Below, piece after piece: positions 1 through 64,000 of a stretch of 64,000 bases of DNA. Source of the DNA: Candidatus Obscuribacterales bacterium. GTDB taxonomy: Bacteria; Cyanobacteriota; Vampirovibrionia; Obscuribacterales; Obscuribacteraceae. The first letter of the stretch is position 1, and each line of letters begins with the position of its first letter. The notes beneath the pieces were generated by a model. The model was not told the DNA's origin, searched no databases, and saw only the letters and a list, made by a program, of their open reading frames with translations. The position numbers were made by a program, and so were the translations under genes. The stretch is taken from the NCBI GenBank assembly GCA_019744775.1, contig JAIETZ010000006.1, positions 41,092 to 105,091 of the forward strand, given 5' to 3'.

Positions 1-3000
1 GCGGCGAAGTCAGCTTATTAGCGCCAACTGGTCCCATCAACATAACGCCGGCTTCCGGCACTCTAGGCGGCACAACCCTACAAGGGGCAGGTTCAGGAAA
101 AGGTGGCTCGATTACCATGGTCTCCACTACATTGAGCCTAACCAATAATTACATACTCAATGTAAACGGTGGTTCCAGCGGCTCCGGAGGCAGTGTTTCC
201 ATAACCACTTTGGGCTCCACGGGTTCAATTGCCGTAGGCTCATCCAGTGGGCAGTTTGATATCACAGCCAATGGCGGCAGCGGCGCATCGGTCATAGGAG
301 GGAACATCAGACTGTCAGCGGGGCAAAATTTGACCATTACCGCTCCGGCAAGCAATTTGACGGTGGCGCCAACCAGTGGCACCGGTGGCAGCTTAACCCT
401 CATCGCAGGAACAGCAGCCTCAGGCAATCTTTCAGTGTCGGCGGCTTTGAGTGCCAATGCCGGAGGCACAGGCTCCGGTGGCTCTATTACTATCATCACC
501 AATAGCACAACTGCTTTCAACACCAACTCCAATTCCGGAGGCAACGGCGTGACAGGCGGAATTACGGCTAACGCCGCCGGCACCGGATCAGGTGGCTCAA
601 TATCCATCACTAATCTGCAAGGCGGCATTACCGTTTCAAGCCTGACAAGTGTTTCAGCAACAGCAGCAACAACCGGCAAGGGCGGTTCGCTATCTCTTTT
701 TGCGCCATTTGGAGCGATTACAATTACGCCGGCCAGTGGCACGCTGGGAGGAGCAACCGGTTTCAACGGGATAGGCACTACCGGTGGTGGTGGGCTCATA
801 TCCATGTCAGCCGGCAGCTTTTCGCTGACAAATAACTACACTCTTTCGGTCAACTCCGGCGCCTCAGCAATCACCGGCGGCACGGTCAGCTTGACCACCA
901 CCGGACAAGCAGCACCTCTGACAATCGGTTCAGGCAGCGGCGCCTTCGCCATCTCGGCCACAGGTGGTACCAACTCCACTACACCAACAAATATTTCAGT
1001 TTTGACAGCGGGCAATTTAACGATTACTTCGGCCAGCCTCTCCACTACACAAAGCTCTGGACGAGGACCAAACATCGTTTTAACTGCCGGAGTAACCGGT
1101 TCCGGATTTATTGCCGTAACAGGCGGACTTTCCGCCAATGGTGTAACCTCCGGTTCAGGCGGCACGATCACTCTGACAATGAACACCACCAATGTGTTCA
1201 ACGTCGGCGGTGGCGGCACCGGCACAACTGCGGCAATAACAGCAAATGCCGTAGGCACGGGCAATGGTGGCACGATATCCATAAATAATTTAGGCACTGC
1301 CGGAGGCATTTCATTAAGCTCATTAGCCAACGTATCGGTCAATTCATCCACATCAGGCGATGGCGGCAACCTGACACTTTACGTGCCATTCGGAACTCTC
1401 ACTCTTCCCAGCGCAGGTAATTTGTCAGCTAACGCATCAGGAAGCAATTTCAAAGGCGGCAGCATATTTCTACAGAGTTCAGCAATATCCTACAGCTCAA
1501 GTGGTGTCTTAACACTTAATGCCAACGCCGGCACCGGCACGGCCAACGGCGGCAGCATTTCCGTGGTGACTGGCAATCCCACTTCCGACATTACTGTCGG
1601 ATCAAGCTCCGGCAATATCGCACTTTCAGCCAGGGGCGGTCTCACAGGTGGAGACGGAGGCATTATTTTCCTTTCCGCCGGACGCAATTTGACAATTGAT
1701 CCCTCGGGCACCAACTTTGTTGTCGGTCCCCAAGCTGGAACCGGCAAGGGTGCCGATATAACTTTCCGCGCTGATTCAGCCGGCGCCGGAACAGTAAGAA
1801 TAACCGGCACGACTTCCTTCTCCGCCAATGGGCTGGGCTCCGGAAACGGCGGGAAAATAAGCATCAGCTCGGGCAATATCATTGACCTAAGCGCCTTATC
1901 CAGCCTATCCGTCAATGGTGGCACAAGTGGTTCCGGTGGTCAGCTGAGCCTTGAAACTTCATCATTCAGTTATCCCGCCTCAGCAGCACTGGCAATTAAT
2001 GCTAACGGCAACTCGTCGGGCAACGGTGGCATCATAACAATCAGCACCACCAATGCCGCGGTGAGTGTGGGCAGCTCAGCCGGCAATATCTCCATTTCTG
2101 CCGTGAGTGGTGCAAGTGGCGGCAACGGCGGTCAAGTGACGATATCATCAGGACAAGGTCTGACGATTAATGCCGCCTCTCTAAGCCTCGGTCCGCAAGG
2201 CACAAATGGTAATGGCGCAGTGCTTGCACTTTCAGCCGGCACAACAGACACCAACATATTGACGCTCACCGGTTCGCTTCTCGGACTGAGTGGTGCTGGA
2301 ACAGGCTTAGCAGGACAACTGACTCTAACATCAGCTCATAACGGCACTCTGACTATCGGTAACGCCACCATAGCCGCCAATGCCGGAAGCACAAGCAATG
2401 GTAATGGCGGACAAATTCTCATCACTTCCGGGACCGGCAGCCTGACAATGTCCAACACAGCGCTCTCGGCAAACGGTGCCGGCACTGGCGCGGGTGGCTT
2501 AATTTCTCTAACTGGAGGCAGCACAAGCATCGCTTCCGGCACCATAACAGCTGCAGCCGGCGCAACATCCGGCAACGGCGGACAGCTGACGCTATCAAGC
2601 ACTATTCTCAGCATAAGTGGTGGCACACTGGCATTGAGTGCAAATGGCACAGGCACAGGCAACGGTGGCAGTATCTCCATCGCAAGCACCAGCACTTTCA
2701 CCGGCTTTGCCATCGGTAGCGCCAGCGGCAATCTGACAATTTCGGCAGTCAGTGGCGCAGGCGGCGGCAACGGCGGAACAGTTTCCTTAGTTTCCGGCTG
2801 GGATCTGTCCATTGACCCCAGCGGCGGCAATTTAAATATCGGACCGCAGGGATCTTACGGCAATGGTGCACTATTAACACTTTCAGCCGGGCGCAATCTT
2901 GCTATAAGCTCTACTTTGTCGGTCAACGGCATAGGCGCAGGCTCAGGCGGCAGCGTCAGCATAAATACCTCAAGCGTCACCACATTTACAATAGGCTCGA

Positions 3001-6000
3001 GCACCACCAATGGTGTCAACGGCAATATCACGGCCAATGCCGGCTCAACTTATGGCAGCAGTGGCGGGTCAATTGCCATTACAAATAACGGTTCGGGCGG
3101 GATTACACTTAATGCTTTCAACAACCTCTCCGTTGCAGGCGCCAGCGGCGGCGGCACAACAGGAAGCATCACTTTGAAGGCCATTAATTCGCTGTTGACA
3201 CTTCCTTCAGGCACATGGAACATGAGCGCCACTGCCGGAACCTCGCCCTCACCAGGAGTGGGCAGCGGTAATTTCGACGGCGGCAAACTCACTCTCCAAG
3301 GCAATACTTTGTCTTTCTCCGGAACACTCACTCTCAATGCCGATGCTGTCGCCTCCGGCAATGGCGGCAACGTCTCCATAACCACGACAACAAACCTGGC
3401 ATCCACCGTCACAATAGGCGTGGGCAGCATTGTTGTTTCCGCCCAGGGAGGCTCGGCCGGCTCATCAATGGGCAACGGCGGAACAATCGCCATAACCGCC
3501 TCTCAGAATTTAATAGTCAACACACCCTCGTCAAGCTTGTTGGCCGGTCCCCTGGGACGAAACGGCAATGGCGCCAATATTTCACTAGTGGCTGCCGGTC
3601 AAAATTTATTTATTTCCGGTTCTTCTCTATCGGTCAACGCATCCCAGAGTGCCGGAGCAATCGGCTACGGCGGCAGCATCACGTTAGTATCGAACAGCAA
3701 TACCGTATTCAACGTTGCCGCAGGCGCCACCATTAACGGCTTTGATCTTGCCGCTCCTGCAATTACTGCCGCAGGCGGTGCCGGCTCGGGGGCAGGCGGT
3801 TCAATTACTATAAGAAACATAAGCACAGGTGGTATCAGTATAAGTGCCGGCAACAGTCTCACGGTGACTCCTGTCAGCGGCAAAGGCGGCACAATTGTGC
3901 TCGACACATCAAACGGAGTCGGCGGAGTGGCCAATGGTGCAATTACATTGCCCGGCAATGCCACAATAAATGTAAATGCCGTTTCAGCAAGTGGGGATTT
4001 CGCCGGAGGCAACTACGTAATCAATGGATCAACTGTCACCACTTCCTCGGCAAATCCGGTCACCATACAGGCTAGGGGTATTAACTTCGGTAATGGCGGA
4101 GCGGTTTCGGTAACTGCTGCAAGCGGGGGACTGACTATCAATAGCACCGCCGCCGTGGGCAACATTATCATTTCTGCCGTGAGCGGCACAAATGGTGGCA
4201 ATGGTGGTTCCGTCAACTTAAAGGCCGGAGGCAACATCACAATAACCACCCCCAACAGCAATTTAAATGTGGCGCCTGCGGTCAATGGCAATGGTGGCTC
4301 TATTACTCTCAATGCCACCAATGTCGTTGTTAACACCAGCGGCTTCACCACAGTCACCCAGGGAATGGGCTTCGGTGCAGGCGGCACAGTTTCAATCACC
4401 ACCAATAGTTCAACAGCATTCAACGTGGGCACCGCCGGCACCAATGGCATAGCAGGCGGCATCAATGTCAGTGCCGGCAGCACATCAGGCAACGCCGGCA
4501 GCATAAGCATCATTAACAATGGCGGAGGAATTACAGTCGGTGCTGTCGGCAACCTCACGGCAACTGCCTCATCAGGAGGAGGAAGAGGCGGGTCAATAAC
4601 ACTCACCGCCAATGGAGCCCTGAGCCTACCGACAGGCACTTACGCGGTAAATTCCGTCGGCAATAATGTTGGTGGTCAACTCAACTTTGCAGGGACAAGT
4701 CTGACAGTAAGCGGAGGCACATTGCTCACGCTACAAGGAAATGGTTCGGGCACCGGCAATGGTGGCGCCATAAGTTTAAACACCGGCAGTACAGCTGTGA
4801 CCGTAGGCGCAAGCAATGTCAACATGTCGGCCAATGGTGGCACCAACCTTTCAGACTCCGGCGATGCCGGAAGTTTGACGATTATTTCCACCGGCAACTT
4901 GACTGTTGCCTCCGCCAGCTTGAGCGCCAGACCTTTAGGCACCAACGGCGCCGGCGGCACTTTCAACCTGACGGGAGCTAATGTTGCCATCACTGGTGCC
5001 TTGAGTGCTGCCGGATCAGGCATAGGAGCCGGCGGACAAATAAATATTACCTCTAACAGCTCATCTGCTTTCAATATCGGCGGAGGAACAGGCGCCTCCG
5101 GAACCAACGGATCAAACGCAGCCATAACAGCAAATGGCGGCAATGGTGTTTCGCCGTCAGGAGTTAACGGTGGCGCAATTGCTATTAGAAACAACGGCTC
5201 AGGCGGCATAACCCTGCCGTCAATAGCAAATATTTCAGTCAATCCATCAGGACAGGGCGGCGCCGGCGGCACCCTGCAATTTACAGCAACACAATCAACG
5301 GCAGTATTGTCACTACCCAATGGAACGTTTTCCGTAAATGCCATAGGAACAGGCGATTTCAACGCCGGCAAAATCATCATTAATGTAGGTCAAGTTTCAG
5401 TCGGCTCAGGAGCGCCGCTTCTTTTGGCGGCAAACGCCACTGGGGCAGGAGCCGGCGGCACTGTTTCAGTGACAACCACAAACAGCACAAGTTTAGGTGC
5501 GCTGACAATTGGTTCTGCCAGCCAGAATCTTCAAATATCTGCCTTTGGTGGTGCGGTCGGCACTGATAGTTCCGGCACGGCAATTGCCAATGGCCAAATT
5601 ACCTTATCAGCAGCCAACGCCCTCAATATCAACTTAAGCAATATCAACGCAGCCGGCCCCGATTCAGTCAACGGCAACGGTGCCAGCCTCACACTAGCTG
5701 CCGGCACTGGTGCCCCCGCCAACTTGCAGGTGACTAACGGCAGCATTATTGCTGATGCCACCGGCAATGGAATAGCCGGCAATGTCAGCATTACTTACAA
5801 CTCGGCAAGCCCGTTTGTTATTGGCGGAACTATCACAGCAAGCGGCATCAGCGGCAACATATCCGCGAGCACTGCCGGCACCGGTAGAGCCGGCAGCGTC
5901 AGCATTACCAATACCAATGCCAGCGCTTTGAACGTCACCTTAACAGGCAACATATCGGCAAATTCCGCCCTTGGCGCACCCGGCCAAATCAACTTCACAC

Positions 6001-9000
6001 CGGCATCCGGGCAAGCTGTTAACAGTGTATCCGGCGCCGGCTACTTGAACGGCACGGTAAATGCCGGCGGCACATCGGTGACGATTAACCCGCAAACATC
6101 GGGAGCGGCCCTCATTTTGGGCACAATTGCCACCACAACAGGCAACGCTACGCTCACTAATAACATAGGCGGCGCCGCCGTCTTTATGTCCGCCACCGGT
6201 TCAATCACATCCGGCGGCACTGGACAGGTATCAGTAACAGGCGGCACTGTCACCTTCTACGGATTGGTCAGCGCAGCCACCTCTGCCACCATCTCCTCAT
6301 CAGGCATATCATCAGTGTCCAATGTCAGTGCCGCCAATGGCGCAGTCACTATTACAGGTGTGGGCAATATGCAAATTTTGCCTGGTAGCACAGTAGCAAG
6401 CAACAACGGAAACATAAAGCTTCAAAACACCAGCACCACAACAGGGACAGTAACGATAGGGCAGGCGGCAACGCTTAATGCCACAGAAGGCAATTTGACT
6501 ATCGAAAACGACAATACTTCAAGTGGTACCATTGCCGTAGCTGCCAATGCTACATTGTCCGCATCGACAGCAAGCACTTTCCTCGGCAGCGTCTATGTGG
6601 TTATCGGTCCACCACCGGCTGTTCCTGTGGCCGGCACGGCTCCGGCCAACACAGTAGCCACTGCCACCAATCTAGGCTTAATTTACTTCGGCACAAATAG
6701 TATTTCCGATACAGCGCCGACGAATAACGTCAACGCCAATGGCGGCATTGTCATCTTCAACACCGGCAGCCGCCCCGCCTCAGCTATTAACCTTGGCGGC
6801 AGCGTCACCGTCAACTCAACTACAGGCTCACAACTTCTCACCAGTCTGGATCTTACCGATCCGGCAGTGACCAGTCAGATTATCAATTTGCAAACAACCT
6901 TTAGAGCTGGTGGCACTCTCACTGTAAATGGTGGTGGTGTTGCCACAGGCGGTAACGCGATAATCACCCCCTCCAACCTGGCTTCTTCGCTCACAGCACA
7001 AAACATCCCTGCCAGTGTAACGCTTACTCAACAAGGATTTACCGCCTTAAATCCAATCACCATAAATATCACAGCCGCCAGCCACACAACGCAAGTAATT
7101 ATTTCCGGCACCAATCAGTTCCTAAATTCCGGTGCATCCAATGCTGTAATAACCGTCAACTCCAACCAAGCCGGACCGGTTGTCTTAATGAACAGCACCG
7201 GCGTTTTATCCAGCGACGGCAATTTATCATTGACCGCCAATGGCAATATGACGATAAACGCGGCAATGCCTGTAGCTTCAACCGGCACTCTCAGTCTGGC
7301 AACGACAGGCAACGGTTCCATAGCTCTTGGTGCCAATATCGGCACAGTCGGCGCCACCACCAACTTACAAGTTAGCGGTTCAGGCACCATTTCGCAATCG
7401 GCCGGACGCGTGTTTGGCTCGCTGGTCAATTTATCATCAGACACAGGCAACATATTCGGCACAAGCAACAGCCCATCAACACCAATTTTAACTACAGCCA
7501 CTAACACCCTGACCGTCAATACTACTGCCGGCGGCTCCGGCAGTGCCTACGTCTCCAATGCCGGAGCTATCTCTATAGGCACGTCTCTTGTGGGCAATAG
7601 TTTGCAAATTGCCACGACTGGAGCAAACGCACATTTAACAAACAGCGGCACGGTGACCGCCAACACCGGTCTTTTGCAATTGAGCGCCAACGGCAACCTC
7701 ACCACATCGTATGCCCTATCCGGCAACACACTTAATATGCAAACGACATCAGGCAGTGGAGCAATTACTCTCAATGCCGATGCAGTAGGAACAAACGGAG
7801 CAACAGTGTCCTGTTGCGCATCCACATTTACAATTGCTGCCGGACAAACCTTATCCACAAGCAATGCAGCCATCTCCATCACAGCAACAGACATAGTACT
7901 GTCCGGCTCGGTGAACGCAGGCACAAGTACTGTGTCTCTCATTCCCTGCACTAACTCTCAAGCTATTCGTGTTGGAGGAGCAACAGCTGTCGGTGGCAGT
8001 TTTAACGCCACTGCAAGCAACTTGAATTCCATAACGGCAAGTGCCGTGACTATAGGGTCCGCCTCAGGAACAGGCGGCATAACACTTGCCGGCAATTTAA
8101 CAATGCCTGCATCCGGAACCCCCGGTGTTACTGCCGGACTCTACGATCTCAATCTCCTTAACGGTGGAGCAGGCGGCACATACAACGGCTCAGGCAACAG
8201 CATTAACATGCAGGGTGAAAGCCTGACAATTACAACCGCCGGCGCACTCAACACCGGAGCCGGCTCAATACTTACATCGACAGGCGTAATTAACTTAACA
8301 GGCGCAGGTGTGACAATAGGCACAGGCGGCATAAGCCAATCCGGAGCATCCACAATAAATATCGCCACGCCTGGTGCCAGCACGGCCAATATTACATTCA
8401 ACGGCACAGTCTCCACAGCTGCCGGCGGCACGGTCAATGTTACATCGAACAGCAGCGGCAATATAGTTGATGGCACAGGTGTCGGCGGCACCGCAGTAGC
8501 CGGAGGTTCATTAGTTGTCCGAGCCACCGGTACAGGAAGCGTTGGTTCGGCAGGCACGCCGTTTTCGACTACAGCTACAAACTTGACCGCCAATGCAACA
8601 GGTGGATCGGTATTCATCAACAATACAAGCTCAAGCACGGTCAATTTACAAAACGCCGCTGTCGGCGGCACACAAAATGCTGCTGCCGTAACTTACAGTG
8701 TGACTGCGGCACAGAATCTAACAACGGTGGACAGCTTCGGCACAATTAGAAATGTATCCCTTGTCTCAACAAACGGTGTTGTCGACTTAACAGGCATCTT
8801 ATCGACCGGGACCATCAGTAACAGCGGTGGCAACTTCACCGTCAGCGCCGGAACAAATATCGTTGCTCCCGGCGACGTATCACCAACCACGCTCAATACG
8901 ACAGGTGCCGCCGGCACAAACGGCACCTCCGGTGGTGCAGGAACAATTGGCGGCAATATAACATTGACCGCCGGCACCATATCTAATTCCGGCTTCATCG

Positions 9001-12000
9001 ACTTGCCCAATCTCACCTTAACAAGCAACGGCGGACAAGGCGGCACTGCCAGTTCCTCGGGCAACACCGGCGGACTGGGCGGCAACGGCGGCACCGTAAG
9101 CGTCAGTGCCACAGGAGCAATCACGCTAGCGGCCATCAACAACAATGGTGGATTGGGCGGCAACAACACAAGCACATCAGGCGGCACAGGGGGCCGTGGC
9201 GGCAATGGCGGCTCTACCACCGTCAACTCGACAGTATCAGGAGCAGTAACTTTAGGCGCCCTTTCGGTTGCCGGCGCCTTAGGTGGTAACGGATCTTCCA
9301 GCGGCAGCAACGGCACCGGCGGCAGAGGCGGCAATGGTGGCACGCTGACAGTTACCAGCAATTCAGGCACAGTCGGCATTACCGGAAATCTCTCTACTGC
9401 CGGAGCCAATGGCGGACCGGGAGCAACCCAAGGCATTGGTGGCACAGGCGGTAATCAGTCTATAACCACCACGAATTTCGGCTCTATTGCCATCGTCGGC
9501 AATCTGACATCCTCCGGCGGCACAGGATCAACTGTTGGTCAACCTGGAGCTATTACAGTTAGCGCCAACAGCAACTTTGCCGGTCAAGGCTTTGCCGGTC
9601 CATCAAGCCCGGTAGGAATTAACGGTTATATAGTTGCCCAAGCTGGCGGTACCAGCCGCAGTGCTATAAACGGAACTGCCGGAATAATCACCTTGTCCGG
9701 CAATGATGTGGCCATTTACGGGACAACGCTAAATGTCAGCGGCACCAATTACAGCATCTATGGCGGGCGCCTCGTGAACATCACTTCCCCGGGAGCCAAA
9801 CTGCCTCAGAATTATTCCTCCGCAAGCAATCTAAGCTCGACAAACATTATTACCAATCCCATTACGGCAGTAGGTTTTGATGCCTATGATCCCGGTGCTA
9901 CATTTACGCTGGGCACAAGCGGCAGCACAGGCAATATTGCCAGCCGCATAAACGGCACCAACGATACAATTACAATCAACACTTCACCAAATGCCGGTCA
10001 CCCTGCCGCGCGCAACATTCTTGATTCATCACCGCAAGTCTTTACGGGCGGCTCAGCTGTTTTTACTTACAAGGACAGCGCCAATGTCGTACACAGCGTC
10101 ACGCAATCAAGCTCGATCACAGCTGCGGAACTTATCGCGCTCATTCAAACTCAGTACTCAAGCAGCCAGACACTGATAGTTGATACCACGAGTACACCTA
10201 TAGCCACAGGCGGCAGCTTCAATATTGCCGCAGTAAATTTCCCGACAGCCACCGATAATGGCGGCAACTTCTCCACTCTTGTCATACCGGCATCAGTTAC
10301 AGCAAATGTTGTCACCACTACCATCATTCCAGCCAACGGTTCTACAGTAGGGCCAATAACCGTAAGCGGCACATTGAGCTTTAATGCCATATCCGGCGGC
10401 TCATCAGGCGGCATCAATGCCGCCGGCAATATTACGACCGCCGGCACAGGCATAATAACAAGTTCTCAGACGGGCACGGTTAGCCTAACCTCAACTGCCA
10501 ACAGCATCGGTTCATTGGCAACACCACTTGCTATAAACCTTTCCAATCTCACACTGAATGCCGCCAATGGTTCGGTTTTTGCCAATAACCAACTGGCAGC
10601 CGGTGACATTACAATAGGCAATTCCAGTGCAAACAGCTCAACGGGTTCATTCTGCTTTAATGCCACCACCACTTCAGGCAATATACTCTCGGCCTCATCA
10701 ACGACAATTTCGGCCTCCAAGGTTGGTCTTTCAACAGCTAACGGCAATATCGGCACCGCCACATCCCTTGTTTCCCTCAACACTCCCGTGCTTTCGGCTT
10801 CGGCACCAAACGGCTCATCCTATATAACAGACAGCGCCAGGGTCACATTGCAGGACTGCTGCTCAATCGCCAATGGTGTCTCAGCTTCCGGCATCTTTTA
10901 TCTGATTGACACAAACAATGCCGGTGCCGGCACCACGGCAATTGCCTTCTCCGGACCAACGGCAATTTCTGCAGGATCTCTTGTCTTGCGCGCCAGCGTC
11001 TCCGGTGACATAGGCTCTGCCGGCACACCAATTGTCACTACCGCCGGCAATATAACAGCAAACGCCGTAGCCGGATCCGTCTACATTAACGATACAAGTT
11101 CGGCCAACGTAAACCTGCAAAACACCAACGTCAACGGCGTAATTCAAAATTCCGCCAGCGTCGTTTTCAGTCTTACGACATCCCAAAGCCTGACTACGGT
11201 CAATGCCTTCAGCTCTATAAGAAGCGTCGCACTTACTTCAACTAACGCCGCTGTAGATTTGACAGGCACCTTATCATCCGGCACTATCTCAACCAATGGT
11301 GGTTCATTTACGGTAAGCGCAGGCACAGATATCCTTGCCCCGGGAGATATAACTCCAACTACGCTCAACACCACAGGCACCAATGGATCCAACGGCACAT
11401 CGACAGGTGGCAACGGCACCATTGGCGGTGCAATTACACTTACCGCCGGAACAGGGTCCGGTACAGGCACCATAAATCTTCCCAATCTTTCCTTAGTAGC
11501 AACCGGCAGCAATGGTGGCACAGCCAGCAGTGCAGGCGGCACAGGCGGTCAGGGTGGAGCAGGCGGCACGATAAGCATAAGCACTCCCGGCTCGATAACG
11601 CTATCGGCAATTACCAGCAATGGCGGCACAGGCGGCAACAACACCAATGCCTCAGGAGGCACCGGTGGATTAGGCGGCAATGCAGGGTCCGTTACCATCA
11701 ATTCAACAAACAGCGGCACAATTACTTTAGGGGCACTTTCGGCAAGCGGCAGCGTCGGCGGTAACGGCTCAAGTGGTTCTGTCGGTATAGGCGGCAAGGG
11801 TGGCAACGGCGGCTCGCTTACCGTGACCAGCGCATCCGGAGCAGTAAGCACAACGGGAAATATCACCACAACAGGAGCTAATGGCGGCACGGGAACAACT
11901 CAAGGCAATGGTGGCACCGGCGGTGCCCAGTCGATTACAACCACCAATCTAGGCTCTATTGCCATAACAGGCAATCTCACTTCCTCCGGTGGCACAGGAC

Positions 12001-15000
12001 CAACAGTTGGACAACCTGGAGCAATTACTGTCAGTGCCAACACCAACTATGCCGGTCTCGGCTTAGGTGGTCCGGCTAGTCCGGTCGGTATAAACGGTTA
12101 TATATTGGCGCAGGCAGGTGGTACAAGCCGCAGCGCCCTAACTGCAGGAGCCGGAGCAATAAATCTTTCCGGCAATGCTGTTGCAATTTACGGCACACCC
12201 ATAAATATAAGTGGTACCAATTACAGCATTTATGGCGGCTCCAGCATAACCATCAATTCGCCCGGAGCTAATCTACCGCAAAACTACGCCTCAGCTAGTA
12301 ATCTAGGTTCCACCAACATCATCGCTAATCCGATTACGGCAACCGGTTTCAGCGCCAATAACCCGAGTGCAACATTTACTTTGGGCACCAGCGGCAGTAA
12401 GGGCAATATAGCCAGCCGCATCAACGGCACAGCCGATACAATCACAATCAACACGGCACCCAATGGCGGACACCCGGCGGCCCACAACATTCTTGACTCT
12501 TCACCGCAAGTCTTCACAGGCGGCACAGTAGCCTTTATTTACAAAGACAACAATAATGTTACGCATACAGTCAACGCCTCAAGCTCGATCACGGCAGCAG
12601 AACTGGTAGCACTTATTCAAACACAATACTTGGGCACCCAAACACTGATTGTCGACGGTAGTGCCACGCCTATAGCTATTGGCGGCAGCTTCAACATTGC
12701 CGCAGTCAACTTCCCAACAGCTACGGATAACGGCGGCAATTTCTCAACACTAATAATTCCTGCCGGCGTTACAGCCAACGTAACTACTACAACCCTCATT
12801 CCTGCCAACGGTTCCACTATCGGACCAATTACCGTTAACGGTACGTTGAGTTTCAACGCCATCTCCGGTGGTTCATCCGGCGGCATTAATGCTGCCGGCA
12901 ATATCACAACCTCCGGTGCCGGCTTAATAACAAGCTCTCAGACAGGCACGGTAAGCTTGACCTCAACAGCCAACAGCATCGGCTCATTGGCAACACCGCT
13001 TGCCGTGAGTCTGTCCAATCTGGCGCTCAATGCTGCCAATGGTTCAGTTTTTGCAAACAATCAACTTGCCTCCGGAGACATTACGCTAAACAATTCCAGT
13101 GCTAATGCCTCAACAGGTTCATTCTGCTTTACGGCGACAATAACGACAGGCAATATATTAACTGCCGTCGGCAATACTATTTCAGCAAATAGAATCGGTT
13201 TGTCATCAAGTAACGGCAATATAGGAACAGCTGCCTCACCTACTGCCGTCAACACGCCTATTCTTTCCAGCTATGCACCCAACGGTTCATCCTTCATAAC
13301 AGACAGCGCCAAGGTAACCTTGCAGGATTGCTGCTCTTTAGGAAATGGCGTCAGCAGCTCAGGTATCTTTTACCTTGCCAGCACAAATAATGCCGGTGCC
13401 GGGGTGGCTGCAATTTCCTTTGCCGGACCGACTGCTATCTCAGCCGGAACGCTTGTCTTAAGAGCCACAGTTTCAGGTGACATCGGCTCGTCAGGCACAC
13501 CGATTGTCACCACAGCCGGCAACCTGACTGCCAACGCCGCATCAGGCTCCGTCTACCTTAACAATACAAGTAGCGGCAATGTCAATCTGCAAAGCACCAA
13601 CGTCAACGGCACGGTACAAAACTCAGCAAGCAATACTTTCAGCCTAACTACATCCCAAAACCTGACGACTGTAAATGCTTTCAGCACAATTAAAAACGTC
13701 ACGCTCACATCGACCAATGGTTCAGTTGATCTTTCCGGCACAGTATCATCAGGTACGGTTAACACCAATGGCGGCAATTTTATAATCACAGCCGGAACCA
13801 ATATCATTGCTCCGAGCAACTCCACTCCTGTAACTATCAATAACAGCAGCTCCGGGGCTAACGGCGGATCGTTTACCTTAACTGCCGGCACAACCAGTGC
13901 CGGAGGAATTATCAACATACCAAATATTTCACTTACAAGTGGTGGTGGCACAGGCAATATCAATTTAACCGCTACAGCAGGCACCACAAACAACGGCAAC
14001 ATAACAACAGCCGCTCTTACGACAACCGGTGCCAATGGAACAAGCGGCGCCACCGGCACGGCAGGCTTCCAAGGCGGCAACGTAACCATAAACGGTAAAG
14101 CAATAACAACAGGCGCAATCACTCTCAATGGCGGCACCGGCGGCGCATCATCGGCAGCTAGTGGCGGCATAGGCGGCTTAGGCGGTGTCCTCACAATTTC
14201 AGCAGCGGGCAATTCTTCCATAGGCGCAATTACAAACAATGGAGGAGTAGGCGGTCAGTCAATGCAGAATCTGACCGGTTCAACTGGTGGCATAGGCGGC
14301 GCAGGCGGCGACGTAATTATTACCAGTAGCACAGGCACCTTGTCGGTAGGTGCCATTCAAGCCAACGGCGGTAATGGCGGCAGTCAAACTACTGCCGGAC
14401 AAACAGGCGGCGTAGGCGGAGCAGGCGGCGACGTGACTATAACAGCCACAGCCGGCTTGACAGTTACATCAGCCAGCACCAATGGCGGCACAGGCGGCAG
14501 TGAAACTAGTGCCACCACAGGTAAAGGCGGAGCAGGCGGGCTAGGCGGCACGCTAAGTTTAGTAAGTGCCTCAAGCACAGTCACTTCAGGCACGGTAACG
14601 GCCCTCGGCGGTGCAGGCGGTAACGCCTCAGGCACTGCCGGAATTGGCGGCAATGGAAATCTCGGCGGCAATATAGCTGTTGAAAGTCACGCATCCGGTG
14701 TCACCATCACGGGCAACGTGGACAGCTCAGGCGGATTAAGCGGCACAGGAGCAGGTGGCAACGGTACACCTGGACAACCGGCAGGCAACGCTGACGACGA
14801 GAGCATATTAATAGCAGGTGTCGGGGCTGTCTCCATAAGCGGCTACGTGGCCGCTTCTGCCGGCGGATCAAGTGCCAACGTGATAACGGCCATCAATGCC
14901 AACATCACATTGCTCGGCAAAACAGTAGCGCTTCCTGCCACCGGCACAGCCTTATTTGGAGGAGCAGGCGGCTACAATGCCTATGGCGGCTCAGGTATGA

Positions 15001-18000
15001 CCATCATTTCTCCCGGCGTCATATCCAGTTTGACACAGTACAGTTCCAACGGTGATCTGTCTGCAAATGCCGGCACTGTGCCCATGGTAACTTTCACCGG
15101 ACAAGCTTTTGTCGTAGGCACCACTCCGCTGGCCAATAGCATGGGCGCTGCCTTTGCTCTAGGCACAAAATCAGGCGGCATCCTCTCTATAAATGGCACC
15201 AACGCAGCCAATCCGGTAAACGGCAGTTCGCCTGTGCGCAGCTTTCAAGGCAATCTTGTCGTCATCTACAACGGCAATGACTTCCTTTCAATTTCACCTT
15301 CGCAAAATGTCACGCCTGCTCAGTGGGTAGCAGCCGTTCAGGTTGCCGCAGCCAGCACACAGATTGTCACGCTCAATCCAAATGGCGCCGGAGACGCAAT
15401 TGCCAACAGTTTCACATTGTCTGACGCCAACTACCCACTGATCACACCTGCCGGCGGCACAACCAACACTTTCACCAACATCTACGTACCGGAAGGCGTG
15501 ACTGCCTTTGTCACAGCCACCAGCGCCAACAACGCCGTTACCTCATCCGGCAACGTAACCATTAACGGCATTCTCAATTACCAGGCCGGCTCATCCGGCA
15601 CTTTAAGCGCTACTGGAACCGGCGCAATAATCACAGCCAATGGCACAATCACCACAGCCTCAGGTCCACTGACCGTGTCGGCAACCGGCAGTGGCTCAAG
15701 TTTAGTAATCACAAGCACAGGTACGATAAGTGCCACCAGCGGCAATGTTACCGTGCAATCACCAACTATCAACAACAACGGACTAATAACCTCGTCAAAC
15801 GCCAACGGCATAACCAGTGTGCAGAATTCCGGCGCGCTTACCCTGACCGGATCCGGGCTAATCACGCAAACCGGTAGTGGTATTCCTTCTATAGTTGTGC
15901 AAACGACAAGTGCCGCCGCCATCAACATGAACGGCAACTGGACATTCAATGCCGGCTCTTCCGGTACAGTCACCTTGAGAGCACAGATATCCGGAGCTTC
16001 TATAAATGTAGGCGCCGGCACTACTCAAACAATTGCCGGCGGCAGCGCTTTGACAGTAAGTGCACCGCAGCTCGCCATGGGAGCCGGCTCGCAAATCGCC
16101 AGTCTCAAAACCTCGGGCACAGGAATTACCGTCAATAACGGAACACTGTCCGCGCCGGTCATCCTTATAGCACCATCCGGCTCATCTGCCACGATAGGCA
16201 CTCAGGGTGCCAACATAAGCATCAGTCCGTCGTTTAATCAGACGCTTACATTCGACAAGAGCGCCACTACTTTGGGCACACTTAACTTGAACACACAAGG
16301 ACTTGGCAGTGTCACAATGACAACAAATGCCAATACCACCATCAATGCTCTCACGCTTGTGCAGACGGACAGCAATGTAACCATGAACGTCAACGGCGGC
16401 AACAGTGCCACCATTAATGGTGGACTGACAACCAGCATGGCAAGCGCCAACTTGCTCATACAAAGTTCAACATCCTTGACGCTGGCAGGCACCGGCAGCC
16501 TGTCGGTAACCGGTGGCGGCAGCAGTTACATTACGGTTCAAGCGCAAGGGGCTAATCCGCTGACTGTGTCCGCATCACTCACCTATAATGCCGACTTCAA
16601 CACCTTTGTGCAGCTGCAATCGAAAGCATCCGGCGGCTCGGTAATTGTTGGTAGCGGCACAACACAAACAATCAACGGCAGCGCTTATGGTCAGTTGATA
16701 GCACCGCAAATAACCTTTAACGGCGCAGCCACTGTTAATAATTCCGGTGGCTACCTAGATCTAACCGGCGATCAGCTCTCCACGAGCATCACTTTGACCA
16801 ACAATACAAACGTCACATTGAATGTATCCGGCGGTGTTACCTTCATCGGCTCATACGCATCACAAGCACTTGTGATCAATAAGACAGCCGGTGCCAATTC
16901 AGCAACATTGCAAATCAACAATGAAGTGCAAACATTCTCCTATGGAGCAAACACAACAATCGCCGCAGGAGTAATTCTTTCTTCAAACAACAACATCACC
17001 GTCAGTGTCGACGGCGGCATGCTGACCACCAATGGCACAATAACAACGTCTGCTGTCGGCGGAACAATAGCATTAGGCAGTCTTGATGCCAACACAACTC
17101 TGGCCGGCACACCGCAAGGAATTACCGCCACAGGTGGTGGCGGCTCAGTCATACTTGTACAAGCAGGCGGCATAGGTCATACCTTGGCTATAAACGGTTC
17201 TCAATCATTCAATGCCGGCACCGATGGTAGTGTCACCTTCATTGCCGATACTCTCAGCATGAACACGAGCATCACGGCGTCATCAACAAGCAGTCCTCTG
17301 GCTTTTTTCGGGCAAAACGTCAATCTCAATGGCGGTGCAGTCATATCCGGCACCAATTCAGTTTCCTTCTTTGCCTCAGGAGGCTCAAATACGCTGACAA
17401 TTACATCTCCTGATGCAACTTCAGCGCAGATTGTTTCCAGTTCCGGTCAAATCGTATTTCAAGGACAAAGCATTGTCTTTGCCAAATCATCCGGTGGCAA
17501 CACAACCTTTCTCAACCTAAACAACTCTCCTACTTATATTCAATCCGTTGGTGGCAATGTCACGATAAATCCCAGTGTCACTGTGAGATCAAACAACGAT
17601 ATAACTCTGCAAGCCAACAATGGTGTCAGCTTCAACATTAACGGTACTCTTGAGTCAACCAAAAATGGGGGACTAATCGACATCTCCGGAACCGCAGGCA
17701 TGACCATCGCCGGCTCATCCACAGGCACCATCAAAGTATCAGGCTCAGGCGCCAATTCAATAAGAGTAATCGGCTTTGATAGCGGTCTGACTCTCAACAA
17801 TTCACTAATTCTAGATGCCGGCGCAGCAGGCACAGCCCTCATTGGTGCAGCCGTAGGCTCGATGACAATGGCAGCCGGCAAAACCATTAACTTTGCCAAT
17901 TCGACTCAAGGCAACGTGCAGGCAACAACACTTCTATTATCCGGAAATAACACAATCACTGGCTCCAAAACATCCGGCACCGCTCTCAACATATTTTCAT

Positions 18001-19619
18001 CCAACCCGAATCCATTTACCTTGAACCTGCAGGCGACAACCTCTTCAACATTTGCCACAGGCGGCGGCTCAATAAATGTGTTTTCTCCCAAAAATGTCAC
18101 CATCGGCATTAGCGGCGGCACACCAACAGACACGGCAACACTTAACTTCACAGGCGGTCCGGCAACCATTACTTCCAACCAAGGAACAACCGTCATCAGC
18201 TCCCGAGTGATAATCAACTCCCAAAACAACATAACATTCAATGTAAATCAAATTACCGTGGGCTCCAGCGGACAAATAAACACTTCCCTCGGCTCGATAA
18301 CTCTGATTGCCGCCACAGGCACTATCAGTATCGGCAATAATGTCACCATGTATGCCAATGAAGGCAACTTGACCATCCAAAATACCGATACATCGGGCGG
18401 CACAATTAATATCGCCAGCGGTGCCAACCTGACCGGCTTTACACTCAGCAATCCAGGCTTAGGCTTTGTCAATATTGTCGTTGGACCAATACCAAGCATG
18501 CCCACTGTCGGCTCGGTGCCCGCCAATGTCATCGTCAACGAATCAGGAGGCGGCATTGTCTACTTCGGCACAAACAGCATTAATGCTGCCGCACCGAATA
18601 ACACGATAAATGCTAAAGGACGCAATGTGGTCTTCAACACAGGCGGACAAGGAGCATCGGCAATTACTCTTGGCGGCAACGTGACCATAACAGCTGATCC
18701 TCCTGAGTTTGTCGCATCGGATACAACCAGCTCCTCCAAACAATTTGCTTTCACCAACCTAAATACCTTTCTACCTGCCGATTCAACCAATCTCAACTCG
18801 CACAGTATCGCCACCACCGTCATTCCATTTGATACCAGTCCTTCATCCACCGTGCAATCAGCCGTGGGCGACGACACAATAAACAACTACGTAAGACAGG
18901 CACTTACTCAGTCCGGTGTTTTGCATAAGCCGACACAAGACAACGATGATGATAATGACGACAACAACCCATACGAACCAATTAGCTATAGCCCATCTGT
19001 TGTGCGCAACAAACGATTCGTGCCGGCAACTCACGCCAATGGACTTTACACTCTGGAAACAGACAACGCATTTATTAAATGCACCAACGGAGCCAGGGTC
19101 AGTATAAAACAACCGACAGTGGTCACTCTCAAATCAGGTGAAGCTCTCATAGCAACTACAAGAGGCAAACAGCAAATCGCCGCCGGTTCCTATACGGTCA
19201 GGGTCAACGCTCAAGCAACCGTAGTTGTTAGTTTTGAAAACAACGTACTTAAGGTCGCCAATATTTACGACAAAAGTCCTTCGTCCGTTCAGGTTGAGAC
19301 TGCCGGTGGCACAGTAAGTTTGGGTGTCGGTGAAGAACTAATTATTGCACCTGACGAAGACACTATTGCAGAAGCTATGCAAAGCGACAAGCTTGGTCGC
19401 CGTAATATCAAATCACACAACCTCCACATCTCTTGTCGCATAACGCACAGCGAAATTTCCCTGGTGTCGCTTTTGGAAAACAATGCCACCGTCAATCAGT
19501 TGGTGTTAAGCCACGATCGGGATGATCGCGCGCTCGCTAATTGCATTCTCAAGACAGCTGCTTGCTTAATGCTGTCCACAGCCAAGCATGGTCCATATCA
19601 AAGTGCTATCCAGAAATAG
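1..19619 (+). CDS. Giant Gly/Thr/Ser/Asn-rich beta-solenoid-type repeat protein, paralogue 1; 5'-partial (true start lies upstream of the window)
   Basis: The ORF track lists 117..19619 (6,500 aa). I translated nt 3-116 in the same frame (pos mod 3 = 0) as GEVSLLAPTGPINITPASGTLGGTTLQGAGSGKGGSIT, with no stop. This matches the repeat seen again near nt 690-830 (SLSLFAPFGAITITPASGTLGG...), so the Met at 117 is internal. TAG stop at 19617-19619. Paralogous segments differ mainly at synonymous sites. Confidence 0.92.
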   Translation, partial: GEVSLLAPTGPINITPASGTLGGTTLQGAGSGKGGSITMVSTTLSLTNNYILNVNGGSSGSGGSVSITTLGSTGSIAVGSSSGQFDITANGGSGASVIGGNIRLSAGQNLTITAPASNLTVAPTSGTGGSLTLIAGTAASGNLSVSAALSANAGGTGSGGSITIITNSTTAFNTNSNSGGNGVTGGITANAAGTGSGGSISITNLQGGITVSSLTSVSATAATTGKGGSLSLFAPFGAITITPASGTLGGATGFNGIGTTGGGGLISMSAGSFSLTNNYTLSVNSGASAITGGTVSLTTTGQAAPLTIGSGSGAFAISATGGTNSTTPTNISVLTAGNLTITSASLSTTQSSGRGPNIVLTAGVTGSGFIAVTGGLSANGVTSGSGGTITLTMNTTNVFNVGGGGTGTTAAITANAVGTGNGGTISINNLGTAGGISLSSLANVSVNSSTSGDGGNLTLYVPFGTLTLPSAGNLSANASGSNFKGGSIFLQSSAISYSSSGVLTLNANAGTGTANGGSISVVTGNPTSDITVGSSSGNIALSARGGLTGGDGGIIFLSAGRNLTIDPSGTNFVVGPQAGTGKGADITFRADSAGAGTVRITGTTSFSANGLGSGNGGKISISSGNIIDLSALSSLSVNGGTSGSGGQLSLETSSFSYPASAALAINANGNSSGNGGIITISTTNAAVSVGSSAGNISISAVSGASGGNGGQVTISSGQGLTINAASLSLGPQGTNGNGAVLALSAGTTDTNILTLTGSLLGLSGAGTGLAGQLTLTSAHNGTLTIGNATIAANAGSTSNGNGGQILITSGTGSLTMSNTALSANGAGTGAGGLISLTGGSTSIASGTITAAAGATSGNGGQLTLSSTILSISGGTLALSANGTGTGNGGSISIASTSTFTGFAIGSASGNLTISAVSGAGGGNGGTVSLVSGWDLSIDPSGGNLNIGPQGSYGNGALLTLSAGRNLAISSTLSVNGIGAGSGGSVSINTSSVTTFTIGSSTTNGVNGNITANAGSTYGSSGGSIAITNNGSGGITLNAFNNLSVAGASGGGTTGSITLKAINSLLTLPSGTWNMSATAGTSPSPGVGSGNFDGGKLTLQGNTLSFSGTLTLNADAVASGNGGNVSITTTTNLASTVTIGVGSIVVSAQGGSAGSSMGNGGTIAITASQNLIVNTPSSSLLAGPLGRNGNGANISLVAAGQNLFISGSSLSVNASQSAGAIGYGGSITLVSNSNTVFNVAAGATINGFDLAAPAITAAGGAGSGAGGSITIRNISTGGISISAGNSLTVTPVSGKGGTIVLDTSNGVGGVANGAITLPGNATINVNAVSASGDFAGGNYVINGSTVTTSSANPVTIQARGINFGNGGAVSVTAASGGLTINSTAAVGNIIISAVSGTNGGNGGSVNLKAGGNITITTPNSNLNVAPAVNGNGGSITLNATNVVVNTSGFTTVTQGMGFGAGGTVSITTNSSTAFNVGTAGTNGIAGGINVSAGSTSGNAGSISIINNGGGITVGAVGNLTATASSGGGRGGSITLTANGALSLPTGTYAVNSVGNNVGGQLNFAGTSLTVSGGTLLTLQGNGSGTGNGGAISLNTGSTAVTVGASNVNMSANGGTNLSDSGDAGSLTIISTGNLTVASASLSARPLGTNGAGGTFNLTGANVAITGALSAAGSGIGAGGQINITSNSSSAFNIGGGTGASGTNGSNAAITANGGNGVSPSGVNGGAIAIRNNGSGGITLPSIANISVNPSGQGGAGGTLQFTATQSTAVLSLPNGTFSVNAIGTGDFNAGKIIINVGQVSVGSGAPLLLAANATGAGAGGTVSVTTTNSTSLGALTIGSASQNLQISAFGGAVGTDSSGTAIANGQITLSAANALNINLSNINAAGPDSVNGNGASLTLAAGTGAPANLQVTNGSIIADATGNGIAGNVSITYNSASPFVIGGTITASGISGNISASTAGTGRAGSVSITNTNASALNVTLTGNISANSALGAPGQINFTPASGQAVNSVSGAGYLNGTVNAGGTSVTINPQTSGAALILGTIATTTGNATLTNNIGGAAVFMSATGSITSGGTGQVSVTGGTVTFYGLVSAATSATISSSGISSVSNVSAANGAVTITGVGNMQILPGSTVASNNGNIKLQNTSTTTGTVTIGQAATLNATEGNLTIENDNTSSGTIAVAANATLSASTASTFLGSVYVVIGPPPAVPVAGTAPANTVATATNLGLIYFGTNSISDTAPTNNVNANGGIVIFNTGSRPASAINLGGSVTVNSTTGSQLLTSLDLTDPAVTSQIINLQTTFRAGGTLTVNGGGVATGGNAIITPSNLASSLTAQNIPASVTLTQQGFTALNPITINITAASHTTQVIISGTNQFLNSGASNAVITVNSNQAGPVVLMNSTGVLSSDGNLSLTANGNMTINAAMPVASTGTLSLATTGNGSIALGANIGTVGATTNLQVSGSGTISQSAGRVFGSLVNLSSDTGNIFGTSNSPSTPILTTATNTLTVNTTAGGSGSAYVSNAGAISIGTSLVGNSLQIATTGANAHLTNSGTVTANTGLLQLSANGNLTTSYALSGNTLNMQTTSGSGAITLNADAVGTNGATVSCCASTFTIAAGQTLSTSNAAISITATDIVLSGSVNAGTSTVSLIPCTNSQAIRVGGATAVGGSFNATASNLNSITASAVTIGSASGTGGITLAGNLTMPASGTPGVTAGLYDLNLLNGGAGGTYNGSGNSINMQGESLTITTAGALNTGAGSILTSTGVINLTGAGVTIGTGGISQSGASTINIATPGASTANITFNGTVSTAAGGTVNVTSNSSGNIVDGTGVGGTAVAGGSLVVRATGTGSVGSAGTPFSTTATNLTANATGGSVFINNTSSSTVNLQNAAVGGTQNAAAVTYSVTAAQNLTTVDSFGTIRNVSLVSTNGVVDLTGILSTGTISNSGGNFTVSAGTNIVAPGDVSPTTLNTTGAAGTNGTSGGAGTIGGNITLTAGTISNSGFIDLPNLTLTSNGGQGGTASSSGNTGGLGGNGGTVSVSATGAITLAAINNNGGLGGNNTSTSGGTGGRGGNGGSTTVNSTVSGAVTLGALSVAGALGGNGSSSGSNGTGGRGGNGGTLTVTSNSGTVGITGNLSTAGANGGPGATQGIGGTGGNQSITTTNFGSIAIVGNLTSSGGTGSTVGQPGAITVSANSNFAGQGFAGPSSPVGINGYIVAQAGGTSRSAINGTAGIITLSGNDVAIYGTTLNVSGTNYSIYGGRLVNITSPGAKLPQNYSSASNLSSTNIITNPITAVGFDAYDPGATFTLGTSGSTGNIASRINGTNDTITINTSPNAGHPAARNILDSSPQVFTGGSAVFTYKDSANVVHSVTQSSSITAAELIALIQTQYSSSQTLIVDTTSTPIATGGSFNIAAVNFPTATDNGGNFSTLVIPASVTANVVTTTIIPANGSTVGPITVSGTLSFNAISGGSSGGINAAGNITTAGTGIITSSQTGTVSLTSTANSIGSLATPLAINLSNLTLNAANGSVFANNQLAAGDITIGNSSANSSTGSFCFNATTTSGNILSASSTTISASKVGLSTANGNIGTATSLVSLNTPVLSASAPNGSSYITDSARVTLQDCCSIANGVSASGIFYLIDTNNAGAGTTAIAFSGPTAISAGSLVLRASVSGDIGSAGTPIVTTAGNITANAVAGSVYINDTSSANVNLQNTNVNGVIQNSASVVFSLTTSQSLTTVNAFSSIRSVALTSTNAAVDLTGTLSSGTISTNGGSFTVSAGTDILAPGDITPTTLNTTGTNGSNGTSTGGNGTIGGAITLTAGTGSGTGTINLPNLSLVATGSNGGTASSAGGTGGQGGAGGTISISTPGSITLSAITSNGGTGGNNTNASGGTGGLGGNAGSVTINSTNSGTITLGALSASGSVGGNGSSGSVGIGGKGGNGGSLTVTSASGAVSTTGNITTTGANGGTGTTQGNGGTGGAQSITTTNLGSIAITGNLTSSGGTGPTVGQPGAITVSANTNYAGLGLGGPASPVGINGYILAQAGGTSRSALTAGAGAINLSGNAVAIYGTPINISGTNYSIYGGSSITINSPGANLPQNYASASNLGSTNIIANPITATGFSANNPSATFTLGTSGSKGNIASRINGTADTITINTAPNGGHPAAHNILDSSPQVFTGGTVAFIYKDNNNVTHTVNASSSITAAELVALIQTQYLGTQTLIVDGSATPIAIGGSFNIAAVNFPTATDNGGNFSTLIIPAGVTANVTTTTLIPANGSTIGPITVNGTLSFNAISGGSSGGINAAGNITTSGAGLITSSQTGTVSLTSTANSIGSLATPLAVSLSNLALNAANGSVFANNQLASGDITLNNSSANASTGSFCFTATITTGNILTAVGNTISANRIGLSSSNGNIGTAASPTAVNTPILSSYAPNGSSFITDSAKVTLQDCCSLGNGVSSSGIFYLASTNNAGAGVAAISFAGPTAISAGTLVLRATVSGDIGSSGTPIVTTAGNLTANAASGSVYLNNTSSGNVNLQSTNVNGTVQNSASNTFSLTTSQNLTTVNAFSTIKNVTLTSTNGSVDLSGTVSSGTVNTNGGNFIITAGTNIIAPSNSTPVTINNSSSGANGGSFTLTAGTTSAGGIINIPNISLTSGGGTGNINLTATAGTTNNGNITTAALTTTGANGTSGATGTAGFQGGNVTINGKAITTGAITLNGGTGGASSAASGGIGGLGGVLTISAAGNSSIGAITNNGGVGGQSMQNLTGSTGGIGGAGGDVIITSSTGTLSVGAIQANGGNGGSQTTAGQTGGVGGAGGDVTITATAGLTVTSASTNGGTGGSETSATTGKGGAGGLGGTLSLVSASSTVTSGTVTALGGAGGNASGTAGIGGNGNLGGNIAVESHASGVTITGNVDSSGGLSGTGAGGNGTPGQPAGNADDESILIAGVGAVSISGYVAASAGGSSANVITAINANITLLGKTVALPATGTALFGGAGGYNAYGGSGMTIISPGVISSLTQYSSNGDLSANAGTVPMVTFTGQAFVVGTTPLANSMGAAFALGTKSGGILSINGTNAANPVNGSSPVRSFQGNLVVIYNGNDFLSISPSQNVTPAQWVAAVQVAAASTQIVTLNPNGAGDAIANSFTLSDANYPLITPAGGTTNTFTNIYVPEGVTAFVTATSANNAVTSSGNVTINGILNYQAGSSGTLSATGTGAIITANGTITTASGPLTVSATGSGSSLVITSTGTISATSGNVTVQSPTINNNGLITSSNANGITSVQNSGALTLTGSGLITQTGSGIPSIVVQTTSAAAINMNGNWTFNAGSSGTVTLRAQISGASINVGAGTTQTIAGGSALTVSAPQLAMGAGSQIASLKTSGTGITVNNGTLSAPVILIAPSGSSATIGTQGANISISPSFNQTLTFDKSATTLGTLNLNTQGLGSVTMTTNANTTINALTLVQTDSNVTMNVNGGNSATINGGLTTSMASANLLIQSSTSLTLAGTGSLSVTGGGSSYITVQAQGANPLTVSASLTYNADFNTFVQLQSKASGGSVIVGSGTTQTINGSAYGQLIAPQITFNGAATVNNSGGYLDLTGDQLSTSITLTNNTNVTLNVSGGVTFIGSYASQALVINKTAGANSATLQINNEVQTFSYGANTTIAAGVILSSNNNITVSVDGGMLTTNGTITTSAVGGTIALGSLDANTTLAGTPQGITATGGGGSVILVQAGGIGHTLAINGSQSFNAGTDGSVTFIADTLSMNTSITASSTSSPLAFFGQNVNLNGGAVISGTNSVSFFASGGSNTLTITSPDATSAQIVSSSGQIVFQGQSIVFAKSSGGNTTFLNLNNSPTYIQSVGGNVTINPSVTVRSNNDITLQANNGVSFNINGTLESTKNGGLIDISGTAGMTIAGSSTGTIKVSGSGANSIRVIGFDSGLTLNNSLILDAGAAGTALIGAAVGSMTMAAGKTINFANSTQGNVQATTLLLSGNNTITGSKTSGTALNIFSSNPNPFTLNLQATTSSTFATGGGSINVFSPKNVTIGISGGTPTDTATLNFTGGPATITSNQGTTVISSRVIINSQNNITFNVNQITVGSSGQINTSLGSITLIAATGTISIGNNVTMYANEGNLTIQNTDTSGGTINIASGANLTGFTLSNPGLGFVNIVVGPIPSMPTVGSVPANVIVNESGGGIVYFGTNSINAAAPNNTINAKGRNVVFNTGGQGASAITLGGNVTITADPPEFVASDTTSSSKQFAFTNLNTFLPADSTNLNSHSIATTVIPFDTSPSSTVQSAVGDDTINNYVRQALTQSGVLHKPTQDNDDDNDDNNPYEPISYSPSVVRNKRFVPATHANGLYTLETDNAFIKCTNGARVSIKQPTVVTLKSGEALIATTRGKQQIAAGSYTVRVNAQATVVVSFENNVLKVANIYDKSPSSVQVETAGGTVSLGVGEELIIAPDEDTIAEAMQSDKLGRRNIKSHNLHISCRITHSEISLVSLLENNATVNQLVLSHDRDDRALANCILKTAACLMLSTAKHGPYQSAIQK
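3..6450 (+). repeat. A-type superrepeat array (~230 aa, ~690-730 nt per unit; at least 8 units, continuing upstream)
   Basis: A motif block recurs: GG-x-[IV]-[ST]-[IL]-x-[ST]-N-[ST]-x-x-x-F-N-x-G, then ITANA-x-G-x-G-x-GG-[ST]-I-[ST]-I-x-N-x-G-x-GGI[ST]. The GGI anchors lie near nt 610, 1290, 3090, 3820, 4520, 5195 and 5900. SLTNNY(I/T)L(N/S)VN(G/S)G occurs at ~135 and ~825. Confidence 0.75.
6453..6818 (+). other. Internal copy of the C-terminal cap motif inside gene 1
   Basis: Internal sequence: TIGQAATLNATEGNLTIENDNTSSGTIAVAANATL...VYVVIGPPPAVPVAGTAPANTV...LIYFGTNSISDTAPTNNVNANGGIVIFNTGSRPASAINLGGSVTVNS. It aligns residue by residue with the terminal cap at 18326-18698: SIGNNVTMYANEGNLTIQNTDTSGGTINIASGANL...VNIVVGPIPSMPTVGSVPANVI...IVYFGTNSINAAAPNNTINAKGRNVVFNTGGQGASAITLGGNVTITAD. 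Confidence 0.75.
8508..10976 (+). repeat. 2.47-kb supermodule, copy 1 (gene 1)
   Basis: It starts at SLVVRATGTGSVGSAGTP (Ser codon 8508). The order is an LVxRA/NLQ lead, then GGxGG glycine rungs, then a GQPGAITV non-repetitive insert, then LVIPASVTANV, then a C-like 169-aa unit. Confidence 0.85.
10977..13448 (+). repeat. 2.47-kb supermodule, copy 2 (gene 1)
   Basis: It starts at SLVLRASVSGDIGSAGTP (Ser codon 10977), 2,469 nt (823 codons) after copy 1. It is collinear with copy 1 along its whole length and shows many synonymous differences. Confidence 0.85.
13449..15520 (+). repeat. 2.47-kb supermodule, copy 3 (gene 1; divergent terminal variant)
   Basis: It starts at TLVLRATVSGDIGSSGTP (Thr codon 13449), 2,472 nt after copy 2. 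It has a longer glycine-rung part and a subtype-II insert (GTPGQPAGNADDESILIAG...TPAQWVAAVQV...IYVPEGVTAFV). It then joins the C-terminal module. Confidence 0.75.
16473..18704 (+). other. Shared C-terminal beta-helix module of gene 1 (ends at the ITADPP cap)
   Basis: It is collinear with gene 2 (28495-30733) and gene 3 (61240-63465). Examples are YITVQAQGANPLTVSASLTYNA, GYLDLTGDQLST, FIGSYASQALVINKTAGAN, NPNPFTLNLQA, SNQGTTVISSRVIINSQNN and MYANEGNLTIQNT. ITADPP lies at 18687-18704. Confidence 0.85.
19017..19356 (+). other. FecR-like beta domain (inferred) near the C-terminus of gene 1, followed by a helical tail to 19616
   Basis: The sequence is FVPATHANGLYTLETDNAFIKCTNGARVSIKQPTVVTLKSGEALIATTRGKQQIAAGSYTVRVNAQATVVVSFENNVLKVANIY..VQVETAGGTVSLGVGEELII. 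Its alternating beta-strand pattern fits my memory of the FecR family (PF04773). No HMM search was run. Confidence 0.4.
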
Positions 19620-19749
19620 TTTCATTCTGCACCCACTTAATCGTGCTTAAAAGCACTGGTTAGTTGTAAACGCTCTCAAATGCACAAGAGCTTAATTGCA
19701 AAATACCAGTTGCGAATTACATCTTGCAGTTCTACAAAAACTTCACAAG

Positions 19750-19762
19750 TTAAATATATAAT
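19750..19762 (+). promoter_or_regulatory. AT-only motif TTAAATATATA(AT) shared by both spacers; contains TATAAT (19757-19762). Candidate -10 region for gene 2
   Basis: The same 11-mer TTAAATATATA occurs at 31740-31750, upstream of gene 3. I found no convincing -35 hexamer at 16-18 nt spacing. Confidence 0.3.
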
Positions 19763-19843
19763 TCTCACAGAACCTATGAAAGAAAGTTCTGTCACTTCTA
19801 TATAGCACCCTGACTTACTCAGTCCCCTGTGCCCGGAATCCCA

Positions 19844-19918
19844 ATGAAGAAATCCCTACTAGCACTACCCCTGGCATTTTTGCTGACGTTCAATTATCTG
19901 CCTCTGCCGCTTCAAGCT
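19844..19918 (+). other. Sec-type signal peptide of gene 2
   Basis: The sequence is MKKSLLALPLAFLLTFNYLPLPLQA/QEAP, with two Lys followed by a ~20-residue hydrophobic stretch. The cleavage site is uncertain by a few residues (LQA|QE or QEA|P). There is no lipobox Cys. Confidence 0.65.
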
Positions 19919-22900
19919 CAAGAGGCACCTGTTGATGGAGCTGCTGCCCAAAGCACCCCTGCTCCTGTAGTGCTGGACCATACTTCGCTTGGGCAATTAG
20001 CTGATCTAGTGATCAACCCACAACAAACCGTTGCTATTGACTTCGGCTCCCTAACAGGTGGATTGACGCTGCCCGGCAACCTGACAAACAATGGTTCAAT
20101 TTACGCCTATTCAACCAACCCCAACGTAAACATCGGCTCCATTAACGCCAATAACATCTATAACAATGCCGGCGGCTTAATTACTTCAGTCATTCCGCAA
20201 GGTGGTATCCCTGGGCTCTCACTAAACCTGGCGAATCTGGTCAGTAATTTCAGCCTCAATCTAACAGCAGTAAACAACATAGTTAATGCCGGAATGATTT
20301 CCAGCGCCGGCAACCTATCAATGACAGCAGGCGGCACCATCACGAATGCCGCCACGCAAGCAAATTTGGCAGCCATGTTAACAGCAGTCAACACTGTTAA
20401 CCTAACAGCAAGCAATATTGTGAATAGCGGCATAATTTCGGCTATGCAAGGCAACATCAATCTCGCCTCAAAACTCTCTACAGATTTAATCCTGAACAAT
20501 GTCAATGGTCAATTGTCGGCATTGAACGGCATAATCAACGCTCGAGACTTAAGTTACCTCGGCGCTATGAATACCATTCTTCATGGTGGTGATTTTCTAT
20601 CCAGAGAACTAAATATTTATTCCGGAGATGGCATTGTCGATGTTAACGTCAACGACATTTTAGGAACGGTCAATATTAATGCCGGTTGCGCCCATGTCCA
20701 GGCTGCAACTGACAATTTACTTTTAGGCTCGCTGATTATTACAGGCGATCCAACCTACTACAACACTCTAGGTTCCATTACAGTAACCGGTCCTGTATCG
20801 ACAACTTCCGGACAGAACCTGGCTTTTGCCGCCCGGCAGGACATAACCGTCAGCGGTAATATCTCAACAATTGCCAGTACTTCAACTAACGGTACGCTTA
20901 TATTTATTGCCGGGGCAAATATTACCGGACCAACACCATTAGCAAATACTCAAATCAACAACAATACTGCCAACACAGTAACCATTGCCTCCGGTTCCGG
21001 TTCGACAACAGGCGGGGCTATTAACTTAACAGGGTCAGGTAACACCATCACAACCAGCGGTGGCAACTTAACCATGGTTGCTTTTAGTGGATCCGGTGCC
21101 GGTTCTGCTCTCACACCAGGCACGATAAGTGTTCAGCAATCTATATCAACAGCCGGCAGTGGTACTGGCTTCAATGGCAGCGTGACAATGATAGCCGGAG
21201 CAACTTCAGGCGCCGGTATTACCACAAGTGCTATTAACACAGGTGGTGGCTCAGGTTCAAATGGTGGCGCTATTACACTTAGAACTGCCGCTCCAAGCAC
21301 CAATAGCAGCACATCACTCACCAACGGCACCCTCACAGGAGGCTTCACAGCCGGCAGCACGACAGCTGCCTCTGTTACTACCGGTGCCTTAACTACCATT
21401 GGCTCAACCAGTACAAGCGGCCGCGCAGGCGGAGCCATCAACATTACAGCCGGCACCTCCATCACCACGGGCGCAATTGCCACAATCGGTGGCACGGGCA
21501 CTAGCAACACGGCAGCTGATGGTGGCGCCGGTGGTGCAGCAGGGAGCGTCACATTCAATGCCGGCGGCAATATTTCGGTGGGCAATATTAGTGCCTATGG
21601 GGGCACCGGGGGAAGCTTCACCGGTACCAGCGGCAGCGCTTATTACGGCGGCGCCGGTGGCGCCGGCGCAGCAGTCAGCCTGGTGACGACAGGTGACAGC
21701 TCCAGCATAAGCAGCGGCTTCATCAATACATCGGGCGGTGCTACAGGTACAGGTGGCTATAATTCCGGCACAATTTCAGGAAGCTCAGCAGGAGCCCAAG
21801 CCGGTGGCTCTGCAGGAACAATTACACTTACCGCCCCTGGCGGCATAAGTGCCGGTTACTTACGAGCATTTGGTGCAGGCGGTGAAGGTGGCAATAACGG
21901 TAGCAGCGGAGTTATCGGCACACAAGGCGGCAATGGGGGCGCAGGAGCTGCCGTATCACTAACTTCCACCGCCGGTGCTATCACTTTGACAGGTGATATC
22001 AATACTTCAGGCGGCGGTGGCGGTGGCACGGGAAATTCCGGTGGCACGGCTACAGGTGGCACCGGTGGTGCAGCAGGAAATATTAGTATCAATGGAGCTG
22101 GAGTTGTCCAAATTACCGGTCCTGTGTTGGCAGCAGCCGGAGGCGGCGGCAATGGCAGCAGCGCCTCTTGCTGCGGTGGTGGCGGTGGTGCCAGTTTCGG
22201 TGGTGGCGGCGGCGGCGCCGACGGCGGCAGTGCAGGCGGCGGTCTCTTCGGCGGCGGCGGCACATCCAACTGGGGAAGCGCCTCAGGCGGCAGCGCCGTT
22301 TCCGGCGGCGTTTCAAAAAACCCGCAAGGAAGTGCCGGCGTAACGAACGGTTCGGTCGGACAAGGCGGCAACAGTTTTGATACTACTCCTAACGCCAGCC
22401 GAACAGGCGGTGTCTTTGGCGTAGGTGGCGTCGGTACAAATGCAACTGCCAATCAAGTAGGGCAAGCAGGACAAGGAAATATGGGGGGAGCCGCCGGTTC
22501 CACCAACGGTAATATCACCATCTCCGGTGGCAGCGTGTCTTTAACAGGCACTGTTTCAAGCTTTTATCCTGGTTCAACAGGGGGATCCACAGGCTTCACC
22601 AGTTCACCTTATTCTGATGTTTCAATCTATGGAGGCACGACCGGTCAAGCTGTCCAAATAACAGCCACCAGTGGTGATGTTTCCATTGCAGGTACTCTCA
22701 ATCTCTCAGGAGTAGATAGAAGCGGACAAACAAATGGAGCCGCCGGTGGAGCAGCAGCCGGCTTAACGGTATCTGCTTCATCAGGATCAATCAGCCTAGG
22801 TGGCATTACTGCTGTCGGCGGCAGCGGTGCTTCCACCACCAGCGCCGTGGGTGGCGCAGGTGGTGCAGGCGGAGCAATAAGTTTAACTGCCGGACAAAAC

Positions 22901-25900
22901 GTCACAGTCGCCGGCGCCATTAATCTAGCGGGCGGACTTGGTGGCACATCAACTTCTTCCAGCTTCAATGGAGGTGTCGGTGGTGCCGGTGGCAGCTTAT
23001 CCTTAAATGCCAACGGCATTGTTTCACTTGCCGGCAGCGTTTCAACAGCCGGAGGTACCGGAGGTACAAATTCATCACGCACAGGTGGTACCGGCGGACA
23101 GGGAGGCTCAGTTACAATTACCGATACGGCAGGACCTATAACAATCACAGGCAATGTCAGCACAGCCGGTGGCACCGGGGGCACAGGCTCGACTCAAGGC
23201 AACGGTGCAGCCGGCGGAGCCATGTCCATTCAAACAACAAACTACGGCGCTGTCACAGTCTCAGGCAATCTAAATACCTCCGGCGGCAATGGACCAACAG
23301 TTGGTCAACCGGGAGCGATTACAGTCAGAGCTAACAGCAATTTTGCTTCACAGGGTTTTGCCTCTCCCGGCAGTCCTATCTTTATAAGTGGTTATATTCT
23401 TGCTCAAGCAGGTGGCACAAGCCGCAGCGCCTTAACCTCCGGTGCAGGTGCTATTACATTAGCAGGCAATGCTGTAGCCATAAACGGCACGACAAATATA
23501 AGTGGAACAAATTACAGTATCTTCGGTGGCTCCTCGGTCAATATCACATCACCCGGTGCCACCATCGGTCAGAACTATGCTTCTGCCAGTGATCTCAGTT
23601 CAACAAACACCGTCACCAATGGTATTTCTACTGTGGGTTTTAGCGGCAACAACACGAGTGCAACCTTTGCAATGGGTTCAAGTGGCAGCAAAGGTCAAAT
23701 CGCCAGCCGCATCAACGGTACCAGTGACACCATTACCATCAATACGGCTCCTAACAGCGGACATCCAACCGCTCATAATATCCTCGATACCTCACCACAG
23801 ACATTTACGGGTGGTTCTGCCGGGCTGCTTTACCGCGACAGTGGCAACACCGTGCGCTCAGTAACTTCAGCAAGCACTATGACTGCGGCAAAACGTATTG
23901 CCGTCATCCAAAACCTATATGCCGGCACTCAGACACTGATAGTTGATACAACAAACACCCCGATTGCAACAGGCGGAAGCTTTGAGATAGCCTCAGTCAA
24001 TTTTCCAACGGCAGGCGACAATGGCGGCAACTTCTCAACCTTAGTTATTCCAGCATCAGTTACAGCCAACGTCACAACAACTACCGTCATTCCGGCAAAC
24101 GGACCCACAGTTGGTCCAATTACTATTAACGGCACGCTTAGCTTCAATGCCACTTCGGGATCATCTTCCGGTGGTATCAATGCTGCGGGCAACATTACAA
24201 CCGGTGCCTCCGGATTGATAACCAGCACGCAAACTACAACAGTAAGCCTGACTTCGACAGCAAATAGTATTGGCTCATCCGGATCTCCGCTGAAAGTAAG
24301 TTTGTCTAATCTGGCATTGAACGCAGCCAACGGCTCTGTCTATGCCAATGATCAATTATCCAGCGGCAACATCACACTTAACAACTCAGGAGTCAATACA
24401 TCAACAGGCACATTCCAATTCCAAGTCACTGCAACAAGCGGCAACCTGCTCACAGGTGCTTCACAAACAATTAGCGGCAAGACACTTGTTATAACATCCA
24501 CTAGCGGCAGTATCGGTACATCCGGTTCCACTGTAGCTGTGAACACAGGGCTGCTGACAGCTTCTGCTTCAAGTGGCAACGTCTATATAACCGATAGCGC
24601 CAAGGTCATCTTGCAGGACAATGGCGCCTTCACCAACGGAGCCTCAACATCAAGCGGCACCTTCTCCATAACTGATACAAATGCGGCCGGCTCCGGCAAT
24701 ACTGCAATTGCATTTAGCGGACCAACAACAATTAGTGCCGCAACTGTAATTCTCAATGCCAGTACCAGTGGTGATGTTGGCACATCAGCAACACCCATAG
24801 CAATTATCGCAGGTACAGTCGCTCTCAATGCACCTAACGGTTCTGTTTACGTCAATGACTCTTTGTCAACCGGAAATATCACAATAAACAATTCCGGCGC
24901 CAACACATCCAACGGTAGATTCCAATTTAGAGCAACTGCTACAAGCGGCAACATCTTAACCGGTGGTTCTCAAACTATTACCGGCAACAATGTCATTCTT
25001 GCTTCCACAAACGGCAGCATTGGTTCAACCTCTTCACTGGTTGCTGTAAATACCGGTCTTTTGACCGCACAAGCTACAAATGGTTCTTCTTATATAACCG
25101 ACAGCGCACGCGTAACACTGCAAGACAACAACGGCTTTTCCAATGCCGCCAGTTCTTCCGGTACATTTTATGTAATAGACACTAACGCAGCCGGTGCCGG
25201 TACCACTGCCATCGCCTTCTCCGGACCAACAGGAATCGCAGCCGGCACTCTAGTTCTGCGTGCCAGTGTCAGTGGCGACATCGGTACAACCAGCAACCGT
25301 ATCACAACCAGTGCAACGAATATTACAGCTAATGCTCAATCAGGATCTGTATACATAACTGATACCAGTAACTCAAATGTCAATTTACAAAATACAACAA
25401 TCGGCAGCACGATACAAAACTCAGCCGGCAATACATTCAGCCTTGTAACCAATCAAAACCTAACTACCGTTAACAGTTTTGCTGCAATCAACAACTTATC
25501 CCTAACATCGACCAACGGCGCAGTCGATCTCTCCGGCATATTGTCGGCAGGCTCTGTTACAGCAAGCGGTGGCAGTTTAACTGTTTCCGCCGGCACCAAT
25601 ATAGTAGCTCCAGGAAATGTTTCAGCAGTAACTTACAATACATCCGGCGTTAACGGCACTAATGGAACATCTTCAGGCGGTACAGGCAATGCAGGCGGAG
25701 CAATAACACTTACAGCCGGACTCACTTCAACATCAGGCGTCATCACGCTACCAAATCTCTCACTCACAGCTAACGGCGGTAATGGTGGCACAGCCAGCAG
25801 CTCCGGCGGTACAGGCGGTCAAGGTGCGACCGGCGGCAACATAACAGTTGCAGCAAGTGGCACTATTTCCCTTAATGCAATAAGTGCCAACGGTGGCAAC

Positions 25901-28900
25901 GGCGGCAGCAAAATTGGCGGCGGCAACGGCACCGGTGGAGCCGCCGGCGCAGGCGCCACAGCGATGATTATTTCAACAGGAGACAATGTAAATCTAGGTA
26001 CTATCACTGCAACAGGCGGTACTGGCGGCAACGGAGCGGTCAGCGGTAGCAACGGTAACGGCGGTGCCGGAGGCAAAATCGATATCGAGAGCCAGAAAAA
26101 ATCCATCTCTATAACCGGCAATGTAGACGCCTCCGGTGGCATAGCCGGTACGGGCGGTAGCGGTGGCAGCGTTGGACAACCAACAGGAACATCGGGACAC
26201 AGTATTCAATTGATGGCTGTTGGCTCTCTGGCAGTAACCGGTTATGTGGCAGCAGCAGCCGGTGGCTCGGCAGCTAATACTATTACCGCTACAAATGCCG
26301 ACATAATTATGTACGGCAAGACAGTTAATTTGTCAGCAACAGGCACAAGCCTCTTTGGCGGTACCGGCGGCTATAACGCTTTCGGCGGCTCTTCCATGAC
26401 AATCGTAGCGCCAGGAACATCGACACTGACTCAGTACAGCACTAACTTGGATCTGACTACAACTTCAACAGTTTCCATGGTTGCTTTCACCGGTGGCACA
26501 TTTACGGTCGGCACAACACCTGTGCCCGGTGGCAACGGAGCTGCTGCCCAGCTGGGAACTAAAGCGGGTTCGACGCTTTCAATTAACGGCATCAATACTC
26601 CAAATCCGGTGAATAGCACTTCAACACCACGCACTTTCGCTGGCAACTTGGTCGTTATATACAATGGTAACTCCTTCATGACCGTTGCTCCGGCTCAAGC
26701 AGTGACACCTGCTCAGTGGGTAGCAGCAGTTCAAGTTTCAACAACAAGCTCGCAAGATGTCACTCTCAATGCAGGCGGCACCGGCACGCAAGTATCCGGC
26801 ATATTCACGCTTGCAGATTCCAATTATCCGTTAATTACAGCTGCTGGCGGCACATCGACGACTTTCACCAACATCAATATTCCATTAGGGGTTACTGAAA
26901 ATGTCACCACTACCAATACGGTTACCTCCACCGGCAACGTAACAATTAACGGCTCCTTGAATTTCCAATCGGGATCATCTGGTGCACTCACCGCCTCCGG
27001 CAATAACTTAACTATTGCCGCCAATGGCACCATTCAGTCAGCAAGTGGCAATTTGGCTATTACTGCAATCGGTACCGGTTCAGGTCTGGTTGTAGGCAGC
27101 TCAGGTATTGTGGCTTCAGCCGGAGGCAATCTCTCAATTACAACAGGAGCAGTTAATAACGGTGGCTTGATTACAACCTCACAAAATAACGGCACAATTA
27201 CCATTCAAAATGCCAACACAATGACATTGACCGGCAATGGTTCAATAACATCAACAGGAACTGGAGTTAGTTCAATCCTCATTCAAACAACCGGCAACAC
27301 TCACTCACTGACGATAAATGGCTCATGGACTTACGATCCAGGAATTGCCGGTTCCACAACCATTTCTGCAATAACGACAGGCAGCCCGCTCACTTTTGGT
27401 GCATCCACTACGCAGAATATAGCCAGCGGTACTCTTACCGTAAGTTCTCGCACGGTAGTTCTCGGCGATGGCGCGCTCATACAAAGCCAAAGCTCAACTG
27501 GCACTGCAATCACCATCGACAACGGTGCTGCTGGAGCAACTCTAGTTGTGCAGGGACCATCCGGAGGATCAGCAACCATTCAAACAAATGGAGCAGATAT
27601 TCAAATACAAACAACTAACACAAGACAAATTACGTTCGACAAATCGAGCACTGCCGCTACGACACTTAACTTCAATACGCAAGGTCTTGGCACGGTTATT
27701 ACAAGCAACAATACAGATCAAAACATAAACAGTTTGGTTACCTTTGCCTCCGACAGCAACATTCAAATGAACATCAATGGCAACAATAACCTCAACTTAA
27801 ACGGAACAATCAATTCCTCCAAATCATCGGGTTCTATTGTTGCGCAGAGTACAACTGATTTAAACATAGCCGGAACAGGTACTATCGCCTTCACCGGCGG
27901 CGCTTCAGGCACAATTCAATTAATTGCTAATGGCGCAAATAGTCTAGCCTTCATTGGTAATACAACCATGGATCCAGGTGCAGCAGGCTCAGCAATATTC
28001 AAATCACAAACAGCCGGCGGCATTATTTCAATTGCATCAGGGACAATACAAACTGTGCAATCAGGTGCTTCGATCTTGGTGAGCGCACAGAATTTTCGCT
28101 TCTTGGGTGACGGTGCTGCTCTTGTTGCAACAGGATCCTCCAACATCACTTTCGATTCGGGTACCGCCGGCAATAACCTTCTAGTAAGAACTCAGGCAGG
28201 CACGACAACAGGCGGCATATCGACTGCTGGTGGCACGATTCTTTTCACGCCACTAACTGACGGCACACTGACATTTTCAAAAACTACTGGAGCCGACGCC
28301 ATCCTTATCCTGTCAACAGGCGGCTCCGGACTTGTTAAAACAGTGTCGGCTGCCAACACAGCCATCAACGCCGGCGTTATCTTATCTGCCGACAGCAACA
28401 TTGAAGTAAACGTCAATGGCGGCAATACAGCAACAGTAAACGGAACGATTACAACGAACAAAGCTGCTGCCAACTTGCTCATTCAAAGTACAACCAATCT
28501 AACTCTTGCCGGCACCGGCATCTTGGCAGTCACCGGCAGTGGCAGTAAATACATAACAGTTCAGGCACAAGGCGCCAATGCGCTGACAGTTGCTGCATCA
28601 CTGACATACAATGCTGATGTAGATACTTACGTGCAATTGCAATCAACAGCTTCCGGAGGCTCAGTTGCATTTAACAACAACACCGCGCAGACGATAACCG
28701 GCAGTGCTTATGGTCAAGTTATTGCTACTCAAATAACTTTCAGCGGTAATGCCACATTTACAAACTCGGCAGGCTATCTAGATTTAACTGGCGATCAACT
28801 GTCCACAAATATTACTCTTACCAATAGCAGAACCGTGACTTTGGATTTGCCTGGCGGTGTAGCGTTCATTGGCTCATATGCTGCGCAGCCGTTGGTAATA

Positions 28901-31657
28901 ACAAAGACGACAGGCACCGGCAATTCAACATTGCAAGTCAACAACGAGTTACAGACATTTTCTAATGGCGCCGATACTACTATCGACACGCGTGTCATTC
29001 TTTCATCTAATAACAACATTACAGTAAATACAGATGGCGGCGCCTTGAATGTCAACGGCACAATAACTTCAAGTGCAGCAAATGGCAACATCACTATCTC
29101 AAGCCGCAATGGCAGTTTAGTAATGGGCGGCTCACCAACAGGAAGTATTTCCGTAACCGGCGGTGGCTTAGCATCAATTCTTGTTCTAGTACAAGGCATT
29201 TCAACTGCTCTGACAATGAACTCCAACTACACTTTTAACGCCGGCGCCTCCGGAACAGTCAATGTCATTGCTGATCAAATTACATTCGGTGCTGGTACAA
29301 CCACCACCATAACAGGCACTAGCGCACTAGCCTTCTACGGACAAAATATTATCTTCGGCAATGCAGCAACCATAACAAGTGCCAATACAGTTAGCCTATT
29401 TGCTTCAGGCGGCAGCAATCTGCTGACGATAACCACACCGGACAACGGTTCGGCTAACATCAATGTCTCTTCCGGTCAGATAGTAGTTCAAGGTACTTCA
29501 CTGGCATTTGCTAAAACTGCCGGAGTTAATAGTTCAACTCTTAATCTGAACAATGCCAATGTATACATGCAAAGTTCCAACGGTAACACATCGATAAATA
29601 GCAACGTCATTGTTCAGTCCAATCGCAACATCACCCTCGAAGTCAGCGGCAATCACAACTTTGCACTAGAGGGGACGCTCAAATCCAGCAACAATGCCGG
29701 CGTAATCAACATTTCCGGCAGCGGCGGTGTAACAATCTCAGGCAGCACTGCCGGGACTGTGCAGATGACAGGCAGCGGCGCTAATAACATTAGCCTTATC
29801 GGCTATGACTCAGGACTAACCGTTAACAACTCAATTACTCTTGATGCAGGATCATCGGGCACAGCAACAATCGGTGCCTCCTGCTGCGCCATGACTCTGG
29901 CAGCAAATAAAACAATTACCTTCGCCAATCAAACTGCAGGCAGAGTTCAAGCGACAACTTTACTTTTAAGCGGCAACAACACAATTACAGGCAGCAAAAC
30001 AAGTGGCACAGCGCTCACTATTTATTCTCCAAATCCCAATCCGTTTACCTTGAACCTGCAAGCTAATACCTCCTCCACAATTGCCAGCTCCGGTGGTGCA
30101 ATCAATATAGATTCACCAAAAAACATCACAATAGGCATAAGCGGCGGTACCGGCTCCAGTACTGCAACACTTAATTTCACCGGTGGCAATGTCACGATGA
30201 CCGCCAACGAAGGAACAACGGTGATAAGTTCACGCGTAACAATCAATTCGCAGAAAGATATTACCTTCAATGTAAACCAAGCAACAATTGGTGCTAATGG
30301 ACAGATAAATACATCTCTGGGATCAATCACCTTAATTGCCGCCACAGGAACAATAAGCATAGGCAATAACGTGACGATGTACGCCAATGAAGGCAATCTC
30401 ACCATTCAGAATACAAATGCGGCCGCAGGCGCCATTGATATTGCCAGCGGCGCCAACCTGACTGGCTATACAACCGGTAATCCGGCATTGGGCTTCGTCA
30501 ATATCGTCATCGGACCAATTCCCGCGATGCCTGTTGTCGGCAGCGTTCCAGCTAATGTCACCGTCAATGAGTCAGGTGGCGGAGTTGTTTATTTCGGACA
30601 AAATAGTATTAACGCATCTGCACCAAATAACACAATTAATGCTAAGGGCAGAAATGTTGTCTTCAGCACAGGCGGACAAGGCTCATCAGCTATTACACTA
30701 GGGGGCAACGTCACCATAACAGCTGACCCACCACTTCCAAGTGATGCAACGGCAAGTCAATCAACAGCTCCAACATTGTCTTTTGCAACAACAATTCCAA
30801 CAACGACTGCAGTACATCAGACAATTTCCACTACCGTTATCCCGTTTGATACCAGTCCGGCATCATCAGTCGGTACGCTTGTTGGCAATGACACGTTGAA
30901 CAACTCGGTTAATCAAGCACTTAACGCCGCATTCCCTGCGACAGAAGATGAACTACGGAAGCACAAAGACAACGATGTTTACAGCAATTTAGATCCCACA
31001 GTTTCGCCATATCAGCCGATAAGCTACTCACCTGGACTGGAATACCAACGTTTAAAACCTGCTGACAGCAAGAGTGAAATCTACACATTTGAAACAGCCG
31101 GCACATCAATTAAGTGTGTCGGTGGTGCCAGAGTACTCGTTAATGAACCGGGTGTTGTCGCGGTAAAGCAAGGTGACGTGGTCATTGCTGCTAACAAAGG
31201 CAAAACAACCGTTCGCTCCGGAGATGCAATCATAACGATAGATTCCTCAACAATTGCCTTTATTAGCCAAGAAGGCAACTCGCTGAAAATTCGTAATCTA
31301 TACGAGACAGGCGGCGATTCTATGTGCGTTGTCGTCGACGGAAAACAATTTCACGTCGCCGTTGGACATGAAGTCATCATCAGTGAAAATGAAGCTGTTT
31401 ACAAAGAAAGCAAACACGACAAAGTAGGCAGACGTCACACAAAAGCCATTGACTCTCAATGCGACAAACATATTGCAACATGTGAATTCTCATTGTTGTC
31501 TCTTATCGAGACAAGCAAAATACTGAGACAAATTTGCCACAGCAACGAAGCAGATGACAAAGCTATAGAAGCTCGCTTGGTTAAAATGGCAGCTTGCTTA
31601 ATGCTCACTACTAGCTCGCATGGAGCCTACACGGATGATATAAAAGGTGGGCAGTAA
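19844..31657 (+). CDS. Giant secreted beta-solenoid-type repeat protein, paralogue 2 (complete, 3,937 aa from ATG 19844)
   Basis: The ORF track lists 19829..31657 from a GTG. The ATG at 19844 gives MKKSLLALPLAFLLTFNYLPLPLQAQE, a Sec-type signal peptide, so I prefer 19844. TAA stop at 31655-31657. From about 22.7 kb onward it is collinear with the last ~11 kb of gene 1. Confidence 0.9.
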   Translation: MKKSLLALPLAFLLTFNYLPLPLQAQEAPVDGAAAQSTPAPVVLDHTSLGQLADLVINPQQTVAIDFGSLTGGLTLPGNLTNNGSIYAYSTNPNVNIGSINANNIYNNAGGLITSVIPQGGIPGLSLNLANLVSNFSLNLTAVNNIVNAGMISSAGNLSMTAGGTITNAATQANLAAMLTAVNTVNLTASNIVNSGIISAMQGNINLASKLSTDLILNNVNGQLSALNGIINARDLSYLGAMNTILHGGDFLSRELNIYSGDGIVDVNVNDILGTVNINAGCAHVQAATDNLLLGSLIITGDPTYYNTLGSITVTGPVSTTSGQNLAFAARQDITVSGNISTIASTSTNGTLIFIAGANITGPTPLANTQINNNTANTVTIASGSGSTTGGAINLTGSGNTITTSGGNLTMVAFSGSGAGSALTPGTISVQQSISTAGSGTGFNGSVTMIAGATSGAGITTSAINTGGGSGSNGGAITLRTAAPSTNSSTSLTNGTLTGGFTAGSTTAASVTTGALTTIGSTSTSGRAGGAINITAGTSITTGAIATIGGTGTSNTAADGGAGGAAGSVTFNAGGNISVGNISAYGGTGGSFTGTSGSAYYGGAGGAGAAVSLVTTGDSSSISSGFINTSGGATGTGGYNSGTISGSSAGAQAGGSAGTITLTAPGGISAGYLRAFGAGGEGGNNGSSGVIGTQGGNGGAGAAVSLTSTAGAITLTGDINTSGGGGGGTGNSGGTATGGTGGAAGNISINGAGVVQITGPVLAAAGGGGNGSSASCCGGGGGASFGGGGGGADGGSAGGGLFGGGGTSNWGSASGGSAVSGGVSKNPQGSAGVTNGSVGQGGNSFDTTPNASRTGGVFGVGGVGTNATANQVGQAGQGNMGGAAGSTNGNITISGGSVSLTGTVSSFYPGSTGGSTGFTSSPYSDVSIYGGTTGQAVQITATSGDVSIAGTLNLSGVDRSGQTNGAAGGAAAGLTVSASSGSISLGGITAVGGSGASTTSAVGGAGGAGGAISLTAGQNVTVAGAINLAGGLGGTSTSSSFNGGVGGAGGSLSLNANGIVSLAGSVSTAGGTGGTNSSRTGGTGGQGGSVTITDTAGPITITGNVSTAGGTGGTGSTQGNGAAGGAMSIQTTNYGAVTVSGNLNTSGGNGPTVGQPGAITVRANSNFASQGFASPGSPIFISGYILAQAGGTSRSALTSGAGAITLAGNAVAINGTTNISGTNYSIFGGSSVNITSPGATIGQNYASASDLSSTNTVTNGISTVGFSGNNTSATFAMGSSGSKGQIASRINGTSDTITINTAPNSGHPTAHNILDTSPQTFTGGSAGLLYRDSGNTVRSVTSASTMTAAKRIAVIQNLYAGTQTLIVDTTNTPIATGGSFEIASVNFPTAGDNGGNFSTLVIPASVTANVTTTTVIPANGPTVGPITINGTLSFNATSGSSSGGINAAGNITTGASGLITSTQTTTVSLTSTANSIGSSGSPLKVSLSNLALNAANGSVYANDQLSSGNITLNNSGVNTSTGTFQFQVTATSGNLLTGASQTISGKTLVITSTSGSIGTSGSTVAVNTGLLTASASSGNVYITDSAKVILQDNGAFTNGASTSSGTFSITDTNAAGSGNTAIAFSGPTTISAATVILNASTSGDVGTSATPIAIIAGTVALNAPNGSVYVNDSLSTGNITINNSGANTSNGRFQFRATATSGNILTGGSQTITGNNVILASTNGSIGSTSSLVAVNTGLLTAQATNGSSYITDSARVTLQDNNGFSNAASSSGTFYVIDTNAAGAGTTAIAFSGPTGIAAGTLVLRASVSGDIGTTSNRITTSATNITANAQSGSVYITDTSNSNVNLQNTTIGSTIQNSAGNTFSLVTNQNLTTVNSFAAINNLSLTSTNGAVDLSGILSAGSVTASGGSLTVSAGTNIVAPGNVSAVTYNTSGVNGTNGTSSGGTGNAGGAITLTAGLTSTSGVITLPNLSLTANGGNGGTASSSGGTGGQGATGGNITVAASGTISLNAISANGGNGGSKIGGGNGTGGAAGAGATAMIISTGDNVNLGTITATGGTGGNGAVSGSNGNGGAGGKIDIESQKKSISITGNVDASGGIAGTGGSGGSVGQPTGTSGHSIQLMAVGSLAVTGYVAAAAGGSAANTITATNADIIMYGKTVNLSATGTSLFGGTGGYNAFGGSSMTIVAPGTSTLTQYSTNLDLTTTSTVSMVAFTGGTFTVGTTPVPGGNGAAAQLGTKAGSTLSINGINTPNPVNSTSTPRTFAGNLVVIYNGNSFMTVAPAQAVTPAQWVAAVQVSTTSSQDVTLNAGGTGTQVSGIFTLADSNYPLITAAGGTSTTFTNINIPLGVTENVTTTNTVTSTGNVTINGSLNFQSGSSGALTASGNNLTIAANGTIQSASGNLAITAIGTGSGLVVGSSGIVASAGGNLSITTGAVNNGGLITTSQNNGTITIQNANTMTLTGNGSITSTGTGVSSILIQTTGNTHSLTINGSWTYDPGIAGSTTISAITTGSPLTFGASTTQNIASGTLTVSSRTVVLGDGALIQSQSSTGTAITIDNGAAGATLVVQGPSGGSATIQTNGADIQIQTTNTRQITFDKSSTAATTLNFNTQGLGTVITSNNTDQNINSLVTFASDSNIQMNINGNNNLNLNGTINSSKSSGSIVAQSTTDLNIAGTGTIAFTGGASGTIQLIANGANSLAFIGNTTMDPGAAGSAIFKSQTAGGIISIASGTIQTVQSGASILVSAQNFRFLGDGAALVATGSSNITFDSGTAGNNLLVRTQAGTTTGGISTAGGTILFTPLTDGTLTFSKTTGADAILILSTGGSGLVKTVSAANTAINAGVILSADSNIEVNVNGGNTATVNGTITTNKAAANLLIQSTTNLTLAGTGILAVTGSGSKYITVQAQGANALTVAASLTYNADVDTYVQLQSTASGGSVAFNNNTAQTITGSAYGQVIATQITFSGNATFTNSAGYLDLTGDQLSTNITLTNSRTVTLDLPGGVAFIGSYAAQPLVITKTTGTGNSTLQVNNELQTFSNGADTTIDTRVILSSNNNITVNTDGGALNVNGTITSSAANGNITISSRNGSLVMGGSPTGSISVTGGGLASILVLVQGISTALTMNSNYTFNAGASGTVNVIADQITFGAGTTTTITGTSALAFYGQNIIFGNAATITSANTVSLFASGGSNLLTITTPDNGSANINVSSGQIVVQGTSLAFAKTAGVNSSTLNLNNANVYMQSSNGNTSINSNVIVQSNRNITLEVSGNHNFALEGTLKSSNNAGVINISGSGGVTISGSTAGTVQMTGSGANNISLIGYDSGLTVNNSITLDAGSSGTATIGASCCAMTLAANKTITFANQTAGRVQATTLLLSGNNTITGSKTSGTALTIYSPNPNPFTLNLQANTSSTIASSGGAINIDSPKNITIGISGGTGSSTATLNFTGGNVTMTANEGTTVISSRVTINSQKDITFNVNQATIGANGQINTSLGSITLIAATGTISIGNNVTMYANEGNLTIQNTNAAAGAIDIASGANLTGYTTGNPALGFVNIVIGPIPAMPVVGSVPANVTVNESGGGVVYFGQNSINASAPNNTINAKGRNVVFSTGGQGSSAITLGGNVTITADPPLPSDATASQSTAPTLSFATTIPTTTAVHQTISTTVIPFDTSPASSVGTLVGNDTLNNSVNQALNAAFPATEDELRKHKDNDVYSNLDPTVSPYQPISYSPGLEYQRLKPADSKSEIYTFETAGTSIKCVGGARVLVNEPGVVAVKQGDVVIAANKGKTTVRSGDAIITIDSSTIAFISQEGNSLKIRNLYETGGDSMCVVVDGKQFHVAVGHEVIISENEAVYKESKHDKVGRRHTKAIDSQCDKHIATCEFSLLSLIETSKILRQICHSNEADDKAIEARLVKMAACLMLTTSSHGAYTDDIKGGQ
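19919..20800 (+). other. Conserved N-terminal head domain (gene 2)
   Basis: It aligns collinearly with gene 3. Examples are NANNIYNNAGGLITS vs NAANIFNNAGATISS, and VNNIVNAGMISSAGNLSMTAGGTITN vs VNNIVNAGTITSAGNLSMMAGGSITN. GGDFLSRELNIYSGDGIV matches GGDFLSHQLNMYSGDGIV, and ITGDPTYYNT is present in both. Confidence 0.7.
22000..22460 (+). repeat. Hyper-glycine low-complexity tract of gene 2, (GGN)n at the DNA level
   Basis: The translation reads TSGGGGGGTGNSGG...AAAGGGGNGSSASCCGGGGGASFGGGGGGADGGSAGGGLFGGGGTSNWGSASGG. The DNA contains runs such as ggcggcggtggcggtggc and ggcggcggcggc. Confidence 0.85.
22720..25246 (+). repeat. Supermodule copy (gene 2; subtype-I insert, lacks the LVxRA lead)
   Basis: GGxGG rungs run from ~22720. 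GQPGAITVRANSNFAS is at ~23303 and LVIPASVTANVTTT at ~24040-24085. It is collinear with gene 1 copies 1 and 2. Confidence 0.75.
24317..25330 (+). repeat. Tandem duplication of a 169-aa (507-nt) C-like unit in gene 2
   Basis: LNAANGSVYANDQLSSGNITLNNSG starts at Leu 24317. LNAPNGSVYVNDSLSTGNITINNSG starts at Leu 24824, which is 507 nt later. Each gene 1 supermodule carries only one such unit. Confidence 0.8.
25247..26915 (+). repeat. Supermodule terminal variant (gene 2; subtype-II insert)
   Basis: It starts at TLVLRASVSGDIGTTSN (Thr codon 25247). It contains GSVGQPTGTSGHSIQLMAVG..., TPAQWVAAVQV and NINIPLGVTENV. It is the orthologous position to gene 1 copy 3. Confidence 0.75.
28495..30733 (+). 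other. Shared C-terminal beta-helix module of gene 2
   Basis: It has the same motif order as gene 1. ITADPP lies at 30716-30733. Confidence 0.85.
31052..31392 (+). other. FecR-like beta domain (inferred) of gene 2, followed by a helical tail to 31654
   Basis: The sequence is LKPADSKSEIYTFETAGTSIKCVGGARVLVNEPGVVAVKQGDVVIAANKGKTTVRSGDAIITIDSSTIAFISQEGNSLKIRNLY..VVVDGKQFHVAVGHEVII. It is collinear with gene 1. Confidence 0.4.
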
Positions 31658-31706
31658 ACTAACAGCTAATAACTAACCAGTTAGCTAACTAGAATTTCGT
31701 AAAACA

Positions 31707-31727
31707 TTAAACCGAACCCCGGTTTAA
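31707..31727 (+). terminator. Stem-loop TTAAACCG-aaccc-CGGTTTAA, 50 nt after the gene 2 stop (weak terminator candidate, no U-tract)
   Basis: It is a perfect 8-bp inverted repeat (31707-31714 / 31720-31727) with a 5-nt loop. It is followed by cggaaaag, not a T-run. Confidence 0.25.
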
Positions 31728-31739
31728 CGGAAAAGTAGT

Positions 31740-31768
31740 TTAAATATATATATGCGAGGGCATATAAA
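31740..31768 (+). promoter_or_regulatory. AT-rich motif TTAAATATATA plus (TA)5 and the palindrome TATATG-n6-CATATA; candidate promoter or operator for gene 3
   Basis: The 11-mer is shared with the gene 2 spacer. TATAAA lies at 31763-31768 with TTTAAA 18 nt upstream. The inverted repeat is 31749-31754 / 31761-31766. Confidence 0.3.
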
Positions 31769-31872
31769 CGTTGAGTGGGCGTTGTTCAGCATGTCCTGCG
31801 GCGGTGAATGTAGCTTTGCTGATTGGCTAGCCATGAGTGTCCGGTTTGGTGCTCTGGGGGTCGGCTAGTGCT

Positions 31873-31977
31873 ATGGGTACAAGTAGGTCTTTACTACCAA
31901 CCAAGGTGCTAATGGTTTTATTAACCTGGCAGTTGATTCTGCCGGGATTTTTGGCGTTTCCGCCCGCTGCATACGCT
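31873..31977 (+). other. Sec-type signal peptide of gene 3
   Basis: The sequence is MGTSRSLLPTKVLMVLLTWQLILPGFLAFPPAAYA|QDAS. It has a basic n-region (R5, K11), a hydrophobic core and an A-Y-A site, followed by a Pro/Ala-rich linker (TPPAAPAPAPTP). Confidence 0.65.
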
Positions 31978-34900
31978 CAAGATGCCTCAACTCCACCCGC
32001 TGCCCCTGCTCCCGCCCCCACCCCTGACCTCGACTTAAGCTCTGCCGCAAAAAATTTCACAGCCCCGACCAACCTTAGTCCGACCAATATTACTGTCGGT
32101 GGTCAGACCGTAACGGTCCAAGCATCGCAAGCACTAACTGCAGCTGAATTTGTTGCCGTGCGCCAAGTTATGAATACAGGTAACCAGTACCTACAATTAA
32201 ACGATCTCGGGGTAGCAGTGGGTGGCGGACTTAGATTAAATCCGACCCTAATGACCGGCATTGGCAACCTTGTCGTACCTGAAAGTGTGAGAGTGTCTCA
32301 AAACGCTGCAGTTTTACAAAGCCTCAACTTGGCAGGCAACTTCGTCAATTCGGGCACCTACAATATCTTTTCGTCCAACCCGGCAGTGACAGCCGCCAGT
32401 ATTAACGCCGCCAATATTTTCAACAATGCCGGCGCCACAATAAGTTCGTCTTTAGCCAACCTCACCCTTAATGCAGTCAACAACATAGTCAACGCCGGAA
32501 CAATCACCAGCGCCGGCAATTTGTCCATGATGGCCGGTGGTTCAATTACCAACACCGGGGCACTGGCAATGATGTCGGCGCTCAACAATATAAACATGAC
32601 CGCCAACAACATCGTCAACAGCGGTGTCATTCAATCACAATTGGCCAACATCAACATCGCCTCGCAAATGGCCAGCAATTTAGCCATGAACAACATGGCA
32701 GGACAATTAAAAGCGCTCAGCGGCAATATCAACTTCCGCGATTTAGCATTTTCCGGCAAGCACAACTTGAGTCTCATCGGTGGAGATTTCTTGTCTCACC
32801 AACTGAACATGTACTCCGGCGACGGAATTGTGAATGCCGATATAGGCAACGTCACCGGTCAAATAAACATCTCAGCCGGTGAAGCACATGTTAGTGCAGC
32901 AACAAACAATTTAAACCTGGGCAACATGAACATAACCGGAGATCCGACGTATTACAACACTGCAGGCGATGTTACAATTTCCGGTAATCTTGGTACCAGC
33001 ACTACGCCTTTAACAGTTTTAGCCATAGTTGCCAGCGGCAATATTCTTACAACTACAGGTGCCGGTTCGATAGACACTCGTGGACTATCAGGCAATGGTG
33101 GAGCGATAACTATGGTCGCCGGCGCCAAGTTTACTTCCGATGGTCCGGCATCCGGTAGTAATGACACCACATCTACTCTCACAATCACCGGCGCATCGCT
33201 CACCGGCGGCAAAATCGACTTAAATACAGGTGCGGCAATCTCTTACATCGGTTCGTCCAGTACAGGTGGCGTTGGTAATGGCGGCAACATCCAATTAGTA
33301 GCCTTTGCCGGCTCGGCTTCCGACTCAGGCACAATTACATTGCCGACAAGCACCCCGGTTTTTGCCAACGGCAATGGCGGCGGTAATGGTGGTGCCATCT
33401 CCATGATAGCCGGAGCCAATTCCGGCACTGCAATTACGACCGGCGATCTAACTTCTACCGGAGCAAGTGGAACAGGCAGCATAGCTCTGGCAACGGCACA
33501 GCCGACTATTTTTACTATATTCAATGACCCAAATGTAATCATCTCACCTGGAGGAGCCATAGGCTCAGGAGCCTTTATTGCCGGTGCCACCACAGGAGCT
33601 TCCATATCAACTCAAAACCTGCAAACATCAGCAGGAACAGTAAGCATCACTGCCGGTAATAACGCCGGCATCAACACAATTACAAATGCCGGTGGCACGG
33701 TCACAATAAATACCACCAGCTCAACAGCCTTCAATATTGGCGGCGGTGGTGTCAACGGCACCACTGGAGCAATTACTGCCAATAACACATCCGGGCAAGG
33801 GGGTACTATTTCCATAACCAATAACGGTTCCGGCGGCATCACGCACAACACAACTGCCAACCTCAGTGTCACCTCAGCCGGCAACGGACGAGGCGGGGCG
33901 ATTATACTCAATGCAATCGGCACAGGCGCAGGTGGACCATTAACCATCGGTACAGGCGCCACAGCAGTCACCATTTCAGCCAATGCTATCGGCACAGGCT
34001 CCGTCGGTGTCGCACCTGCAGCGAACATAAGTTTGCTAGGCACAACGTTGAGCTTCAGCACAAACGGTCTAACGCTAAGTTCGACAGGCGGCACGTCAGG
34101 CGCCGGCGGCAAAGTTAATGTCTCAGTCTTAGGTGGCACATTAACAGCCGGTACAGCTACTTCTCTCATCATCAACGCAACAGGTGGTGGCACATCCGGT
34201 GCGGGGGGCACGATAAGTCTCGCCTCAAGCGGAGCTTTGGCAGTTACAACTGGCGCCAATTTTACCAACGCGCCCACAAATGGTGCCGGTGGCGTCTATA
34301 ACCTCACGTCATATGGCTCTTCCGTCACGGTGACCGGTGCTCTGAGCGCTAGCGCTGTCGGCGCTAATGGTGGCGCGGGCGGCAATATATTCGCCTCTGC
34401 CGCGACCACGGCTAGTTTCTCCAGCACAGTCAGTGCAAGCGCAATTGGTTCTATCGGCGGAGCAGGCGGCACTATCTCAATACTGAGTAATAGCGGCACG
34501 ACTTTTAATATCGGTGGCGGCGGCGGCAACGGCACAGGTGGTGCAATCACTGCTAATGCCGTTACAGGCGGTCAGGGCGGACAGCTATACATCACAAACA
34601 ATGGTACGGGCGGTATCACACACAATACTACCGCCAACGTAAGCGTCACTTCTGCCGGCAACGGGTTGGGTGGACTTGTCCAACTGGATGCCGTCGGCTC
34701 AGGTAGCGGTGGTGCGTTAGTAATCGGAAATGGCGGAACGGCTGTTACCATATCAGCTAATGCATCGGGCTCAGGGTCAGTCGGAACATCCAACAACAAC
34801 ATCCTTCTCTATGGAACAACAATCACTTCTGCAAATGGTTTGACATTAAATGCAACCGGTGGCACTACGGGTGCCGGCGGCAAAATTATAGTGTCGACGT

Positions 34901-37900
34901 CCAACTCCGGAATAACAGCAGGCTCCGCCACTTTCGTGGTCAACGCCGTGGGCGGATCGACTTCCGGCGCCGGTGGGCAAATAACTCTAAATTCATCCGG
35001 CGCTCTAGCTGTAACCACAGGAGCTAATTTCACTGCCGCGCCAACTAATGGTGCCGGTCCTTCATATACTTTCATCTCCACTGGTTCTACTATCGCTGTC
35101 ACCGGCGCCCTGAGTGCCAGCGCCGTTGGTGCAAACGGTGGTGCCGGCGGCAGTATTTACGCCAACGCATTTAGCAGTGCCGGTTTCTCCAGCACTGTCT
35201 CAGCCAGCGCCCTAGGCAGTACAGGTGGTGCAGGCGGAACAATTACCATTTTCTCCAATAGCAGTTCGCCATTCAATATTGGTGGTTCGTCAACGCAGGG
35301 AACAAGTGGCGCCATTACCGCCAATGCGGTAACGGGCGGACAAGGCGGACAAGTATTCATTACTAATAATGGCATTGGTGGTATCACTCACAACACTACA
35401 GCCAATATCAGCGTGACTGCTGCCGGCAATGGACTAGGCGGCGTGGTATCACTAGACGCAGTTGGCACGAACAGCTTAGGTGGCACCCTCACACTAGGTA
35501 CCGGCACGGCTGTCACCATCACCGCCAGTGCCGCAGGCTCTGGAACCGTCGGCTCAGCTGTTACCAACAACATATTTTTGAAGGGATCAACAATCAGCTT
35601 CGTCACCAATGGTCCCATTCTTACCGCTTCAGGCGGCACAACAGGTGCCGGTGGCAACATCTATATTGAAGCCACCAATGGAGCACTCACTGCCGGCACC
35701 GCAGCCACATTAAGGCCGACAGCTACCGGTGGTTCCACATCAGGTGCCGGTGGCACTATTACCATTAAATCATCGGGCAATTTGTCGGTAACACCTGGAG
35801 CGGGAGTGTTCACCGCAGCTCCTGTCAGTGGCGCCGGTCCAACATACAACTTAATTTCTACGCAGGGTTCCGTGACGGTCACGGCAGCTCTAAGCGCCAG
35901 TGCTGTCGGCGGAATAGGCGGCAATGGCGGCAACATCACCGCCACAGCCGGCACCACCGTTGGTTTCACTGGTGCATTAAGCGCCAGTGCTCTTGTGAGC
36001 GGCAATGGCGGCAGTATTACTATCACCTCCAACAGCTCCACAACCTTCGCTGTCGGCGGCTCCGGCACCCAAGGAACCAGCACCACCATAGCCGCTAATG
36101 CAGTGTCGGCAGGACAAGGCGGCAAAATTTTTATTACAAATAACGGCACGGGTGGTATCACCCACAATACTTCCGCCAACTTAAGCGTCACTGCGGCAGG
36201 CAATGGCTTAGGAGGCGTAATCTCACTCGATGCCGTCGGCAGCAACAGTGTTGGCGGACCTTTGACCTTAAACGCAGCAGGAGGTGTCGCCATAACCGCC
36301 AGTGCAATAGGATCCGGTACTGTAGGTGTTGCAGTCAGCAATAATATTTTTCTCAAGGGCGAATCCCTTGTCATGGGCGCAGGCGGCGTCCAAGCCAACA
36401 CTACAGGAGGCACAACAGGCGCCGGCGGCAAAATAACCGTGCAGATTACCAATGGAGCGCTCACAATCGGAACAGCAGCTACCTTGCGCTTGAGCGCAAT
36501 TGGCGGCGGTACCTCTGGAGCCGGAGGCACCATAACCATTTCATCGAGTGGTGCACTGACTGCTACGCCTGGTGCCAACTTCACTGCTTCCCCGACAAAT
36601 GGTGCCGGTCCCATATTCTCTTTAACTTCAACTGGTTCTTCTGTAACAACGTTAGCAGCGTTGAGCGCCAGCGCCACAGGAGCTGCCGGAGGCGCCGGCG
36701 GGTCGATAACTATAAATGCAGCAACGACTGCCAATATTACGGGAGCACTGGGCGCGAGTGCTTCGGGCTCAACCGGAGGTAATGGCGGCGTCATAAGCAT
36801 AAGCAGCAATAGCGACTCTACATTCAATATTGGCGGTTCCGCCACTCAAGGGACGAGCGGCGCTCTCTTGGCCAATGCAGCTACTTCCGGACAAGGCGGG
36901 GTTATAACCATAATTAACAACGGCGTAGGTGGTATCACGCATAACACATCCGCAAATATCAGCGTGACAGCCGCCGGCAATGGACTGGGCGGCTCGGTGA
37001 CCCTCGATGCAGTCGGCACCGGCACCGGCGGTCCTCTGCAAATAGGCACCGGCGGCACCGCAGTCACCATTGCCGCAAATGCGTCGGGAACAGGAGCTGT
37101 CGGAACAGCACCTACGACAAACATCAGCTTAAAAGGCACCACTCTTGCCTATAGCAGTCTCGGCTTAACTCTGCAAGCAACTGGTGGCACAACCGCGCCG
37201 GCAGGCGGCAAGATTTCGGTACAAGTTACAGACGGAGCCATTCAGACAGGTGCCAGCAACTCGCTTTTGATTAGCGCGGTCGGTGGCTCAACATCCGGCG
37301 CAGGAGGCACCATTACCATTAGCGCCAAGGGTGCTCTTGCTGTTACTCCGGGCGCCAACTTCACAGCCGCACCCACAAGCGGCAAGGGCGGCAACTACAA
37401 CCTTACTTCCACCAACGATTCTGTGTCCATAATTGGCGGTAGCTTATCAGCTAATGGTGTCACGTCAGGCGCCGGTGGCTCAATCACCATATCGGCAGGA
37501 CAAAACAATTCAGTGAGTGGTGGCAGATTATCATTTAGTACCAGTTCATCAACATTGACAGCAAATGGAGCTGGAGGCGGCAATGGTGGCAGCATCAGCG
37601 TGACCGTCAGCAGCCCCTTCGCCTTCAATATTGGCGGCGCAGCAACAAATGCCAATGGCACAGGGGCAGCCATTACAGCTAATTCAGGCGGTTCAGGCGG
37701 CGCTGGCGGGTCTGTAGTTATTACCAGCACAGGCATCGGTGGAATTACCTTACCGGGCAATAACATCTCGGTTAACGCAACCCTCGGCGCCGGCGGCACA
37801 ATAAAGCTTTTAGCTGCTGAAGGACCCATAACAGGACCTCTAAATATCGCCGCCGGTACAACACTCAATGCCGGCTCGACAATGGACGAAGGCGGAGAAA

Positions 37901-40900
37901 TTTGGCTCTCCGGTTCAACCATTAACTGGACCGGCTCTGCTGCACAAGGACTCACGCTAAACGCTGATGCATCACAAGTCGTCAACTTTGGTGACGGGGG
38001 AATAGTATCCATCAAAACAACAGACTCTGTCACCTCCTTGAATATCGGCACCGGTGCTCAATCCATTTCCATAAGTGCCAGAGGCGGTGACATGACAGGC
38101 GCCGGTGGACAAGTGACCCTTTCTTCCGGAAAAGACATCACTTTAAGTATCGGCTCAGGCTTTGTGGTTGGACCGACTAACGGTAGTGGTGCAACATTCA
38201 CATTCACTGCCGGAACCAACGCATCTGCCGGCAGCGGCAATATCAGTATAAGCGGCGGTAGTCTCTATGCCAGCGCCGTAGGCGCCGGTTTGTCGGGCCT
38301 AGGTGGTAGCGGCGGCACGGTCACCATTATTGCCGGACAAAATAATGCCGCAGGCGGCACTCTGTCATTTGCCACCGCCGGCAGCACAATCCTATCCGAC
38401 AGCACAGGCACTATTGGCGGCGGTATCATTAGTATCACAACTAATAGCTCTACGGCATTTAATATCGGCGGTGCTTCTCCAGGTGCCAATGGAACGGGTG
38501 CAGCCATATCCGCCAGAGCCACCGGACACGCAGGAAGTGGCGGCTCAATCACAATCAAGAACATGGGTAGTGGTGGCATTACGCTGCCGGGAAGCAATAT
38601 TTTAGTCAACGCCTCCAGTGGCGCCGGTGGGACTATCACACTTGATGCGGCAAGCGGCTCAACAGCAGGAGCACTCACCATAACCGCCGGTTCCGTACTA
38701 TCTGTCAACGCGGCTGGCTCCGGAAACTTCAACGGCGGACAAATCACTCTCAAGGGCTCCAGTATTTCTTGGTCCGGTGCCTCAACTCCGGGACTGACCC
38801 TTAACGCCAACGCGGTTGGCTCAGGAAACGGCGGCTCCATTTCCGTGACCACAACAGGAACAACCAGCGATCTAGCTATTGGCACGTCAGCCACAAGCCT
38901 GAGCCTGGCTGCACGTGGTGGTTCACTTAATAGCTCGAATGGAAAAGGTGGCACAATTACTATCTCGGCAGGACGCGATCTAAGTGTTACAACAAGTTCG
39001 ATATCTGTTGCTCCTCAGGGAGCCACGGGAGATGGAGCTACGATAAGTCTTATTGCCGGTGCCACCGGTAGCACCGGTAATCTGGCTATCACAGGCGCCT
39101 TAGATGCAAGTGCCGTCACACGCGGGTCAGGCTCAAGTGCGGGCGGTTCGATAGCACTAGCATCTAAGTCTTCCACCACTTTCAACGTCGGTGGTGGTGG
39201 GTCCAATGGTACTACCGGCGCGCTGTCCGCTAATGCCACGCAAAATGGACAAGGCGGAACGATATCCATCACTAACAACGGCACAGGTGGTATCACTCAC
39301 AACACGACAGCTAACATAAGCGTTCTATCCGCTGGTCAGGGCAAGGGCGGAGTTATTTCTCTCGATGCAGTCGGCTCAGGTTCTGGAGGTCCTTTAACAC
39401 TAGGCACAGGAGCAACCGCTGTCACCCTCTCAGCCAACGCACTCGGGCAAGGTATTGGAGGCACCACACCAACAAACAACATATTCCTTAAGGGAAGCAC
39501 ATTGAGTTTCAGCACCAACGGACTTACCCTCAACTCAAATGGCGGTAGAACTGGCTCTGGTGGCAAAATAACAGTTCAATTACTCAGTGGCAATATAACA
39601 GCCGGAACAGCAACAACTCTTATCGCTACGGCCACAGGAGGCACGACCTCCGGCGCCGGCGGCAGTATATCTCTCCTCTCTGGTTCCGGCTCGGTCACCG
39701 TGACCACCGGAGCCAGCTTCACAGCTGCACCGACAGACGGTGCGGGACCTTCCTACACACTAACATCCAGTTCGCAGGCAGTTTCTGTTACCGGCGCCCT
39801 TAGCGCCAGTGCTGTCGGCTCAGTGGGAGGCGTAGGCGGTTCAATAACGGCAAGCGGCGGAACGACATTAGGATTCTCCAGCACTGTCAGTGCAAGCGCA
39901 ATTGGTTCTACAGGAGGAGCCGGTGGAACAATCACATTGTCCAGCACAAGCGGCAGCACATTTAACGTTGGCGGATCTTCCACTCAAGGCACCAGCGGAG
40001 CAATTACAGCCAATGCTGCCGCTAACGGACAGGGCGGCACCATCTCCATTACCAACAACAGCACAGGTGGTATCACTCATAACACAAGTGCCAATATGAG
40101 CATAACCGCCGCGGGCAATGGTGAGGGCGGAGCAATTCTCCTTGATGCCGTAGGTAGCGGGGCCGGTGGCACATTGACACTGGGAACCGGTGCAACAGCA
40201 GTAACACTGGATGCTAACTCCATTGGAGCAGGCAGCGTAGGCACCGTTATGACTAACAATGTGCGTTTGAAAGCAACCAGTATCAGCTTCTCGACAAACG
40301 GTCTAATTGTTAATGCCACAGGAGGTACAACTGGGGCAGGCGGCAACATATCAATAGAAGCAACCAACGGCGCCTTAACAGCAGGAACATTAACAACACT
40401 AGTTCTTAATGCCGTTGGCGGCAGCACATCCGGCGCAGGCGGCAGCATCACTCTTAAATCCAGCGGTGCGTTGACCGTCACGCCAAGCGCCAGCTTTAAT
40501 GCAGCAGCTACAAGTGGTGCCGGTCCATCCTATAGCCTGACGTCCACAGGCTCGTCTGTATCAGTCGCAGCCGCCCTCAGCGCATCGGCAACTGGCGCCA
40601 TAGGCGGCAATGGCGGCAGCATCACCGTCAGCGCCGGAACTACAGCCGGCTTCACCGGAGCTGTGAGCGCCAGCGCCCTTGTCAGCGGCAATGGTGGCAC
40701 CATATCAATTGCCAGCAATAGCGCAACAACATTCGGTGTCGGCACGTCAACAACCCAGGGTACAAACAGCACAATTGCTGCAAATGCGGTTACCAGCGGA
40801 CAAGGCGGCACAGTTTCAATAACCAACAACGGCACCGGTGGTATCACTCACAACACTACCGCCAACTTGAGCATTTCCTCAGCCGGTAACGGCTTAGGCG

Positions 40901-43900
40901 GCTCCATTGTATTAGATGCCGTTGGAGCCGGCTCCGGCGGACCACTCACACTAGGAACGGGAGCCACTTTGCTTACACTAACAGCAAATGCATCAGGCTC
41001 CGGAACCACAGGCACTGCTCCCACAAATAACATAAGAATCAAAGGCTCAACATTGAGCTTCAGCACTAATGGTCTTTCCTTGAATGCCACCGGTGGAACA
41101 ACAGGATCTGGAGGCAACATTTACGTCCAAACAACAACAGGTGCCGTCACAGCCGGTACCGCCACGACACTCATTGCCAGCGCTATCGGTGGATCGACAT
41201 CAGGAAATGGCGGCACAATCAGCCTCATTGCCGGTGGCGCATTGACCGTAACACCGGGAGCAAGCTTCACCGCCGCCCCAACAAGTGGCGCCGGTCCAAC
41301 ATACAATCTCACTTCCAGCAATTCAACAGTTAGCGTAGCGGCAGCCTTAAGCGCTAGTGCTGTAGGAGCAATCGGCGGCAATGGCGGCAGCATCAACGTC
41401 AGTGCAGCTAGTACTGCCGGATTCACCGGTGCGGTAAGCGCTAATGCTCTAGTAAGCGGCAAGGGTGGAAGCATTGTAATTTCTACCAACAGCGGTACGA
41501 CCTTCGGTGTCGGCACCTCCACTACCCAGGGAACTAATTCAACTATTTCCGCCAACGCCGTATCGTCCGGACAGGGTGGCACAATTTCAATAACCAACAA
41601 TGGTACTGGTGGTATCACTCACAACACTACTGCGAACATCAGCGTCACTTCTGCCGGCAATGGTGAAGGCGGCACAATCATTTTTGACGCTATCGGCACC
41701 GGGACTGGTGGCACACTGACACTTGGAACCGGCGCTACTCAAGTAGCCCTATCAGCGAATTCCTCCGGATCCGGCAACTTCGGCACTATGCCGACCAACA
41801 ACATTCGCCTCAAAGGCTCGACGCTTGCCTTCAGCACCAATGGACTTGCTCTCAATGCAACCGGCGGTACAACCGGAAATGGCGGTAACATTTCCGTGCA
41901 AGTGACAGGCGGCACATTAACAGCCGGCACAGCAACTACATTAATAGTCAACGCAGGCGGTGGTTCTACAACCGGCGCAGGCGGCACAGTGTCATTGACC
42001 TCCAGCGGCACCCTCACCGTGACAGCCGGCGCAAGTTTCTTGGTTGCACCCACAAGCGGCAATGGCGGCAACTTCAACCTAACTTCAACCGGCGCCAACG
42101 TGAGTGTCACAGGTGCTTTCGCAGCCAGCGCGGTAGGTACAATAGGTGGTGATGGCGGCACTATAACAGTCAACGCTGCTACAAACGCCCTATTCTCCAG
42201 CACAGTCGCTGCCAGTGCAACAGGCATAAACGGCAGTACTGGTGGCACAATCAGCATTACCACAAACAGCTCATCAGCTTTCAGCATGGGCAGTGCGGCA
42301 ACCAACGGCACCTCCGGCGCAATCACCGCACAAGCCAACGTTGGCGGACAAGGCGGCACAGTCAACATAACCAATATCGGCGGCGACATTTCAACCGGAC
42401 TTTCACCAGGCGTCACCACCAGCTCGCTCAATCTAACGTCAAAGACAGGCAACATTGGTACTTCCGGTTCGCCGGTTTTGGTGTCCACATCAATGGTCAC
42501 TTCAAACACAGGTGCGCCGGGAACTTCATTCATATCTAATTCCGGCTCCGCCACAATCATCGGCACGTCAAGCGTCGGCGGCAACTTCTCTGTTACAGGC
42601 ACAACGAGCAACGCCGAAATGTTTACCAACGGCACAGTGACATCACAGACAGGCACACTGACGCTGACTAACAACGGTACCATTAATACATATCACGCGA
42701 TTACCGGTTATGCGCTTGCACTTTCAACATCAGGCAGCAATGGAAGTATTAATCTCGATCAAAACGCCACAGGCATATCCGGAGTAACAATCACCACCAA
42801 CGGCTCTGGCAACGTAACGAACGCTGCATCAACTACCATCGGGACAACCAATTCCTCCATCACAATTTCAACCAATGACGTCAGCTTCTCCGGCTCCATC
42901 AATGCAGGTGTTGGCACTGTGTCTCTTCAACAAAATGGCAACAAGCCGATAAGCGTTGGCGGTTCCGGTGGCACTGTTTCCATTTTGGCCAGCGATTTAG
43001 CTGCCATTACGGCTGGTACCCTGGTGATTGGCAACTCCACCCAACCAGGTGCAATAACCGTTGCCGGAACAATTGATGTGTCCGGCGCAGGTCCTGCAGG
43101 AGTCTATAATTTGCAATTCAATACTACCACTACATTTACCTCGACCGGGCAAACCATAACACTAGGCACAAAATCGCTAACTATAAATATGGGCAATTCC
43201 GCCACACTTGGAGCCACAACCGCCACCACAGGAAACATATATATAACTAGTGGCAACGCACCCACCATAGACGCTGCTGTGTCTACATTAGGTTCGTTAA
43301 TTGTCACTGGCGTAAACAGCATAAATGCAACATCCACGATTGCCAGCAATTTCCTCTATTTATATTCAGACGCCGGTATCTTTCTTAATCAACCGGTTTC
43401 CGGCAACACCGGAGTTGTCTTAATTGCCGCAACCAACAGTATTTCTGCAGACAGCATCAACGCCAATGGGCTCAATGGAGGCAATGTTGTTTTACTAGCT
43501 GCCGGCGCCGTTAACATAACCGGTACAATTGACACCTCATCCACAGGCGGTGGAACTGGTGGAAACATCAACATCATAGCTAGCAGCTCATTCAGCAATA
43601 TTCAGGTACAGAATCTTACTACTACAGGTACTAGCGGTGGCGATGTAGTAATGTCCTATCTTGGCACATCTCTGCCTGGTATTGGCGTAAATGTAACTGG
43701 TAATATCACAACCGATGCAACAGGACTCAATGGATCAGCGGGCTCAATTGCACTTACCGGTTCTGCCAGTATTCTAATCTCCGGCAATATCAGCGCTCAA
43801 GCCACTGCCAATGGTAGTTCAACCACAGCCCTAGGAGGCAGCGTCTTCCTTTCTAGTGGCAGCACTTCATCGACCGCCATCAGCGTTGGCACCATCAATA

Positions 43901-46900
43901 CAAGCGCAACCAACAATGGCACAGGCGACAAGGCTGGCAACATCATCTTACTTTCGGCCACCGGTTCAACTGGTCTCAATCCTTCAAATATCACCAAAGG
44001 GACACTGACCCAAACTGGAGGCACTGCGGGCAGCAACCTTGTGTACGGACTGAATGGTGCTGCCACCACCATTCCCTCAAGTCTGAATGTCACACCCACA
44101 ACAAGTATCAATATTCGTCCAGGCGGCTACGATACCGTCCAAGGGTCAGGCGGAGCCGGATCGCTCAATATTGCTATGAATACCGGTGGCGATACACAAA
44201 TGCTGGTCCCACTCAATACTAGCGCCGGCTCCGGAAGTACATCGCTGTTCCTAAATTCATTTACCCAAGTATCCGGGTCTGAAAGTCTAATACTTGCTTT
44301 ACCGGGCGGTCTAACCACAAATGCTGCAATTAACACTTCCTCAACAACAGGGTTGGTGAATATAGTTGCTCAAGGCGCCATAACTATGGGCGGAGCTCTA
44401 AACCTCAATTCAGCCTCTGATGTGATCGTACAAAGCACAAATGCCAGCGGTATTACAGGCGGTTTCAACTTTACTGCCACTGCAGCACGGCATGTTCAGA
44501 TATACGGCACCATGACGCCATTTAGCACCACCGTAGGTGGTAATGTCAGTCTGACATCTACAACCGGTGCTACCTACGTCAGCGGCAACATAACAACAAC
44601 ACCTTCTACCAGCGGTAACGGCGGCTATGTAAGCATAGTCTCCGGCACGACGATAACCAAATCCAATATAACTACTTCCGCCACAGGCACTACGTCTAAC
44701 GGTGGATACATATATCTAAATGCGCAAGGTGCAATAACTACCGGCAACCTGACGTCCACCGGCGGCGCCTCATCGGGAGTCCCAGGCAGAATCAACATCA
44801 CAGCCGGAGCCGGTGGTACAGGCAATCTTGTAACAGGCACAATTACCGGGGCTGGTGGCAGCGACACATCTTCAATGTACTTAAGTTCACCAGGCTCAAT
44901 TACGACAGGTGATGTTAACTTCATCTCAACCGTCAACATGACCGCCGGTACTAATGTGTTAACTGGTGCGATAACCACCAGAAACAACGTTACTTTGTCC
45001 GCAACCTCAGGTTACGTCGTAGCCGGCGGTAGTATTTCTACCGTGCCTTCCACTTCAGTAGTGGGTGGTTACTTGAAAGTTGACGCAGGAACTTACATCA
45101 CTGTTCAATCTATCAACACCACGGCAGGTACAGGCGGCAATAGCAACGGCGGTACCGTCTATCTAAACGCACAAAGCGATATAACTGCCGGCAATATTAC
45201 GGTACACGGACAAGGGACAGGTGCTCCTGGCGCCGTGCTTATTTCTGCCGGAAACGGTGGCACAGGCAATGTGCAAATTGAAAGCATCTCCGGCTCGGGA
45301 GTTAATAACGGAGTCAATGTCGGTATAGATACGCCCGGCACCATAAGCGCTGGACACATCGCCTACGTAGGGCTAGTAGCAATGAGTGCCGGCACAGGCA
45401 TCACCCTATCAGGCATCAACACCACGCCATTCGCTGCCACCGCCCAAGCAGGCTTTATAATCGTTCGCTCCTTAACAGGCAATATCAATGTCACCAATAC
45501 CGGTATCACAGCCAACAGCTCCGGCTCAGGCATACTTGGCGCAACCGTCAGACTGCTTGCTAATGCCGGTGATATCACCGTCGCCGGTGGCATCAACCTT
45601 GCCGGCACATCCACCGCCTCCGGAGGCGGACTGGAAGTAACAGCCAATAACCTGACTCTGTCCGCAGGACTGGATGGCGGCGCACTTAATTTGTCCGGCA
45701 GCGGCACCACCGGCAGTACCGGATACGCCTACTTATTTACTCAAAACAACGTCACCCTCAATGCAATTACCATGAACTCCGGTACATCCGGATTGGGATC
45801 GCTATTCTACATTCAAGCCGGCAACAGCGGCACAGGCAATATTTCAACAGGTGCTATTACCGGCACCACTGCTTTGTCAGGTCATGAAATGCTATTTATG
45901 GCTCCCGGCACAATCACCGTCAACGGTAACATCGACATACACATAACCAGCACAGGATGCTGCGCTACATTCCAGGCAGTGGCAGGCAACGCGGGCACAA
46001 GTCGTGCAGCAGCCCAATCAGGAACACTTCTTATCAACGGTAACATCGATGCATCAGGTGCCAATAATGGCGGCAATGTGTATCTCGTCAACATGGGCAC
46101 TAATGGTGGCATCACAGTAGGCAATATAAATACTAACGTCACAACCTCCGGACAAGGTAATGCAGTAGTCGTTATTGCGCATGGCGCACTTAACCTGGGC
46201 AACATCAACACAAGTGCCACCGGTGTTTTCTTCGGCGGTCCGGTATTCTTGTCCAGCGGCGCTACATCCGGAACAGCAGTCACAACAGGCACAATAACAG
46301 CTAGCGGCGGAGCAGGTTCACAAAGTCTCTGGATTGCAAAAACATCAACTGGTGGCGTCAGTCTCGGAACACTGACTGGATTTGCCGGTCAATTTATAGG
46401 TACGCCTACCGGTGCAGTTGCCAACGTCACAAGCTCTCAAACAATTGCCCTTGGTTCAGGAACACTGACAGGATTCAATCCTGGCGGCTTTGACTCAATC
46501 AACGCACCAACGGGTACAATCTCACTCACCTATTCAGCCGTAAGCCCCTGGATTCCGCTTGTTGTACGCAGCGGGAATTTCAGCGCACAAACACTAACCG
46601 GCACTGCCGGCACGATTGGTTTAGTTTATGCTGCAGGCGACATCAATATCGGCGGAAACATCACCGGTATCTCAGACTTAAAACTGCGTAGTTCAGCCGG
46701 TGGATTTACTGCGCAAAACGTTACCATAACGCGCACCGGCTTAAACTCCTTAATGGGTATCAATGTGTCGCAAGACATCACAATGGCCAACACTTTCAAC
46801 TGGTCATCCAGCTGGGACGGTAATGGTGGATTCATGGGACTCTATTCCGCAGGTGGCGGACTGAATTTAGGAACCGCCGGCAACAGCAGCAGCAATTCAA

Positions 46901-49900
46901 TTAGTACAGCCGCCAGCGGTGCCACAGGTTTTGGCGGAAACATGATCATAGTCACAAGAAATTCACTGGTTGACTACAACACGACAATTACTTCAGCCGG
47001 CGGCTCCACGTCGGGTAACGCCGGACAAATAAGCATCCATTCACTAACCGGATCACTGGACTTCTATAGCCGCTACAACACCGTTACTCACAACAATTCA
47101 AGCATTCTTGCCAATTCCAACAGCGGAGCCGGTGCCCTCATTGACTTACAAGGATATAACGGCATTAACTTCTTGAGGGACAATAGCTTATCAGGCGGCA
47201 CAACTAACGCCACTGTTAGTGCCAGCGGCACAACAGCCGCCGGCACAATACTCTTCTGGAACTTCACCGACAGCGGCATCCTTAACATGTCGGAAGCCAT
47301 TGCTGTTTCAGCCACCGGCACCAATGGTGGCATCTCGGCTAACATTGGACAAACATCAACAATCAATGGCACCCTCACAGCGCCTTCCGTACTTTTGCTC
47401 ACCGACTATCTAAATGAAACTATCACCACTACAGGTGCTATAACTGCTTCCGGCAGCGGTACTGCGGTCAACATGACCGGACTTGGTGCCAATTTCGTTC
47501 TCAATGGTAACGTTACTGCTTCTACAGCATCAGTTGGAGTGGCATCACTTGGATTAACTATCGGCAGCTCATCGACAGTGTCAGGAGTTGGCGCAACTCT
47601 CACCACATTCAGCTTAGCCAACTCCGGTGTGGTTACTTCAGCCACAACCGGCACTCCAGTAACGCTCACAAGCACAGGACCACTCACGCTATCCGGAACG
47701 GGAGCATACAACCTGACTGGTGGCGGTCCTAACACGTTGACAATTTCAGTTACCGGTGGGGCAACTCTTACCGTCAACGGCACCAACACATTCAACCCAG
47801 GAAGCGCGGGTACAGTCAACTTTAATGCACAAAACTATGGTAATTCCATCGTCTTCGGCACCGGCACCAAGACCATAACCGCTGCCACAGGTACAGTAAA
47901 CATCAGCTCACCAAATGTCACTTTCCAAAGTGGTACCAGCCTTTCTACCAACTTAGGTGCAGGCAGAACATTAACAATCAACTCCGGCGGTGGCGCCAAT
48001 CCATTAACAATAACCGGTCCAGGCACGGGTAATACAGCTTCGCTGGTTGTTTCCGGCGGCAGCTTCTCTATCTCACCGACATCAGGACAAGCAGTTATCT
48101 TTACCGGCGGCGGAACAATCAACTTTACTGGTGGCGCAACCACAATATCAACCGGGTCTAATGCGGACATCACAATTGGAACGAACATCGGCGGAGCAAC
48201 TGCCAAAACAATCAGTGCCAACGGCACAGGTGACATCATTCGTGTAGGTGACAGCACTGTTTCCGGAACAACCGTTGCTCTCTCGTCCGGAACCGGCGAC
48301 ATTGGCACATCGACTATGTTTATTCAGACAAGCGCCAGCTCCAGTCTGACAGCAAACTCAGGCAGCGGCGGCACTGCCTTCGTCACCAACGCCGGGGCTG
48401 TGAGCATCGGTGCTTCGACTGTCGGCAGCACATTCTCTTTAACCACCACTGGAGCCTCAGCCAACCTGACTACTACAGGCGCCATAACATCCAGCACCGG
48501 CACTCTTACAATTACTACAAACGGCAACCTAACAGCCTCGAACGCACTTTCCGGTAATTCATTAGTATTGGTAACATCATCAGGCAGTAACGGCACCATT
48601 GCCTTAAATGCGAATGCCACCGGCACCACTGGAATAACCGCTACTACCGATGGCACCGGTAACTTCACCAACGGTGCATCCAGTGCAATTTCCACGTCCG
48701 GCAATACACCCATATCAATCACAGCTAATGATGTTACCCTCTCCGGCACAATGAGCGCCGGCAGCGGCACTGTAACACTGGTTCCCAATGGCGCAAAATC
48801 GGTTTCATTTTCCTCAACTGGCGGCACGTTCTCTATTGCCGCGTCCGACATCGGAGCAATTACCGCGGGCACTCTAATTGTCGGTACAACAGCACAAGCC
48901 GGCGGTTTTACCATAGGCGGTGCGGTCAACGTTGCCGGCGCCGGACCAGCTGGTGTATTCAATCTTCAATTCAACAATGGTGGCGCCTTCACTTCAGCCA
49001 ACCAGACGATAACTATCGGCGCCCGGACCCTGACAATAAATACGTCCGGGGCTTCCAGCACTACCCAGCTAGGTGGCATCTCCGGCAGCAGCGGCTCAGT
49101 TACCGTGAGCTCCGGCGGCACACTGACTATTGGCGTAGGTGTTAGTTCCAACCTTACAATGTCGGGAGCTTCAACCATCAACTTGTCTACTAATGGTAAT
49201 AATTCCGGAATTGCCGTTAATGCCAATATTTCCACAGGCTCAAGTGGTTCTGTCACCATCAACGCTAATGGCTCAGGAAGCATTAGCCGTTCCGGATCTG
49301 TGACCGTCAGCGGTCCGACGGTTACCTTAGTCTCAGGCTCCGGAAATATCGGCGCGTCAGGAACAGCAATCTTAACTGCGGCCACAAACACTCTCACCAT
49401 TAATACAGGTGGCAGCGGTACGGCCGATGTATCCAACGCCGGAGCCATCACTCTTGGTGCTTCGACAGTGGGCAGCAACTTTACATTCACGACAACCGGC
49501 TCCTCGGCTAACATCGGCACATCCGGAGCCATCACTTCCACCAGCGGCACATTGACTCTGACCGCCAATGGCAATATCACAGCCTCCAATGCCTTCTCCG
49601 GCAATGCGCTTGTTTTGCAAACGTCATCTGGATCTAACGGTGCCGTAACTCTTAATGCCAATGCAATCGGTACAACTGGTGTCACCATTACAACAGATGG
49701 TACAGGCAATGTCACAAACAACGGCGCCACGTCAATTTCCAGCACGAATGCGCCGATAACAATAACCGCAAACGACGTCTCCTTCACCGGCGTCAATGCC
49801 GGAACAGGCACCGTTACCCTTCAGCCAAATGGAGCTAAAGCAATTTCCATAAATGGCTCGAGTGGAACCTTTACCGTGCTGTCAACCGACTTATCGGCCA

Positions 49901-52900
49901 TTACCGCCGGGACATTAATAATTGGTACTACATCACAAGCTGGTGGCATGACACTGCAAGCGGCCCTTAACCCAACCGCCAATTTGCAACTCCTAAATGG
50001 CGGCAACTTTACCTCGGGTGGTCAAACGATAACGATGGGGTCAAGGACCCTGACTATTAATGCGCTAGGAACAACGACTGTCAACGCCATAAGTGGTAGT
50101 GGTTCAACTACACTCTCAGTCAACGGGGGCACCGGACTTACTGTCAATGGCATCGTCAACATTAGTGGTATTGGCGGAACAATAAATCTCACTACATCTA
50201 ATAACGGCTCTATTGCCTTAAATGCAGATGTCGGACAAACCGGCGTGACGACAAATATCAGTGCTAATGGTTCGGGTAACATAACAAATGGTGGCAGCAT
50301 AGTTTCAGGCGACTTTGTAAACCTAAGTTCCGGTACAGGTAATATCGGAACCGTTGGAACACCTATTCAAGTCGGTCAAACAGGAGATAAGTCCGTAAAC
50401 ACCGGAGGCACAGGCTCCGCATTTATCACCAGCGCCTTTAACCTCAGCTTAATTACCTCTACGGTTGGTGGCACTTTCACAGTTACTACAACGGGCGCTT
50501 CGAATATAATCGGTGTAAATGGTGCCCTTACATCTACTTCCGGAACATTGACACTTACCTCAAATCTCGGCAGTGTCGTCGTCGGCAATCCCGTGTCAGG
50601 CAATACGGTTGTCTTACAAACTGGTTCTACTTCCAACGGAACCATAACTATTAATAGCAGCGGATCTGTTACCGGGACAAATGGCGTCACCATAACTACT
50701 GATGGCACGGGCGATTTGGTAGTATCAAATTCCAATGCTATCTCCTCTACCAATGCTGCAATCGCAATAACAGCCAATACCGTCACGCTAGGCACCGGCA
50801 CCATTAATGCAGGCTCCGGCACAGTTTCACTTCTACCAAATGGCGCTAAGTCAATTGCTGTTGGCGGGTCCGGTATTGGTGGTACATTCTCAATATCGGG
50901 AACTGAACTCGCCGCAATAACAGCCGGTACTCTTATCGTCGGCACAACTACACAGACTGGAGGCTTGACAGTCAGTGGTGCTATCAACGTTTCCGGAACT
51001 GGTGCCGGAACGTACCATCTACAATTTAACAATGGCGGCAACTACACATCCTCCGGTCAAACAATTACCTTAGGCGACCACAACCTCACGGTTAATTCAC
51101 TGGGAACCATCAATTCAGGCACAGTAACAGGCAGCTTAAGCACAGTCAATATGACCAGCTCGAGCACAACGACAATTTCATCAGCAGTAACGGTGGGCTC
51201 ATCTGGCACTGTTTCCTTAACAACAACAAGCAACGGAGCCGTGACAGTTAATGCCAACCTCGGCGGCGGCTCAAGCACTACAATAACCACCAACGGTACT
51301 GGCGATGTCACCAATGCCGTCTCTACCACAATCTCTGCTGCCAGTGGCGGCACTATCTCTATTACCGCAAATGACGTAACTTTCTCCGGCTCTGTTAGCG
51401 CGCCATCAGGAACAGTCACTATTCTTCCCAATGGTAACAAGTCGATTACCGTTGCTGGGGGCGCCGGCACGATGACCATTGCGGCATCGGACTTGTCCGC
51501 AATTACAGCCGGAACGCTTATACTGGGAACCACTACAAATTCCGGCGGTTTGACTATTAGCGGAACAGTCGATGTATCAGGCGCTGGACCAGCCGGCGTT
51601 TACAACTTGCAATTAAATAATGGCGGTGCGTTTACATCCTCAGGTCAAACGATCAATCTAGGGGCAAAAACGCTAACCGTCAATACACTAGGCGCCTCCA
51701 GCACAACGACTCTCGGCGCAATCAATGGAACCACCAGCAATGTCACAGTAAGTTCCGGAGGCACACTTACACTCAGTAGCGCCATGGCAATTTCAGGAAC
51801 GGCTACTGTTAGTTTGTCCACAAACGGCAATAACTCCGGCATTGCCATCAATGCCAATGCTTCGACCGGTGCAAGCGGTAGCATTGCCCTAAATGCAAAT
51901 GGGTCCGGCACCATTTCCCGCACAGGCGCAGTGACACTCACATCCGGCACCTTACAGCTCACTTCCGGCACAGGTAACATCGGCTCCGGAGGCACTCCGA
52001 TTCAGACAGCCGCGAGTATTTTAACTGCCAACACAGGCAGTCCCGGAACTGCCACCATAACCAACGCCGGCGCTGTAACACTCGGCGCTTCAACTGTCGG
52101 TGGCAATTTCTCTGTAACTACAACAGGCGCTTCTGCCACTATCGGAACCTCGGGAAATATCACATCAACTTTCGGCAGTCTAACGCTGACAGCCAATGGC
52201 ACCATAACCACATCCAACACTGTATCTGCCAGTACATTAATATTGCAAACATCATCTGGTTCCAACGGTGCGGTCAACCTTAATGCCAATGCTACCGGCT
52301 CAAGTAGCGTAACTATCACAACTGATGGTACCGGCAACGTCACCAACGCCGTCTCGACTTCTATTTCCTCTTCAATTGCTGTTACCATCACGGCAAACGA
52401 CGTTGCATTTTCCGGATCCGTCAGTAGTGGGGGTAACTTATCACTCATTCCCAATGGTGCCAAATCAATTACAGTCGGATCAGCCGGAGGTACATTCAAT
52501 GTGCAATCAGCCGATCTTTCCGCTATTACCGCCGGAACACTTATCGTCGGCTCAACTTCTCAAGCCGGCGGACTGACAATTGGTAGCGCACTCAACGTAT
52601 CCGGCTCCGGTGCTGGTGCATATAACCTACAATTCAACAACGGCGACGTCTTCACATCCTCGGGTCAAACAATTACTCTTGGCGCCAAAACGCTCACCGT
52701 CACTACACTAGGAGCATCAAGCACCACCACGCTGGGCGCCATCTCCGGAACCACCAGCAATATCACCGTCAGCTCCGGCGGCACACTCACTGTTAGCGGG
52801 GCTATTGCTGTATCAGGCACTGCAACCGTGCAATTGCAAACTCCCGCCAACTCTTCTCAAATCGCTATAAATAATAATGTTTCAACAGGATCAGGCGGCA

Positions 52901-55900
52901 CAATCAATATTACTAATACCGGCAACGTTAGCAGATCCGGAAGTTTCACATTAACATCAGGTACGGTTAACTTCCAGAACAACGGCGGCACAGTAGGCTC
53001 AGCAGGTACACCGATGCTCACCGCAGTTTCAAACTTAACCGTCAATGGCACCAGTTCCGGATCAAGCACCATCTCAAACACAGGCGCTGTGAGTATTGGC
53101 GGCTCATCAATTACAGGTGACCTATCAATTACTACAACTGGAGCATCTGCCAACATCACCACCACCACCTCATCAATCCAATCAATATCGAACAGCCTCA
53201 CCCTCATAGCAAATGGCAACATAACGACTACCAGCGGCGTGAGTGGTTTTACGGGCTTGACACTGCAAACATCATCCGGTACAAACGGCAACATAAACTT
53301 GCAAGGCAGTCTTAACGCTGGCGCTCCAAACGGATCAGTCGTTATAACGACCGACGGAACCGGTAATGTAACGAGCACAACTCAGCCGATAAACGGCGCT
53401 AATAATGTGACTATCACAGCCAATGATGTAAGTTTCGGAAGTGCAGTACTTGCCACTACACTCACCCTAATTCCAAATGGCGCAAAGTCCATTTCCGTCG
53501 CCTCTTCATCGGGCACATTCAGTGTCACCACCAGTGACATCGCGCAATTTAATGCTGTCGATATTGTTATTGGTACAACTGCTCAAGCAGGTGGTCTAAC
53601 CGTCGGTGGCGCACTCAATATCTCAAGTTCCACTTTCTCATCGTTGCAGCTCAACAATGGTGGCAACATTACGTCATCCGGTCAAACCATTACTCTTGGT
53701 GCCAAGCCCCTATCCATCAACGCTGTCGGCACAATCACCTATGGCAGCATCGTGAGCACAACCGGCAACATATCCATGACGTCAGGTAGCACTTTGAGTA
53801 TCCCAACTGCAATAACAATCTCAAGCAGCGGCATTATATCCCTTACCACCAATGCAGCCAATGCTGCTATCACAATAAGCGCCAATGTTAACGCTGGTGC
53901 TTCCGGCATTATCAACGTCAGTGCCAATGGTTCAGGAACAATTACCCGCTCCGGCAGCGTAACACTGACAGCTAATACAGTAAACTTGACTTCAACCAGC
54001 GGCAACATAGGTGCATCAGGAACACCAATTCTCACGGCGGCCGGAACTCTAACCGCAAATACGGGCGGCTCTGCCACAGCCGATATTAGCAACACCGGCG
54101 CTTTGCTCATCGGAACATCCACAATCGGCGGCAACTTCTCTGTGACAACAACAGGGGCTTCCGCCACCATCGGCACATCGGGGTCCATTACTTCTACAAG
54201 CGGCATACTCACCCTCACAGGCAACGGCACCATTACAGCTTCCAATGCTCTTTCTGGTAACGCATTAGTACTCCAAACATCTTCAGGCTCTAACGGTGCT
54301 ATAACCCTGAATGCCAACGCTACCGGAACAACCGGTGTCACGATTACAACGGACGGCACTGGTAATGTAACGAATGCCGGCTCCACGTCCATTTCCAGCA
54401 CCAATTCCGCCGTTACCATTACGGCAAATGACGTTGCCTTTTCCGGCACGGTCAACGCAGGCACTAATACAGTCACGCTACTTCCCAATGGCTCAAAGTC
54501 AATAACAGTTGGTTCAGCCGGAGGCACCTTTAACGTACAATCAGCCGATCTGTCTGCCATCACAACAGGAACTCTTATCGTAGGTACCGGTGCGCAAACA
54601 GGCGGACTAACAGTAGACAGCAATATTGATGTCTCCGGAGCTGGTCCTAGTGGTGTCTACAATCTGGACTTCCGCAACGCCAGCAGCATCACTTCCGCCG
54701 GACAAACCATCACGCTGGGTGCCAAATCCTTAAACATCCAAACCTTTGCTTCTAGCTCAATCACCCTCGGCGCTATTTCCGGCACAACAAGTCCTGTAAC
54801 AGTGACATCCAGCGGCACATTAACCATCGGTGCAGCCATTGCTGTTTCTGGTACAGCAACCATCAATTTGTCTAGCGGCACCAATTCCGACACCACTATT
54901 AATGCCAATATATCCACCGGCGCCAGCGGTGCTATCCAAATCTTTGCCGGTGGCACCGGCTCAATTACACGATCTGGTGCTGCTACTCTCACTTCCGGCA
55001 GCGTTAGCCTTATGACCATAACTGGTTCTATTGGCTCTTCCGGAACTCCGATACTTACCTCCACCGCATTATTAAGCGCAAACACCGGCAGTCCTGGCAC
55101 TGCAACTATTTCCAATGCTGGTGCTACAACTCTAGGTTCATCAGTTGTAGGCGGCAACTTCTCAGTCACCACAACTGGTGCCTCCGCTAACCTGAGTGTG
55201 GCCAGCAATGCCGTTTCTACCAACGGTACTCTGAGCTTAACGGCCAATGGCACCCTTTCAGCCGCGGGTCCATCCAGCGGAAATATTGTTCTATTAACTA
55301 CATCATCAGGTTCCAACGGTGCTATTACTCTTAACAACAACGTCACAGGTACCAATGGCATCACTATAACCGCTGATGGCACGGGAAATGTCACCAACGC
55401 AGTTTCAACGTCCATAAGTACAACTAACTCACCAATATCCATTACCGCAAATGATGTCGCCTTTTCAGGATCTGTCAATGCCGGCACGAACAATATTTTT
55501 CTTAATCCCAACGGCGCCAAGTCCATTTCTGTAGGTGGAACAGGTGGCACTTTCTCCGTGACAGGAAGTGACCTCTCGGGAATTACTGCCAGTACTCTAA
55601 CTATTGGCGATTATTCTATAGCCGGCGGACTAACCGTGTCAGGCAGCATTAATGTATCAGGCTCAGGCGCGGGTGCTTACAATCTGCAGTTGTATAATGG
55701 CGGCGCTTTTACTTCCTCCGGGCAAACAATTACTCTGGGCGCTAAATCTTTAGAGATCACCACCCTTGGAGCATCAAGTACCACAACGCTGGGTGCCATC
55801 TCTGGCACAACTAGTTCTATCAACGTCAGCTCCGGCGGCACATTAACAGTAAATGGTGCAATAAATGTTAGCGGAACCGCTACCGTTATTCTGTTCGCTA

Positions 55901-58900
55901 ACGGCAACAATTCAGCTGTGTCCATTAATGCCAATGTCTCAACAGGCGCAGGCGGCGAAATTGATGTTACTGGCAATGGTTCCGGCAACATTACTCGCAC
56001 CGGCGCTGTCACCCTAACCTCCGGAACCGTCAGGCTTTTAAGCTCATCAGGTTCCATCGGTTCTTCCGGTACTCCAATTCAAACAGCTGCAACAACATTG
56101 ACCGCCAACAACACGTCTACCGGAACTGCAGATATCACTAATGCCGGTGCAGTCACCCTGGGAGGATCATCAATAGCCGGCAATTTCTCGGTAACTACGA
56201 CAGGAGCCTCCGCGACCATCGGCACCTCAGGCTCTGTGACCTCCTCTACCGCCACCCTTACCTTGAGCGCCAACGGCACCATCACCGCATCCAACGCCCT
56301 CTTTGGTGCGTCTGTTGTGCTACAAACCTCTTCTGGATCAAATGGCAGCGTGACTCTGAATGCCGATACCACAGCCAGTGGTGGCAGTCTCACTATTACT
56401 ACCGATGGCACCGGCAATGTCACCAATGCCGGATCCACCAGTCTCACCTGTGGCAGCTGTAGTATGTTAATTACCGCCAATGATGTCACATTCTCCGGCT
56501 CCGTCAATGCCACCGGCGGCAACACAGTCACGCTCAGACCCAACGGCGCCAAGTCCATTTCTGTAGGAGGCACCGGCGGCACATTCTCAGTTGCATCTTC
56601 CGATCTGTCTGCCATAACTGCTGGAACTCTTGTCGTCGGCACAACCGCTCAAGCGGGCGGACTTACAGTAGCAAATGGTCTTAATGTATCCGGCTCAGGC
56701 GCAGGCGCTTACAACTTGCAATTCAACAACGGCGGTGCGTTCACATCTTCCGGACAAACAATAACGCTTGGTGCTAAGACTCTTACCATCACCACCACAG
56801 GAGGCTCCAGCACAACAAATCTAGGTGCAGTTAATGGCACCACCAGCAACGTCACTGTAAGCTCCGGCGGCGCACTTACTGTGAGCGGTGCCATGTCAAT
56901 CTCAGGAACGGCCACTGTCAGTCTGGCTACCAGCGGGAGCAACTCAGCTATCTCAATTACAGCCAATGCCTCAACCGGGGCGAGTGGTACGATGAGTCTC
57001 AATGCAAATGGTTCCGGCACAATCACACGTACTGGAGCCGTGACACTAACATCCGGCACCGTCAACCTAATATCTGGCACCGGAAATATAGGAAGCGGTG
57101 CAACTCCAATTCAAACAGCCGCCAGCATTCTTACTGTTAATAGTGGTAATCCTGCCACAGCTGATATTACAAATGCCGGTGCTGTCACTCTAGGAACTTC
57201 CACGGTTGGTACCAATTTATCAATTACAACCACGGGAGCTTCTGCTAATTTAGGCACTTCTGGTGCTATCACGACCACTCTAGGCAACATGTCCCTTACC
57301 GCCAATGGCAACATCACAATTTCCAATACTCTCATCGCTGGATCAACCGGCAATACCCTCACACTAACTACTTCTTCCGGCTCCAACGGCACCATCGCCG
57401 TTAATGCCAACGCGACTGCAAACAACGGCAATATAAACATAACGACAGACGGAACCGGCAACGTGACTAATGCTGTCTCCACGCAAATTTCAAGCAACAA
57501 CATTACAATAACTGCCAATGATGTGGCATTCTCCGGCACACTCGTCGGCGGCTTGAGCGTCAGCCTCCTACCAAATGGAAACAAATCCATCTCCGTCAAT
57601 GGCACGGGCGGTACCTTCTCCGTCACTGCCGCCGACCTTGCGGCAATTGCAACTACCACCCTAATTATTGGCACAACTGCTCAGTCGGGCGGCCTTACAA
57701 TTATTAGCGATTTCAATTCTCCGGTATCAATCTTAACTTTTAGGAACGGTGGCAATTACACCGCTGCCGGAAGGACCATTACGCTCAATTCTGCTAGTCT
57801 TACAATCAACGCTCTTGGAACAGTTGACACCGGTTCCACTACAGGGACCAACAATACCCTAAACATAACCGGAGGCGGTATCACCGTATCAGGCAACCTA
57901 GTAGGCGACTTAGGAGCACTTCTGACGACAACCAGCAACGGCAGTATAGCTATCAATGGCAATGTAAATGCGGGAGGCAACGAAGCAGACATCACAACAA
58001 ATGGCAGCGGTTCAATTACACGTTCTGGAAATGTCACCATTACAGGAAGCATAGTTCGCTTAGCCTCCGGCACCGGAAATATCGGGACAGTCGGCACTGC
58101 CATTCAAACAACTACAAACAACATACTCTCTATCAATACCGGTGGCAGCGGCACTGCCACAGTTACCAATACCTATGCCGGACCAATCTTGCTCGACACA
58201 TCCACCGTTGGCGGTGACTTCTCTCTCTCGACCACTGGCGCATCAGGAAATCTCAACACATTTGGAAACGTTACTTCAACTAGTGGAACACTGACGTTTG
58301 CAATTAATGGAACCATCCAAATCGGACATGCAGTCTCTGGAAATGCGGCAATTGTCCAAACGTCCTCAGGGTCCAACGGCAGCATTCTTGTCAATTCTAG
58401 CGCTGGCAGTTCCCTAACCGGCACCACCGGTGTCACCATCACAACTGATGGCTCAGGGGTGCTCTCAGTTGCCTCCGCTAGAACAATATCTACTACTAAC
58501 GCTCCAATTACAGTTACCGCTGAAGACATATTATTGAGCGGCTCGCTGAATGCAGGAACCAATACCGTCACTCTTGTACCAAATGGTAGCAAAGCCATTG
58601 CTATATCCGGCGGCGGTGCCACCTTCAATGTTGACAATGGTGAACTTTCGCGGATAACTGCCGGCACTCTGATAGTAGGCTCAAGAGCTGTCACAGGCAA
58701 TCTCACAGTAAATGGTGCTGTTAACGTATCCGGTTCAGGAGCCGGTGCTTACAACTTGCAATTCAACAATGGCGGCACATTCACATCATCAGGACAAACA
58801 ATTACACTCGGCACAAAGAACCTCACAATCAGCGCCTCGGGTATTGTCACACTTGGCACCATTAATGGTTCATCTGGAACTGTGTCCGTGACATCCGGCA

Positions 58901-61900
58901 GTGCACTTACCATCTCCAACGCTCTATCCCTAAGCGGAAGTGGAACGATTACATTGGCTACGGACACCGGCAACACAAATGTCGCCCTGAATGCCGCCGT
59001 CTCTACCGGTGCATCCGGGATCATCAATATCACAGCTAGTGGCTCCGGCGATATTACGAGCGGCAATTCAGGAATAGACCTTACAACAGGCACCGTCAAT
59101 CTCACGTCCGGCAGCGGCAGCATCTACAGAGTTGTTGGCTCAGGTCCTATTTCGGTCTCCGCATCTTCACTGTCTGTTAACACCGGTAATCCTGGTACTG
59201 CCCAAATTCTTACCAGTGGCCCTATCACTCTAGCCACGTCTTCTGTAGGAGGCAATTTCACTGTTACAACTGCTGGATCAATTAATACCTCAGGCACTGT
59301 CACTTCCGTTAATGGAACGCTGAACTTGGATGCTGCAGGTACTATCACCGTTTCTAATCCAATGTCCGGCAACTTCGTGCTTCTACAGACACACGTTACA
59401 TCAAATGGATCCGTTGCACTAAATGCCAACCTTACCGGCACAACGGGTGTCAATATCACAACTGATGGAACAGGCAACGTTACTAATGCCGGATCAACTT
59501 CAATTACTGCCGTTGATCAGCCAATCAATATTACAGCCAATAATGTGACCTTCTCTGGTACGGTTAACGCAGGCACTACCGGAATCGTCACATTGAAACC
59601 CAATGGTGCCAAATCAATTTCTGTCGGAGCTTCCTCCAGCACATTCAATGTAACTTCAACGAATCTCTCAGCCATTACTGCTGGAACCTTAAATATCGGC
59701 TCTCAATCCGACGCAGGTGGACTTACTATAGGAGGCGCAATCAACGTCTCTGGAAGCGGCGCTGGTGCCTTCAACCTCTACCTTAACAACGCCGGCGCAG
59801 TTACGTCCTCCGGTCAAACAATAACTATTGGCAGTAAACTCCTCCAAATTACAACAACAACCCCATCCGGCACAGTCACACTAGGAACCATATCAGGTAC
59901 AACAGGCAGCATGACTGTGACATCCGGTGGAAACATTACAGTTGGCTCTGCAGTAACATTCAGCGGCGTTGCCGGTGGCGTGTCACTGGTAGGGCAAACG
60001 AGTTCCAACGCCAATATCGCCATCAATGCCAACGTATCGCTCGCCGCCGGCTCGGGCGCCATTACTCTTTTGACTTATGGAACAGGCAATATAACTAGAT
60101 CTGGCAGCGTCACGCTTACTTCTGATTCCGTTCAATTTGTAACCGACACTGGCAGCATTGGTTCTGCCGGCACTCCAATGCTCACTGCCGCCACCCAAAG
60201 CTTGTCTGCCAATACCGGCAATTCAGGAGCTGCATACATTAGCAATGCCGGTGCGATTTTCCTAACTACCTCGTCAGTGGGTGGCGACTTCTCAGTCACA
60301 ACAACTGGAGCCTCCGCCACTCTCGGCATCACAGGAAATGTAACATCTACTAATGGCGCAGTGACGCTTGCCGCCAACGGCACCATTACAGTCTTCAATC
60401 CACGTACCATATCCGGAAATACCGTTGTCCTGCAAACATCCTCAGGTTCTGGTGGTTCGATTACCTTGAATGGCAACGTCACCGGTACCGGCGGGGTGAC
60501 TATCACTACCGACGGAGCAGGCAATGTAACCAATGCTGCCACCAAATCGATAAGCACAACAAATTCCCCTATCACCATAACAGCTAATGACGTCTCATTC
60601 TCAGGCACGGTCAATGCCGGTACGAGTTTAGTAACGCTCCAACCAAATGGAGCCAAGGCAATTTCTGTTGGTTCAACTGGCTCAACATTCTCAGTTACGA
60701 GCAGCGATCTCTCCGCGATTACAGCAGGAACACTCATTGTCGGCACTACTTCTCAAGCAGGCGGTCTAACCATAGCCAGCTCACTTAACGTCTCCGGCTC
60801 AGGTGCGGGTAATTACAATCTGCAATTCAACAACGGCGGCAATTACACAAATTCTGGAAACACACTGACACTTGGCTCCAAGAATTTAACAGTAACATCT
60901 CTGGGCACCGTTAATACAGGCACCGTAACAGGCACATCAACAACGATAGCAATGACATCCGGAACAGGTATGACGGCATCAGGTGATATCACTGCTTCTG
61001 CTGGTTCTGTAGCATTGACTAATACCGGAAACGGTACGATGGCAATTAACAACAACATTACTGGTTCAACGGGTGTCACTATGGCAACGAACGGAGGCAC
61101 CTCAGATATTAATGTCATAGTCAATAAGACTGTAAGCGCCACTACTGGCGATGTTTCTCTGACCACTCCAACAGCAACAATAAATGGCAAGCTTACGACA
61201 GCCAAAGATGACGGCAACGTGATAGTCCAAAACAGCGGCGCTCTAACTATGAATGGAACAGGTACTCTGGAAGTCACAGGAAATGGCTACCCAACGATCA
61301 ATGTTCAAGCCGGTGGTGCCAATGCTCTGAATTTAAATGGCTCGTTTACCTACAATTCATGTTCATCTTGCATGGTGCAATTACAATCAGCTGCTTCAGG
61401 CGGCTCAGTTGTCGTCGCCAATAATTCAACTCAAACAGGCAACAACGGCGGCTACTTCCAATTCATAGCTCCGCAAGTCACCTTTAGCGGCAATGCCACC
61501 GTAAACAACACAGACGGATATCTGGATCTGACCGGCAATACGTTAAGTTCAACAATTACCTTTGCCGACAATTCCACCGTTAATCTCAATCTCGGCACCG
61601 GTACCGCCTTCATTGGTTCATACGATACTCATGCCTTGGTCATCAACAAGACTGCCGGCGCCAATACCGCGACACTAAATGTTACCGGCGAAGTACAGAC
61701 TTATTCATATGGCGCCAACCAAACGCTTGCCGCCAACGTCGTTCTTCAATCCGACAGCAACATCACTTTCAATGTCGATGGCGGCACTCTAACCACCAAC
61801 GGCTCCATCGTCTCCACTATGTCCGGAGGCACCATAACACTATCCGGACATGACTCCAACCTGACCCTTGCCGGCACACCACAACAAGTTGCAGTAACCG

Positions 61901-64000
61901 GCGGCGGCAACTCTGCAATCATCGTTCGCGCCAGCGGCACCAACCACACTGTCACCGTCAACTCCAGCTACACTCTTAATGCCGGCGCTTCCGGCTATGT
62001 CGCCATCGAAGCAGACAATTTGAGTGTCGGTTCAAGCGTCACAACTTCCTCCAACAGCCCAGTTGCCTTCTATGGACAAAACCTAACCCTCAGCGGTGGC
62101 GCTGTCGTTACCAGCCCCACAGGCGTGTCCTTGTTTGCCTCCGGTGGCTCCAATGTATTGACCATCACAGCGCCCGACGCCACCTCCGCTCAAATTTCCT
62201 CAACTGCCGGACTGGAATTCCATGGCAACAGCATTGTCTTCGCCAAATCAGCAGGCGGCAACACCACTTTCCTCAACTTGAATAATTCCCCTGTCTACAT
62301 TCAATCAGTCGGCGGCAACGTTACTATAAATCCGAGCGTCACAGTGAGATCAAACAACGACATTACACTGCAAGCAAACAGCAATGCCGCCTTCAATATC
62401 AACGGCACTTTGGAATCAACCAAAAACGGCGGTGTCATCAGCCTCTCCGGCAACAACGGACTGACCATTGGCGGTACCACTGCCGGCACAGTCAAGGTTT
62501 CAGGCTCAGGAGCCAACTCCATCTCAGTATTCGGCTTTGGTAGCGGCTTGACTCTGAATAATTCACTGACACTAGATGCCGGCAGCTCAGGCACAGCAAT
62601 AATAGGCGCTGCCTCCGGCAACATGACAATGGCAGCCAACAAGTCAATCACATTCGCAAATTCCACTGCCGGCAGCGTCCAAGCAACGACACTTCTTATG
62701 TCAGGCGGCAACACAATTACAGGCAGCAAGACATCAGGCACGGCACTCTCCATTTTCTCGCCTAATCCAAATCCATTTACTCTCAATTTGCAAGCTACTA
62801 CAACCAATACCATCGCCTCAGGCGGTGGCGCCATCAACATCTTCTCTCCGAAAAATGTCACTGTAGGCATAAATGGTGGCGGACCGACAGACACTGCCAC
62901 ACTGAATTTGAATGGCGGTCCGGTAACGATTACATCTAATCAAGGCACGACGGTTATCAGCTCACGCGTGATTATCAATTCGCAAAATGACGTCACTTTC
63001 AATGTCAATCAAATTACCGTTGGGGCTTCCGGTCAAATCAATACATCCAACGGCTCGATTTCGCTGATTGCCCGCACAGGGACTATCAGTATTGGCAACA
63101 ATGTCACCATGTACGCTAATGAGGGTAATTTGATTATTCAAAACACCGACAGTTCAGGCGGCACAATAGACATTGCCTCCGGCGCCAACCTAACCGGTTA
63201 TACCGACAGCAACCCATCATTCGGTTACGTCAACATCGTTGTCGGTCCGATTCCATCAATGCCTGTTGTTGGAACTGTGCCTGCTAATGTAATCACCAAT
63301 CAATCAGGTGGTGGCGTTATCTATTTCGGCGCCAGCAGCATTAACGCTTCGGCTCCGGATAACACAATTAACGCCAAAGGCCGCGATGTTGTATTCAGCA
63401 CAGGCGAGCAAGGATCGTCTGCCATCACTCTTGGTGGCAACGTGACAATCACTGCCGACCCGCCGGAGCATCCAGCAGCCTCCAATACAATTACAACTGC
63501 CGAAGTGCCGACATTCATGAGCATGTTCATGAACTCCAGCGCTTTGACAGCAACCGATAGCACTTCCATAAACAGCCAACGAAATTCGAGCATCGCCACA
63601 ACCGTCATCCCATTTGATTCCAGCCCGGCATCAAGTGTCAACACCTCAGTTGTCCAGGACACCATCGGCAATGTCGTCAATCAGGCTCTTGAGCAATCGG
63701 GCATCCTCGACGGCGCTCCTAAGGTCAAAGACAAAGACGAAGACAAAGAAAACTCCAAGAATCCCTACCAACCAATCAGCTACTCACCGGATCAACCAAT
63801 CAGCTACTCGCCAGCAGTCGCCAATACGGCTAAGTTTGTTCCAGTGAGCAGCAGTCACAGCCTTTGCACTCTAGGTACATCCGGCACCAGCATCAAGTGC
63901 CTGGGCGGATCTCAGGTCTTCGTTGACGAGCCCAATGTCGTCGAGATAAGAAAAGGCGAAGCACTAATTGCGCCGACTAGAAAAGCCACAACGGTTGTTG
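31873..64000 (+). CDS. Giant secreted beta-solenoid-type repeat protein, paralogue 3; 3'-partial (runs off the window, >=10,709 codons in-window)
   Basis: It is not in the ORF track because there is no in-window stop. An in-frame TGA sits at 31834-31836 upstream. ATG 31873 gives MGTSRSLLPTKVLMVLLTWQLILPGFLAFPPAAYA|QD. I checked the frame (pos mod 3 = 1) at His codons 33844, 34621, 35389, 36163, 36940, 39298, 40078, 40849 and 41620. I also checked it at Leu codons 43111, 48964 through 60820 and at Asn 63760. No + strand frame-1 ORF is listed anywhere after 31873, so no stop interrupts it. The last ~550 nt align with the C-terminal region of genes 1 and 2. Confidence 0.87.
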   Translation, partial: MGTSRSLLPTKVLMVLLTWQLILPGFLAFPPAAYAQDASTPPAAPAPAPTPDLDLSSAAKNFTAPTNLSPTNITVGGQTVTVQASQALTAAEFVAVRQVMNTGNQYLQLNDLGVAVGGGLRLNPTLMTGIGNLVVPESVRVSQNAAVLQSLNLAGNFVNSGTYNIFSSNPAVTAASINAANIFNNAGATISSSLANLTLNAVNNIVNAGTITSAGNLSMMAGGSITNTGALAMMSALNNINMTANNIVNSGVIQSQLANINIASQMASNLAMNNMAGQLKALSGNINFRDLAFSGKHNLSLIGGDFLSHQLNMYSGDGIVNADIGNVTGQINISAGEAHVSAATNNLNLGNMNITGDPTYYNTAGDVTISGNLGTSTTPLTVLAIVASGNILTTTGAGSIDTRGLSGNGGAITMVAGAKFTSDGPASGSNDTTSTLTITGASLTGGKIDLNTGAAISYIGSSSTGGVGNGGNIQLVAFAGSASDSGTITLPTSTPVFANGNGGGNGGAISMIAGANSGTAITTGDLTSTGASGTGSIALATAQPTIFTIFNDPNVIISPGGAIGSGAFIAGATTGASISTQNLQTSAGTVSITAGNNAGINTITNAGGTVTINTTSSTAFNIGGGGVNGTTGAITANNTSGQGGTISITNNGSGGITHNTTANLSVTSAGNGRGGAIILNAIGTGAGGPLTIGTGATAVTISANAIGTGSVGVAPAANISLLGTTLSFSTNGLTLSSTGGTSGAGGKVNVSVLGGTLTAGTATSLIINATGGGTSGAGGTISLASSGALAVTTGANFTNAPTNGAGGVYNLTSYGSSVTVTGALSASAVGANGGAGGNIFASAATTASFSSTVSASAIGSIGGAGGTISILSNSGTTFNIGGGGGNGTGGAITANAVTGGQGGQLYITNNGTGGITHNTTANVSVTSAGNGLGGLVQLDAVGSGSGGALVIGNGGTAVTISANASGSGSVGTSNNNILLYGTTITSANGLTLNATGGTTGAGGKIIVSTSNSGITAGSATFVVNAVGGSTSGAGGQITLNSSGALAVTTGANFTAAPTNGAGPSYTFISTGSTIAVTGALSASAVGANGGAGGSIYANAFSSAGFSSTVSASALGSTGGAGGTITIFSNSSSPFNIGGSSTQGTSGAITANAVTGGQGGQVFITNNGIGGITHNTTANISVTAAGNGLGGVVSLDAVGTNSLGGTLTLGTGTAVTITASAAGSGTVGSAVTNNIFLKGSTISFVTNGPILTASGGTTGAGGNIYIEATNGALTAGTAATLRPTATGGSTSGAGGTITIKSSGNLSVTPGAGVFTAAPVSGAGPTYNLISTQGSVTVTAALSASAVGGIGGNGGNITATAGTTVGFTGALSASALVSGNGGSITITSNSSTTFAVGGSGTQGTSTTIAANAVSAGQGGKIFITNNGTGGITHNTSANLSVTAAGNGLGGVISLDAVGSNSVGGPLTLNAAGGVAITASAIGSGTVGVAVSNNIFLKGESLVMGAGGVQANTTGGTTGAGGKITVQITNGALTIGTAATLRLSAIGGGTSGAGGTITISSSGALTATPGANFTASPTNGAGPIFSLTSTGSSVTTLAALSASATGAAGGAGGSITINAATTANITGALGASASGSTGGNGGVISISSNSDSTFNIGGSATQGTSGALLANAATSGQGGVITIINNGVGGITHNTSANISVTAAGNGLGGSVTLDAVGTGTGGPLQIGTGGTAVTIAANASGTGAVGTAPTTNISLKGTTLAYSSLGLTLQATGGTTAPAGGKISVQVTDGAIQTGASNSLLISAVGGSTSGAGGTITISAKGALAVTPGANFTAAPTSGKGGNYNLTSTNDSVSIIGGSLSANGVTSGAGGSITISAGQNNSVSGGRLSFSTSSSTLTANGAGGGNGGSISVTVSSPFAFNIGGAATNANGTGAAITANSGGSGGAGGSVVITSTGIGGITLPGNNISVNATLGAGGTIKLLAAEGPITGPLNIAAGTTLNAGSTMDEGGEIWLSGSTINWTGSAAQGLTLNADASQVVNFGDGGIVSIKTTDSVTSLNIGTGAQSISISARGGDMTGAGGQVTLSSGKDITLSIGSGFVVGPTNGSGATFTFTAGTNASAGSGNISISGGSLYASAVGAGLSGLGGSGGTVTIIAGQNNAAGGTLSFATAGSTILSDSTGTIGGGIISITTNSSTAFNIGGASPGANGTGAAISARATGHAGSGGSITIKNMGSGGITLPGSNILVNASSGAGGTITLDAASGSTAGALTITAGSVLSVNAAGSGNFNGGQITLKGSSISWSGASTPGLTLNANAVGSGNGGSISVTTTGTTSDLAIGTSATSLSLAARGGSLNSSNGKGGTITISAGRDLSVTTSSISVAPQGATGDGATISLIAGATGSTGNLAITGALDASAVTRGSGSSAGGSIALASKSSTTFNVGGGGSNGTTGALSANATQNGQGGTISITNNGTGGITHNTTANISVLSAGQGKGGVISLDAVGSGSGGPLTLGTGATAVTLSANALGQGIGGTTPTNNIFLKGSTLSFSTNGLTLNSNGGRTGSGGKITVQLLSGNITAGTATTLIATATGGTTSGAGGSISLLSGSGSVTVTTGASFTAAPTDGAGPSYTLTSSSQAVSVTGALSASAVGSVGGVGGSITASGGTTLGFSSTVSASAIGSTGGAGGTITLSSTSGSTFNVGGSSTQGTSGAITANAAANGQGGTISITNNSTGGITHNTSANMSITAAGNGEGGAILLDAVGSGAGGTLTLGTGATAVTLDANSIGAGSVGTVMTNNVRLKATSISFSTNGLIVNATGGTTGAGGNISIEATNGALTAGTLTTLVLNAVGGSTSGAGGSITLKSSGALTVTPSASFNAAATSGAGPSYSLTSTGSSVSVAAALSASATGAIGGNGGSITVSAGTTAGFTGAVSASALVSGNGGTISIASNSATTFGVGTSTTQGTNSTIAANAVTSGQGGTVSITNNGTGGITHNTTANLSISSAGNGLGGSIVLDAVGAGSGGPLTLGTGATLLTLTANASGSGTTGTAPTNNIRIKGSTLSFSTNGLSLNATGGTTGSGGNIYVQTTTGAVTAGTATTLIASAIGGSTSGNGGTISLIAGGALTVTPGASFTAAPTSGAGPTYNLTSSNSTVSVAAALSASAVGAIGGNGGSINVSAASTAGFTGAVSANALVSGKGGSIVISTNSGTTFGVGTSTTQGTNSTISANAVSSGQGGTISITNNGTGGITHNTTANISVTSAGNGEGGTIIFDAIGTGTGGTLTLGTGATQVALSANSSGSGNFGTMPTNNIRLKGSTLAFSTNGLALNATGGTTGNGGNISVQVTGGTLTAGTATTLIVNAGGGSTTGAGGTVSLTSSGTLTVTAGASFLVAPTSGNGGNFNLTSTGANVSVTGAFAASAVGTIGGDGGTITVNAATNALFSSTVAASATGINGSTGGTISITTNSSSAFSMGSAATNGTSGAITAQANVGGQGGTVNITNIGGDISTGLSPGVTTSSLNLTSKTGNIGTSGSPVLVSTSMVTSNTGAPGTSFISNSGSATIIGTSSVGGNFSVTGTTSNAEMFTNGTVTSQTGTLTLTNNGTINTYHAITGYALALSTSGSNGSINLDQNATGISGVTITTNGSGNVTNAASTTIGTTNSSITISTNDVSFSGSINAGVGTVSLQQNGNKPISVGGSGGTVSILASDLAAITAGTLVIGNSTQPGAITVAGTIDVSGAGPAGVYNLQFNTTTTFTSTGQTITLGTKSLTINMGNSATLGATTATTGNIYITSGNAPTIDAAVSTLGSLIVTGVNSINATSTIASNFLYLYSDAGIFLNQPVSGNTGVVLIAATNSISADSINANGLNGGNVVLLAAGAVNITGTIDTSSTGGGTGGNINIIASSSFSNIQVQNLTTTGTSGGDVVMSYLGTSLPGIGVNVTGNITTDATGLNGSAGSIALTGSASILISGNISAQATANGSSTTALGGSVFLSSGSTSSTAISVGTINTSATNNGTGDKAGNIILLSATGSTGLNPSNITKGTLTQTGGTAGSNLVYGLNGAATTIPSSLNVTPTTSINIRPGGYDTVQGSGGAGSLNIAMNTGGDTQMLVPLNTSAGSGSTSLFLNSFTQVSGSESLILALPGGLTTNAAINTSSTTGLVNIVAQGAITMGGALNLNSASDVIVQSTNASGITGGFNFTATAARHVQIYGTMTPFSTTVGGNVSLTSTTGATYVSGNITTTPSTSGNGGYVSIVSGTTITKSNITTSATGTTSNGGYIYLNAQGAITTGNLTSTGGASSGVPGRINITAGAGGTGNLVTGTITGAGGSDTSSMYLSSPGSITTGDVNFISTVNMTAGTNVLTGAITTRNNVTLSATSGYVVAGGSISTVPSTSVVGGYLKVDAGTYITVQSINTTAGTGGNSNGGTVYLNAQSDITAGNITVHGQGTGAPGAVLISAGNGGTGNVQIESISGSGVNNGVNVGIDTPGTISAGHIAYVGLVAMSAGTGITLSGINTTPFAATAQAGFIIVRSLTGNINVTNTGITANSSGSGILGATVRLLANAGDITVAGGINLAGTSTASGGGLEVTANNLTLSAGLDGGALNLSGSGTTGSTGYAYLFTQNNVTLNAITMNSGTSGLGSLFYIQAGNSGTGNISTGAITGTTALSGHEMLFMAPGTITVNGNIDIHITSTGCCATFQAVAGNAGTSRAAAQSGTLLINGNIDASGANNGGNVYLVNMGTNGGITVGNINTNVTTSGQGNAVVVIAHGALNLGNINTSATGVFFGGPVFLSSGATSGTAVTTGTITASGGAGSQSLWIAKTSTGGVSLGTLTGFAGQFIGTPTGAVANVTSSQTIALGSGTLTGFNPGGFDSINAPTGTISLTYSAVSPWIPLVVRSGNFSAQTLTGTAGTIGLVYAAGDINIGGNITGISDLKLRSSAGGFTAQNVTITRTGLNSLMGINVSQDITMANTFNWSSSWDGNGGFMGLYSAGGGLNLGTAGNSSSNSISTAASGATGFGGNMIIVTRNSLVDYNTTITSAGGSTSGNAGQISIHSLTGSLDFYSRYNTVTHNNSSILANSNSGAGALIDLQGYNGINFLRDNSLSGGTTNATVSASGTTAAGTILFWNFTDSGILNMSEAIAVSATGTNGGISANIGQTSTINGTLTAPSVLLLTDYLNETITTTGAITASGSGTAVNMTGLGANFVLNGNVTASTASVGVASLGLTIGSSSTVSGVGATLTTFSLANSGVVTSATTGTPVTLTSTGPLTLSGTGAYNLTGGGPNTLTISVTGGATLTVNGTNTFNPGSAGTVNFNAQNYGNSIVFGTGTKTITAATGTVNISSPNVTFQSGTSLSTNLGAGRTLTINSGGGANPLTITGPGTGNTASLVVSGGSFSISPTSGQAVIFTGGGTINFTGGATTISTGSNADITIGTNIGGATAKTISANGTGDIIRVGDSTVSGTTVALSSGTGDIGTSTMFIQTSASSSLTANSGSGGTAFVTNAGAVSIGASTVGSTFSLTTTGASANLTTTGAITSSTGTLTITTNGNLTASNALSGNSLVLVTSSGSNGTIALNANATGTTGITATTDGTGNFTNGASSAISTSGNTPISITANDVTLSGTMSAGSGTVTLVPNGAKSVSFSSTGGTFSIAASDIGAITAGTLIVGTTAQAGGFTIGGAVNVAGAGPAGVFNLQFNNGGAFTSANQTITIGARTLTINTSGASSTTQLGGISGSSGSVTVSSGGTLTIGVGVSSNLTMSGASTINLSTNGNNSGIAVNANISTGSSGSVTINANGSGSISRSGSVTVSGPTVTLVSGSGNIGASGTAILTAATNTLTINTGGSGTADVSNAGAITLGASTVGSNFTFTTTGSSANIGTSGAITSTSGTLTLTANGNITASNAFSGNALVLQTSSGSNGAVTLNANAIGTTGVTITTDGTGNVTNNGATSISSTNAPITITANDVSFTGVNAGTGTVTLQPNGAKAISINGSSGTFTVLSTDLSAITAGTLIIGTTSQAGGMTLQAALNPTANLQLLNGGNFTSGGQTITMGSRTLTINALGTTTVNAISGSGSTTLSVNGGTGLTVNGIVNISGIGGTINLTTSNNGSIALNADVGQTGVTTNISANGSGNITNGGSIVSGDFVNLSSGTGNIGTVGTPIQVGQTGDKSVNTGGTGSAFITSAFNLSLITSTVGGTFTVTTTGASNIIGVNGALTSTSGTLTLTSNLGSVVVGNPVSGNTVVLQTGSTSNGTITINSSGSVTGTNGVTITTDGTGDLVVSNSNAISSTNAAIAITANTVTLGTGTINAGSGTVSLLPNGAKSIAVGGSGIGGTFSISGTELAAITAGTLIVGTTTQTGGLTVSGAINVSGTGAGTYHLQFNNGGNYTSSGQTITLGDHNLTVNSLGTINSGTVTGSLSTVNMTSSSTTTISSAVTVGSSGTVSLTTTSNGAVTVNANLGGGSSTTITTNGTGDVTNAVSTTISAASGGTISITANDVTFSGSVSAPSGTVTILPNGNKSITVAGGAGTMTIAASDLSAITAGTLILGTTTNSGGLTISGTVDVSGAGPAGVYNLQLNNGGAFTSSGQTINLGAKTLTVNTLGASSTTTLGAINGTTSNVTVSSGGTLTLSSAMAISGTATVSLSTNGNNSGIAINANASTGASGSIALNANGSGTISRTGAVTLTSGTLQLTSGTGNIGSGGTPIQTAASILTANTGSPGTATITNAGAVTLGASTVGGNFSVTTTGASATIGTSGNITSTFGSLTLTANGTITTSNTVSASTLILQTSSGSNGAVNLNANATGSSSVTITTDGTGNVTNAVSTSISSSIAVTITANDVAFSGSVSSGGNLSLIPNGAKSITVGSAGGTFNVQSADLSAITAGTLIVGSTSQAGGLTIGSALNVSGSGAGAYNLQFNNGDVFTSSGQTITLGAKTLTVTTLGASSTTTLGAISGTTSNITVSSGGTLTVSGAIAVSGTATVQLQTPANSSQIAINNNVSTGSGGTINITNTGNVSRSGSFTLTSGTVNFQNNGGTVGSAGTPMLTAVSNLTVNGTSSGSSTISNTGAVSIGGSSITGDLSITTTGASANITTTTSSIQSISNSLTLIANGNITTTSGVSGFTGLTLQTSSGTNGNINLQGSLNAGAPNGSVVITTDGTGNVTSTTQPINGANNVTITANDVSFGSAVLATTLTLIPNGAKSISVASSSGTFSVTTSDIAQFNAVDIVIGTTAQAGGLTVGGALNISSSTFSSLQLNNGGNITSSGQTITLGAKPLSINAVGTITYGSIVSTTGNISMTSGSTLSIPTAITISSSGIISLTTNAANAAITISANVNAGASGIINVSANGSGTITRSGSVTLTANTVNLTSTSGNIGASGTPILTAAGTLTANTGGSATADISNTGALLIGTSTIGGNFSVTTTGASATIGTSGSITSTSGILTLTGNGTITASNALSGNALVLQTSSGSNGAITLNANATGTTGVTITTDGTGNVTNAGSTSISSTNSAVTITANDVAFSGTVNAGTNTVTLLPNGSKSITVGSAGGTFNVQSADLSAITTGTLIVGTGAQTGGLTVDSNIDVSGAGPSGVYNLDFRNASSITSAGQTITLGAKSLNIQTFASSSITLGAISGTTSPVTVTSSGTLTIGAAIAVSGTATINLSSGTNSDTTINANISTGASGAIQIFAGGTGSITRSGAATLTSGSVSLMTITGSIGSSGTPILTSTALLSANTGSPGTATISNAGATTLGSSVVGGNFSVTTTGASANLSVASNAVSTNGTLSLTANGTLSAAGPSSGNIVLLTTSSGSNGAITLNNNVTGTNGITITADGTGNVTNAVSTSISTTNSPISITANDVAFSGSVNAGTNNIFLNPNGAKSISVGGTGGTFSVTGSDLSGITASTLTIGDYSIAGGLTVSGSINVSGSGAGAYNLQLYNGGAFTSSGQTITLGAKSLEITTLGASSTTTLGAISGTTSSINVSSGGTLTVNGAINVSGTATVILFANGNNSAVSINANVSTGAGGEIDVTGNGSGNITRTGAVTLTSGTVRLLSSSGSIGSSGTPIQTAATTLTANNTSTGTADITNAGAVTLGGSSIAGNFSVTTTGASATIGTSGSVTSSTATLTLSANGTITASNALFGASVVLQTSSGSNGSVTLNADTTASGGSLTITTDGTGNVTNAGSTSLTCGSCSMLITANDVTFSGSVNATGGNTVTLRPNGAKSISVGGTGGTFSVASSDLSAITAGTLVVGTTAQAGGLTVANGLNVSGSGAGAYNLQFNNGGAFTSSGQTITLGAKTLTITTTGGSSTTNLGAVNGTTSNVTVSSGGALTVSGAMSISGTATVSLATSGSNSAISITANASTGASGTMSLNANGSGTITRTGAVTLTSGTVNLISGTGNIGSGATPIQTAASILTVNSGNPATADITNAGAVTLGTSTVGTNLSITTTGASANLGTSGAITTTLGNMSLTANGNITISNTLIAGSTGNTLTLTTSSGSNGTIAVNANATANNGNINITTDGTGNVTNAVSTQISSNNITITANDVAFSGTLVGGLSVSLLPNGNKSISVNGTGGTFSVTAADLAAIATTTLIIGTTAQSGGLTIISDFNSPVSILTFRNGGNYTAAGRTITLNSASLTINALGTVDTGSTTGTNNTLNITGGGITVSGNLVGDLGALLTTTSNGSIAINGNVNAGGNEADITTNGSGSITRSGNVTITGSIVRLASGTGNIGTVGTAIQTTTNNILSINTGGSGTATVTNTYAGPILLDTSTVGGDFSLSTTGASGNLNTFGNVTSTSGTLTFAINGTIQIGHAVSGNAAIVQTSSGSNGSILVNSSAGSSLTGTTGVTITTDGSGVLSVASARTISTTNAPITVTAEDILLSGSLNAGTNTVTLVPNGSKAIAISGGGATFNVDNGELSRITAGTLIVGSRAVTGNLTVNGAVNVSGSGAGAYNLQFNNGGTFTSSGQTITLGTKNLTISASGIVTLGTINGSSGTVSVTSGSALTISNALSLSGSGTITLATDTGNTNVALNAAVSTGASGIINITASGSGDITSGNSGIDLTTGTVNLTSGSGSIYRVVGSGPISVSASSLSVNTGNPGTAQILTSGPITLATSSVGGNFTVTTAGSINTSGTVTSVNGTLNLDAAGTITVSNPMSGNFVLLQTHVTSNGSVALNANLTGTTGVNITTDGTGNVTNAGSTSITAVDQPINITANNVTFSGTVNAGTTGIVTLKPNGAKSISVGASSSTFNVTSTNLSAITAGTLNIGSQSDAGGLTIGGAINVSGSGAGAFNLYLNNAGAVTSSGQTITIGSKLLQITTTTPSGTVTLGTISGTTGSMTVTSGGNITVGSAVTFSGVAGGVSLVGQTSSNANIAINANVSLAAGSGAITLLTYGTGNITRSGSVTLTSDSVQFVTDTGSIGSAGTPMLTAATQSLSANTGNSGAAYISNAGAIFLTTSSVGGDFSVTTTGASATLGITGNVTSTNGAVTLAANGTITVFNPRTISGNTVVLQTSSGSGGSITLNGNVTGTGGVTITTDGAGNVTNAATKSISTTNSPITITANDVSFSGTVNAGTSLVTLQPNGAKAISVGSTGSTFSVTSSDLSAITAGTLIVGTTSQAGGLTIASSLNVSGSGAGNYNLQFNNGGNYTNSGNTLTLGSKNLTVTSLGTVNTGTVTGTSTTIAMTSGTGMTASGDITASAGSVALTNTGNGTMAINNNITGSTGVTMATNGGTSDINVIVNKTVSATTGDVSLTTPTATINGKLTTAKDDGNVIVQNSGALTMNGTGTLEVTGNGYPTINVQAGGANALNLNGSFTYNSCSSCMVQLQSAASGGSVVVANNSTQTGNNGGYFQFIAPQVTFSGNATVNNTDGYLDLTGNTLSSTITFADNSTVNLNLGTGTAFIGSYDTHALVINKTAGANTATLNVTGEVQTYSYGANQTLAANVVLQSDSNITFNVDGGTLTTNGSIVSTMSGGTITLSGHDSNLTLAGTPQQVAVTGGGNSAIIVRASGTNHTVTVNSSYTLNAGASGYVAIEADNLSVGSSVTTSSNSPVAFYGQNLTLSGGAVVTSPTGVSLFASGGSNVLTITAPDATSAQISSTAGLEFHGNSIVFAKSAGGNTTFLNLNNSPVYIQSVGGNVTINPSVTVRSNNDITLQANSNAAFNINGTLESTKNGGVISLSGNNGLTIGGTTAGTVKVSGSGANSISVFGFGSGLTLNNSLTLDAGSSGTAIIGAASGNMTMAANKSITFANSTAGSVQATTLLMSGGNTITGSKTSGTALSIFSPNPNPFTLNLQATTTNTIASGGGAINIFSPKNVTVGINGGGPTDTATLNLNGGPVTITSNQGTTVISSRVIINSQNDVTFNVNQITVGASGQINTSNGSISLIARTGTISIGNNVTMYANEGNLIIQNTDSSGGTIDIASGANLTGYTDSNPSFGYVNIVVGPIPSMPVVGTVPANVITNQSGGGVIYFGASSINASAPDNTINAKGRDVVFSTGEQGSSAITLGGNVTITADPPEHPAASNTITTAEVPTFMSMFMNSSALTATDSTSINSQRNSSIATTVIPFDSSPASSVNTSVVQDTIGNVVNQALEQSGILDGAPKVKDKDEDKENSKNPYQPISYSPDQPISYSPAVANTAKFVPVSSSHSLCTLGTSGTSIKCLGGSQVFVDEPNVVEIRKGEALIAPTRKATTVV
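31978..33000 (+). other. Conserved N-terminal head domain (gene 3), with an extra TAAEF-type module at about 32050-32320
   Basis: It has the same collinear motifs as the gene 2 head. The extra N-terminal segment is QALTAAEFVAVRQVMNTGNQYLQLNDLGVAVGGGLRLNPTLMTGIGNLVVPESVRV. This resembles the TAAE(L/F)...LVIPASV module found inside the 2.47-kb supermodules of genes 1 and 2. Confidence 0.65.
33610..37400 (+). repeat. B-type superrepeat array, block 1 (5 units of 256-259 codons)
   Basis: The His codons of the GGITHNT motif lie at 33844, 34621, 35389, 36163 and 36940, with spacings of 777, 768, 774 and 777 nt. The units are collinear (FNIGG..ITANA..GQGG.I.ITNNG.GGITHNT.AN.SVT.AGNG.GG...LDAVG...). 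Confidence 0.85.
37400..39150 (+). repeat. A-type units (2, ~280 aa each) interrupting the B array of gene 3
   Basis: GGSVVITSTGIGGITLPGNNISVNA occurs at ~37705-37770 and GGSITIKNMGSGGITLPGSNILVNA at ~38545-38610. ISISARGGDMTGAGGQVTLSSGKDITLS and VVGPTNGSGATFTFTAG match gene 1 A-type units (ALSARGGLTGGDGGIIFLSAGRNLTI and VVGPQAGTGKGADITFRA). Confidence 0.7.
39150..42390 (+). repeat. B-type superrepeat array, block 2 (4 units)
   Basis: The GGITHNT His codons lie at 39298, 40078, 40849 and 41620, with spacings of 780, 771 and 771 nt. Confidence 0.85.
42390..43200 (+). repeat. Isolated C-type unit of gene 3
   Basis: The sequence is ITISTNDVSFSGSINAGVGTVSLQQNGNKPISVGGSGGTVSILASDLAAITAGTLVIGNSTQPGAITVAGTIDVSGAGPAGVYNLQFN (Leu codon 43111). 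It has the same motif order as the 48.2-60.9 kb array. Confidence 0.75.
43200..48200 (+). other. Least-repetitive core of gene 3 (~5 kb), relatively rich in aromatic residues
   Basis: I saw no long-period tandem repeat here. Local ~145-aa units occur near 44.6 and 45.06 kb (NGGYIYLNAQGAITTGNLT vs NGGTVYLNAQSDITAGNIT). Trp-containing segments are SLWIAK, SPWIPLVVRSGNF, NTFNWSSSWDGNGGFMGLY and ILFWNFTDSG. A CC pair lies at 45958-45963. Confidence 0.6.
48200..60900 (+). repeat. C-type superrepeat array (12-13 units of ~339-348 codons; one truncated to 196 codons)
   Basis: The Leu codons of the (Y/F)NLQFNNGG motif lie at 48964, 49984, 51019, 51607, 52627, 53644, 54664, 55684, 56716, 57733, 58756, 59776 and 60820. 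The spacings are 1020, 1035, 588, 1020, 1017, 1020, 1020, 1032, 1017, 1023, 1020 and 1044 nt. Confidence 0.88.
61240..63465 (+). other. Shared C-terminal beta-helix module of gene 3
   Basis: It has the same motif order: TINVQAGGANALNLNGSFTYNSCSSCMVQLQS, GYLDLTGNTLSS, FIGSYDTHALVINKTAGAN, NPNPFTLNLQA and MYANEGNLIIQNT. ITADPP lies at 63448-63465. Confidence 0.85.
63769..63816 (+). repeat. 24-nt in-frame tandem duplication (QPISYSPD / QPISYSPA)
   Basis: caaccaatcagctactcaccg (63769-63789) matches caaccaatcagctactcgcca (63793-63813) at 19 of 21 positions. Genes 1 and 2 carry a single PISYSP. Confidence 0.85.
63835..64000 (+). other. Start of the FecR-like beta domain (inferred) of gene 3, cut by the window edge
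   Basis: The sequence is FVPVSSSHSLCTLGTSGTSIKCLGGSQVFVDEPNVVEIRKGEALIAPTRKATTVV. It aligns with the same domain in genes 1 and 2. Confidence 0.4.

Follow-up and report, generated by a model that had tools for sequence, protein, structure and literature searches.

The window analysed in this study, a 64,000-nt stretch of DNA from the metagenome-assembled genome (MAG) of an uncultured Candidatus Obscuribacterales bacterium, is filled by three consecutive genes on the + strand, which are referred to as g1, g2 and g3 (Table 1). Together they account for 21,184 codons (6538 + 3937 + 10709) and 63,561 nt (19619 + 11814 + 32128), or 99.3% of the window, and the non-coding DNA between the genes consists of one 224-nt spacer (g1-g2) and one of 215 nt (g2-g3). 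The gene positions, the totals and the spacer lengths had been given in a first-pass annotation and were reproduced exactly. The same annotation had stated that no accessory gene is present; besides g1-g3, the window carries just antisense shadow ORFs of at most 394 aa, none of which has a Pfam match. An Rfam scan of the window gave zero matches.

Both g1 and g2 are deposited at NCBI from the same Obscuribacterales MAG and annotated as "hypothetical protein": g1 is MBX9879478.1 (K2Y22_13540) and g2 is MBX9879479.1 (K2Y22_13545). The part of g1 within the window corresponds to residues 867-7404 of the full-length protein (P0005) at 100% identity; the first 866 aa, including the signal peptide and a head of the g2 type, are encoded upstream of the window. 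For g3, a total length of about 10,850 aa is expected from sequence comparison, with the end about 144 aa past the window, as a 75%-identical fragment (P0001) extends 144 aa beyond g3's window-end position and the tail profile stops there at position 385 of 531. The JGI metagenomes did not contain an exact 34-mer taken from the end of the window. The approximate masses are 0.38 (g2), 0.70 (g1) and 1.03 (g3) million daltons. Gly, Thr, Ser, Asn and Ala make up 64-68% of the residues, charged residues (D+E+K+R) 3.5-5.4% and Cys 0.1-0.3%, in agreement with the composition noted in the first pass (rich in the former five, poor in charged residues and Cys).

Each spacer contains an AT-rich box. The sequence AAATATATA occurs just twice in the 64 kb, once per spacer, and a similar box is present in a spacer of locus L023, which belongs to a second, divergent genome. 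Spacer 1 is probably the g2 promoter region, a role that we infer, since a scan for consensus sigma-70 promoters found nothing on the + strand. As an AT-rich spacer of its own precedes each gene, g1, g2 and g3 are probably transcribed separately. The g3 leader (31752-31872, 120 nt) shares about 80% identity with its counterpart ahead of the L023 orthologue. It was considered as a structured RNA and rejected, with no excess folding (z = 0.69), no covariation and no Rfam match.

Table 1. Genes, spacers and domains in the 64,000-nt window (cleavage sites are marked by a slash).
Feature	Position	Strand	Description
g1	3..19619	+	frame open 3-19619, left edge open; last 6538 codons and stop codon of a 7404-aa protein, 703 kDa
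g1 internal stalk-end cap relic	6444..6842	+	open-frame aa ~2148-2280; A1 profile match
g1 823-aa super-module duplication	8604..13774	+	2469-nt offset; DNA self-match 72%
g1 conserved distal stalk and end cap	16320..18704	+	ends in TITADPP at 18684-18704
g1 low-complexity linker	18705-18977	+	precedes tail
g1 tail domain	18978..19616	+	PISYSP motif; predicted beta-sandwich plus helices; alignment A1, profile match
Spacer 1	19620..19843	.	224 nt; AT-rich box GTTAAATATATAATTC at ~19749-19764
g2	19844..31657	+	frame open 19814-31657 (3947 codons), ATG at 19844; complete, 3937 aa, 379 kDa; exact look-up
g2 Sec-type signal peptide	19844..19918	+	MKKSLLALPLAFLLTFNYLPLPLQA/QE; read from sequence
g2 head domain	19937..21256	+	family-conserved; modelled all-beta solenoid
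g2 conserved distal stalk and end cap	28361..30733	+	TITADPP at 30713-30733
g2 linker	30734-31015	+	predicted disordered
g2 tail domain	31016..31654	+	AF2 model
Spacer 2	31658..31872	.	215 nt; AT-rich box at ~31738-31756
g3	31873..64000	+	frame open from 31837 to beyond 64000 (10,721 codons), ATG at 31873; first 10,709 codons, at least 1,011 kDa; continues beyond window
g3 Sec-type signal peptide	31873..31977	+	...LAFPPAAYA/QD; sequence and hydrophobic window
g3 head domain	32071..33471	+	subtype with extra N-terminal extension, common to P0013 (same MAG)
g3 ~258-aa module array	33634..42036	+	774-780 nt period; autocorrelation peak at lag 257
g3 341-aa module array	47947..61545	+	~13.5 tandem copies, 1023-nt period; jackhmmer coordinates
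g3 conserved distal stalk and end cap	61084..63465	+	TITADPP at 63445-63465
g3 tail domain, start	63772..64000	+	remainder beyond window

Frames of this size could be artefacts, that is, mis-assembled repeat arrays, decaying pseudogenes, or chance frames in DNA of biased composition. The source is a MAG of short-read style, the sequence content is highly repetitive, and the long antisense ORFs show that the base composition suppresses stop codons. However, exact DNA repeats of at least 30 nt are absent from the window and the best internal DNA matches are only 64-72% identical, so that a collapse of repeats is unlikely; TRF detected no tandem array in the window because the repeat copies are too diverged. 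Between paralogous segments, dN/dS is 0.07-0.14 (dS being saturated), and g1-g3 are therefore real, old and selected coding sequences. In addition, the signal peptide, head, cap and tail keep their correct order; the g1-g2-g3 order, described in the first pass as a cassette, is repeated in L023, an independent assembly from another sample; homologues number in the thousands; and the probability of 10,721 stop-free codons by chance is negligible. The artefact reading is already largely refuted, and we give it almost no weight.

Shared architecture and predicted fold

By their sequences, g1, g2 and g3 are true paralogues, as the first-pass annotation had proposed, and have one architecture. Each consists of a Sec signal, a head of about 300-450 aa, a repeat stalk of variable length, a stalk-end cap, a linker and a tail. 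Head profile A2 matches full-length g1, g2 and g3 at 418-542 bits, and the C-terminal profiles A1/A5 match g1 at 684 bits, g2 at 680 bits and g3, which is cut by the window, at 381 bits. The head and tail profiles each give one match per protein, located at the ends. In open-frame numbering, the common C-terminal module spans aa 5440-6538 of g1, 2850-3947 of g2 and 9750-10721 of g3, at 45-85% identity; it had been reported earlier for all three proteins and is indeed present in each, the g3 copy lacking about 144 aa at the window end. The further statement that g2 and g3 have their signal peptide and head in common applies to the head (46-57% identical) and not to the signal peptides, the sequences of which differ. 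The g3 head is longer by an N-terminal extension of about 80-100 aa. Apart from their signal peptides, these proteins lack hydrophobic segments, in g2 over its entire length, and the g2 cleavage site is predicted from an AxA-like rule.

At the other end, the strongly conserved stalk-end cap terminates in VTITADPP, and the cap motif is found in 56 of 121 family members. It is followed by a linker of about 50-190 aa, predicted to be disordered, and a globular tail of about 200 aa with a beta-sandwich plus helices. In the AF2 model of the g2 tail, from which the fold of the g1 tail was also taken, residues 170-345 have pLDDT values of 64-89 and form 14 short strands and 3-4 helices, with the linker below 50. 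Foldseek searches of this tail model against PDB and BFVD gave no significant match. A FecR-like tail was considered and dropped, as the FecR-like anti-sigma structure 4m0h reached a Foldseek probability of only 0.44 and a TM of 0.25. The idea that the tail is an intramolecular chaperone was unsupported. When 24 tails were searched individually against Pfam, a 27-residue helix resembling GGA_N-GAT appeared in 6 of them, and this was treated as chance.

The AF2 model of the head is all-beta and beta-helix-like (pLDDT 83.7, pTM 0.86), and for this domain the earlier beta-solenoid reading holds. The top-ranked Foldseek matches of the head are beta-helix proteins, all non-significant (TM 0.2-0.3); these weak matches include the two-partner secretion (TPS) domains of HxuA, HMW1 and EtpA, as well as TibA, Ag43, pectate lyase and tailspikes. 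Profile searches of the PDB with the C-terminal region, the head, the 341-aa module and the tail gave nothing besides 4peu, presumably Cthe_2159, which the head/early-stalk profile matched at E = 0.002. Cthe_2159 has been described as a right-handed beta-helix (PMC8746771). Within the stalk, lag 2 dominates the hydrophobic periodicity in 7 of the 9 segments tested, indicating beta strands. Judging from composition, periodicity and weak matches, the stalk would be a beta-helix as well.

Nothing above threshold was obtained with Pfam over all 21,184 codons or with NCBIfam on g2 and the ends of g1 and g3; the best sub-threshold Pfam match was DUF5649 (22.9 bits, cutoff 25), the remainder being at chance level. 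The Pfam/TIGRFAM-type scan proposed in the first-pass annotation thus yielded no match placing g1-g3 in a characterised family. That annotation had been unable to match the export and anchoring modules to described classes, and the Pfam, NCBIfam, PDB sequence and fold searches came back equally empty.

An unnamed family and its distribution

A homologue search with the conserved C-terminus, also suggested in the first pass, retrieved 2,331 representative clusters at E <= 1e-3, and 438 at E <= 1e-30, when a profile of the end cap, linker and tail was used. Member lengths reach 7,404 aa in this search. Word-indexed searches returned only 4, 11 and 8 matches, and an exhaustive profile search was needed for the family size. 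Hence g1-g3 are not orphans: they belong to a family of thousands of proteins, already deposited as "hypothetical protein". The head is kept in about 50 of the retrieved family members (E < 1e-20). The family is widespread in Candidatus Obscuribacterales (Melainabacteria/Vampirovibrionia): almost all members with a name, and almost all genome loci, come from Obscuribacterales or Melainabacteria, with Obscuribacterales, Melainabacteria or Cyanobacteria labels on 19 of the 21 genome loci and a best match of 49% identity. It is large and unnamed, and neither conserved end corresponds to a described module for secretion or anchoring. A literature search found no link between Obscuribacterales or Melainabacteria and giant proteins or filamentous haemagglutinins.

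Tandem or clustered paralogues are found at L006, L010, L012+L015, L016, L020 and L024, and single homologues at L007, L008 and L022. The description of the locus as a "multi-gene system" was an overstatement: the three genes are copies of one kind of gene, homologues of which also stand alone. The locus is a cluster of paralogues rather than an assembly of cooperating components. At L007/L008, the L009 group, L022 and L024, genes within 10 kb of homologues that had been called or tested with Pfam included no conserved transporter (TpsB, ABC or other export partner), chaperone or glycosyltransferase. The sole ORF family recurring across synteny groups encodes a response-regulator/GGDEF protein, which was not counted as a partner because the domain is a common one.

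Comparison with known secretion systems

The closest resemblance in overall design is to TpsA exoproteins of two-partner secretion (type Vb), such as FhaB/FHA of Bordetella, HMW1, EtpA, HxuA and CdiA, which likewise have several paralogues per genome, a Sec signal, a beta-helical N-domain of about 300 aa, a long repetitive shaft and a conserved terminal domain. It might be that g1-g3 are extremely diverged TPS exoproteins, with the head as the TPS domain and the gene for an Omp85-type TpsB located elsewhere in the genome; linker and tail would then resemble the FhaB prodomain in periplasmic retention or regulation and might be removed at the Asp-Pro bond. The layout agrees with that of FhaB, in which a Sec signal and N-domain are followed by a long shaft, a disordered segment and a conserved extreme C-terminal end. 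The best-ranked Foldseek matches of the head are 4rm6, 4i84 (HxuA), 2odl (HMW1) and 8cpk (EtpA), the sole segment aligned by hhalign sets "GNLTNNGSIYAYSTNPN" of the head on the EtpA hallmark "GNLKANGQVFLVNP", and one homologue (L007) has a sub-threshold Fil_haemagg match (19.8 bits, cutoff 21.5). However, Haemagg_act (PF05860) and all other Pfam or NCBIfam families are without a match at E <= 0.1; the head profile aligned to the TPS domain of EtpA with an hhalign probability of only 0.2%; the Foldseek matches to TPS domains have E of at least 0.06 and TM of 0.2-0.3; the NPNG[ILV] motif is absent and NP is not conserved in the family; and no TpsB is encoded in the 64-kb window or by any gene called or tested in the 10 kb around homologues. 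Fil_haemagg (PF05594) had zero Pfam matches in the window, and g3, at about 10,850 aa, would be roughly three times as long as FhaB. Altogether, we consider a TPS origin unlikely.

Other described classes differ too. Classical autotransporters (type Va; Ag43, TibA, pertactin and the chlamydial Pmps) have a Sec signal, a beta-helical passenger and Gly/Thr/Ser/Asn-rich repeats, but g1-g3 do not carry the C-terminal 12-stranded barrel (PF03797; no Pfam match). Instead, they end in a tail of about 135 residues with short (3-9-residue) strands and helices and no PDB relative, and no barrel was among the Foldseek matches of the tail model. The RTX adhesins of type I secretion (LapA, SiiE, MpIBP) and SwmB of Synechococcus are also megadalton repetitive proteins of a head/tail and extender design, and SwmB, with 10,791 aa, is comparable in size. 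SwmB-type proteins, however, are secreted by type I systems and have no Sec signal peptides. In contrast, g1-g3 have Sec signals, 0-2 GGxGxD motifs per protein rather than arrays, and repeats that appear solenoid-like rather than Ig-like beads, and the window holds no ABC/MFP genes. At the C-termini, no T9SS CTD (by Pfam), LPxTG, PEP motif or terminal transmembrane segment was found. Fibrillar adhesins project a terminal domain on a repetitive, fast-evolving stalk of variable length (PMC9210967), but none of the stalk-domain families known so far makes up the stalks of g1-g3, and Pfam recognised none of the known adhesive domains. Finally, the Omnitrophota giants are mostly unannotated MAG genes of uncultured bacteria with beta-helix segments, and are membrane-anchored, multi-domain proteins with a SecA-like helicase, enzymatic domains and an antiparallel beta-helix (West-Roberts et al., bioRxiv 10.1101/2023.11.21.568195). 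They belong to another phylum, and g1-g3 differ in having a single head-stalk-tail architecture and many paralogues.

As neither end of the proteins matches a described module, this family is a place to seek a new means of exporting megadalton proteins from diderm cells. More specifically, the head and tail could define a new Sec-dependent export and anchoring route for megadalton beta-solenoid fibres of non-photosynthetic cyanobacteria, a branch or analogue of type V secretion that lacks a recognisable TPS domain or barrel and has no neighbour gene dedicated to it. In this route the tail would serve for retention in the periplasm or for folding, and might be released at the invariant Asp-Pro bond of VTITADPP. 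We regard this proposal as tentative and unlikely to be correct. If g1-g3 instead turn out to be diverged TPS exoproteins, their value would be smaller, namely that of a new and very large clade of a known system.

Proposed function and stalk growth

On balance, it seems likely that g1-g3 represent a family specific to this lineage, whose members are exported by Sec and form beta-solenoid fibres on the cell surface, probably of an adhesin-like kind. Following export by Sec, each protein would be threaded out of the diderm envelope and would fold into a rigid beta-helical fibre. Assuming the rise of FHA-type helices, about 0.024 nm per residue, such fibres would be about 90-260 nm long. The head and tail would serve in export, anchoring or contact with a partner, the stalk would mainly set the reach, and the three genes would yield fibres of three lengths.

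Two other roles have to be weighed. The proteins could be structural components of the envelope rather than adhesins, forming a sheath or S-layer-like coat, or acting in motility like SwmB on the surface of marine Synechococcus. Consistent with this are the many paralogues per genome and the conservation of the family across the lineage, the low charge and Thr/Ser/Gly richness typical of surface-coat proteins, a size near that of SwmB, and the finding that Pfam recognised no ligand-binding domain across g1-g3. Yet it is projecting fibres, not lattices, that typically combine a head and a tail with a stalk of variable length, no S-layer family similarity was found in Pfam, and the Sec signals do not fit type I secretion of the SwmB kind. 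We therefore hold a coat function to be distinctly unlikely.

A role in predation or contact-dependent attack, with the beta-helix head binding or cutting polysaccharides of prey or host as phage tailspikes do, appears very unlikely. The weak fold matches of the head include isopullulanase, pectate lyases and phage depolymerases or tailspikes, protein P0159 joins a related head to an S8 peptidase fragment, and Vampirovibrio, of the same class, is a predator. Giant genes of Omnitrophota have also been tied to predatory lifestyles, but the paper does not mention Melainabacteria (bioRxiv 10.1101/2023.11.21.568195). Moreover, Pfam and NCBIfam revealed neither a catalytic nor a toxin domain at any place, every fold match was non-significant, P0159 (236 aa, partial, encoded on a contig of 2.7 kb) may be chimeric, and Obscuribacterales are not known for a predatory lifestyle.

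Among bacteria that do not photosynthesise, Obscuribacterales and other Melainabacteria are most closely related to Cyanobacteria, and little has been described of their cell surface. Genomes often encode several proteins of the present family, which numbers thousands in all and occupies about 66 kb at this locus. These proteins are probably a major determinant of contact with surfaces, hosts or prey.

The locus also illustrates how giant genes grow: stalks lengthen when modules of 258, 341 or 823 aa are duplicated and, apparently, when tandem paralogues fuse in frame. In g3, the modules of about 258 aa have a dN/dS of 0.11, and the 341-aa modules show 60% mean column identity (alignment A4) and a dN/dS of 0.07, with one isolated further copy at 42130-43143. 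The two copies of the 823-aa super-module of g1 are 63-87% identical in protein sequence (dN/dS 0.14) and are related to aa ~1068-1990 of g2; the g1 distal stalk and cap have a dN/dS of about 0.10 versus those of g3 and g2. The cap relic inside g1 matches positions 97-230 of profile A1 (100 bits, E = 1.6e-32), but it has VTVNSTTG in place of the terminal VTITADPP, and the stalk runs on beyond it. This arrangement suggests that g1 arose by in-frame fusion of two ancestral genes.

Reading frames and integrity of the giant genes

The three tandem paralogous genes (g1, g2 and g3) were re-derived as stop-free frames that together code over 63,561 of the 64,000 nt, leaving two spacers of 224 and 215 nt, the same figures as those in the first-pass annotation. 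Its claim that these genes alone cover the stretch also held, as all other window ORFs are antisense shadows of at most 394 aa without a Pfam match. Many of these minus-strand ORFs reach 150-394 aa because the antisense of Gly, Thr, Ser and Ala codons is stop-poor. The encoded proteins have an extreme composition, with a combined 64-68% of Gly, Thr, Ser, Asn and Ala against 3.5-5.4% of charged residues (Asp, Glu, Lys, Arg) and 0.1-0.3% of Cys. No Rfam family was found in the window.

Features of the giant-gene cassette (window coordinates in nt unless stated)
Feature	Position	Strand	Remarks
g1 frame	3-19619	+	stop-free, 6538 codons, left edge open
g2 frame	19814-31657	+	stop-free; first ATG 19844, 3937 aa
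g3 frame	31837 to beyond 64000	+	stop-free; ATG 31873, 10,709 codons inside window
Antisense ORFs (examples)	35661-36845, 41739-42683	-
AAATATATA	19752, 31742		one per spacer
g3 leader	31752-31872		120 nt before start codon
Cap relic, mid-g1	~6444-6842
823-aa duplication, g1 stalk	8604-13774	+	also related to mid-g2
Array of ~258-aa units, g3 stalk	33634-42036	+	
~13.5 tandem 341-aa units, g3 stalk	47947-61545	+	plus one isolated copy
TITADPP (within VTITADPP), closing the cap at the stalk/linker boundary	18684-18704, 30713-30733, 63445-63465	+	g1, g2, g3
Tail helix (example)	~31480-31570		g2
Cys-Cys pairs, stalks	7812, 10857, 13329, 22169, 29882, 45958
CxxC, g3 stalk	open-frame aa 8205/8208 and 9842/9845

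The window contained no exact DNA repeat of at least 30 nt, its closest internal DNA matches reached 64-72% identity, and TRF detected no tandem array, all of which argues that assembly collapse or expansion of the repeats is unlikely. Across paralogous segments and repeat copies, dN/dS was 0.07-0.14 with dS saturated at 1.3-3.4. The repeats are old, and purifying selection acts on the protein sequence.

One family protein from an exhaustive profile search, P0005 (7404 aa), is 100% identical to g1 over its residues 867-7404. It is NCBI MBX9879478.1 ('MAG: hypothetical protein K2Y22_13540 [Candidatus Obscuribacterales bacterium]', on a 181,771-nt contig), and the full g1 product thus comprises 7404 aa (703 kDa), with its signal peptide and a g2-type head encoded upstream of the window. 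The g2 product (379 kDa) exactly matches MBX9879479.1 (K2Y22_13545), and the part of the g3 product within the window amounts to at least 1,011 kDa. As the g3 tail profile match stops at position 385 of 531, and a JGI fragment (P0001) with 75% identity to the g3 end extends 144 aa past the window-end position, a g3 protein of about 10,850 aa is expected. The same MAG encodes, on a different contig, a fourth giant paralogue with a g3-type head, P0013 (partial, 6111 aa).

Family distribution, gene neighborhoods and spacers

Word-indexed homologue searches returned only a handful of relatives. An exhaustive search of 1.84 billion representatives with a profile of the C-terminal region (end cap, linker and tail) yielded 2,331 clusters at E <= 1e-3, of which 438 reached E <= 1e-30; lengths of 2,000-7,400 aa are common among them. 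Among contigs representing one genome per species, 21 loci could be confirmed, several genomes having more than one; 19 of the loci carry the labels Obscuribacterales, Obscuribacter, Melainabacteria or 'Cyanobacteria bacterium'. Every named member is annotated as 'hypothetical protein'. Two loci in MAGs labelled Chloroflexota and Proteobacteria (L001 and L002), together with a fragment from Saccharimonadales (P0161), may reflect mis-binning or rare transfer beyond Melainabacteria.

Flanking the homologues are housekeeping or regulatory genes without relation to the family (for example EF-Tu, SpoU methylase, alanine racemase, ClpXP, homogentisate dioxygenase, kinases, an RND efflux operon); among the neighbors examined there was no recurring transporter or chaperone and no dedicated neighbor gene. 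What does recur is paralogue clustering, with at least six tandem copies on CAWJSE010000002 (loci L012 and L015) and pairs or triplets at L006, L010, L016, L020 and L024. An independent assembly (locus L023, Logan SRR31912327) repeats the gene order of the window: first a g1-like tail with 60% identity, then a g2-like gene of 3022 aa, and finally a g3-like gene that measures at least 8676 aa. It follows that the cassette is conserved as a unit while its stalks drift in length. L023 also carries an inserted toxin-antitoxin pair (10064-10598), a ParE-type toxin gene and a small partner gene, which separates the g2-like gene from the g3-like one and is missing from the window.

Two unusual members were also observed. 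In P0159 (NCBI, partial, on a 2.7-kb contig), the signal peptide and head are of the g2 type, with 52% identity, and lead into an S8 subtilase fragment (Pfam PF00082); either the family includes a variant in which head and enzyme are fused, or the contig is chimeric. In another Obscuribacterales MAG, the g3-type gene for P0157 (L025, 3001-4758) follows immediately behind a giant gene encoding at least 2661 aa. It breaks off at 585 aa, its C-terminus is odd, and it has likely been truncated or pseudogenised.

The whole window has just two copies of the motif AAATATATA, one per spacer, each within an AT-rich box, (T)TTAAATATATA(A/T)(T/A)T, and similar boxes are retained in the orthologous L023 spacers. 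These boxes, uncalled by a sigma-70 consensus scan, are probably separate promoters. The g3 leader is about 80% identical to that of L023 (10783-10908), whereas the proteins encoded behind them share merely 38-60% identity. It showed no excess folding (z = 0.69), covariation or Rfam match, and it is unconserved in the more distant g3-type genes of L025 and L027.

Protein architecture and gene growth

All three proteins follow one plan: signal peptide, head, stalk, distal stalk/cap, linker and tail. The signal peptides are of the Sec type, with Q next to an AxA-like cleavage site (...AFA/QE in g1, ...LQA/QE in g2, ...AYA/QD in g3), and form the only hydrophobic segment of each protein. The head (~300-450 aa) is kept across the family in two subtypes, a shorter one in g1 and g2 and one in g3 with an additional N-terminal extension. 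The stalk consists of diverged modules. Its cysteines, nearly all in adjacent Cys-Cys (6 pairs) or CxxC arrangements, are paired far above chance expectation from the Cys content, and may be vicinal disulfides or metal sites.

The ~1,050-aa C-terminal module earlier assigned to all three genes was confirmed as the stretch from the distal stalk/cap through the tail, although in g3 the window end cuts it short. Conservation between paralogues peaks in the last pre-cap stalk segment (71-81% identity over ~340 aa, dN/dS ~0.07-0.10). The strongest constraint falls on the distal stalk and cap, as would fit a folding nucleus or docking surface. The cap-closing VTITADPP is invariant across a six-sequence alignment of the C-terminal region and retained in 56 of 121 family members. 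Directly after it comes a low-complexity linker of 46-188 aa, predicted to be disordered, and then a tail of ~200 aa, which starts near a P-I-S/A-Y/F motif, has a conserved end (...KMAACLM..T..HG.Y) and comprises ~14 short strands and then helices in its model (pLDDT 64-89). A 27-residue tail helix (..LL..L..S....D.....L.KM) weakly matched eukaryotic GGA N-GAT helices in 6 of 24 tails (best E = 5e-4, PDB 1j2j), a likeness probably due to chance.

The relic in mid-g1 matched the cap portion of the C-terminal profile with 100 bits; the VTITADPP at its end has changed to VTVNSTTG, after which stalk sequence resumes. The simplest reading is that two tandem paralogues fused in frame to give g1, the first losing its tail and the second its head. 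Together with the module arrays, the relic shows two routes to gigantism.

Fold and possible route to the cell surface

The first-pass annotation had been unable to match the export and anchoring modules to described giant-adhesin classes, and the searches bore this out: Pfam (its own proposed check) gave nothing above threshold over all 21,184 codons, NCBIfam nothing on g2 and the g1 and g3 ends, and PDB sequence-profile searches nothing for the C-terminal region, the tail alone or the 341-aa module, while the tail model had no fold relative in PDB or BFVD. Public databases already hold the genes under the name of hypothetical proteins, and giant repetitive proteins of the cell surface are in themselves familiar. 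The novelty lies in a very large lineage-specific family with export and anchoring ends that have no described counterpart. Hallmarks of autotransporters, RTX adhesins and LPXTG/PEP/T9SS-sorted proteins are absent: no barrel was found in the tail model or Pfam scans, GGxGxD motifs number 0-2 per protein without an RTX array, and motif and Pfam scans revealed none of these sorting signals.

The AF2 model of the g2 head (12 input sequences) is confident (pLDDT 83.7, pTM 0.86) and all-beta, with a short strand every 6-7 residues, and shows the head as a beta-solenoid. Foldseek found no significant match to it in PDB (TM scores 0.2-0.3); the non-significant list holds mostly beta-helix/beta-solenoid proteins, with TibA, Ag43, pectate lyases, isopullulanase and phage tailspikes after the leading entries. 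The head/early-stalk profile matched PDB 4peu at E = 0.002. In 7 of 9 stalk segments tested, hydrophobic periodicity was strongest at lag 2, which is the inward/outward alternation typical of beta strands, and the N-terminal array of g3 has secondary peaks near 27-29 residues; we infer a solenoid fold for the stalk as well.

We consider it reasonably probable that the g1-g3 products are Sec-exported, adhesin-like beta-solenoid surface fibres. The first-pass interpretation as a multi-gene system of such fibres is largely right, but it oversteps the evidence on function and in the word 'system'. Such fibres might leave the cell by a diverged two-partner secretion (TPS) route, since TPS secretion domains (HxuA, HMW1, EtpA) lead the non-significant Foldseek list; this seems rather improbable, as Haemagg_act is unmatched and NPNGI absent in g1-g3, and hhalign of the head profile against the EtpA TPS domain (from ETEC plasmid p948) gave a probability of 0.2%. 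The sole aligned stretch sets head 'GNLTNNGSIYAYSTNPN' over EtpA 'GNLKANGQVFLVNP', which is a lead and not evidence.

As an adhesin-like fibre, the protein would, after Sec export, cross the outer membrane of this diderm lineage and fold into a long, rigid, uncharged beta-helix; the conserved ends would serve family-wide export recognition, anchoring and folding nucleation, and the stalk would set the reach. FHA-type helices rise ~0.024 nm per residue, at which the fibres would measure ~94 nm (g2), ~178 nm (g1) and ~260 nm (g3). The disordered linker and globular tail resemble the FhaB prodomain in layout, making a role as a periplasmic retention module plausible by analogy. More speculatively, the Asp-Pro bond of VTITADPP could be a self-cleavage or processing site.

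Follow-up and report, generated by a model that had tools for sequence, protein, structure and literature searches.

How giant secreted proteins might be held on the cell is the question raised by the 64,000-nucleotide stretch of DNA analysed here (the window), which comes from Candidatus Obscuribacterales, non-photosynthetic relatives of the cyanobacteria. It encodes three tandem giant secreted fibre proteins, each of which ends in an unannotated domain of ~200-205 residues (Table 1). The gene 1 product, whose C-terminus belongs to CTD subtype A, is identical over its last 205 aa to MBX9879478.1 (P0005, 7404 aa, Candidatus Obscuribacterales MAG). The gene 2 product carries a Sec-type leader (MKKSLLALPLAFLLTFNYLPLPLQA followed by QE), and a search over its full length returned no Pfam family. 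Gene 3 encodes a Sec-type leader and the family-conserved N-terminal LDLSS beta-helix head (32014-32973; AF2 pLDDT 93.6).

Table 1 Coordinates of the three giant genes and of the features of their terminal modules in the window.
Feature	Position	Strand	Description
Gene 1	1..19619	+	Cut by window start; open frame from base 3; 3' part of giant beta-helical protein
Gene 2	19844..31657	+	Complete; ATG at 19844, 3937 aa; alternative GTG at 19829, 3942 aa
Gene 3	31873..64000	+	Cut by window end; >10,709 aa, estimated ~10,850 aa
Conserved beta-helical stalk	28316..30715	+	~800 aa, 50-87% identity across three genes
ITADPP	18687 / 30716 / 63448	+	Genes 1 / 2 / 3, motif scan
TTVIPFD	18813 / 30830 / 63598	+	Genes 1 / 2 / 3, motif scan
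PISYSP	18978 / 31016 / 63772	+	Genes 1 / 2 / 3; extra copy at 63796 in gene 3
AACLML	19557 / 31589	+	Genes 1 / 2, motif scan
Gene 1 terminal module	18687..19616	+	ITADPP, linker with TTVIPFDTSP, acidic run QDNDDDNDDNN, PISYSP (18978), predicted FecR-fold domain, helical tail
Gene 2 linker	30716..31012	+	~100 aa, S/T/P/A/N-rich; TTVIPFDTSP at 30830-30859; charged run EDELRKHKDND within 30935-31003
Gene 2 PISYSP	31016..31033	+	Window version of the family-wide P(I/V)(S/A/G)(Y/F) motif
Gene 2 all-beta domain	31082..31489	+	Model residues 24-159, 13 strands; predicted FecR/PupR CJM-type fold
Gene 2 three-helix tail	31493..31654	+	Model residues 161-199, plus terminal ..KMAACLMLTTSSHGAY.. motif
Gene 3 terminal module, incomplete	63448..64000	+	ITADPP, TTVIPFDSSP, KVKDKDEDKENSK, PISYSP x2, first ~68 aa of CTD subtype C

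A sequence-only reading had assigned positions to a series of motifs closing the three genes, and translations combined with a motif scan recovered every motif at its position. All three tails matched the family HMM strongly (E-values of 2.7e-79 for gene 1, 1.6e-80 for gene 2 and 1.4e-16 for the truncated gene 3), indicating that the shared tail did not arise by chance; the gene 3 terminal module was 76-84% identical to P0001/P0002. The protein bodies consist largely of S/T/N/G/A (64-68%) and contain 3.0-4.4% D/E/K/R, whereas these charged residues make up 19-24% of the last 215 aa. The proposed charge contrast between body and tail was therefore borne out, but the linker is not strictly the sole charged stretch, since a second one (..DKVGRRHTK..) lies inside the terminal domain. 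Judging from its composition, the gene 2 linker is likely to be flexible.

Conservation did not begin at ITADPP, as had been supposed. Among the three genes, the ~800-aa stalk upstream aligned almost without gaps and was more conserved than the module itself, which was only 30-46% identical. Across the family, conservation was limited to the region from PISYSP to the end (~205 aa); ITADPP and TTVIPFD were restricted to a handful of the closest relatives. The last 300 aa of the stalk shared 74-87% identity with relatives from other assemblies, and each of the three CTD subtypes adjoining it was kept across assemblies. Distinct subtypes beside a constant stalk would fit distinct docking specificities.

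The last ~205 residues are an autonomous domain family that had not been catalogued before. At E<=1e-3 it comprised 1917 representatives, corresponding to ~1,900 clusters at 50% identity; with the threshold tightened to E<=1e-10, 1010 remained. The named relatives were Obscuribacterales/Melainabacteria MAGs. Carriers were beta-helical giants of 1,200 to >10,000 aa with a Sec leader and a conserved N-terminal head, and both protein ends were conserved, with a hypervariable middle. The domain was strictly terminal: in 162 proteins, the median gap between its end and the protein C-terminus was 2 residues. The P(I/V)(S/A/G)(Y/F) motif was present in 108 of 140 members. Its spacing was constant, with ~206 aa between it and the C-terminus and ~20 residues before the folded domain begins. 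The ~22 residues carrying PISYSP were modelled at pLDDT <50, and this element is therefore probably a linear motif. A second, degenerate beta copy was found upstream in 57 of the 162 members. Genuine stand-alone genes encoding a Sec leader, a linker, the domain and nothing else also exist, indicating that the module is self-sufficient, exported and more than a cap for the beta-helix.

The terminal domain was modelled with AlphaFold2 from an alignment of 44 sequences (pLDDT 89.6, pTM 0.85). The all-beta part of the gene 2 domain was predicted to contain about 13-14 strands in ~135 residues (AF2 pLDDT >90). Foldseek returned just two convincing matches in the PDB, the putative anti-sigma factor 4m0h_A (E 2e-4, prob 1.0) and the PupR periplasmic domain 6ovk_R (E 1.7e-3, prob 1.0, rmsd 3.5 A over 115 columns). 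By sequence, the two are homologous to E. coli FecR. In the BFVD viral library, a phage 'FecR protein' ranked top by probability and TM-score. TM-scores over the whole query reached only 0.37-0.40. The match was confined to the beta-solenoid subdomain, with three helices where FecR has its STN subdomain. In the three-helix tail region, S177, D182, K191 and A193 were nearly invariant and G204 was invariant. The FecR-like domain postulated earlier was thus supported by the predicted fold but not by sequence. The Pfam HMM PF04773 did not match the tails in the window and was absent from the 25 of 33 matching families listed when 44 members were scanned (E<=1); NCBIfam was likewise silent on FecR, and hhalign against FecR gave a probability of 0.8-2%. 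A weak, non-significant shared segment falls on the stretch 'L.DGS.v.L..GE', which FecR, PupR and BDI_1681 have in common. The CJM of PupR is a twisted beta-solenoid, juxtamembrane in FecR/PupR, and the STN subdomain is required for transducer binding (PMC7186176). At the level of the predicted fold, the models support a twisted beta-solenoid of FecR type (CJM-like), with a tail of three helices after it in the place of STN.

The resemblance to FecR/PupR (PF04773; 6OVK, 4M0H) extends to the number of strands and to an extracytoplasmic setting. Unlike these ~320-aa regulators, the proteins described here have neither a cytoplasmic anti-sigma domain nor a transmembrane helix, they carry the domain at the C-terminus of Sec-exported giants, and ECF sigma or TonB-dependent transducer genes were absent nearby. 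Model searches for autotransporter barrel, TPS, T9SS CTD (TIGR04183), LPXTG/PEP-CTERM and RTX signatures found none, as the sequence-only reading had anticipated, and in the structure search TPS domains (4i84, 2odl, 1rwr, 4w8r) surfaced only at E>1. With a structural likeness to FecR found and known sorting or secretion signals unmatched, the earlier suggestion of a FecR-like anchor was left standing. No conserved partner gene was found beside seven distinct family loci (L004-L009 and L013, with L010 and L014 set aside as duplicate places).

We favour, tentatively and with a probability of roughly 0.4, the interpretation that the tail is an autonomously folding extracytoplasmic interaction domain that would dock the cell-proximal end of the fibre in the periplasm. 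The giant protein would be exported via Sec by its N-terminal leader, and the conserved beta-helix head would leave the cell together with the long beta-helical shaft, which carries hardly any charge. The C-terminal domain, last out of Sec, would fold in the periplasm and remain there. The ~100-residue flexible linker, S/T/P-rich with a charged run, would tether it to the shaft and could be long enough to span outer membrane and wall. Domain and conserved P(I/V)(S/A)(Y/F) strand would dock onto an envelope partner, in much the way that the FecR periplasmic domain binds its outer-membrane transducer at the periplasmic signalling domain; the analogy is loose, because the STN-bearing part is missing here. 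Retention of the C-terminus in the periplasm would recall the two-partner-secretion (TPS) substrates FhaB/CdiA. These, too, have a Sec leader and a conserved N-terminal domain on a giant beta-helical shaft, and their C-terminal part, again conserved, follows a Pro-rich/low-complexity region. In FhaB, the prodomain and conserved extreme C-terminus form a periplasmically retained C-terminal region. Unlike in FhaB/CdiA, no TPS domain was found here by HMM or structure, no TpsB gene was present in the loci examined and the C-terminal fold is unrelated. The RTX giant adhesins LapA and MpIBP offer a similar concept, a giant fibre whose folded terminal plug keeps it from leaving an outer-membrane pore. 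They are T1SS substrates without a Sec leader, with RTX repeats and an N-terminal plug, whereas the proteins studied here have Sec leaders, no RTX repeats were found in them and the candidate plug is C-terminal.

The main alternative, which we consider unlikely, is that the domain is a C-terminal export or sorting signal, read after Sec by a dedicated, putative outer-membrane translocon, possibly with cleavage at P(I/V)(S/A)(Y/F) and with or without covalent surface attachment of the new C-terminus. It accounts for the same anatomy: T9SS cargo also combines a Sec leader with a strictly terminal folded domain behind a linker, a short motif ~20 residues before the domain is where a processing site would sit, and one domain family is common to ~1,900 cargoes of very different length. 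However, T9SS is a Bacteroidota system and the named relatives here are Melainabacteria; besides the unmatched TIGR04183 and other sorting-signal models, the domain is about 2-3 times the size of a T9SS CTD and has another fold. Stand-alone versions without cargo also speak against it, the degenerate second beta copy is odd for a pure signal, and no translocon candidate lay next to the genes.

It is less probable still that the N-terminal domain is cell-proximal and the FecR-fold domain sits at the tip, binding a ligand or prey or joining the N-terminal head of the next fibre. Conserved termini around a hypervariable middle agree with such an orientation, subtypes could match different ligands and secreted stand-alone copies could be soluble binders, but the structural relatives are solely periplasmic docking domains and lectin- or adhesin-like folds were not matched. 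A floppy 100-residue linker would be unusual ahead of a tip adhesin, and the domain is charged and Cys-containing, unlike the surface-exposed shaft.

In two independent samples, one verified stand-alone copy lay with a histidine kinase and response regulator gene set on either side. Together with a fold from a signal-transducing family, this raises the idea, improbable in our view, that the domain relays fibre tension or contact to envelope sensors in a reversal of FecR-type signalling, with stand-alone copies modulating those sensors. That neighbourhood is single, however, no linked regulators were found at the giant-gene loci examined, the protein lacks both a transmembrane and a cytoplasmic part, and STN is missing. 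A polymorphic-toxin-like effector, with ITADPP marking off a divergent CTD for delivery to target cells, would suit a stalk 74-87% identical beside CTDs only 32-47% identical between subtypes, but is largely refuted and very improbable, as all C-termini form one homologous family with one fold rather than unrelated toxins, the 209-215 bp gaps 3' of genes 1 and 2 hold no immunity-sized ORF, and neither family nor fold searches linked the domain to a toxin, nuclease or peptidase.

Docking of the C-terminal domain onto an envelope partner would hold the fibre on the cell. A periplasmic retention plug or docking domain, as suggested earlier, is plausible and would define a different anchoring logic. 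The FecR-type fold is already known; this variant and its giant-fibre context are new.

The window contains only three giant genes, all co-directional on the + strand, and gene 2, gene 3 and full-length gene 1 carry Sec-type leaders ending in A-x-A before a Q. The last 205 aa of gene 1 are identical to those of MBX9879478.1, a 7404-aa hypothetical protein from a Candidatus Obscuribacterales MAG. The sequence-only reading had described the same ordered motifs closing all three genes, from ITADPP through the TTVIPFD(T/S)SP linker motif and PISYSP to a FecR-like region and a helical tail, and each one was found where it had been placed. It had also opposed a charged tail to an uncharged body, and the composition agreed: the bodies of the three proteins contain 3.0-4.4% D/E/K/R and 64-68% S/T/N/G/A residues, and the last 215 residues are 19-24% charged. 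Pfam analysis of ~14,000 residues (the in-window part of gene 1, gene 2 and the first 3400 aa of gene 3) identified no family, and the minus-strand ORFs within the giant genes are by-products of composition.

Several features of the window lie outside the C-terminal region. GC skew was negative in nearly all 2-kb windows (cumulative -3.57) and AT skew was positive in all of them, which is probably due to the codon make-up of the giant genes. A very Gly-rich stretch of gene 2 with paired cysteines (..GNGSSASCCGGGGGASFGGGGGGADGG..) breaks the beta-helical repeats, and local GC reaches 0.55 there. The gaps after genes 1 and 2 (209 and 215 bp) contained no ORF longer than 38 aa, and promoter and terminator scans of both gave no match above shuffles. 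The two gaps could not be aligned outside a common GTT(T)AAATATATA element; this element, left uncalled by the sigma-70 scan, may be a promoter element.

Coordinates of features in the window and at related loci (L numbers denote loci of family members)
Feature	Position	Strand	Remark
Gene 1	left edge to 19619	+	N-terminal ~866 aa outside window
Gene 2	19844-31657	+	3937 aa counted from ATG
Gene 3	31873 to beyond 64000	+	frame still open after 10,709 codons
GTT(T)AAATATATA gap element	~19752-19765; ~31739-31753		~90-130 nt 5' of next start
Gly-rich stretch, gene 2	~21900-22500		residues ~690-890
N-terminal head	gene 3 32014-32973; compare gene 2 19919-20700		LDLSS motif, then N/G-rich rungs
Stalk	gene 2 28316-30715; equivalent ~800 aa ahead of 18687 and 63448		
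Linker motif TTVIPFD(T/S)SP	30830-30859; 18813-18842; 63598-63627		clade-specific
GGA_N-GAT match (example)	31550-31609		on helical tail
Stand-alone copies	L013 9466-10257; L014 8065-8856; L015 837-1589		leader + linker + domain
Sugar/methyl gene stretches	L001 1109-2472; L003 5356-7391; L004 10937-19514; L006 31311-34435; L009 25114-28390		
ParE toxin and small partner gene	L008 10064-10598	opposite	between second and third giants

Exhaustive HMMER analysis using the profile of the C-terminal module (ITADPP to the end) against 1.84 billion representatives revealed a family of 1917 proteins at E<=1e-3, of which 1010 pass E<=1e-10 and 221 pass E<=1e-30. HMMER alone revealed this family, to which a word-indexed protein search was nearly blind (4 and 3 matches). 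Beyond the closest handful, matches were confined to profile positions ~103/125-315, corresponding to the last ~190-215 residues from PISYSP on, hereafter the CTD. The family HMM recognised the three window tails at E 1.6e-80, 2.7e-79 and 1.4e-16, the last being that of gene 3, which is cut by the window end. The CTD ended a median of 2 and a maximum of 28 residues from the protein C-terminus (162 proteins), and its carriers are proteins of 1,200 to 7,400+ aa with Sec leaders. In 108 of 140 members, a P(I/V)(S/A/G)(Y/F) motif, of which PISYSP is the window version, keeps a constant distance of ~206 residues to the C-terminus. The beta part alone recurs as a degenerate second copy ~20-35 residues upstream of the CTD in 57 of the 162 proteins (for example P0012, P0025 and P0104); the family HMM detected no such copy in the window genes. 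One member, P0115, had four matched stretches, one of them close to the N-terminus.

Pfam scans of six full-length members and 44 tails returned nothing beyond weak chance matches, and the NCBIfam scan of the window's three tails was empty at E<=1. GGA_N-GAT, a 39-position helix model in Pfam, matched 8 of the 44 tails (best E 1.2e-6), on the helical tail; we judged this to be a coincidental short-helix similarity. The named relatives are Obscuribacterales MAGs, and the LepA encoded beside the distant member P0048 was 85-90% identical to Melainabacteria/Obscuribacterales LepA. Scanning GTDB representative genomes for the TTVIPFD pattern, which is clade-specific and therefore narrower than the family, identified a single locus, L003 (SBAT01000417.1), labelled 'Chloroflexota bacterium'. 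The relative at this locus was 45% identical across the whole module and was followed by the same methyltransferase as on the Obscuribacterales contig L001. The Chloroflexota label probably reflects a binning error, or perhaps the gene was transferred horizontally.

The proposal that this region is FecR-like divided along the line between sequence and structure. At the sequence level it failed: PF04773 gave no match on the window's three tails at E<=1 and was not among the families listed (25 of 33 matched) for the 44 members scanned singly, a PDB sequence-profile search was empty, and hhalign comparison of the family profile gave probabilities of 2.1% against E. coli FecR and 0.8% against a FecR/PupR/BDI_1681 profile. 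Both hhalign runs paired the segment singled out by the sequence-only reading (IKx.G.A.V....G...L..GE.LI) with a stretch conserved in FecR, PupR and BDI_1681. For the beta part, structure prediction upheld the claim. An AlphaFold2 model of the CTD built from a 44-sequence alignment (pLDDT 89.6, pTM 0.85) contained a disordered stretch carrying the PISY motif (model residues 1-22), 13 strands at 24-159 and three helices at 161-199. Foldseek searches of 350,542 PDB chains with this model returned as best match 4m0h_A, a putative anti-sigma factor (E 2e-4, probability 1.0, 147 columns), followed by 6ovk_R, the PupR periplasmic domain (E 1.7e-3, probability 1.0, rmsd 3.5 A, 115 columns), with TMq values of 0.40 for the first and 0.37-0.40 across the two; the remaining matches had E>0.02 and probabilities <=0.5. 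Residues 104-316 of E. coli FecR match 4m0h_A and 6ovk_R at 4e-40 and 7e-7, respectively, indicating that both are true FecR-family members. No match in the BFVD structure search was significant; a phage 'FecR protein' scored highest there in both probability (0.77) and TMq (0.39).

In PupR, the juxtamembrane (CJM) subdomain (residues 110-238) is described as a novel twisted beta-solenoid with seven strands in each of its two sheets; an STN subdomain comes after it, and binding to the periplasmic domain of the transducer requires both (PMC7186176). The model places the two-sheet twisted beta-solenoid fold in the CTD; no STN subdomain was predicted, since three alpha-helices and no beta-alpha-beta unit follow the beta part. 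Given this solenoid match and the helices after it, it is the CJM half that the window CTD resembles, and a helical tail takes the place of STN. FecR combines a cytoplasmic anti-sigma domain, one TM helix and a periplasmic domain, and its gene lies beside those for an ECF sigma factor and a TonB-dependent transducer. In contrast, CTD proteins have neither a FecR anti-sigma domain nor a TM helix, the CTD lies at the end of giants with a Sec leader or of stand-alone leader proteins, and no ECF sigma or TonB-dependent transducer genes were found in the window or at loci L004-L010. We class the CTD, as modelled, as a FecR-fold domain and not as a member of the FecR family. FecR-type self-cleavage at a Gly-Thr site was rejected because the family lacks conservation there: where the consensus reads 'GT', gene 2 has SST and gene 1 has QAT. 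An intramolecular chaperone or auto-processing domain was dropped, its BFVD match having a probability of 0.07. Literature searches turned up no account of the CTD family, or of giant proteins with FecR-fold tails. The fold of the beta part is already known; novelty lies in the sequence family, in where it sits on giant Sec-dependent fibres, in the helices replacing STN, in a linear motif at fixed distance and in the lineage.

Comparison of the three window genes indicated that paralogue conservation starts before ITADPP. The ~800 residues upstream, referred to as the stalk, are 50-87% identical and almost gap-free; the module is 30-46% identical. The last 300 aa of the stalk were 74-87% identical to relatives in other assemblies, whatever the CTD subtype, reflecting either strong constraint or concerted evolution, and this beta-helical stalk could belong to the attachment apparatus. 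The CTDs of the window fall into three subtypes also present in other assemblies: A (gene 1, P0003 and P0006; 56-67% identity), B (gene 2 and P0007; 61%) and C (gene 3, P0001 and P0002; 74-84%), with 32-47% identity between subtypes. The related contig L008 likewise carries three giants in tandem; apart from a ParE toxin gene and its small partner, its array mirrors the window. At the other end of the carriers, a head of ~320 aa is conserved (LDLSS(T)...LTxAE.VA..QV, 42% mean column identity). The confident model of the gene 3 head is a beta-helix (pLDDT 93.6) that lacks any significant PDB neighbour. Genes 1 and 2 start with the variant VLD..L..L..LV.NPQQTVAIDFG in place of LDLSS, and P0007 matches positions 77-318 only of the head profile. 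The TTVIPFD(T/S)SP linker motif, near the FecR-fold domain, may resemble a TonB box in character (acidic/T-hydrophobic-hydrophobic-V).

Known secretion and sorting signals were not evident, as the sequence-only reading had held for RTX, TPS, autotransporter and LPXTG signals; the T9SS and PEP-CTERM checks were also empty. RTX adhesins secreted by T1SS have nonapeptide repeats, a C-terminal T1SS signal and no Sec leader; the window genes have Sec leaders and no such repeats, and no RTX/HemolysinCabind match was found in the three proteins as scanned. The TPS domain PF05860 was not matched by the in-window part of gene 1, gene 2 or the first 3400 aa of gene 3, the confident head model met TPS domains only at E>1 (TM 0.13-0.29), and no TpsB transporter was seen among the adjacent genes at the loci examined. 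The autotransporter barrel PF03797 gave no match, and the C-terminus was modelled as a soluble beta-solenoid plus helices. NCBIfam scans for the T9SS Por_Secre_tail (TIGR04183; E<=1), LPXTG and PEP-CTERM were empty. The last 40 residues form an amphipathic helix and a polar end, without a hydrophobic run of TM length.

Seven distinct family neighbourhoods had no partner gene in common, and neither TpsB nor components of T1SS or T9SS occurred in them. The contexts are of an ordinary housekeeping kind; some include sugar-modifying genes, and further giants in tandem are frequent. Genes for a methyltransferase, glycosyltransferase, sugar epimerase or O-antigen-type ABC exporter lie downstream of several members. 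This pattern is inconsistent across loci and may hint at glycosylated S/T-rich fibres or linkers. Stand-alone genes encoding only a leader, a linker and the FecR-fold domain were found at L013/L014 and L015. The L013/L014 copy, which encodes 263 aa within a stop-to-stop frame of 269 codons, was present in two independent samples, flanked in both by two sets of histidine-kinase and response-regulator genes.

As the best-supported reading, with a probability of roughly 0.4, we propose that the fibre points its N-terminus outwards and is docked at its cell-proximal end by the CTD, an autonomous extracytoplasmic domain. The CTD would emerge from Sec after all other parts. Unlike the shaft, it is charged and predicted to be globular; a probably flexible linker of ~100 residues (an estimated ~30 nm if extended) separates the two, and a conserved linear motif precedes the CTD. 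Its only structural relatives, as judged from the model, dock onto outer-membrane proteins in the periplasm. The domain also exists free-standing, and has diverged into conserved subtypes beside a near-invariant stalk. Equally compatible with this anatomy would be a C-terminal signal for export or sorting, T9SS-like and possibly cut at the PISY site. The size of the domain, the existence of copies without cargo and the tandem beta copies suit such a signal less well, and we consider this main rival unlikely. That the CTD is a distal head for binding or joining appears more unlikely still. A signalling module, to which the stand-alone copy between two-component genes would point, is improbable to a further degree. 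A polymorphic-toxin-like effector is hardly credible, as the CTDs form one homologous family and no immunity-sized ORF lies 3' of genes 1 and 2.

Sec-leader proteins of 4,000 to >10,000 residues with none of the known signatures for outer-membrane secretion or sorting raise the question of how these organisms export and hold them. One compact, confidently foldable and family-wide element at the presumed cell-facing end of such giants has now been isolated and tied, through its model, to a fold characterised so far only in docking onto outer-membrane proteins in the periplasm. The 205-aa domain, its linear motif, its three subtypes and its stand-alone copies offer a handle for partner hunting, and add a domain family of ~1,900 clusters, outside Pfam and NCBIfam, in a poorly studied sister lineage of Cyanobacteria. 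The new anchoring logic suggested by the sequence-only reading is a reasonable hypothesis, not a result. Its fuller form, more doubtful than docking itself, would be an undescribed Obscuribacterales/Melainabacteria system mounting giant beta-helical fibres on a diderm envelope, in which the FecR-fold CTD and its fixed P(I/V)(S/A)(Y/F) strand engage a dedicated partner in the periplasm, with three docking subtypes and free-standing copies serving as competitors or placeholders. If true, T1SS plugs, type V barrels/TPS and T9SS/sortase-type attachment would be joined by a fourth anchoring logic, and the FecR fold would be a general periplasmic docking module, beyond its part in sigma regulators.

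Follow-up and report, generated by a model that had tools for sequence, protein, structure and literature searches.

A 32-kb open frame in a Candidatus Obscuribacterales genome predicted to encode an exported megadalton beta-solenoid protein of an unannotated, widespread family

The second half of a 64,000-nucleotide stretch of DNA from a Candidatus Obscuribacterales bacterium (GCA_019744775.1 JAIETZ010000006.1:41092-105091; hereafter the window) is occupied by one open frame that runs off the right edge. This locus raises the question of whether a frame of such length is a single real gene and, if so, what kind of protein it could encode. The Obscuribacterales are a little-studied, non-photosynthetic order of cyanobacterial relatives. 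The whole window consists of three plus-strand genes, the tandem paralogues g1, g2 and g3, of which g3 is the largest:

3..19619, + strand: g1, the 3' 6,538 codons and the stop of K2Y22_13540 (MBX9879478.1, 7,404 aa), in a frame that is open from base 3
19844..31657, + strand: g2, a complete paralogue of 3,937 aa, K2Y22_13545 (MBX9879479.1 by exact sequence look-up)
31658..31872, no strand: spacer of 215 bp between g2 and g3, holding the in-frame TGA 31834 and an AT-rich element at 31737
31873..64000, + strand: g3, first 10,709 codons, without a stop, running past the window edge

The translation of g1 is an exact suffix of MBX9879478.1 (P0006), a hypothetical protein encoded on a 181,771-bp contig of a Candidatus Obscuribacterales bacterium MAG. 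The gene is cut by the left window edge, and the window begins 866 codons into it. Given that g1 and g2 correspond to MBX9879478.1 and MBX9879479.1, g3 is the next gene on that MAG contig. The ATG listed for g1 at position 117 is internal, with the true start lying 866 codons upstream of the window.

Read from the ATG at 31873, the stretch 31873-63999 comprises 10,709 codons and zero stops. The nearest upstream in-frame stop is TGA 31834, and the frame is open throughout 31837-63999 (10,721 codons). Each of the other five frames across this stretch contains between 140 and 1,068 stops, and even at the lowest of these off-frame rates the probability of zero stops in the g3 frame is ca. e^-140. 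Therefore, the open frame is not attributable to chance. These results bear out an earlier note on this DNA, which had described an unbroken frame-1 gene of at least 10,709 codons behind an in-frame TGA at 31834 and with its start at ATG 31873; the translation of 31873-64000 that it had proposed as a check contained no in-frame stop. The note had also drawn attention to the absence of this gene from the ORF track. The absence itself was reproduced, as the list contains zero plus-strand ORFs of ≥ 150 aa after 31657 and a separate scan of the same part found a single off-frame 100-aa ORF, at 38303. Its significance, however, did not hold up, because the lister omits ORFs that run off either end. 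The missing entry is a listing artefact, neither a biological nor an annotation anomaly. The practical lesson is that ORF listers that drop edge-truncated ORFs systematically miss giant genes such as g3, and word-index homology searches do so as well. On the opposite strand, the giant genes contain ca. 30 ORFs of 150-394 aa (e.g., 35661-36845, 394 aa; 41739-42683, 314 aa; 54657-55550, 297 aa), and in one antisense frame of g3, only 140 of 10,708 codons are stops. The antisense ORFs are best read as shadow ORFs arising from the G/T/S/A/N codon bias, not as genes.

A 32-kb ORF might nevertheless be an assembly artefact, or a decaying pseudogene whose frame is open within the window by chance. 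The sequence comes from a MAG, g3 is highly repetitive at the protein level, its 3' end lies outside the window, and its protein was not found in the protein collection in which g1 and g2 were found. This last point is uninformative, since the word-index searches (5, 27 and 3 matches, all < 1,000 aa) missed g1 and g2 too. At the DNA level, the g3 repeats share only 60-84% identity (61-84% for the type-B copies), which makes it unlikely that the assembly collapsed or expanded them; Tandem Repeats Finder called no DNA-level arrays, the repeats being found only at the protein and diverged-DNA level. The complete lack of stops, where no other frame has fewer than 140, likewise argues against decay. 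In comparisons with orthologues from other assemblies, dN/dS amounted to 0.09 in the N-terminal module (N-module), 0.26 in the body and 0.18 in the 1,430 aligned codons of the C-terminal part. These values are approximate because synonymous sites are saturated, but all are well below 1 and indicate that g3 is under purifying selection. Furthermore, the g1-g2-g3 order is kept in an independent assembly, Logan contig L006 (SRR31912327), which carries a g1-like tail, a g2 orthologue (P0008, 3,022 aa) and a syntenic g3 orthologue of at least 8,676 aa that runs off its contig. The identity of this orthologue to g3 is ca. 80% over the first ca. 230 residues and 50% over 895. In contig L003, too, a g2-like gene comes after a g1-like one. 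Finally, only one N-module and one tail start occur in g3, and no tail lies within it, which rules out a fusion of two genes through a lost stop. On these grounds, we consider an artefact or pseudogene very improbable.

The extent of g3 beyond the window can be estimated from its relatives. In alignments with g1, g2, P0002 and L001, the window edge falls 144-146 residues short of the stop, in agreement with the earlier proposal that the right edge lies ca. 145 codons before the stops of genes 1 and 2 (ca. 146 residues in the alignment). P0002, an orthologous fragment that is 75% identical to g3 over the overlap, and L001, which is 79% identical, continue for 144-145 aa beyond the edge position and end in KMAACLMVSTTSHGAYNEGL(Q/K)K followed by the stop. 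The alignment predicts a full length of 10,853-10,855 aa and a mass of ca. 1.02 MDa. The roughly 10,850 aa suggested previously is therefore matched by what orthologues and paralogues imply, as a prediction for a 3' end that lies beyond the window. The exact 50-mer at the window edge had no match in the metagenome contigs scanned, and from the genome contigs the C-terminal alignment recovered only the relative L001. The accompanying view that g3 is among the largest bacterial genes was correct as to large size but overstated as a ranking: in a survey of giant genes, proteins of ≥ 10,000 aa were classed as “large” and “frequently detected” in several phyla, and “giant” denoted ≥ 30,000 aa (bioRxiv 10.1101/2023.11.21.568195). 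Thus, g3 is large yet far from record size. The finding places a gene for a protein of ca. 1 MDa in a public MAG of Obscuribacterales.

The visible part of g3 has a mass of 1,011 kDa and a pI of 4.8, and only 3.5% of its residues are charged; G, T, S, A and N together account for ca. 68% of residues and Asp for 1.7%. The following parts were distinguished:

31873..31980, + strand: predicted Sec-type signal peptide, aa 1-36, with the cleavage-like site AYA/QD (slash, cleavage position)
32008..33222, + strand: N-module, aa 46-450, a beta-helix with an LDLSS motif and the LTAAEFVAVRQV helix; HMM score 509 bits, inflated by the presence of g3 among the 19 family N-modules from which the profile was built
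33730..42279, + strand: eleven type-A super-repeats of ca. 257 aa each, aa 620-3469
42859..43716, + strand: degenerate type-B unit, aa 3663-3948
43717-47895, + strand: less repetitive body stretch, aa ca. 3950-5340
47896..61440, + strand: ca. 13 type-B super-repeats of ca. 342 aa each, aa 5342-9856; HMM scores 150-483 bits
62455..63465, + strand: end-cap, aa 10195-10531, ending in TITADPP; HMM score 979 bits
63466..63849, + strand: linker, predicted to be disordered, aa 10532-10659, with TTVIPFD(S/T)SP and a duplicated PYQPISYSP motif
63850..63999, + strand: tail start, the first ca. 50 residues of the C-terminal tail; HMM match at aa 10660-10708

The putative signal peptide, MGTSRSLLPTKVLMVLLTWQLILPGFLAFPPAAYA followed by QD, was assigned from hydrophobicity and the cleavage-like site. 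The only strongly hydrophobic segment of g3 is aa 10-31, with no other TM-like segment, and the signal peptides of g1 and g2 show the same A-x-A/QE layout. An HMM scan of g3 found the N-module in a single copy, and a phmmer search with g3 alone matched relatives at E 1e-93 to 1e-13. The N-terminal signature of the family is present in g3, i.e., a signal peptide and then LDLSS ... LT[AP]AE.VA..QV ... GNLTNxG.(I/F)Y. In the body, type-A copies are 40-70% identical to the first and are composed of coils of ca. 29-31 aa with GGxGGxIxI-like turns. At the C-terminal side, the end-cap is the best-conserved part across the three paralogues, and the cap, linker and first 49 tail residues are 62-79% identical to g1, g2, P0002 and L001. 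Along g3, hydrophobicity alternates with a period of 2 and the coil period is 23-31 aa, as would be expected for a parallel beta-solenoid. The complete paralogue g2 comprises a signal peptide, N-module (aa 49-400), body, cap, linker and full tail (aa 3747-3937), and we infer for g3 a tail of ca. 190 aa, consisting of a FecR-like beta domain and a short helical bundle.

The same terminal modules recur in a large number of other proteins. An exhaustive search with a tail profile recovered 2,181 representative proteins at E ≤ 1e-3 (240 at E ≤ 1e-30), and in nearly all of the best 150 of the 2,181, among proteins of up to 7,404 aa, the tail lies at the C-terminus or no more than ca. 25 residues from it. 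The N-module is common to tail-bearing proteins of 727-4,616 aa, and g1, in its full-length form of 7,404 aa, has the same N-module motifs at its N-terminus. Because members from 727 aa upward have the same N-module, body length is the variable. As read from these alignments and profiles, the family layout is a signal peptide, N-module, variable body, cap, linker and tail. Family members range from ca. 0.7 to 10.9 thousand residues (ca. 15-fold), with g3 being the longest among those compared, and they offer a natural series of putative fibres for studying how a solenoid lengthens by super-repeat duplication. Word-index searches badly under-report this low-complexity family, given that g1 and g2 were missed, and the profile search corrected this. 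The family is large, widespread and without a Pfam or NCBIfam model: scans of the N-terminus, body and tail with Pfam and NCBIfam gave nothing credible, and neither did PDB sequence searches with single sequences or with the tail and type-A repeat profiles.

Named members come from MAGs of Candidatus Obscuribacterales or “Cyanobacteria bacterium”; the labels Phycisphaerales, Saccharimonadales and Chloroflexota occur once each and may reflect errors in binning. Nearly all are annotated as “hypothetical protein” and one as “YVTN family beta-propeller protein”, an automatic name that seems to carry no information. The contig L001 (SBAT01000417.1 2-5278), with its g3-like C-terminus, was binned as “Chloroflexota bacterium Bin_14_1_1”, and an N-module fragment (P0175) carries the label Candidatus Saccharimonadales; in both cases, an Obscuribacterales contig seems to have been mis-binned. 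In L001, the giant gene is followed by ORFs that resemble FkbM-like methyltransferases and glycosyltransferases, as judged by visual inspection of the translations. Family members recur in tandem arrays of two or three (L002, L003, L006 and L009), and others stand singly among housekeeping genes; in these contexts, no translocator gene, whether for TpsB/Omp85, a T1SS or another type, is conserved alongside them. What we rate as new in this locus is a putatively secreted megadalton beta-solenoid protein of an unannotated and widespread family, with a conserved N-module and a conserved C-terminal tail that had not been recognised.

Structure prediction covered the C-terminal part of g2 and the N-module of g3. 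When the C-terminal 645 aa of g2 were modelled with AF2 from an alignment of 7 sequences, residues 20-335, the equivalent of the g3 end-cap, formed a beta-solenoid (pLDDT ca. 90), the linker at residues 340-451 was disordered (pLDDT < 50), and the tail consisted of a beta-rich domain and helices (pLDDT ca. 80). According to Foldseek, the solenoid part of g2 resembles the beta-helices of HMW1, EtpA, EspP, tapirin and tailspike. The g3 N-module was modelled from 19 sequences with a pLDDT of 88.5 and a pTM of 0.87.

Our preferred reading, to which we assign a probability of roughly 0.7, is that g3 is an intact, expressed-type gene whose product would be a Sec-exported beta-solenoid surface fibre or adhesin with a C-terminal docking tail. 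The protein would be exported by Sec via its signal peptide and, once outside the cytoplasm, would fold into a right-handed beta-solenoid rod that is rigid, acidic and nearly uncharged. With ca. 10,400 residues, ca. 27 residues per coil and 0.48 nm (4.8 Å) per coil, the rod would be ca. 0.2 µm long. The signal peptide and the fold suggest that it may act as a cell-surface fibre or adhesin. Duplication of super-repeats of ca. 257 aa and ca. 342 aa, composed of 23-31-aa coils, has built up its body, and the variable body would set its reach. One of the conserved terminal modules would form the distal tip, although the choice of distal end is a guess. The C-terminal tail could serve for docking or sorting at the cell-proximal end and bind a partner in the envelope much as the FecR/PupR periplasmic domain binds its outer-membrane transducer; this role is proposed because the tail is invariably C-terminal, follows a flexible linker and is FecR-like. 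The three diverged tandem copies would then provide fibres of three lengths (ca. 3.9, 7.4 and 10.9 thousand residues).

The description of the tail as FecR-like, already made in the earlier note, stood at the level of fold and failed at the level of sequence. In Foldseek searches of the PDB with the g2 tail, the FecR-family structure 4m0h_A (E 5.8e-3) and PupR 6ovk_R (E 1.2e-2) ranked top, both with prob 1.0, over ca. 115 aligned columns at an rmsd of 3.5 Å. However, PF04773 gave no match at E ≤ 10 in the C-terminal 400 aa of g1, g2 or g3, and the tail profile found no FecR chain among PDB chains. As modelled, the tail is FecR-like by fold only, with weak E-values.

This fold match is to a periplasmic domain, and one relative (P0023) has a genuine PF04773 match, which lies upstream of and outside its tail. 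Together with the lack of an evident outer-membrane translocator, these observations could be taken to place g3 inside the envelope, as a periplasmic structural or signalling protein whose tail contacts a TonB-dependent transducer and whose rod lies within the envelope. We consider this quite unlikely. The beta domain of the tail shares its fold with the periplasmic domain of FecR/PupR anti-sigma proteins (PF04773; 6ovk, 4m0h), but there is no sequence match, and the cytoplasmic anti-sigma N-domain, the TM helix and the STN/DUF4974 subdomain of those proteins are all absent. Instead, the family tail adds three or four helices and a conserved KMAACLM..T..HG.Y end. Family members also differ in gene context, as no ECF sigma or transducer (TonB-dependent receptor) gene was found nearby in the relatives' loci examined. 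In addition, a rod of ca. 0.2 µm and a 15-fold variation in length are hard to reconcile with a periplasmic sensor.

The resemblance of the solenoid to secreted adhesins might point instead towards type V secretion. Under such an explanation, g3 would encode a TpsA-like or autotransporter-like exoprotein analogous to filamentous haemagglutinin, the N-module would be a divergent TPS domain and an Omp85-type TpsB that recognises it would be encoded elsewhere. Like TpsA proteins (FHA/FhaB, HMW1, EtpA and HxuA), the g3 product combines a Sec signal peptide with a long right-handed beta-helix of degenerate G/T/S/A/N-rich coils and an adhesin-like shape, the order of signal peptide and beta-helix being that of FHA and HMW1. 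Moreover, the best PDB fold matches of the N-module, weak as they are, are all TPS domains: HxuA 4rm6 (E 0.048), HMW1 2odl (E 0.09, prob 0.89), EtpA, HpmA and FHA. Across these matches, however, E ranged from 0.05 to 7 and TM from 0.1 to 0.33, with an rmsd of 12-15 Å, and at the level of the models the likeness is generic beta-helix similarity. At the sequence level, PF05860, PF13332 and PF05594 had no match at E ≤ 10 in g3 aa 1-400, Pfam as a whole gave no match at E ≤ 0.01 in aa 1-1666 or at E ≤ 10 in aa 1-400, and no NPNL/NPNGI-type motif was found. Partner genes were also missing. The window contains three giant genes only and no ShlB/POTRA gene; no such TpsB-type gene occurs within 10 kb of relatives in the six contexts examined (L004-L009). 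Compared with TpsA, g3 is also 3-5 times longer, and its family has a conserved C-terminal FecR-like and helical tail that TpsA is without.

There is likewise no C-terminal beta-barrel, with no Pfam match to the autotransporter barrel PF03797 in the g1 or g2 tails. A classical autotransporter with a 12-stranded C-terminal barrel was ruled out by the AF2 tail, which is a FecR-like beta domain with helices, and a chlamydial Pmp was rejected on the lack of Pfam matches. By analogy, the g3 protein would work most like the beta-helical adhesins of the TpsA and autotransporter classes while failing their sequence and partner criteria, and we regard its assignment to type V secretion as unlikely.

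For the preferred reading of g3 as a Sec-exported surface fibre, the weak point is the passage of a 1-MDa rod across the outer membrane, for which no machinery is evident at the loci examined. Genes for TpsB/Omp85, an autotransporter barrel or a T1SS were found neither in the window nor beside relatives in five other contexts. With no known outer-membrane translocator alongside the family, how such rods reach the surface becomes a concrete question. A speculative answer, to which we give rather long odds, is that the family represents an undescribed Sec-dependent export and anchoring route for megadalton solenoid fibres in diderms, operating without TpsB, a barrel or a T1SS. In such a route, the C-terminal FecR-like and helical tail would dock to, or be threaded by, an outer-membrane partner, using the logic of FecR and its transducer for anchoring instead of signalling, and the number of super-repeat copies would set the length of the fibre in each of the tandem paralogues.

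Other very large bacterial proteins differ from g3 in instructive ways. The giant adhesins of type I secretion (LapA, SiiE, MpIBP and SwmB) are not known to have an N-terminal signal peptide; their repeats are of the Ig-like/BIg and the Ca-binding RTX GGxGxD types, a T1SS signal lies at their C-terminus, and ABC/MFP/TolC genes adjoin theirs. The cyanobacterial SwmB has 10,791 aa. The g3 protein is like these adhesins in its megadalton size, in a modular body whose repeats vary in copy number and in its presumed role as a surface fibre. In contrast to them, it has a signal peptide and no RTX Pfam match, and its family is without T1SS neighbours: no ABC/MFP genes adjoin the relatives, save an unrelated divergent RND cluster in L009. 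An RTX/type I adhesin was accordingly rejected for g3, which has a signal peptide, no HemolysinCabind match and an Asp content of 1.7%. The giant proteins of Omnitrophota resemble g3 in extreme length, origin in an uncultivated lineage, beta-helical segments and a largely unannotated state (bioRxiv 10.1101/2023.11.21.568195). Those proteins, however, reach ≥ 30,000 aa and combine several domains, and they include enzymatic modules, TM helices and antiparallel beta-helices (bioRxiv 10.1101/2023.11.21.568195), whereas g3 is predicted to be a parallel solenoid of a single architecture with ca. 10.9 thousand residues.

Several further features of the window and the family were observed. In the tail, the helix motif L..S....D.A...KL(I/V)KMAA (window 31520-31600, g2 aa ca. 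3895-3920) weakly resembles the GGA ARF-binding N-GAT helix. PF18308 was matched in P0016 at E 4e-5, slightly under the cutoff, this Pfam family was also precomputed for P0074, and the PDB chain 1j2j_B matched at E 0.32; the likeness is probably convergent. Within g1, there is an internal duplication of 824 aa, whose DNA copies lie 2,472 nt apart and are 70-79% identical (e.g., 9311/11783 and 10194/12666). The bodies of g1 and g2 also contain partial internal copies of the helix-containing part of the N-module, scoring 24-26 bits, and g3 contains none. The copy in g1 lies at aa 5047-5166 counted from ATG 117 (nt ca. 15255-15614), and that in g2 lies at aa 2271-2394 (nt ca. 26640-27010) and includes VTPAQWVAAVQV.

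The AT-rich element of the g2-g3 spacer (31737-31750, AGTTTAAATATATA / AGTTTAAATATATATAT) is situated ca. 135 nt upstream of the g3 start, and a similar AT-rich element, AAGTTAAATATATAAT, occurs at 19700-19720 in the g1-g2 spacer, upstream of the g2 start codon. Such elements may provide a separate promoter for each paralogue. A promoter and terminator scan of the intergenic regions made no call above shuffles and did not call the AT-rich element, and the element of 31737 was not found in the other loci compared. In L006, a ParE-toxin gene and a small partner gene lie on the opposite strand between the g2 and g3 orthologues (10064-10598), at a position where the window has only the 215-bp spacer. 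Lastly, g2 contains an extremely Gly-rich stretch at aa ca. 770-920 (window ca. 22150-22600), including GGGGGGTGNSGGTATGGTGGAAG and CCGGGGGASFGGGGGGADGGSAGGGLFGGGG, which is unlike the remaining solenoid and may be a flexible hinge.

Follow-up and report, generated by a model that had tools for sequence, protein, structure and literature searches.

A conserved shaft block inside a giant fibre protein of Obscuribacterales, probably relocated there by module shuffling

Introduction

Described systems that resemble the protein analysed here include the FHA/TpsA adhesins (Fil_haemagg PF05594, Fil_haemagg_2 PF13332, N-terminal TPS domain PF05860), which are likewise very long and Sec-exported, and the giant proteins of Omnitrophota, uncultured lineages with products of more than 10,000 residues that have large beta-helical parts, including antiparallel beta-helices, besides enzymatic and SecA-type domains (bioRxiv 10.1101/2023.11.21.568195). 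Melainabacteria and Obscuribacter go unmentioned in the latter paper, and the giant genes of Obscuribacterales at present get no Pfam match; their giant-fibre family is uncatalogued.

We analysed a stretch of 64,000 nucleotides of Obscuribacterales DNA (the window) that contains three giant genes only; the genome holds at least 20 paralogous giant genes. Gene 3 is a single open frame of 10,865 aa, the stop of which lies 434 nt beyond the window. A sequence-only reading of the window had proposed that a 5-kb core of this gene is a beta-helix domain with a specialised binding or enzymatic function or, alternatively, a fusion scar. Our verdict is that the core is most probably a structural shaft module relocated by module shuffling.

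Results

From its N-terminus, gene 3 consists of a signal peptide, the head (aa 106-378), the A/B arrays, a single C unit, the core, the C array, the cap (aa 10208-10545) and the FecR-like tail (aa 10518-10865), and it scores 305, 659 and 445 bits with the family profiles of head, cap and tail, respectively; the host protein of the core thus carries both the family head and the FecR-like tail. Two assemblies of the same genus, both of them fragmented, yielded no ortholog of gene 3. In 200-aa tiles compared with genes 1-3, the arrays flanking the core reached 55-79% identity, and the best paralogous matches of the core tiles (aa 3801-5301) only 27-38%. The measured limits of the core (Table 1) are very close to the interval 43200-48200 between C-type units that the sequence-only reading had given.

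The core interrupts the C array in register. The lone C-type unit upstream terminates about 70 aa past its GQTIT anchor, and the C-type units of relatives cease to match gene 3 at aa ~3836-3846; strong C-type similarity is back at aa 5441, at a phase (7681, i.e. 7341 plus one 340-aa period) no more than about 10 residues away from that at which the left unit stopped. When the flanks were joined without the core, the alignment to the array ran through the junction (49% identity, 311 bits). At both junctions the frame is open and the composition even. The transition segment at the right end is weakly similar to C units from aa ~5310.

Table 1. Features of gene 3 and its core (window coordinates; residues of gene 3)
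Feature	Nucleotides	Residues	Strand	Basis or remark
Gene 3, giant secreted fibre protein	31837..64000 in window, stop at 64434		+	Open reading frame, profiles
Lone C-type unit, directly upstream of core	42301..43353	3489-3839	+	Ends at array phase 7692
Whole core, outside the high-identity arrays	43354..48156	3840-5440	+	Tiling, array phase
Block copy 1, diverged, first two thirds of shaft block	43399..44334	3855-4166	+	NIRPGGY replaces NPGGF
Two ~150-aa 'GGY' units	44425..45318	4197-4346 and 4347-4494	+	Shuffle z = 18.6 between units
Third, weak unit and run-in to block	45319..45759	4495-4641	+	Collinear with P0001 aa ~470-660
Block copy 2	45760..47157	4642-5107	+	Full-length profile match, 513-521 bits
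Block signature F4853-x-G-T-P4857 and N4881-P-G-G-F-x-S4887	46393..46497		+	Conserved columns, 15 sequences
Four long antiparallel strands after NPGGF	46495..46734	4887-4966	+	Model, secondary structure only
~110-aa unit, single copy (GLNLGTAGN...LDFYSRYNTVTHNN...DLQGYNGINFLRD)	46852..47184		+	Tandem array unit in relatives
Transition segment	47185..48156	5117-5440	+	Weakly similar (30-40%) to the segments that precede the cap in genes 1 and 2
C-type array, resumed after core	48157..60936	from 5441	+	Phase 7681

The motifs quoted by the sequence-only reading are all present in the core, and the four Trp segments that it placed at ~46.3-47.3 kb were found at nt 46330-47259 (aa 4832, 4905, 4989/4993 and 5141). 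Its description of the core as aromatic-enriched holds for Tyr, which is 2.1-fold enriched (31 of the 95 Tyr of the protein; p = 2e-5), and for Trp, with five of the ten of gene 3 (binomial p = 0.011), but not for Phe (41/227; p = 0.15). The combined share of Phe, Tyr and Trp peaks at 7% in the 300-aa window aa 4801-5100, and Thr, Ser, Gly and Asn make up about 55% of the core and ~52-58% of each of its 300-aa windows. That the core is weakly repetitive was borne out: besides the strong pair of ~150-aa units (z = 18.6) there is a weak third one (z = 4.2), and aa 4660-4960 recur in diverged form at aa 3855-4166 (z = 7.4; profile i-E 6e-17).

These two segments belong to copies of one module: the core of gene 3 holds the shaft block of the family, a conserved beta-solenoid of ~470 residues, in two diverged copies. 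This block family has no Pfam entry, and its definition here comes from alignments A1 and A2. Copy 2 covers positions 2-465 of the 467 in the block profile and was the sole strong copy in this genome in the profile search; elsewhere, full-length matches of 184-537 bits were obtained in six other genomes of the fibre family. Copy 1 shares 50-73% identity with a module that a 25,007-aa paralogue on contig C3 carries first behind its head (aa 500-813) and then again at intervals of about 1,140 aa; in this giant, weak versions of the block serve as plain array units. With the B and C units the block shows no relation beyond composition (z = 0.8 and 1.4).

A search of 1.84 billion representatives gave 8 matches only, all from the fibre family of Obscuribacterales. 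Residues 4381-5200 of gene 3 are collinear with aa 356-1110 of P0001 (38% identity, E 1e-87, composition-corrected; 278 bits, 93% coverage), and over ~800 residues the collinearity with the head-proximal shaft block of the family is kept at 31-38% identity. The motifs AGNSGTGNI, GTSRA.AQSG, VNMGT.G, AHG..TTG.I, FLSSGA.SGT, F.GTP, NPGGF.S and R.G are common to the gene 3 block and its relatives, as is the predicted all-beta solenoid. The 'GGY' units, too, are collinear with the first post-head residues of P0001-type relatives (GSITFTG.I.T.P...GGYV...), and the ~110-aa unit is a tandem array unit in P0007 and P0005, with a CC-x-A-Y-Y motif every ~200-218 aa. We therefore rejected the core as a unique payload, aa 4381-5200 being homologous to the head-proximal segment of relatives. 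The proposal that the start of the core (aa 3860-3901) resembles the post-head stalk of gene 3 itself was not confirmed: the stalk profile matches aa 374-465 only (82 bits) and scores nowhere above 0 bits in the core.

In nine other open frames with a visible head, the gap between head and block is 170-760 aa, and three of these frames are complete mini proteins of 1,178-1,259 aa consisting of head, block and tail, a layout likewise seen in the mini proteins P0003, P0004 and P0010. In the complete mini proteins (1,140-1,260 aa) the block is nearly the whole shaft, in the order signal peptide, head, block and FecR-like tail; in most larger members 170-760 residues separate it from the head. Gene 3 departs from this head-proximal position, its head ending at aa 378 and block copy 2 starting at aa 4642, ~4,260 residues apart; compared with that of relatives, its block also has a second, diverged copy in front of it and C-type units on both sides, and is missing the conserved Asp that precedes the FLSSGA motif. 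In another giant, G018:C52, the block is also internal (aa 5693). In the block tree the gene 3 copy, on a long branch, clusters with the post-head copies of P0001 and P0002 (support 89/88), and the internal copy of G018:C52 with a post-head copy of its own genome (98/99). As the two internal copies group with different post-head copies, the block became internal at least twice.

An AlphaFold model computed with the alignment for aa 4641-5140, the part of the core that has a confident structure model, is all-beta and solenoid-like (pLDDT 86.7, pTM 0.89), with rung-like strands every ~27-30 residues. In this model the antiparallel strands after NPGGF are the one part of the block that does not form rungs, and they carry the conserved Arg4911. 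In gene 3 the block signature reads FIGTP and NPGGFDS; P4857, P4882, G4883 and G4884 are invariant in all 15 sequences, and F4853, F4885 and S4887 nearly so. The conserved columns are otherwise Gly, Pro, Asn, Ser and Ala, five aromatic positions and, among charged residues, Arg4911 and one Asp only, the latter column (aa 4802) being Pro in gene 3.

On these data an enzymatic cargo in the form of a right-handed beta-helix (pectate or polysaccharide lyase, glycosidase, tailspike-like) is highly improbable and, in our view, largely refuted. The predicted beta-solenoid would suit it, and pectate lyases, PL6 alginate lyases and tailspikes do occur far down the Foldseek lists of the block model, but with E ~0.2 or worse (TM <= 0.28); neither PDB nor BFVD gave a match at E <= 0.001, and the PDB list is headed by adhesin shafts and ice-binding solenoids, which are not enzymes and whose scores also lack significance (E 0.016, TM 0.11). 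Six tiles across 42.9-48.6 kb and 15 homologues gave no Pfam or NCBIfam match, aa 1-600 of gene 3 and all core tiles had no Pfam match at E <= 1 except a chance one to PmrD, and neither the core sequence nor its profile matched a PDB chain. Among the conserved block columns there is no cluster of Asp, Glu, His or Lys, and no conserved acidic, His or Lys position at all save the one Asp that gene 3 lacks. The core as an enzyme or foreign payload was thus rejected, being collinear with the family shaft block and without a catalytic signature. A binding role of the block, the other half of the earlier proposal, is conceivable given its conservation across genera. Of the two outcomes that the sequence-only reading had named as speaking against it, the first was obtained, i.e. 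generic beta-helix matches only and no catalytic signature, but not the second, the middle of the region being conserved in homologues.

Discussion

We consider it probable (roughly 0.68) that the core is an ordinary, older type of shaft, namely a headless N-proximal region of the P0001 subtype that was recombined into the C array and has a structural role. It comprises the two block copies with 'GGY' units, normally linkers of head and block, between them, and lies in frame and in register among the C-type units. The most likely source would be recombination of paralogous giant genes with one another, and an in-frame insertion or mosaic recombination would fit a C array that stops and resumes at the same phase. 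Since no ancestor or relative with an empty site was found, the insertion is read from the repeat phase alone, and an expansion of C units on either side of an old block would look similar. Structurally, the core might contribute ~55-60 solenoid rungs, about 25-30 nm, to a fibre of the order of 180 nm, and would also connect two array types.

An end-to-end fusion of two complete neighbouring genes (compare gene 1), or an assembly chimera of two giants, could also place such a segment inside a fibre, and the core does open with sequence that in relatives sets in within about 10-25 residues of the head end; giant repeat genes are, moreover, prone to mis-assembly, and both G018:C52 and further giants of the present genome contain internal cap-like relics. 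We nevertheless regard this as improbable, because sensitive profile scans (hmmsearch --max) detected no remnant of a head, cap or tail in the interior of gene 3. There the head profile scores -3.4 bits at best, the tail profile 0.5 bits and the cap profile -4.5 bits (aa 4921-4974), with other cap matches of 10-14 bits only, in the repeats that immediately precede the true cap. The phase of the C array agrees on the two sides, unlike the expectation for a tail-to-head fusion, the open frame and even composition continue across both junctions, and the contig measures 182 kb in an assembly of 13 contigs. A core without such relics suggests a clean mosaic junction and not a degenerate gene boundary. 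The fusion scar suspected earlier is supported in a changed sense, as a headless copy, in register, of the head-proximal shaft from another subtype of the family.

The block could instead be a functional station, i.e. a conserved module that binds a surface ligand or makes lateral fibre-fibre contacts, or a stable folding nucleus that would aid the folding of a very long solenoid after export; gene 3 would display it in the middle of the fibre, besides the N-terminal head. Its conservation extends across genera and includes the invariant F-G-T-P and N-P-G-G-F, five aromatic positions and Arg4911, the strong copy is usually one per protein and beside the head, a confidently modelled four-strand antiparallel segment interrupts the rung pattern directly after NPGGF, and the block lies inside a fibre of >10,000 aa in two independent cases. 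We think this unlikely, however: known binding domains were not matched in the Pfam/NCBIfam, PDB and Foldseek searches, the conserved residues are largely turn-shaping Gly, Pro and Asn, four of the five core Trp are not conserved, the C3 giant uses weak versions as ordinary array units, and the gene 3 copy, on its long branch, is off consensus at 22% of the conserved columns, including Asp 4802 to Pro. More doubtful still is the extension by which the block is an undescribed functional module (folding nucleus, lateral contact or ligand site) of which very long fibres need an extra internal copy, gained independently in gene 3 and G018:C52. Even within a relocated shaft, the invariant motifs, the conserved Arg and the confident non-rung strands exceed the needs of a plain spacer and may reflect a specific role in binding, folding or fibre-fibre contact.

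The odd-looking part of a 10,865-residue protein would accordingly be the ancestral shaft of its family amid younger arrays, and not a hidden enzyme. Gene 3 may serve as an example of how giants grow, by array expansion and by N-proximal regions shuffled in register between paralogues. The lineage-restricted ~470-residue domain, with its confident model, could become an annotation profile for the giants of Obscuribacterales, and the mini proteins of 1,140-1,260 aa (head, block and tail only) are much simpler to produce and characterise than the giants.

Compared with known systems, the likeness to pectate-lyase-like enzymes and phage tailspikes is confined to beta-solenoid architecture, with no sequence or fold match of weight and no conserved catalytic residues, and unlike the Omnitrophota giants, gene 3 has no catalogued domain in its shaft. 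Autotransporter passengers (Ag43, Hap and pertactin type) also have a right-handed beta-solenoid adhesin shaft, and Ag43 is the top, non-significant PDB match of the block (E 0.016, TM 0.11); however, gene 3 is without a C-terminal beta-barrel translocator and any Pfam autotransporter match, has a FecR-like tail instead, and encodes a protein 10-20 times larger. Unlike FHA/TpsA adhesins, it has neither a Pfam TPS domain nor haemagglutinin repeats in aa 1-600 or in the core tiles, and its C-terminus is the FecR-like domain. No gene for a TpsB-type (Omp85-type) partner was seen in the window or in the neighbourhoods of P0001 and P0010. The TPS-domain structures of EtpA, HMW1 and HxuA are among the non-significant Foldseek matches of the block, and what gene 3 and FHA/TpsA have in common is a beta-helical fibre rich in Gly, Ser, Thr and Asn that has its head at the N-terminus and is built from modular arrays of repeats.

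Boundaries and composition of the gene 3 core

We cut gene 3 into 200-residue tiles and compared each with the tandem giant fibre genes 1-3. The best paralogous match was 27-38% identity from aa ~3800 to ~5400, against 55-79% in the flanking arrays. On the left, alignment of the C-type unit to the C array extends as far as aa 3839 (array position, or phase, 7692), strong C-type similarity returns at aa 5441 (phase 7681, i.e. 7341 plus one 340-residue period), and the two flanks, when joined, align with the array across the junction (49% identity, 311 bits). The C units of three relatives cease matching at aa ~3836-3846, and from these ends and the flank alignments the core is placed at nt 43354-48156. 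The core is thus real, in keeping with the 5-kb segment between C-type units (~43200-48200) of the sequence-only reading, whose quoted motifs are all found in gene 3. The aromatic enrichment claimed for it held for Tyr (2.1-fold, p = 2e-5) and Trp (5 of the 10 in gene 3 fall in the core, p = 0.011) but not for Phe, and because Phe is flat and each 300-residue window of the core still consists of ~52-58% Thr, Ser, Gly and Asn, it is a modest effect. GC content is level across the core region, the opposite (minus) strand there holds short ORFs only, and an Rfam search of 42.0-49.5 kb gave no match.

Features of gene 3 and its core (aa, gene 3 residues; other positions, nt of the window)
Feature	Position	Strand	Length	Support
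Three tandem giant genes	fill the window	+		
Gene 3	31837 to a stop 434 nt past the window	+	10,865 residues	
Second, diverged copy of the block (first two thirds only)	aa 3855-4166			profile 39-48 bits, i-E 6e-17; shuffle z = 7.4
Duplicated ~150-residue unit	aa 4197-4494			shuffle z = 18.6
Single unit with the LDFYSRYNTVTHNN and DLQGYNGINFLRD motifs of the sequence-only reading	aa 5006-5116			

Giant frames in the genome

The genome that holds the window (4.1 Mb, 13 contigs; the window is C8:41092-105091) contains at least 20 open frames sharing the Thr/Ser/Gly/Asn-rich make-up, with lengths of 1,860-25,007 residues; frames with >45% of these residues sum to ~8% of the genome, and the majority of the giant frames have their N-terminal head and C-terminal tail in common. 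Outside the window, C3:174646-249666 (minus strand) is a single unbroken 25,007-residue open frame encoding a signal peptide, the family head (aa 40-345) and a FecR-like tail (aa 24808-25003), which, if real, would rank among the largest bacterial proteins; C3:4286-41845 encodes its 12,520-residue paralogue. Searching the literature for Obscuribacter in combination with giant genes or adhesins gave no result.

Distribution of the conserved block

No core tile matched Pfam or NCBIfam, and a PDB sequence search with the core gave no match. When 1.84 billion representatives were scanned exhaustively with HMMER for aa 4801-5200, eight proteins only matched, and in these the segment lies a few hundred residues past the signal peptide and head of the N-terminus. 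For the query aa 4381-5200, P0001, the block's closest relative, aligned over 93% of length (38% identity, 278 bits); with composition correction on, gene 3 aa 4391-5153 matched P0001 aa 356-1110 at E 1e-87. Three relatives (P0003, P0004 and P0010) are complete at 1,140-1,248 residues, comprising signal peptide, head, block segment and FecR-like tail.

A profile built on the ~470 most conserved residues (the block, alignment A1) and run against 107 genomes of the order detected full-length copies (184-537 bits) in six further genomes belonging to the same family. Gene 3 aa 4642-5107 is the sole strong copy in its own genome (513-521 bits), where the remaining giants show partial matches of 50-100 bits. 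The block starts 170-760 residues past the head in nine open frames with a visible head, and it is internal (aa 5693-6183), likewise downstream of C-type units, in a 10,226-aa frame of another genome, G018:C52:50069-80746. That frame (minus strand) carries a family head and two cap-like relics (aa 2831-3179; aa 6675-6977), and its C-terminus is different, acidic and without a FecR-like tail.

A scan for related loci using a single protein alone gave no match, and a motif scan with a 4-sequence alignment returned three Obscuribacter(ales) contigs only, none new; the relatives from the motif scan are labelled Candidatus Obscuribacter or Obscuribacterales. The 15-sequence alignment A2 has no conserved 7-10-mer, and word-indexed searches (with the block profile, or with a 10,000-aa part of gene 3 limited to the block region) yielded nothing new, the candidates being saturated by length windows and low-complexity words. 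The gene neighbourhoods of P0001 and P0010 held no clue to function. The stop of P0001 (L006:9764-24245; also L007 and L008) overlaps the ATG of the next, 4,934-residue frame (ATGA), a break identical in three independent assemblies, which represents either a genuine pair of genes or a frameshift conserved within one ~6,400-residue gene. P0002, a 573-residue family fragment on a 1.7-kb contig, is filed in an NCBI record named as a Microbacteriaceae (actinobacterial) MAG, probably a binning error, because all other matches are Obscuribacterales.

Composition of the core from family modules

The diverged second block copy shares 50-73% identity with a module of the 25,007-residue C3 paralogue, which stands first after the head (aa 500-813) and then again every ~1,140 residues. 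The duplicated unit matches the P0001 residues directly after the head and is trailed by a third, weak copy (shuffle z = 4.2); self-BLAST over aa 4150-4700, run with composition correction, detected no repeats, and the repeat calls in this region rest on shuffle tests in its place. The single unit forms a tandem array in P0007 and P0005, with a ~200-218-residue period and a CC-x-A-Y-Y motif. Beyond composition, the block has no detectable kinship with B or C units (shuffle z = 0.8 and 1.4, respectively). The core start had also been likened to gene 3's own post-head stalk; this resemblance was rejected, as the stalk profile has no match there, and is generic.

Adjacent Cys-Cys pairs are almost the sole cysteines in gene 3, P0005, P0007 and the C3 giant units, and they recur at a fixed spot in the relatives' array units (CC-x-A-Y-Y). 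Gene 3 has one such pair, at 45955-45960 of the window (aa 4708-4709), just ahead of a GTSRAAAQSG motif, and it may be asked whether these pairs form a vicinal disulfide or a metal site. Two or more subtypes of head and post-head region occur in the family: type I (TGDPTYYNT.GDVTISG...MVAGA) in genes 1-3 and the majority of giants of this genome, and type II (TGDP(D/N)L(I/V)..G.G...GSITFTG.I.T.P) in P0001, the mini proteins (head, block and FecR-like tail) and C5:1-18378. Both subtypes meet in gene 3, whose head is type I and whose internal post-head region is type II.

Origin of the internal block

In a maximum-likelihood tree, the gene 3 block clusters with the P0001 and P0002 post-head copies (support 89/88), and the internal block of G018:C52 with a post-head copy of the G018 genome (98/99); these separate placements suggest that the block moved into the interior on two or more occasions, barring a misleading signal from gene conversion within G018. 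The gene 3 branch has about double the length of its sisters, and its block differs from the consensus at 22% of conserved columns, a high share that still falls inside the 4-27% range. A search with hmmsearch --max turned up no relic of a head, cap or tail inside gene 3, and this, together with the C array remaining in phase, speaks against two complete genes having fused end to end and points to an in-frame mosaic junction, which recombination among paralogues would have produced. The fusion scar that the sequence-only reading had offered as an alternative may therefore stand as such a junction, not as a joining of complete genes. The event was presumably either an insertion or array growth on both sides. 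No gene 3 ortholog was found in the two same-genus assemblies, which are fragmented and whose C units, too, are only ~48% identical.

Predicted structure and function

With alignment A2, AlphaFold modelled aa 4641-5140 (500 residues) with pLDDT 86.7 and pTM 0.89, the only piece modelled with confidence. The model is all-beta, with short strands every ~27-30 residues until aa ~4880, four long antiparallel strands (aa 4887-4966) directly past an invariant NPGGF, and rung-like strands resuming thereafter. A single-sequence model of aa 4701-5300 (pLDDT 46) was left out of the fold search, and hydrophobic autocorrelation gave no clear rung period.

The block is conserved in homologues, its conserved columns being Gly, Pro, Asn, Ser and Ala with five aromatic positions, Arg 4911 and one Asp. 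The Asp is replaced by Pro in gene 3, and W4832 alone of the five core Trp occupies a conserved aromatic position. A dedicated role of the block in binding or contact, or as a folding nucleus, is a less probable reading. An enzymatic payload is very unlikely: no catalytic signature was found among the conserved columns, the core lacks Pfam and NCBIfam matches, a Pfam search of 15 homologues matched none, and lyases and tailspikes occur in the Foldseek lists at E ~0.2 or worse. We favour, at a probability of roughly two in three, reading the core as a copy of the family's ancestral head-proximal shaft that has been displaced and duplicated and acts as a structural solenoid in the fibre. The block profile had no match among PDB sequences, and the model none at E <= 0.001 in Foldseek searches of PDB and BFVD. 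The top PDB match, Ag43 (E 0.016, TM 0.11), is not significant, nor are the next, an ice-binding protein, Hap, VacA p55, HxuA and EtpA; the best PDB matches of the predicted fold are generic beta-solenoid shafts.
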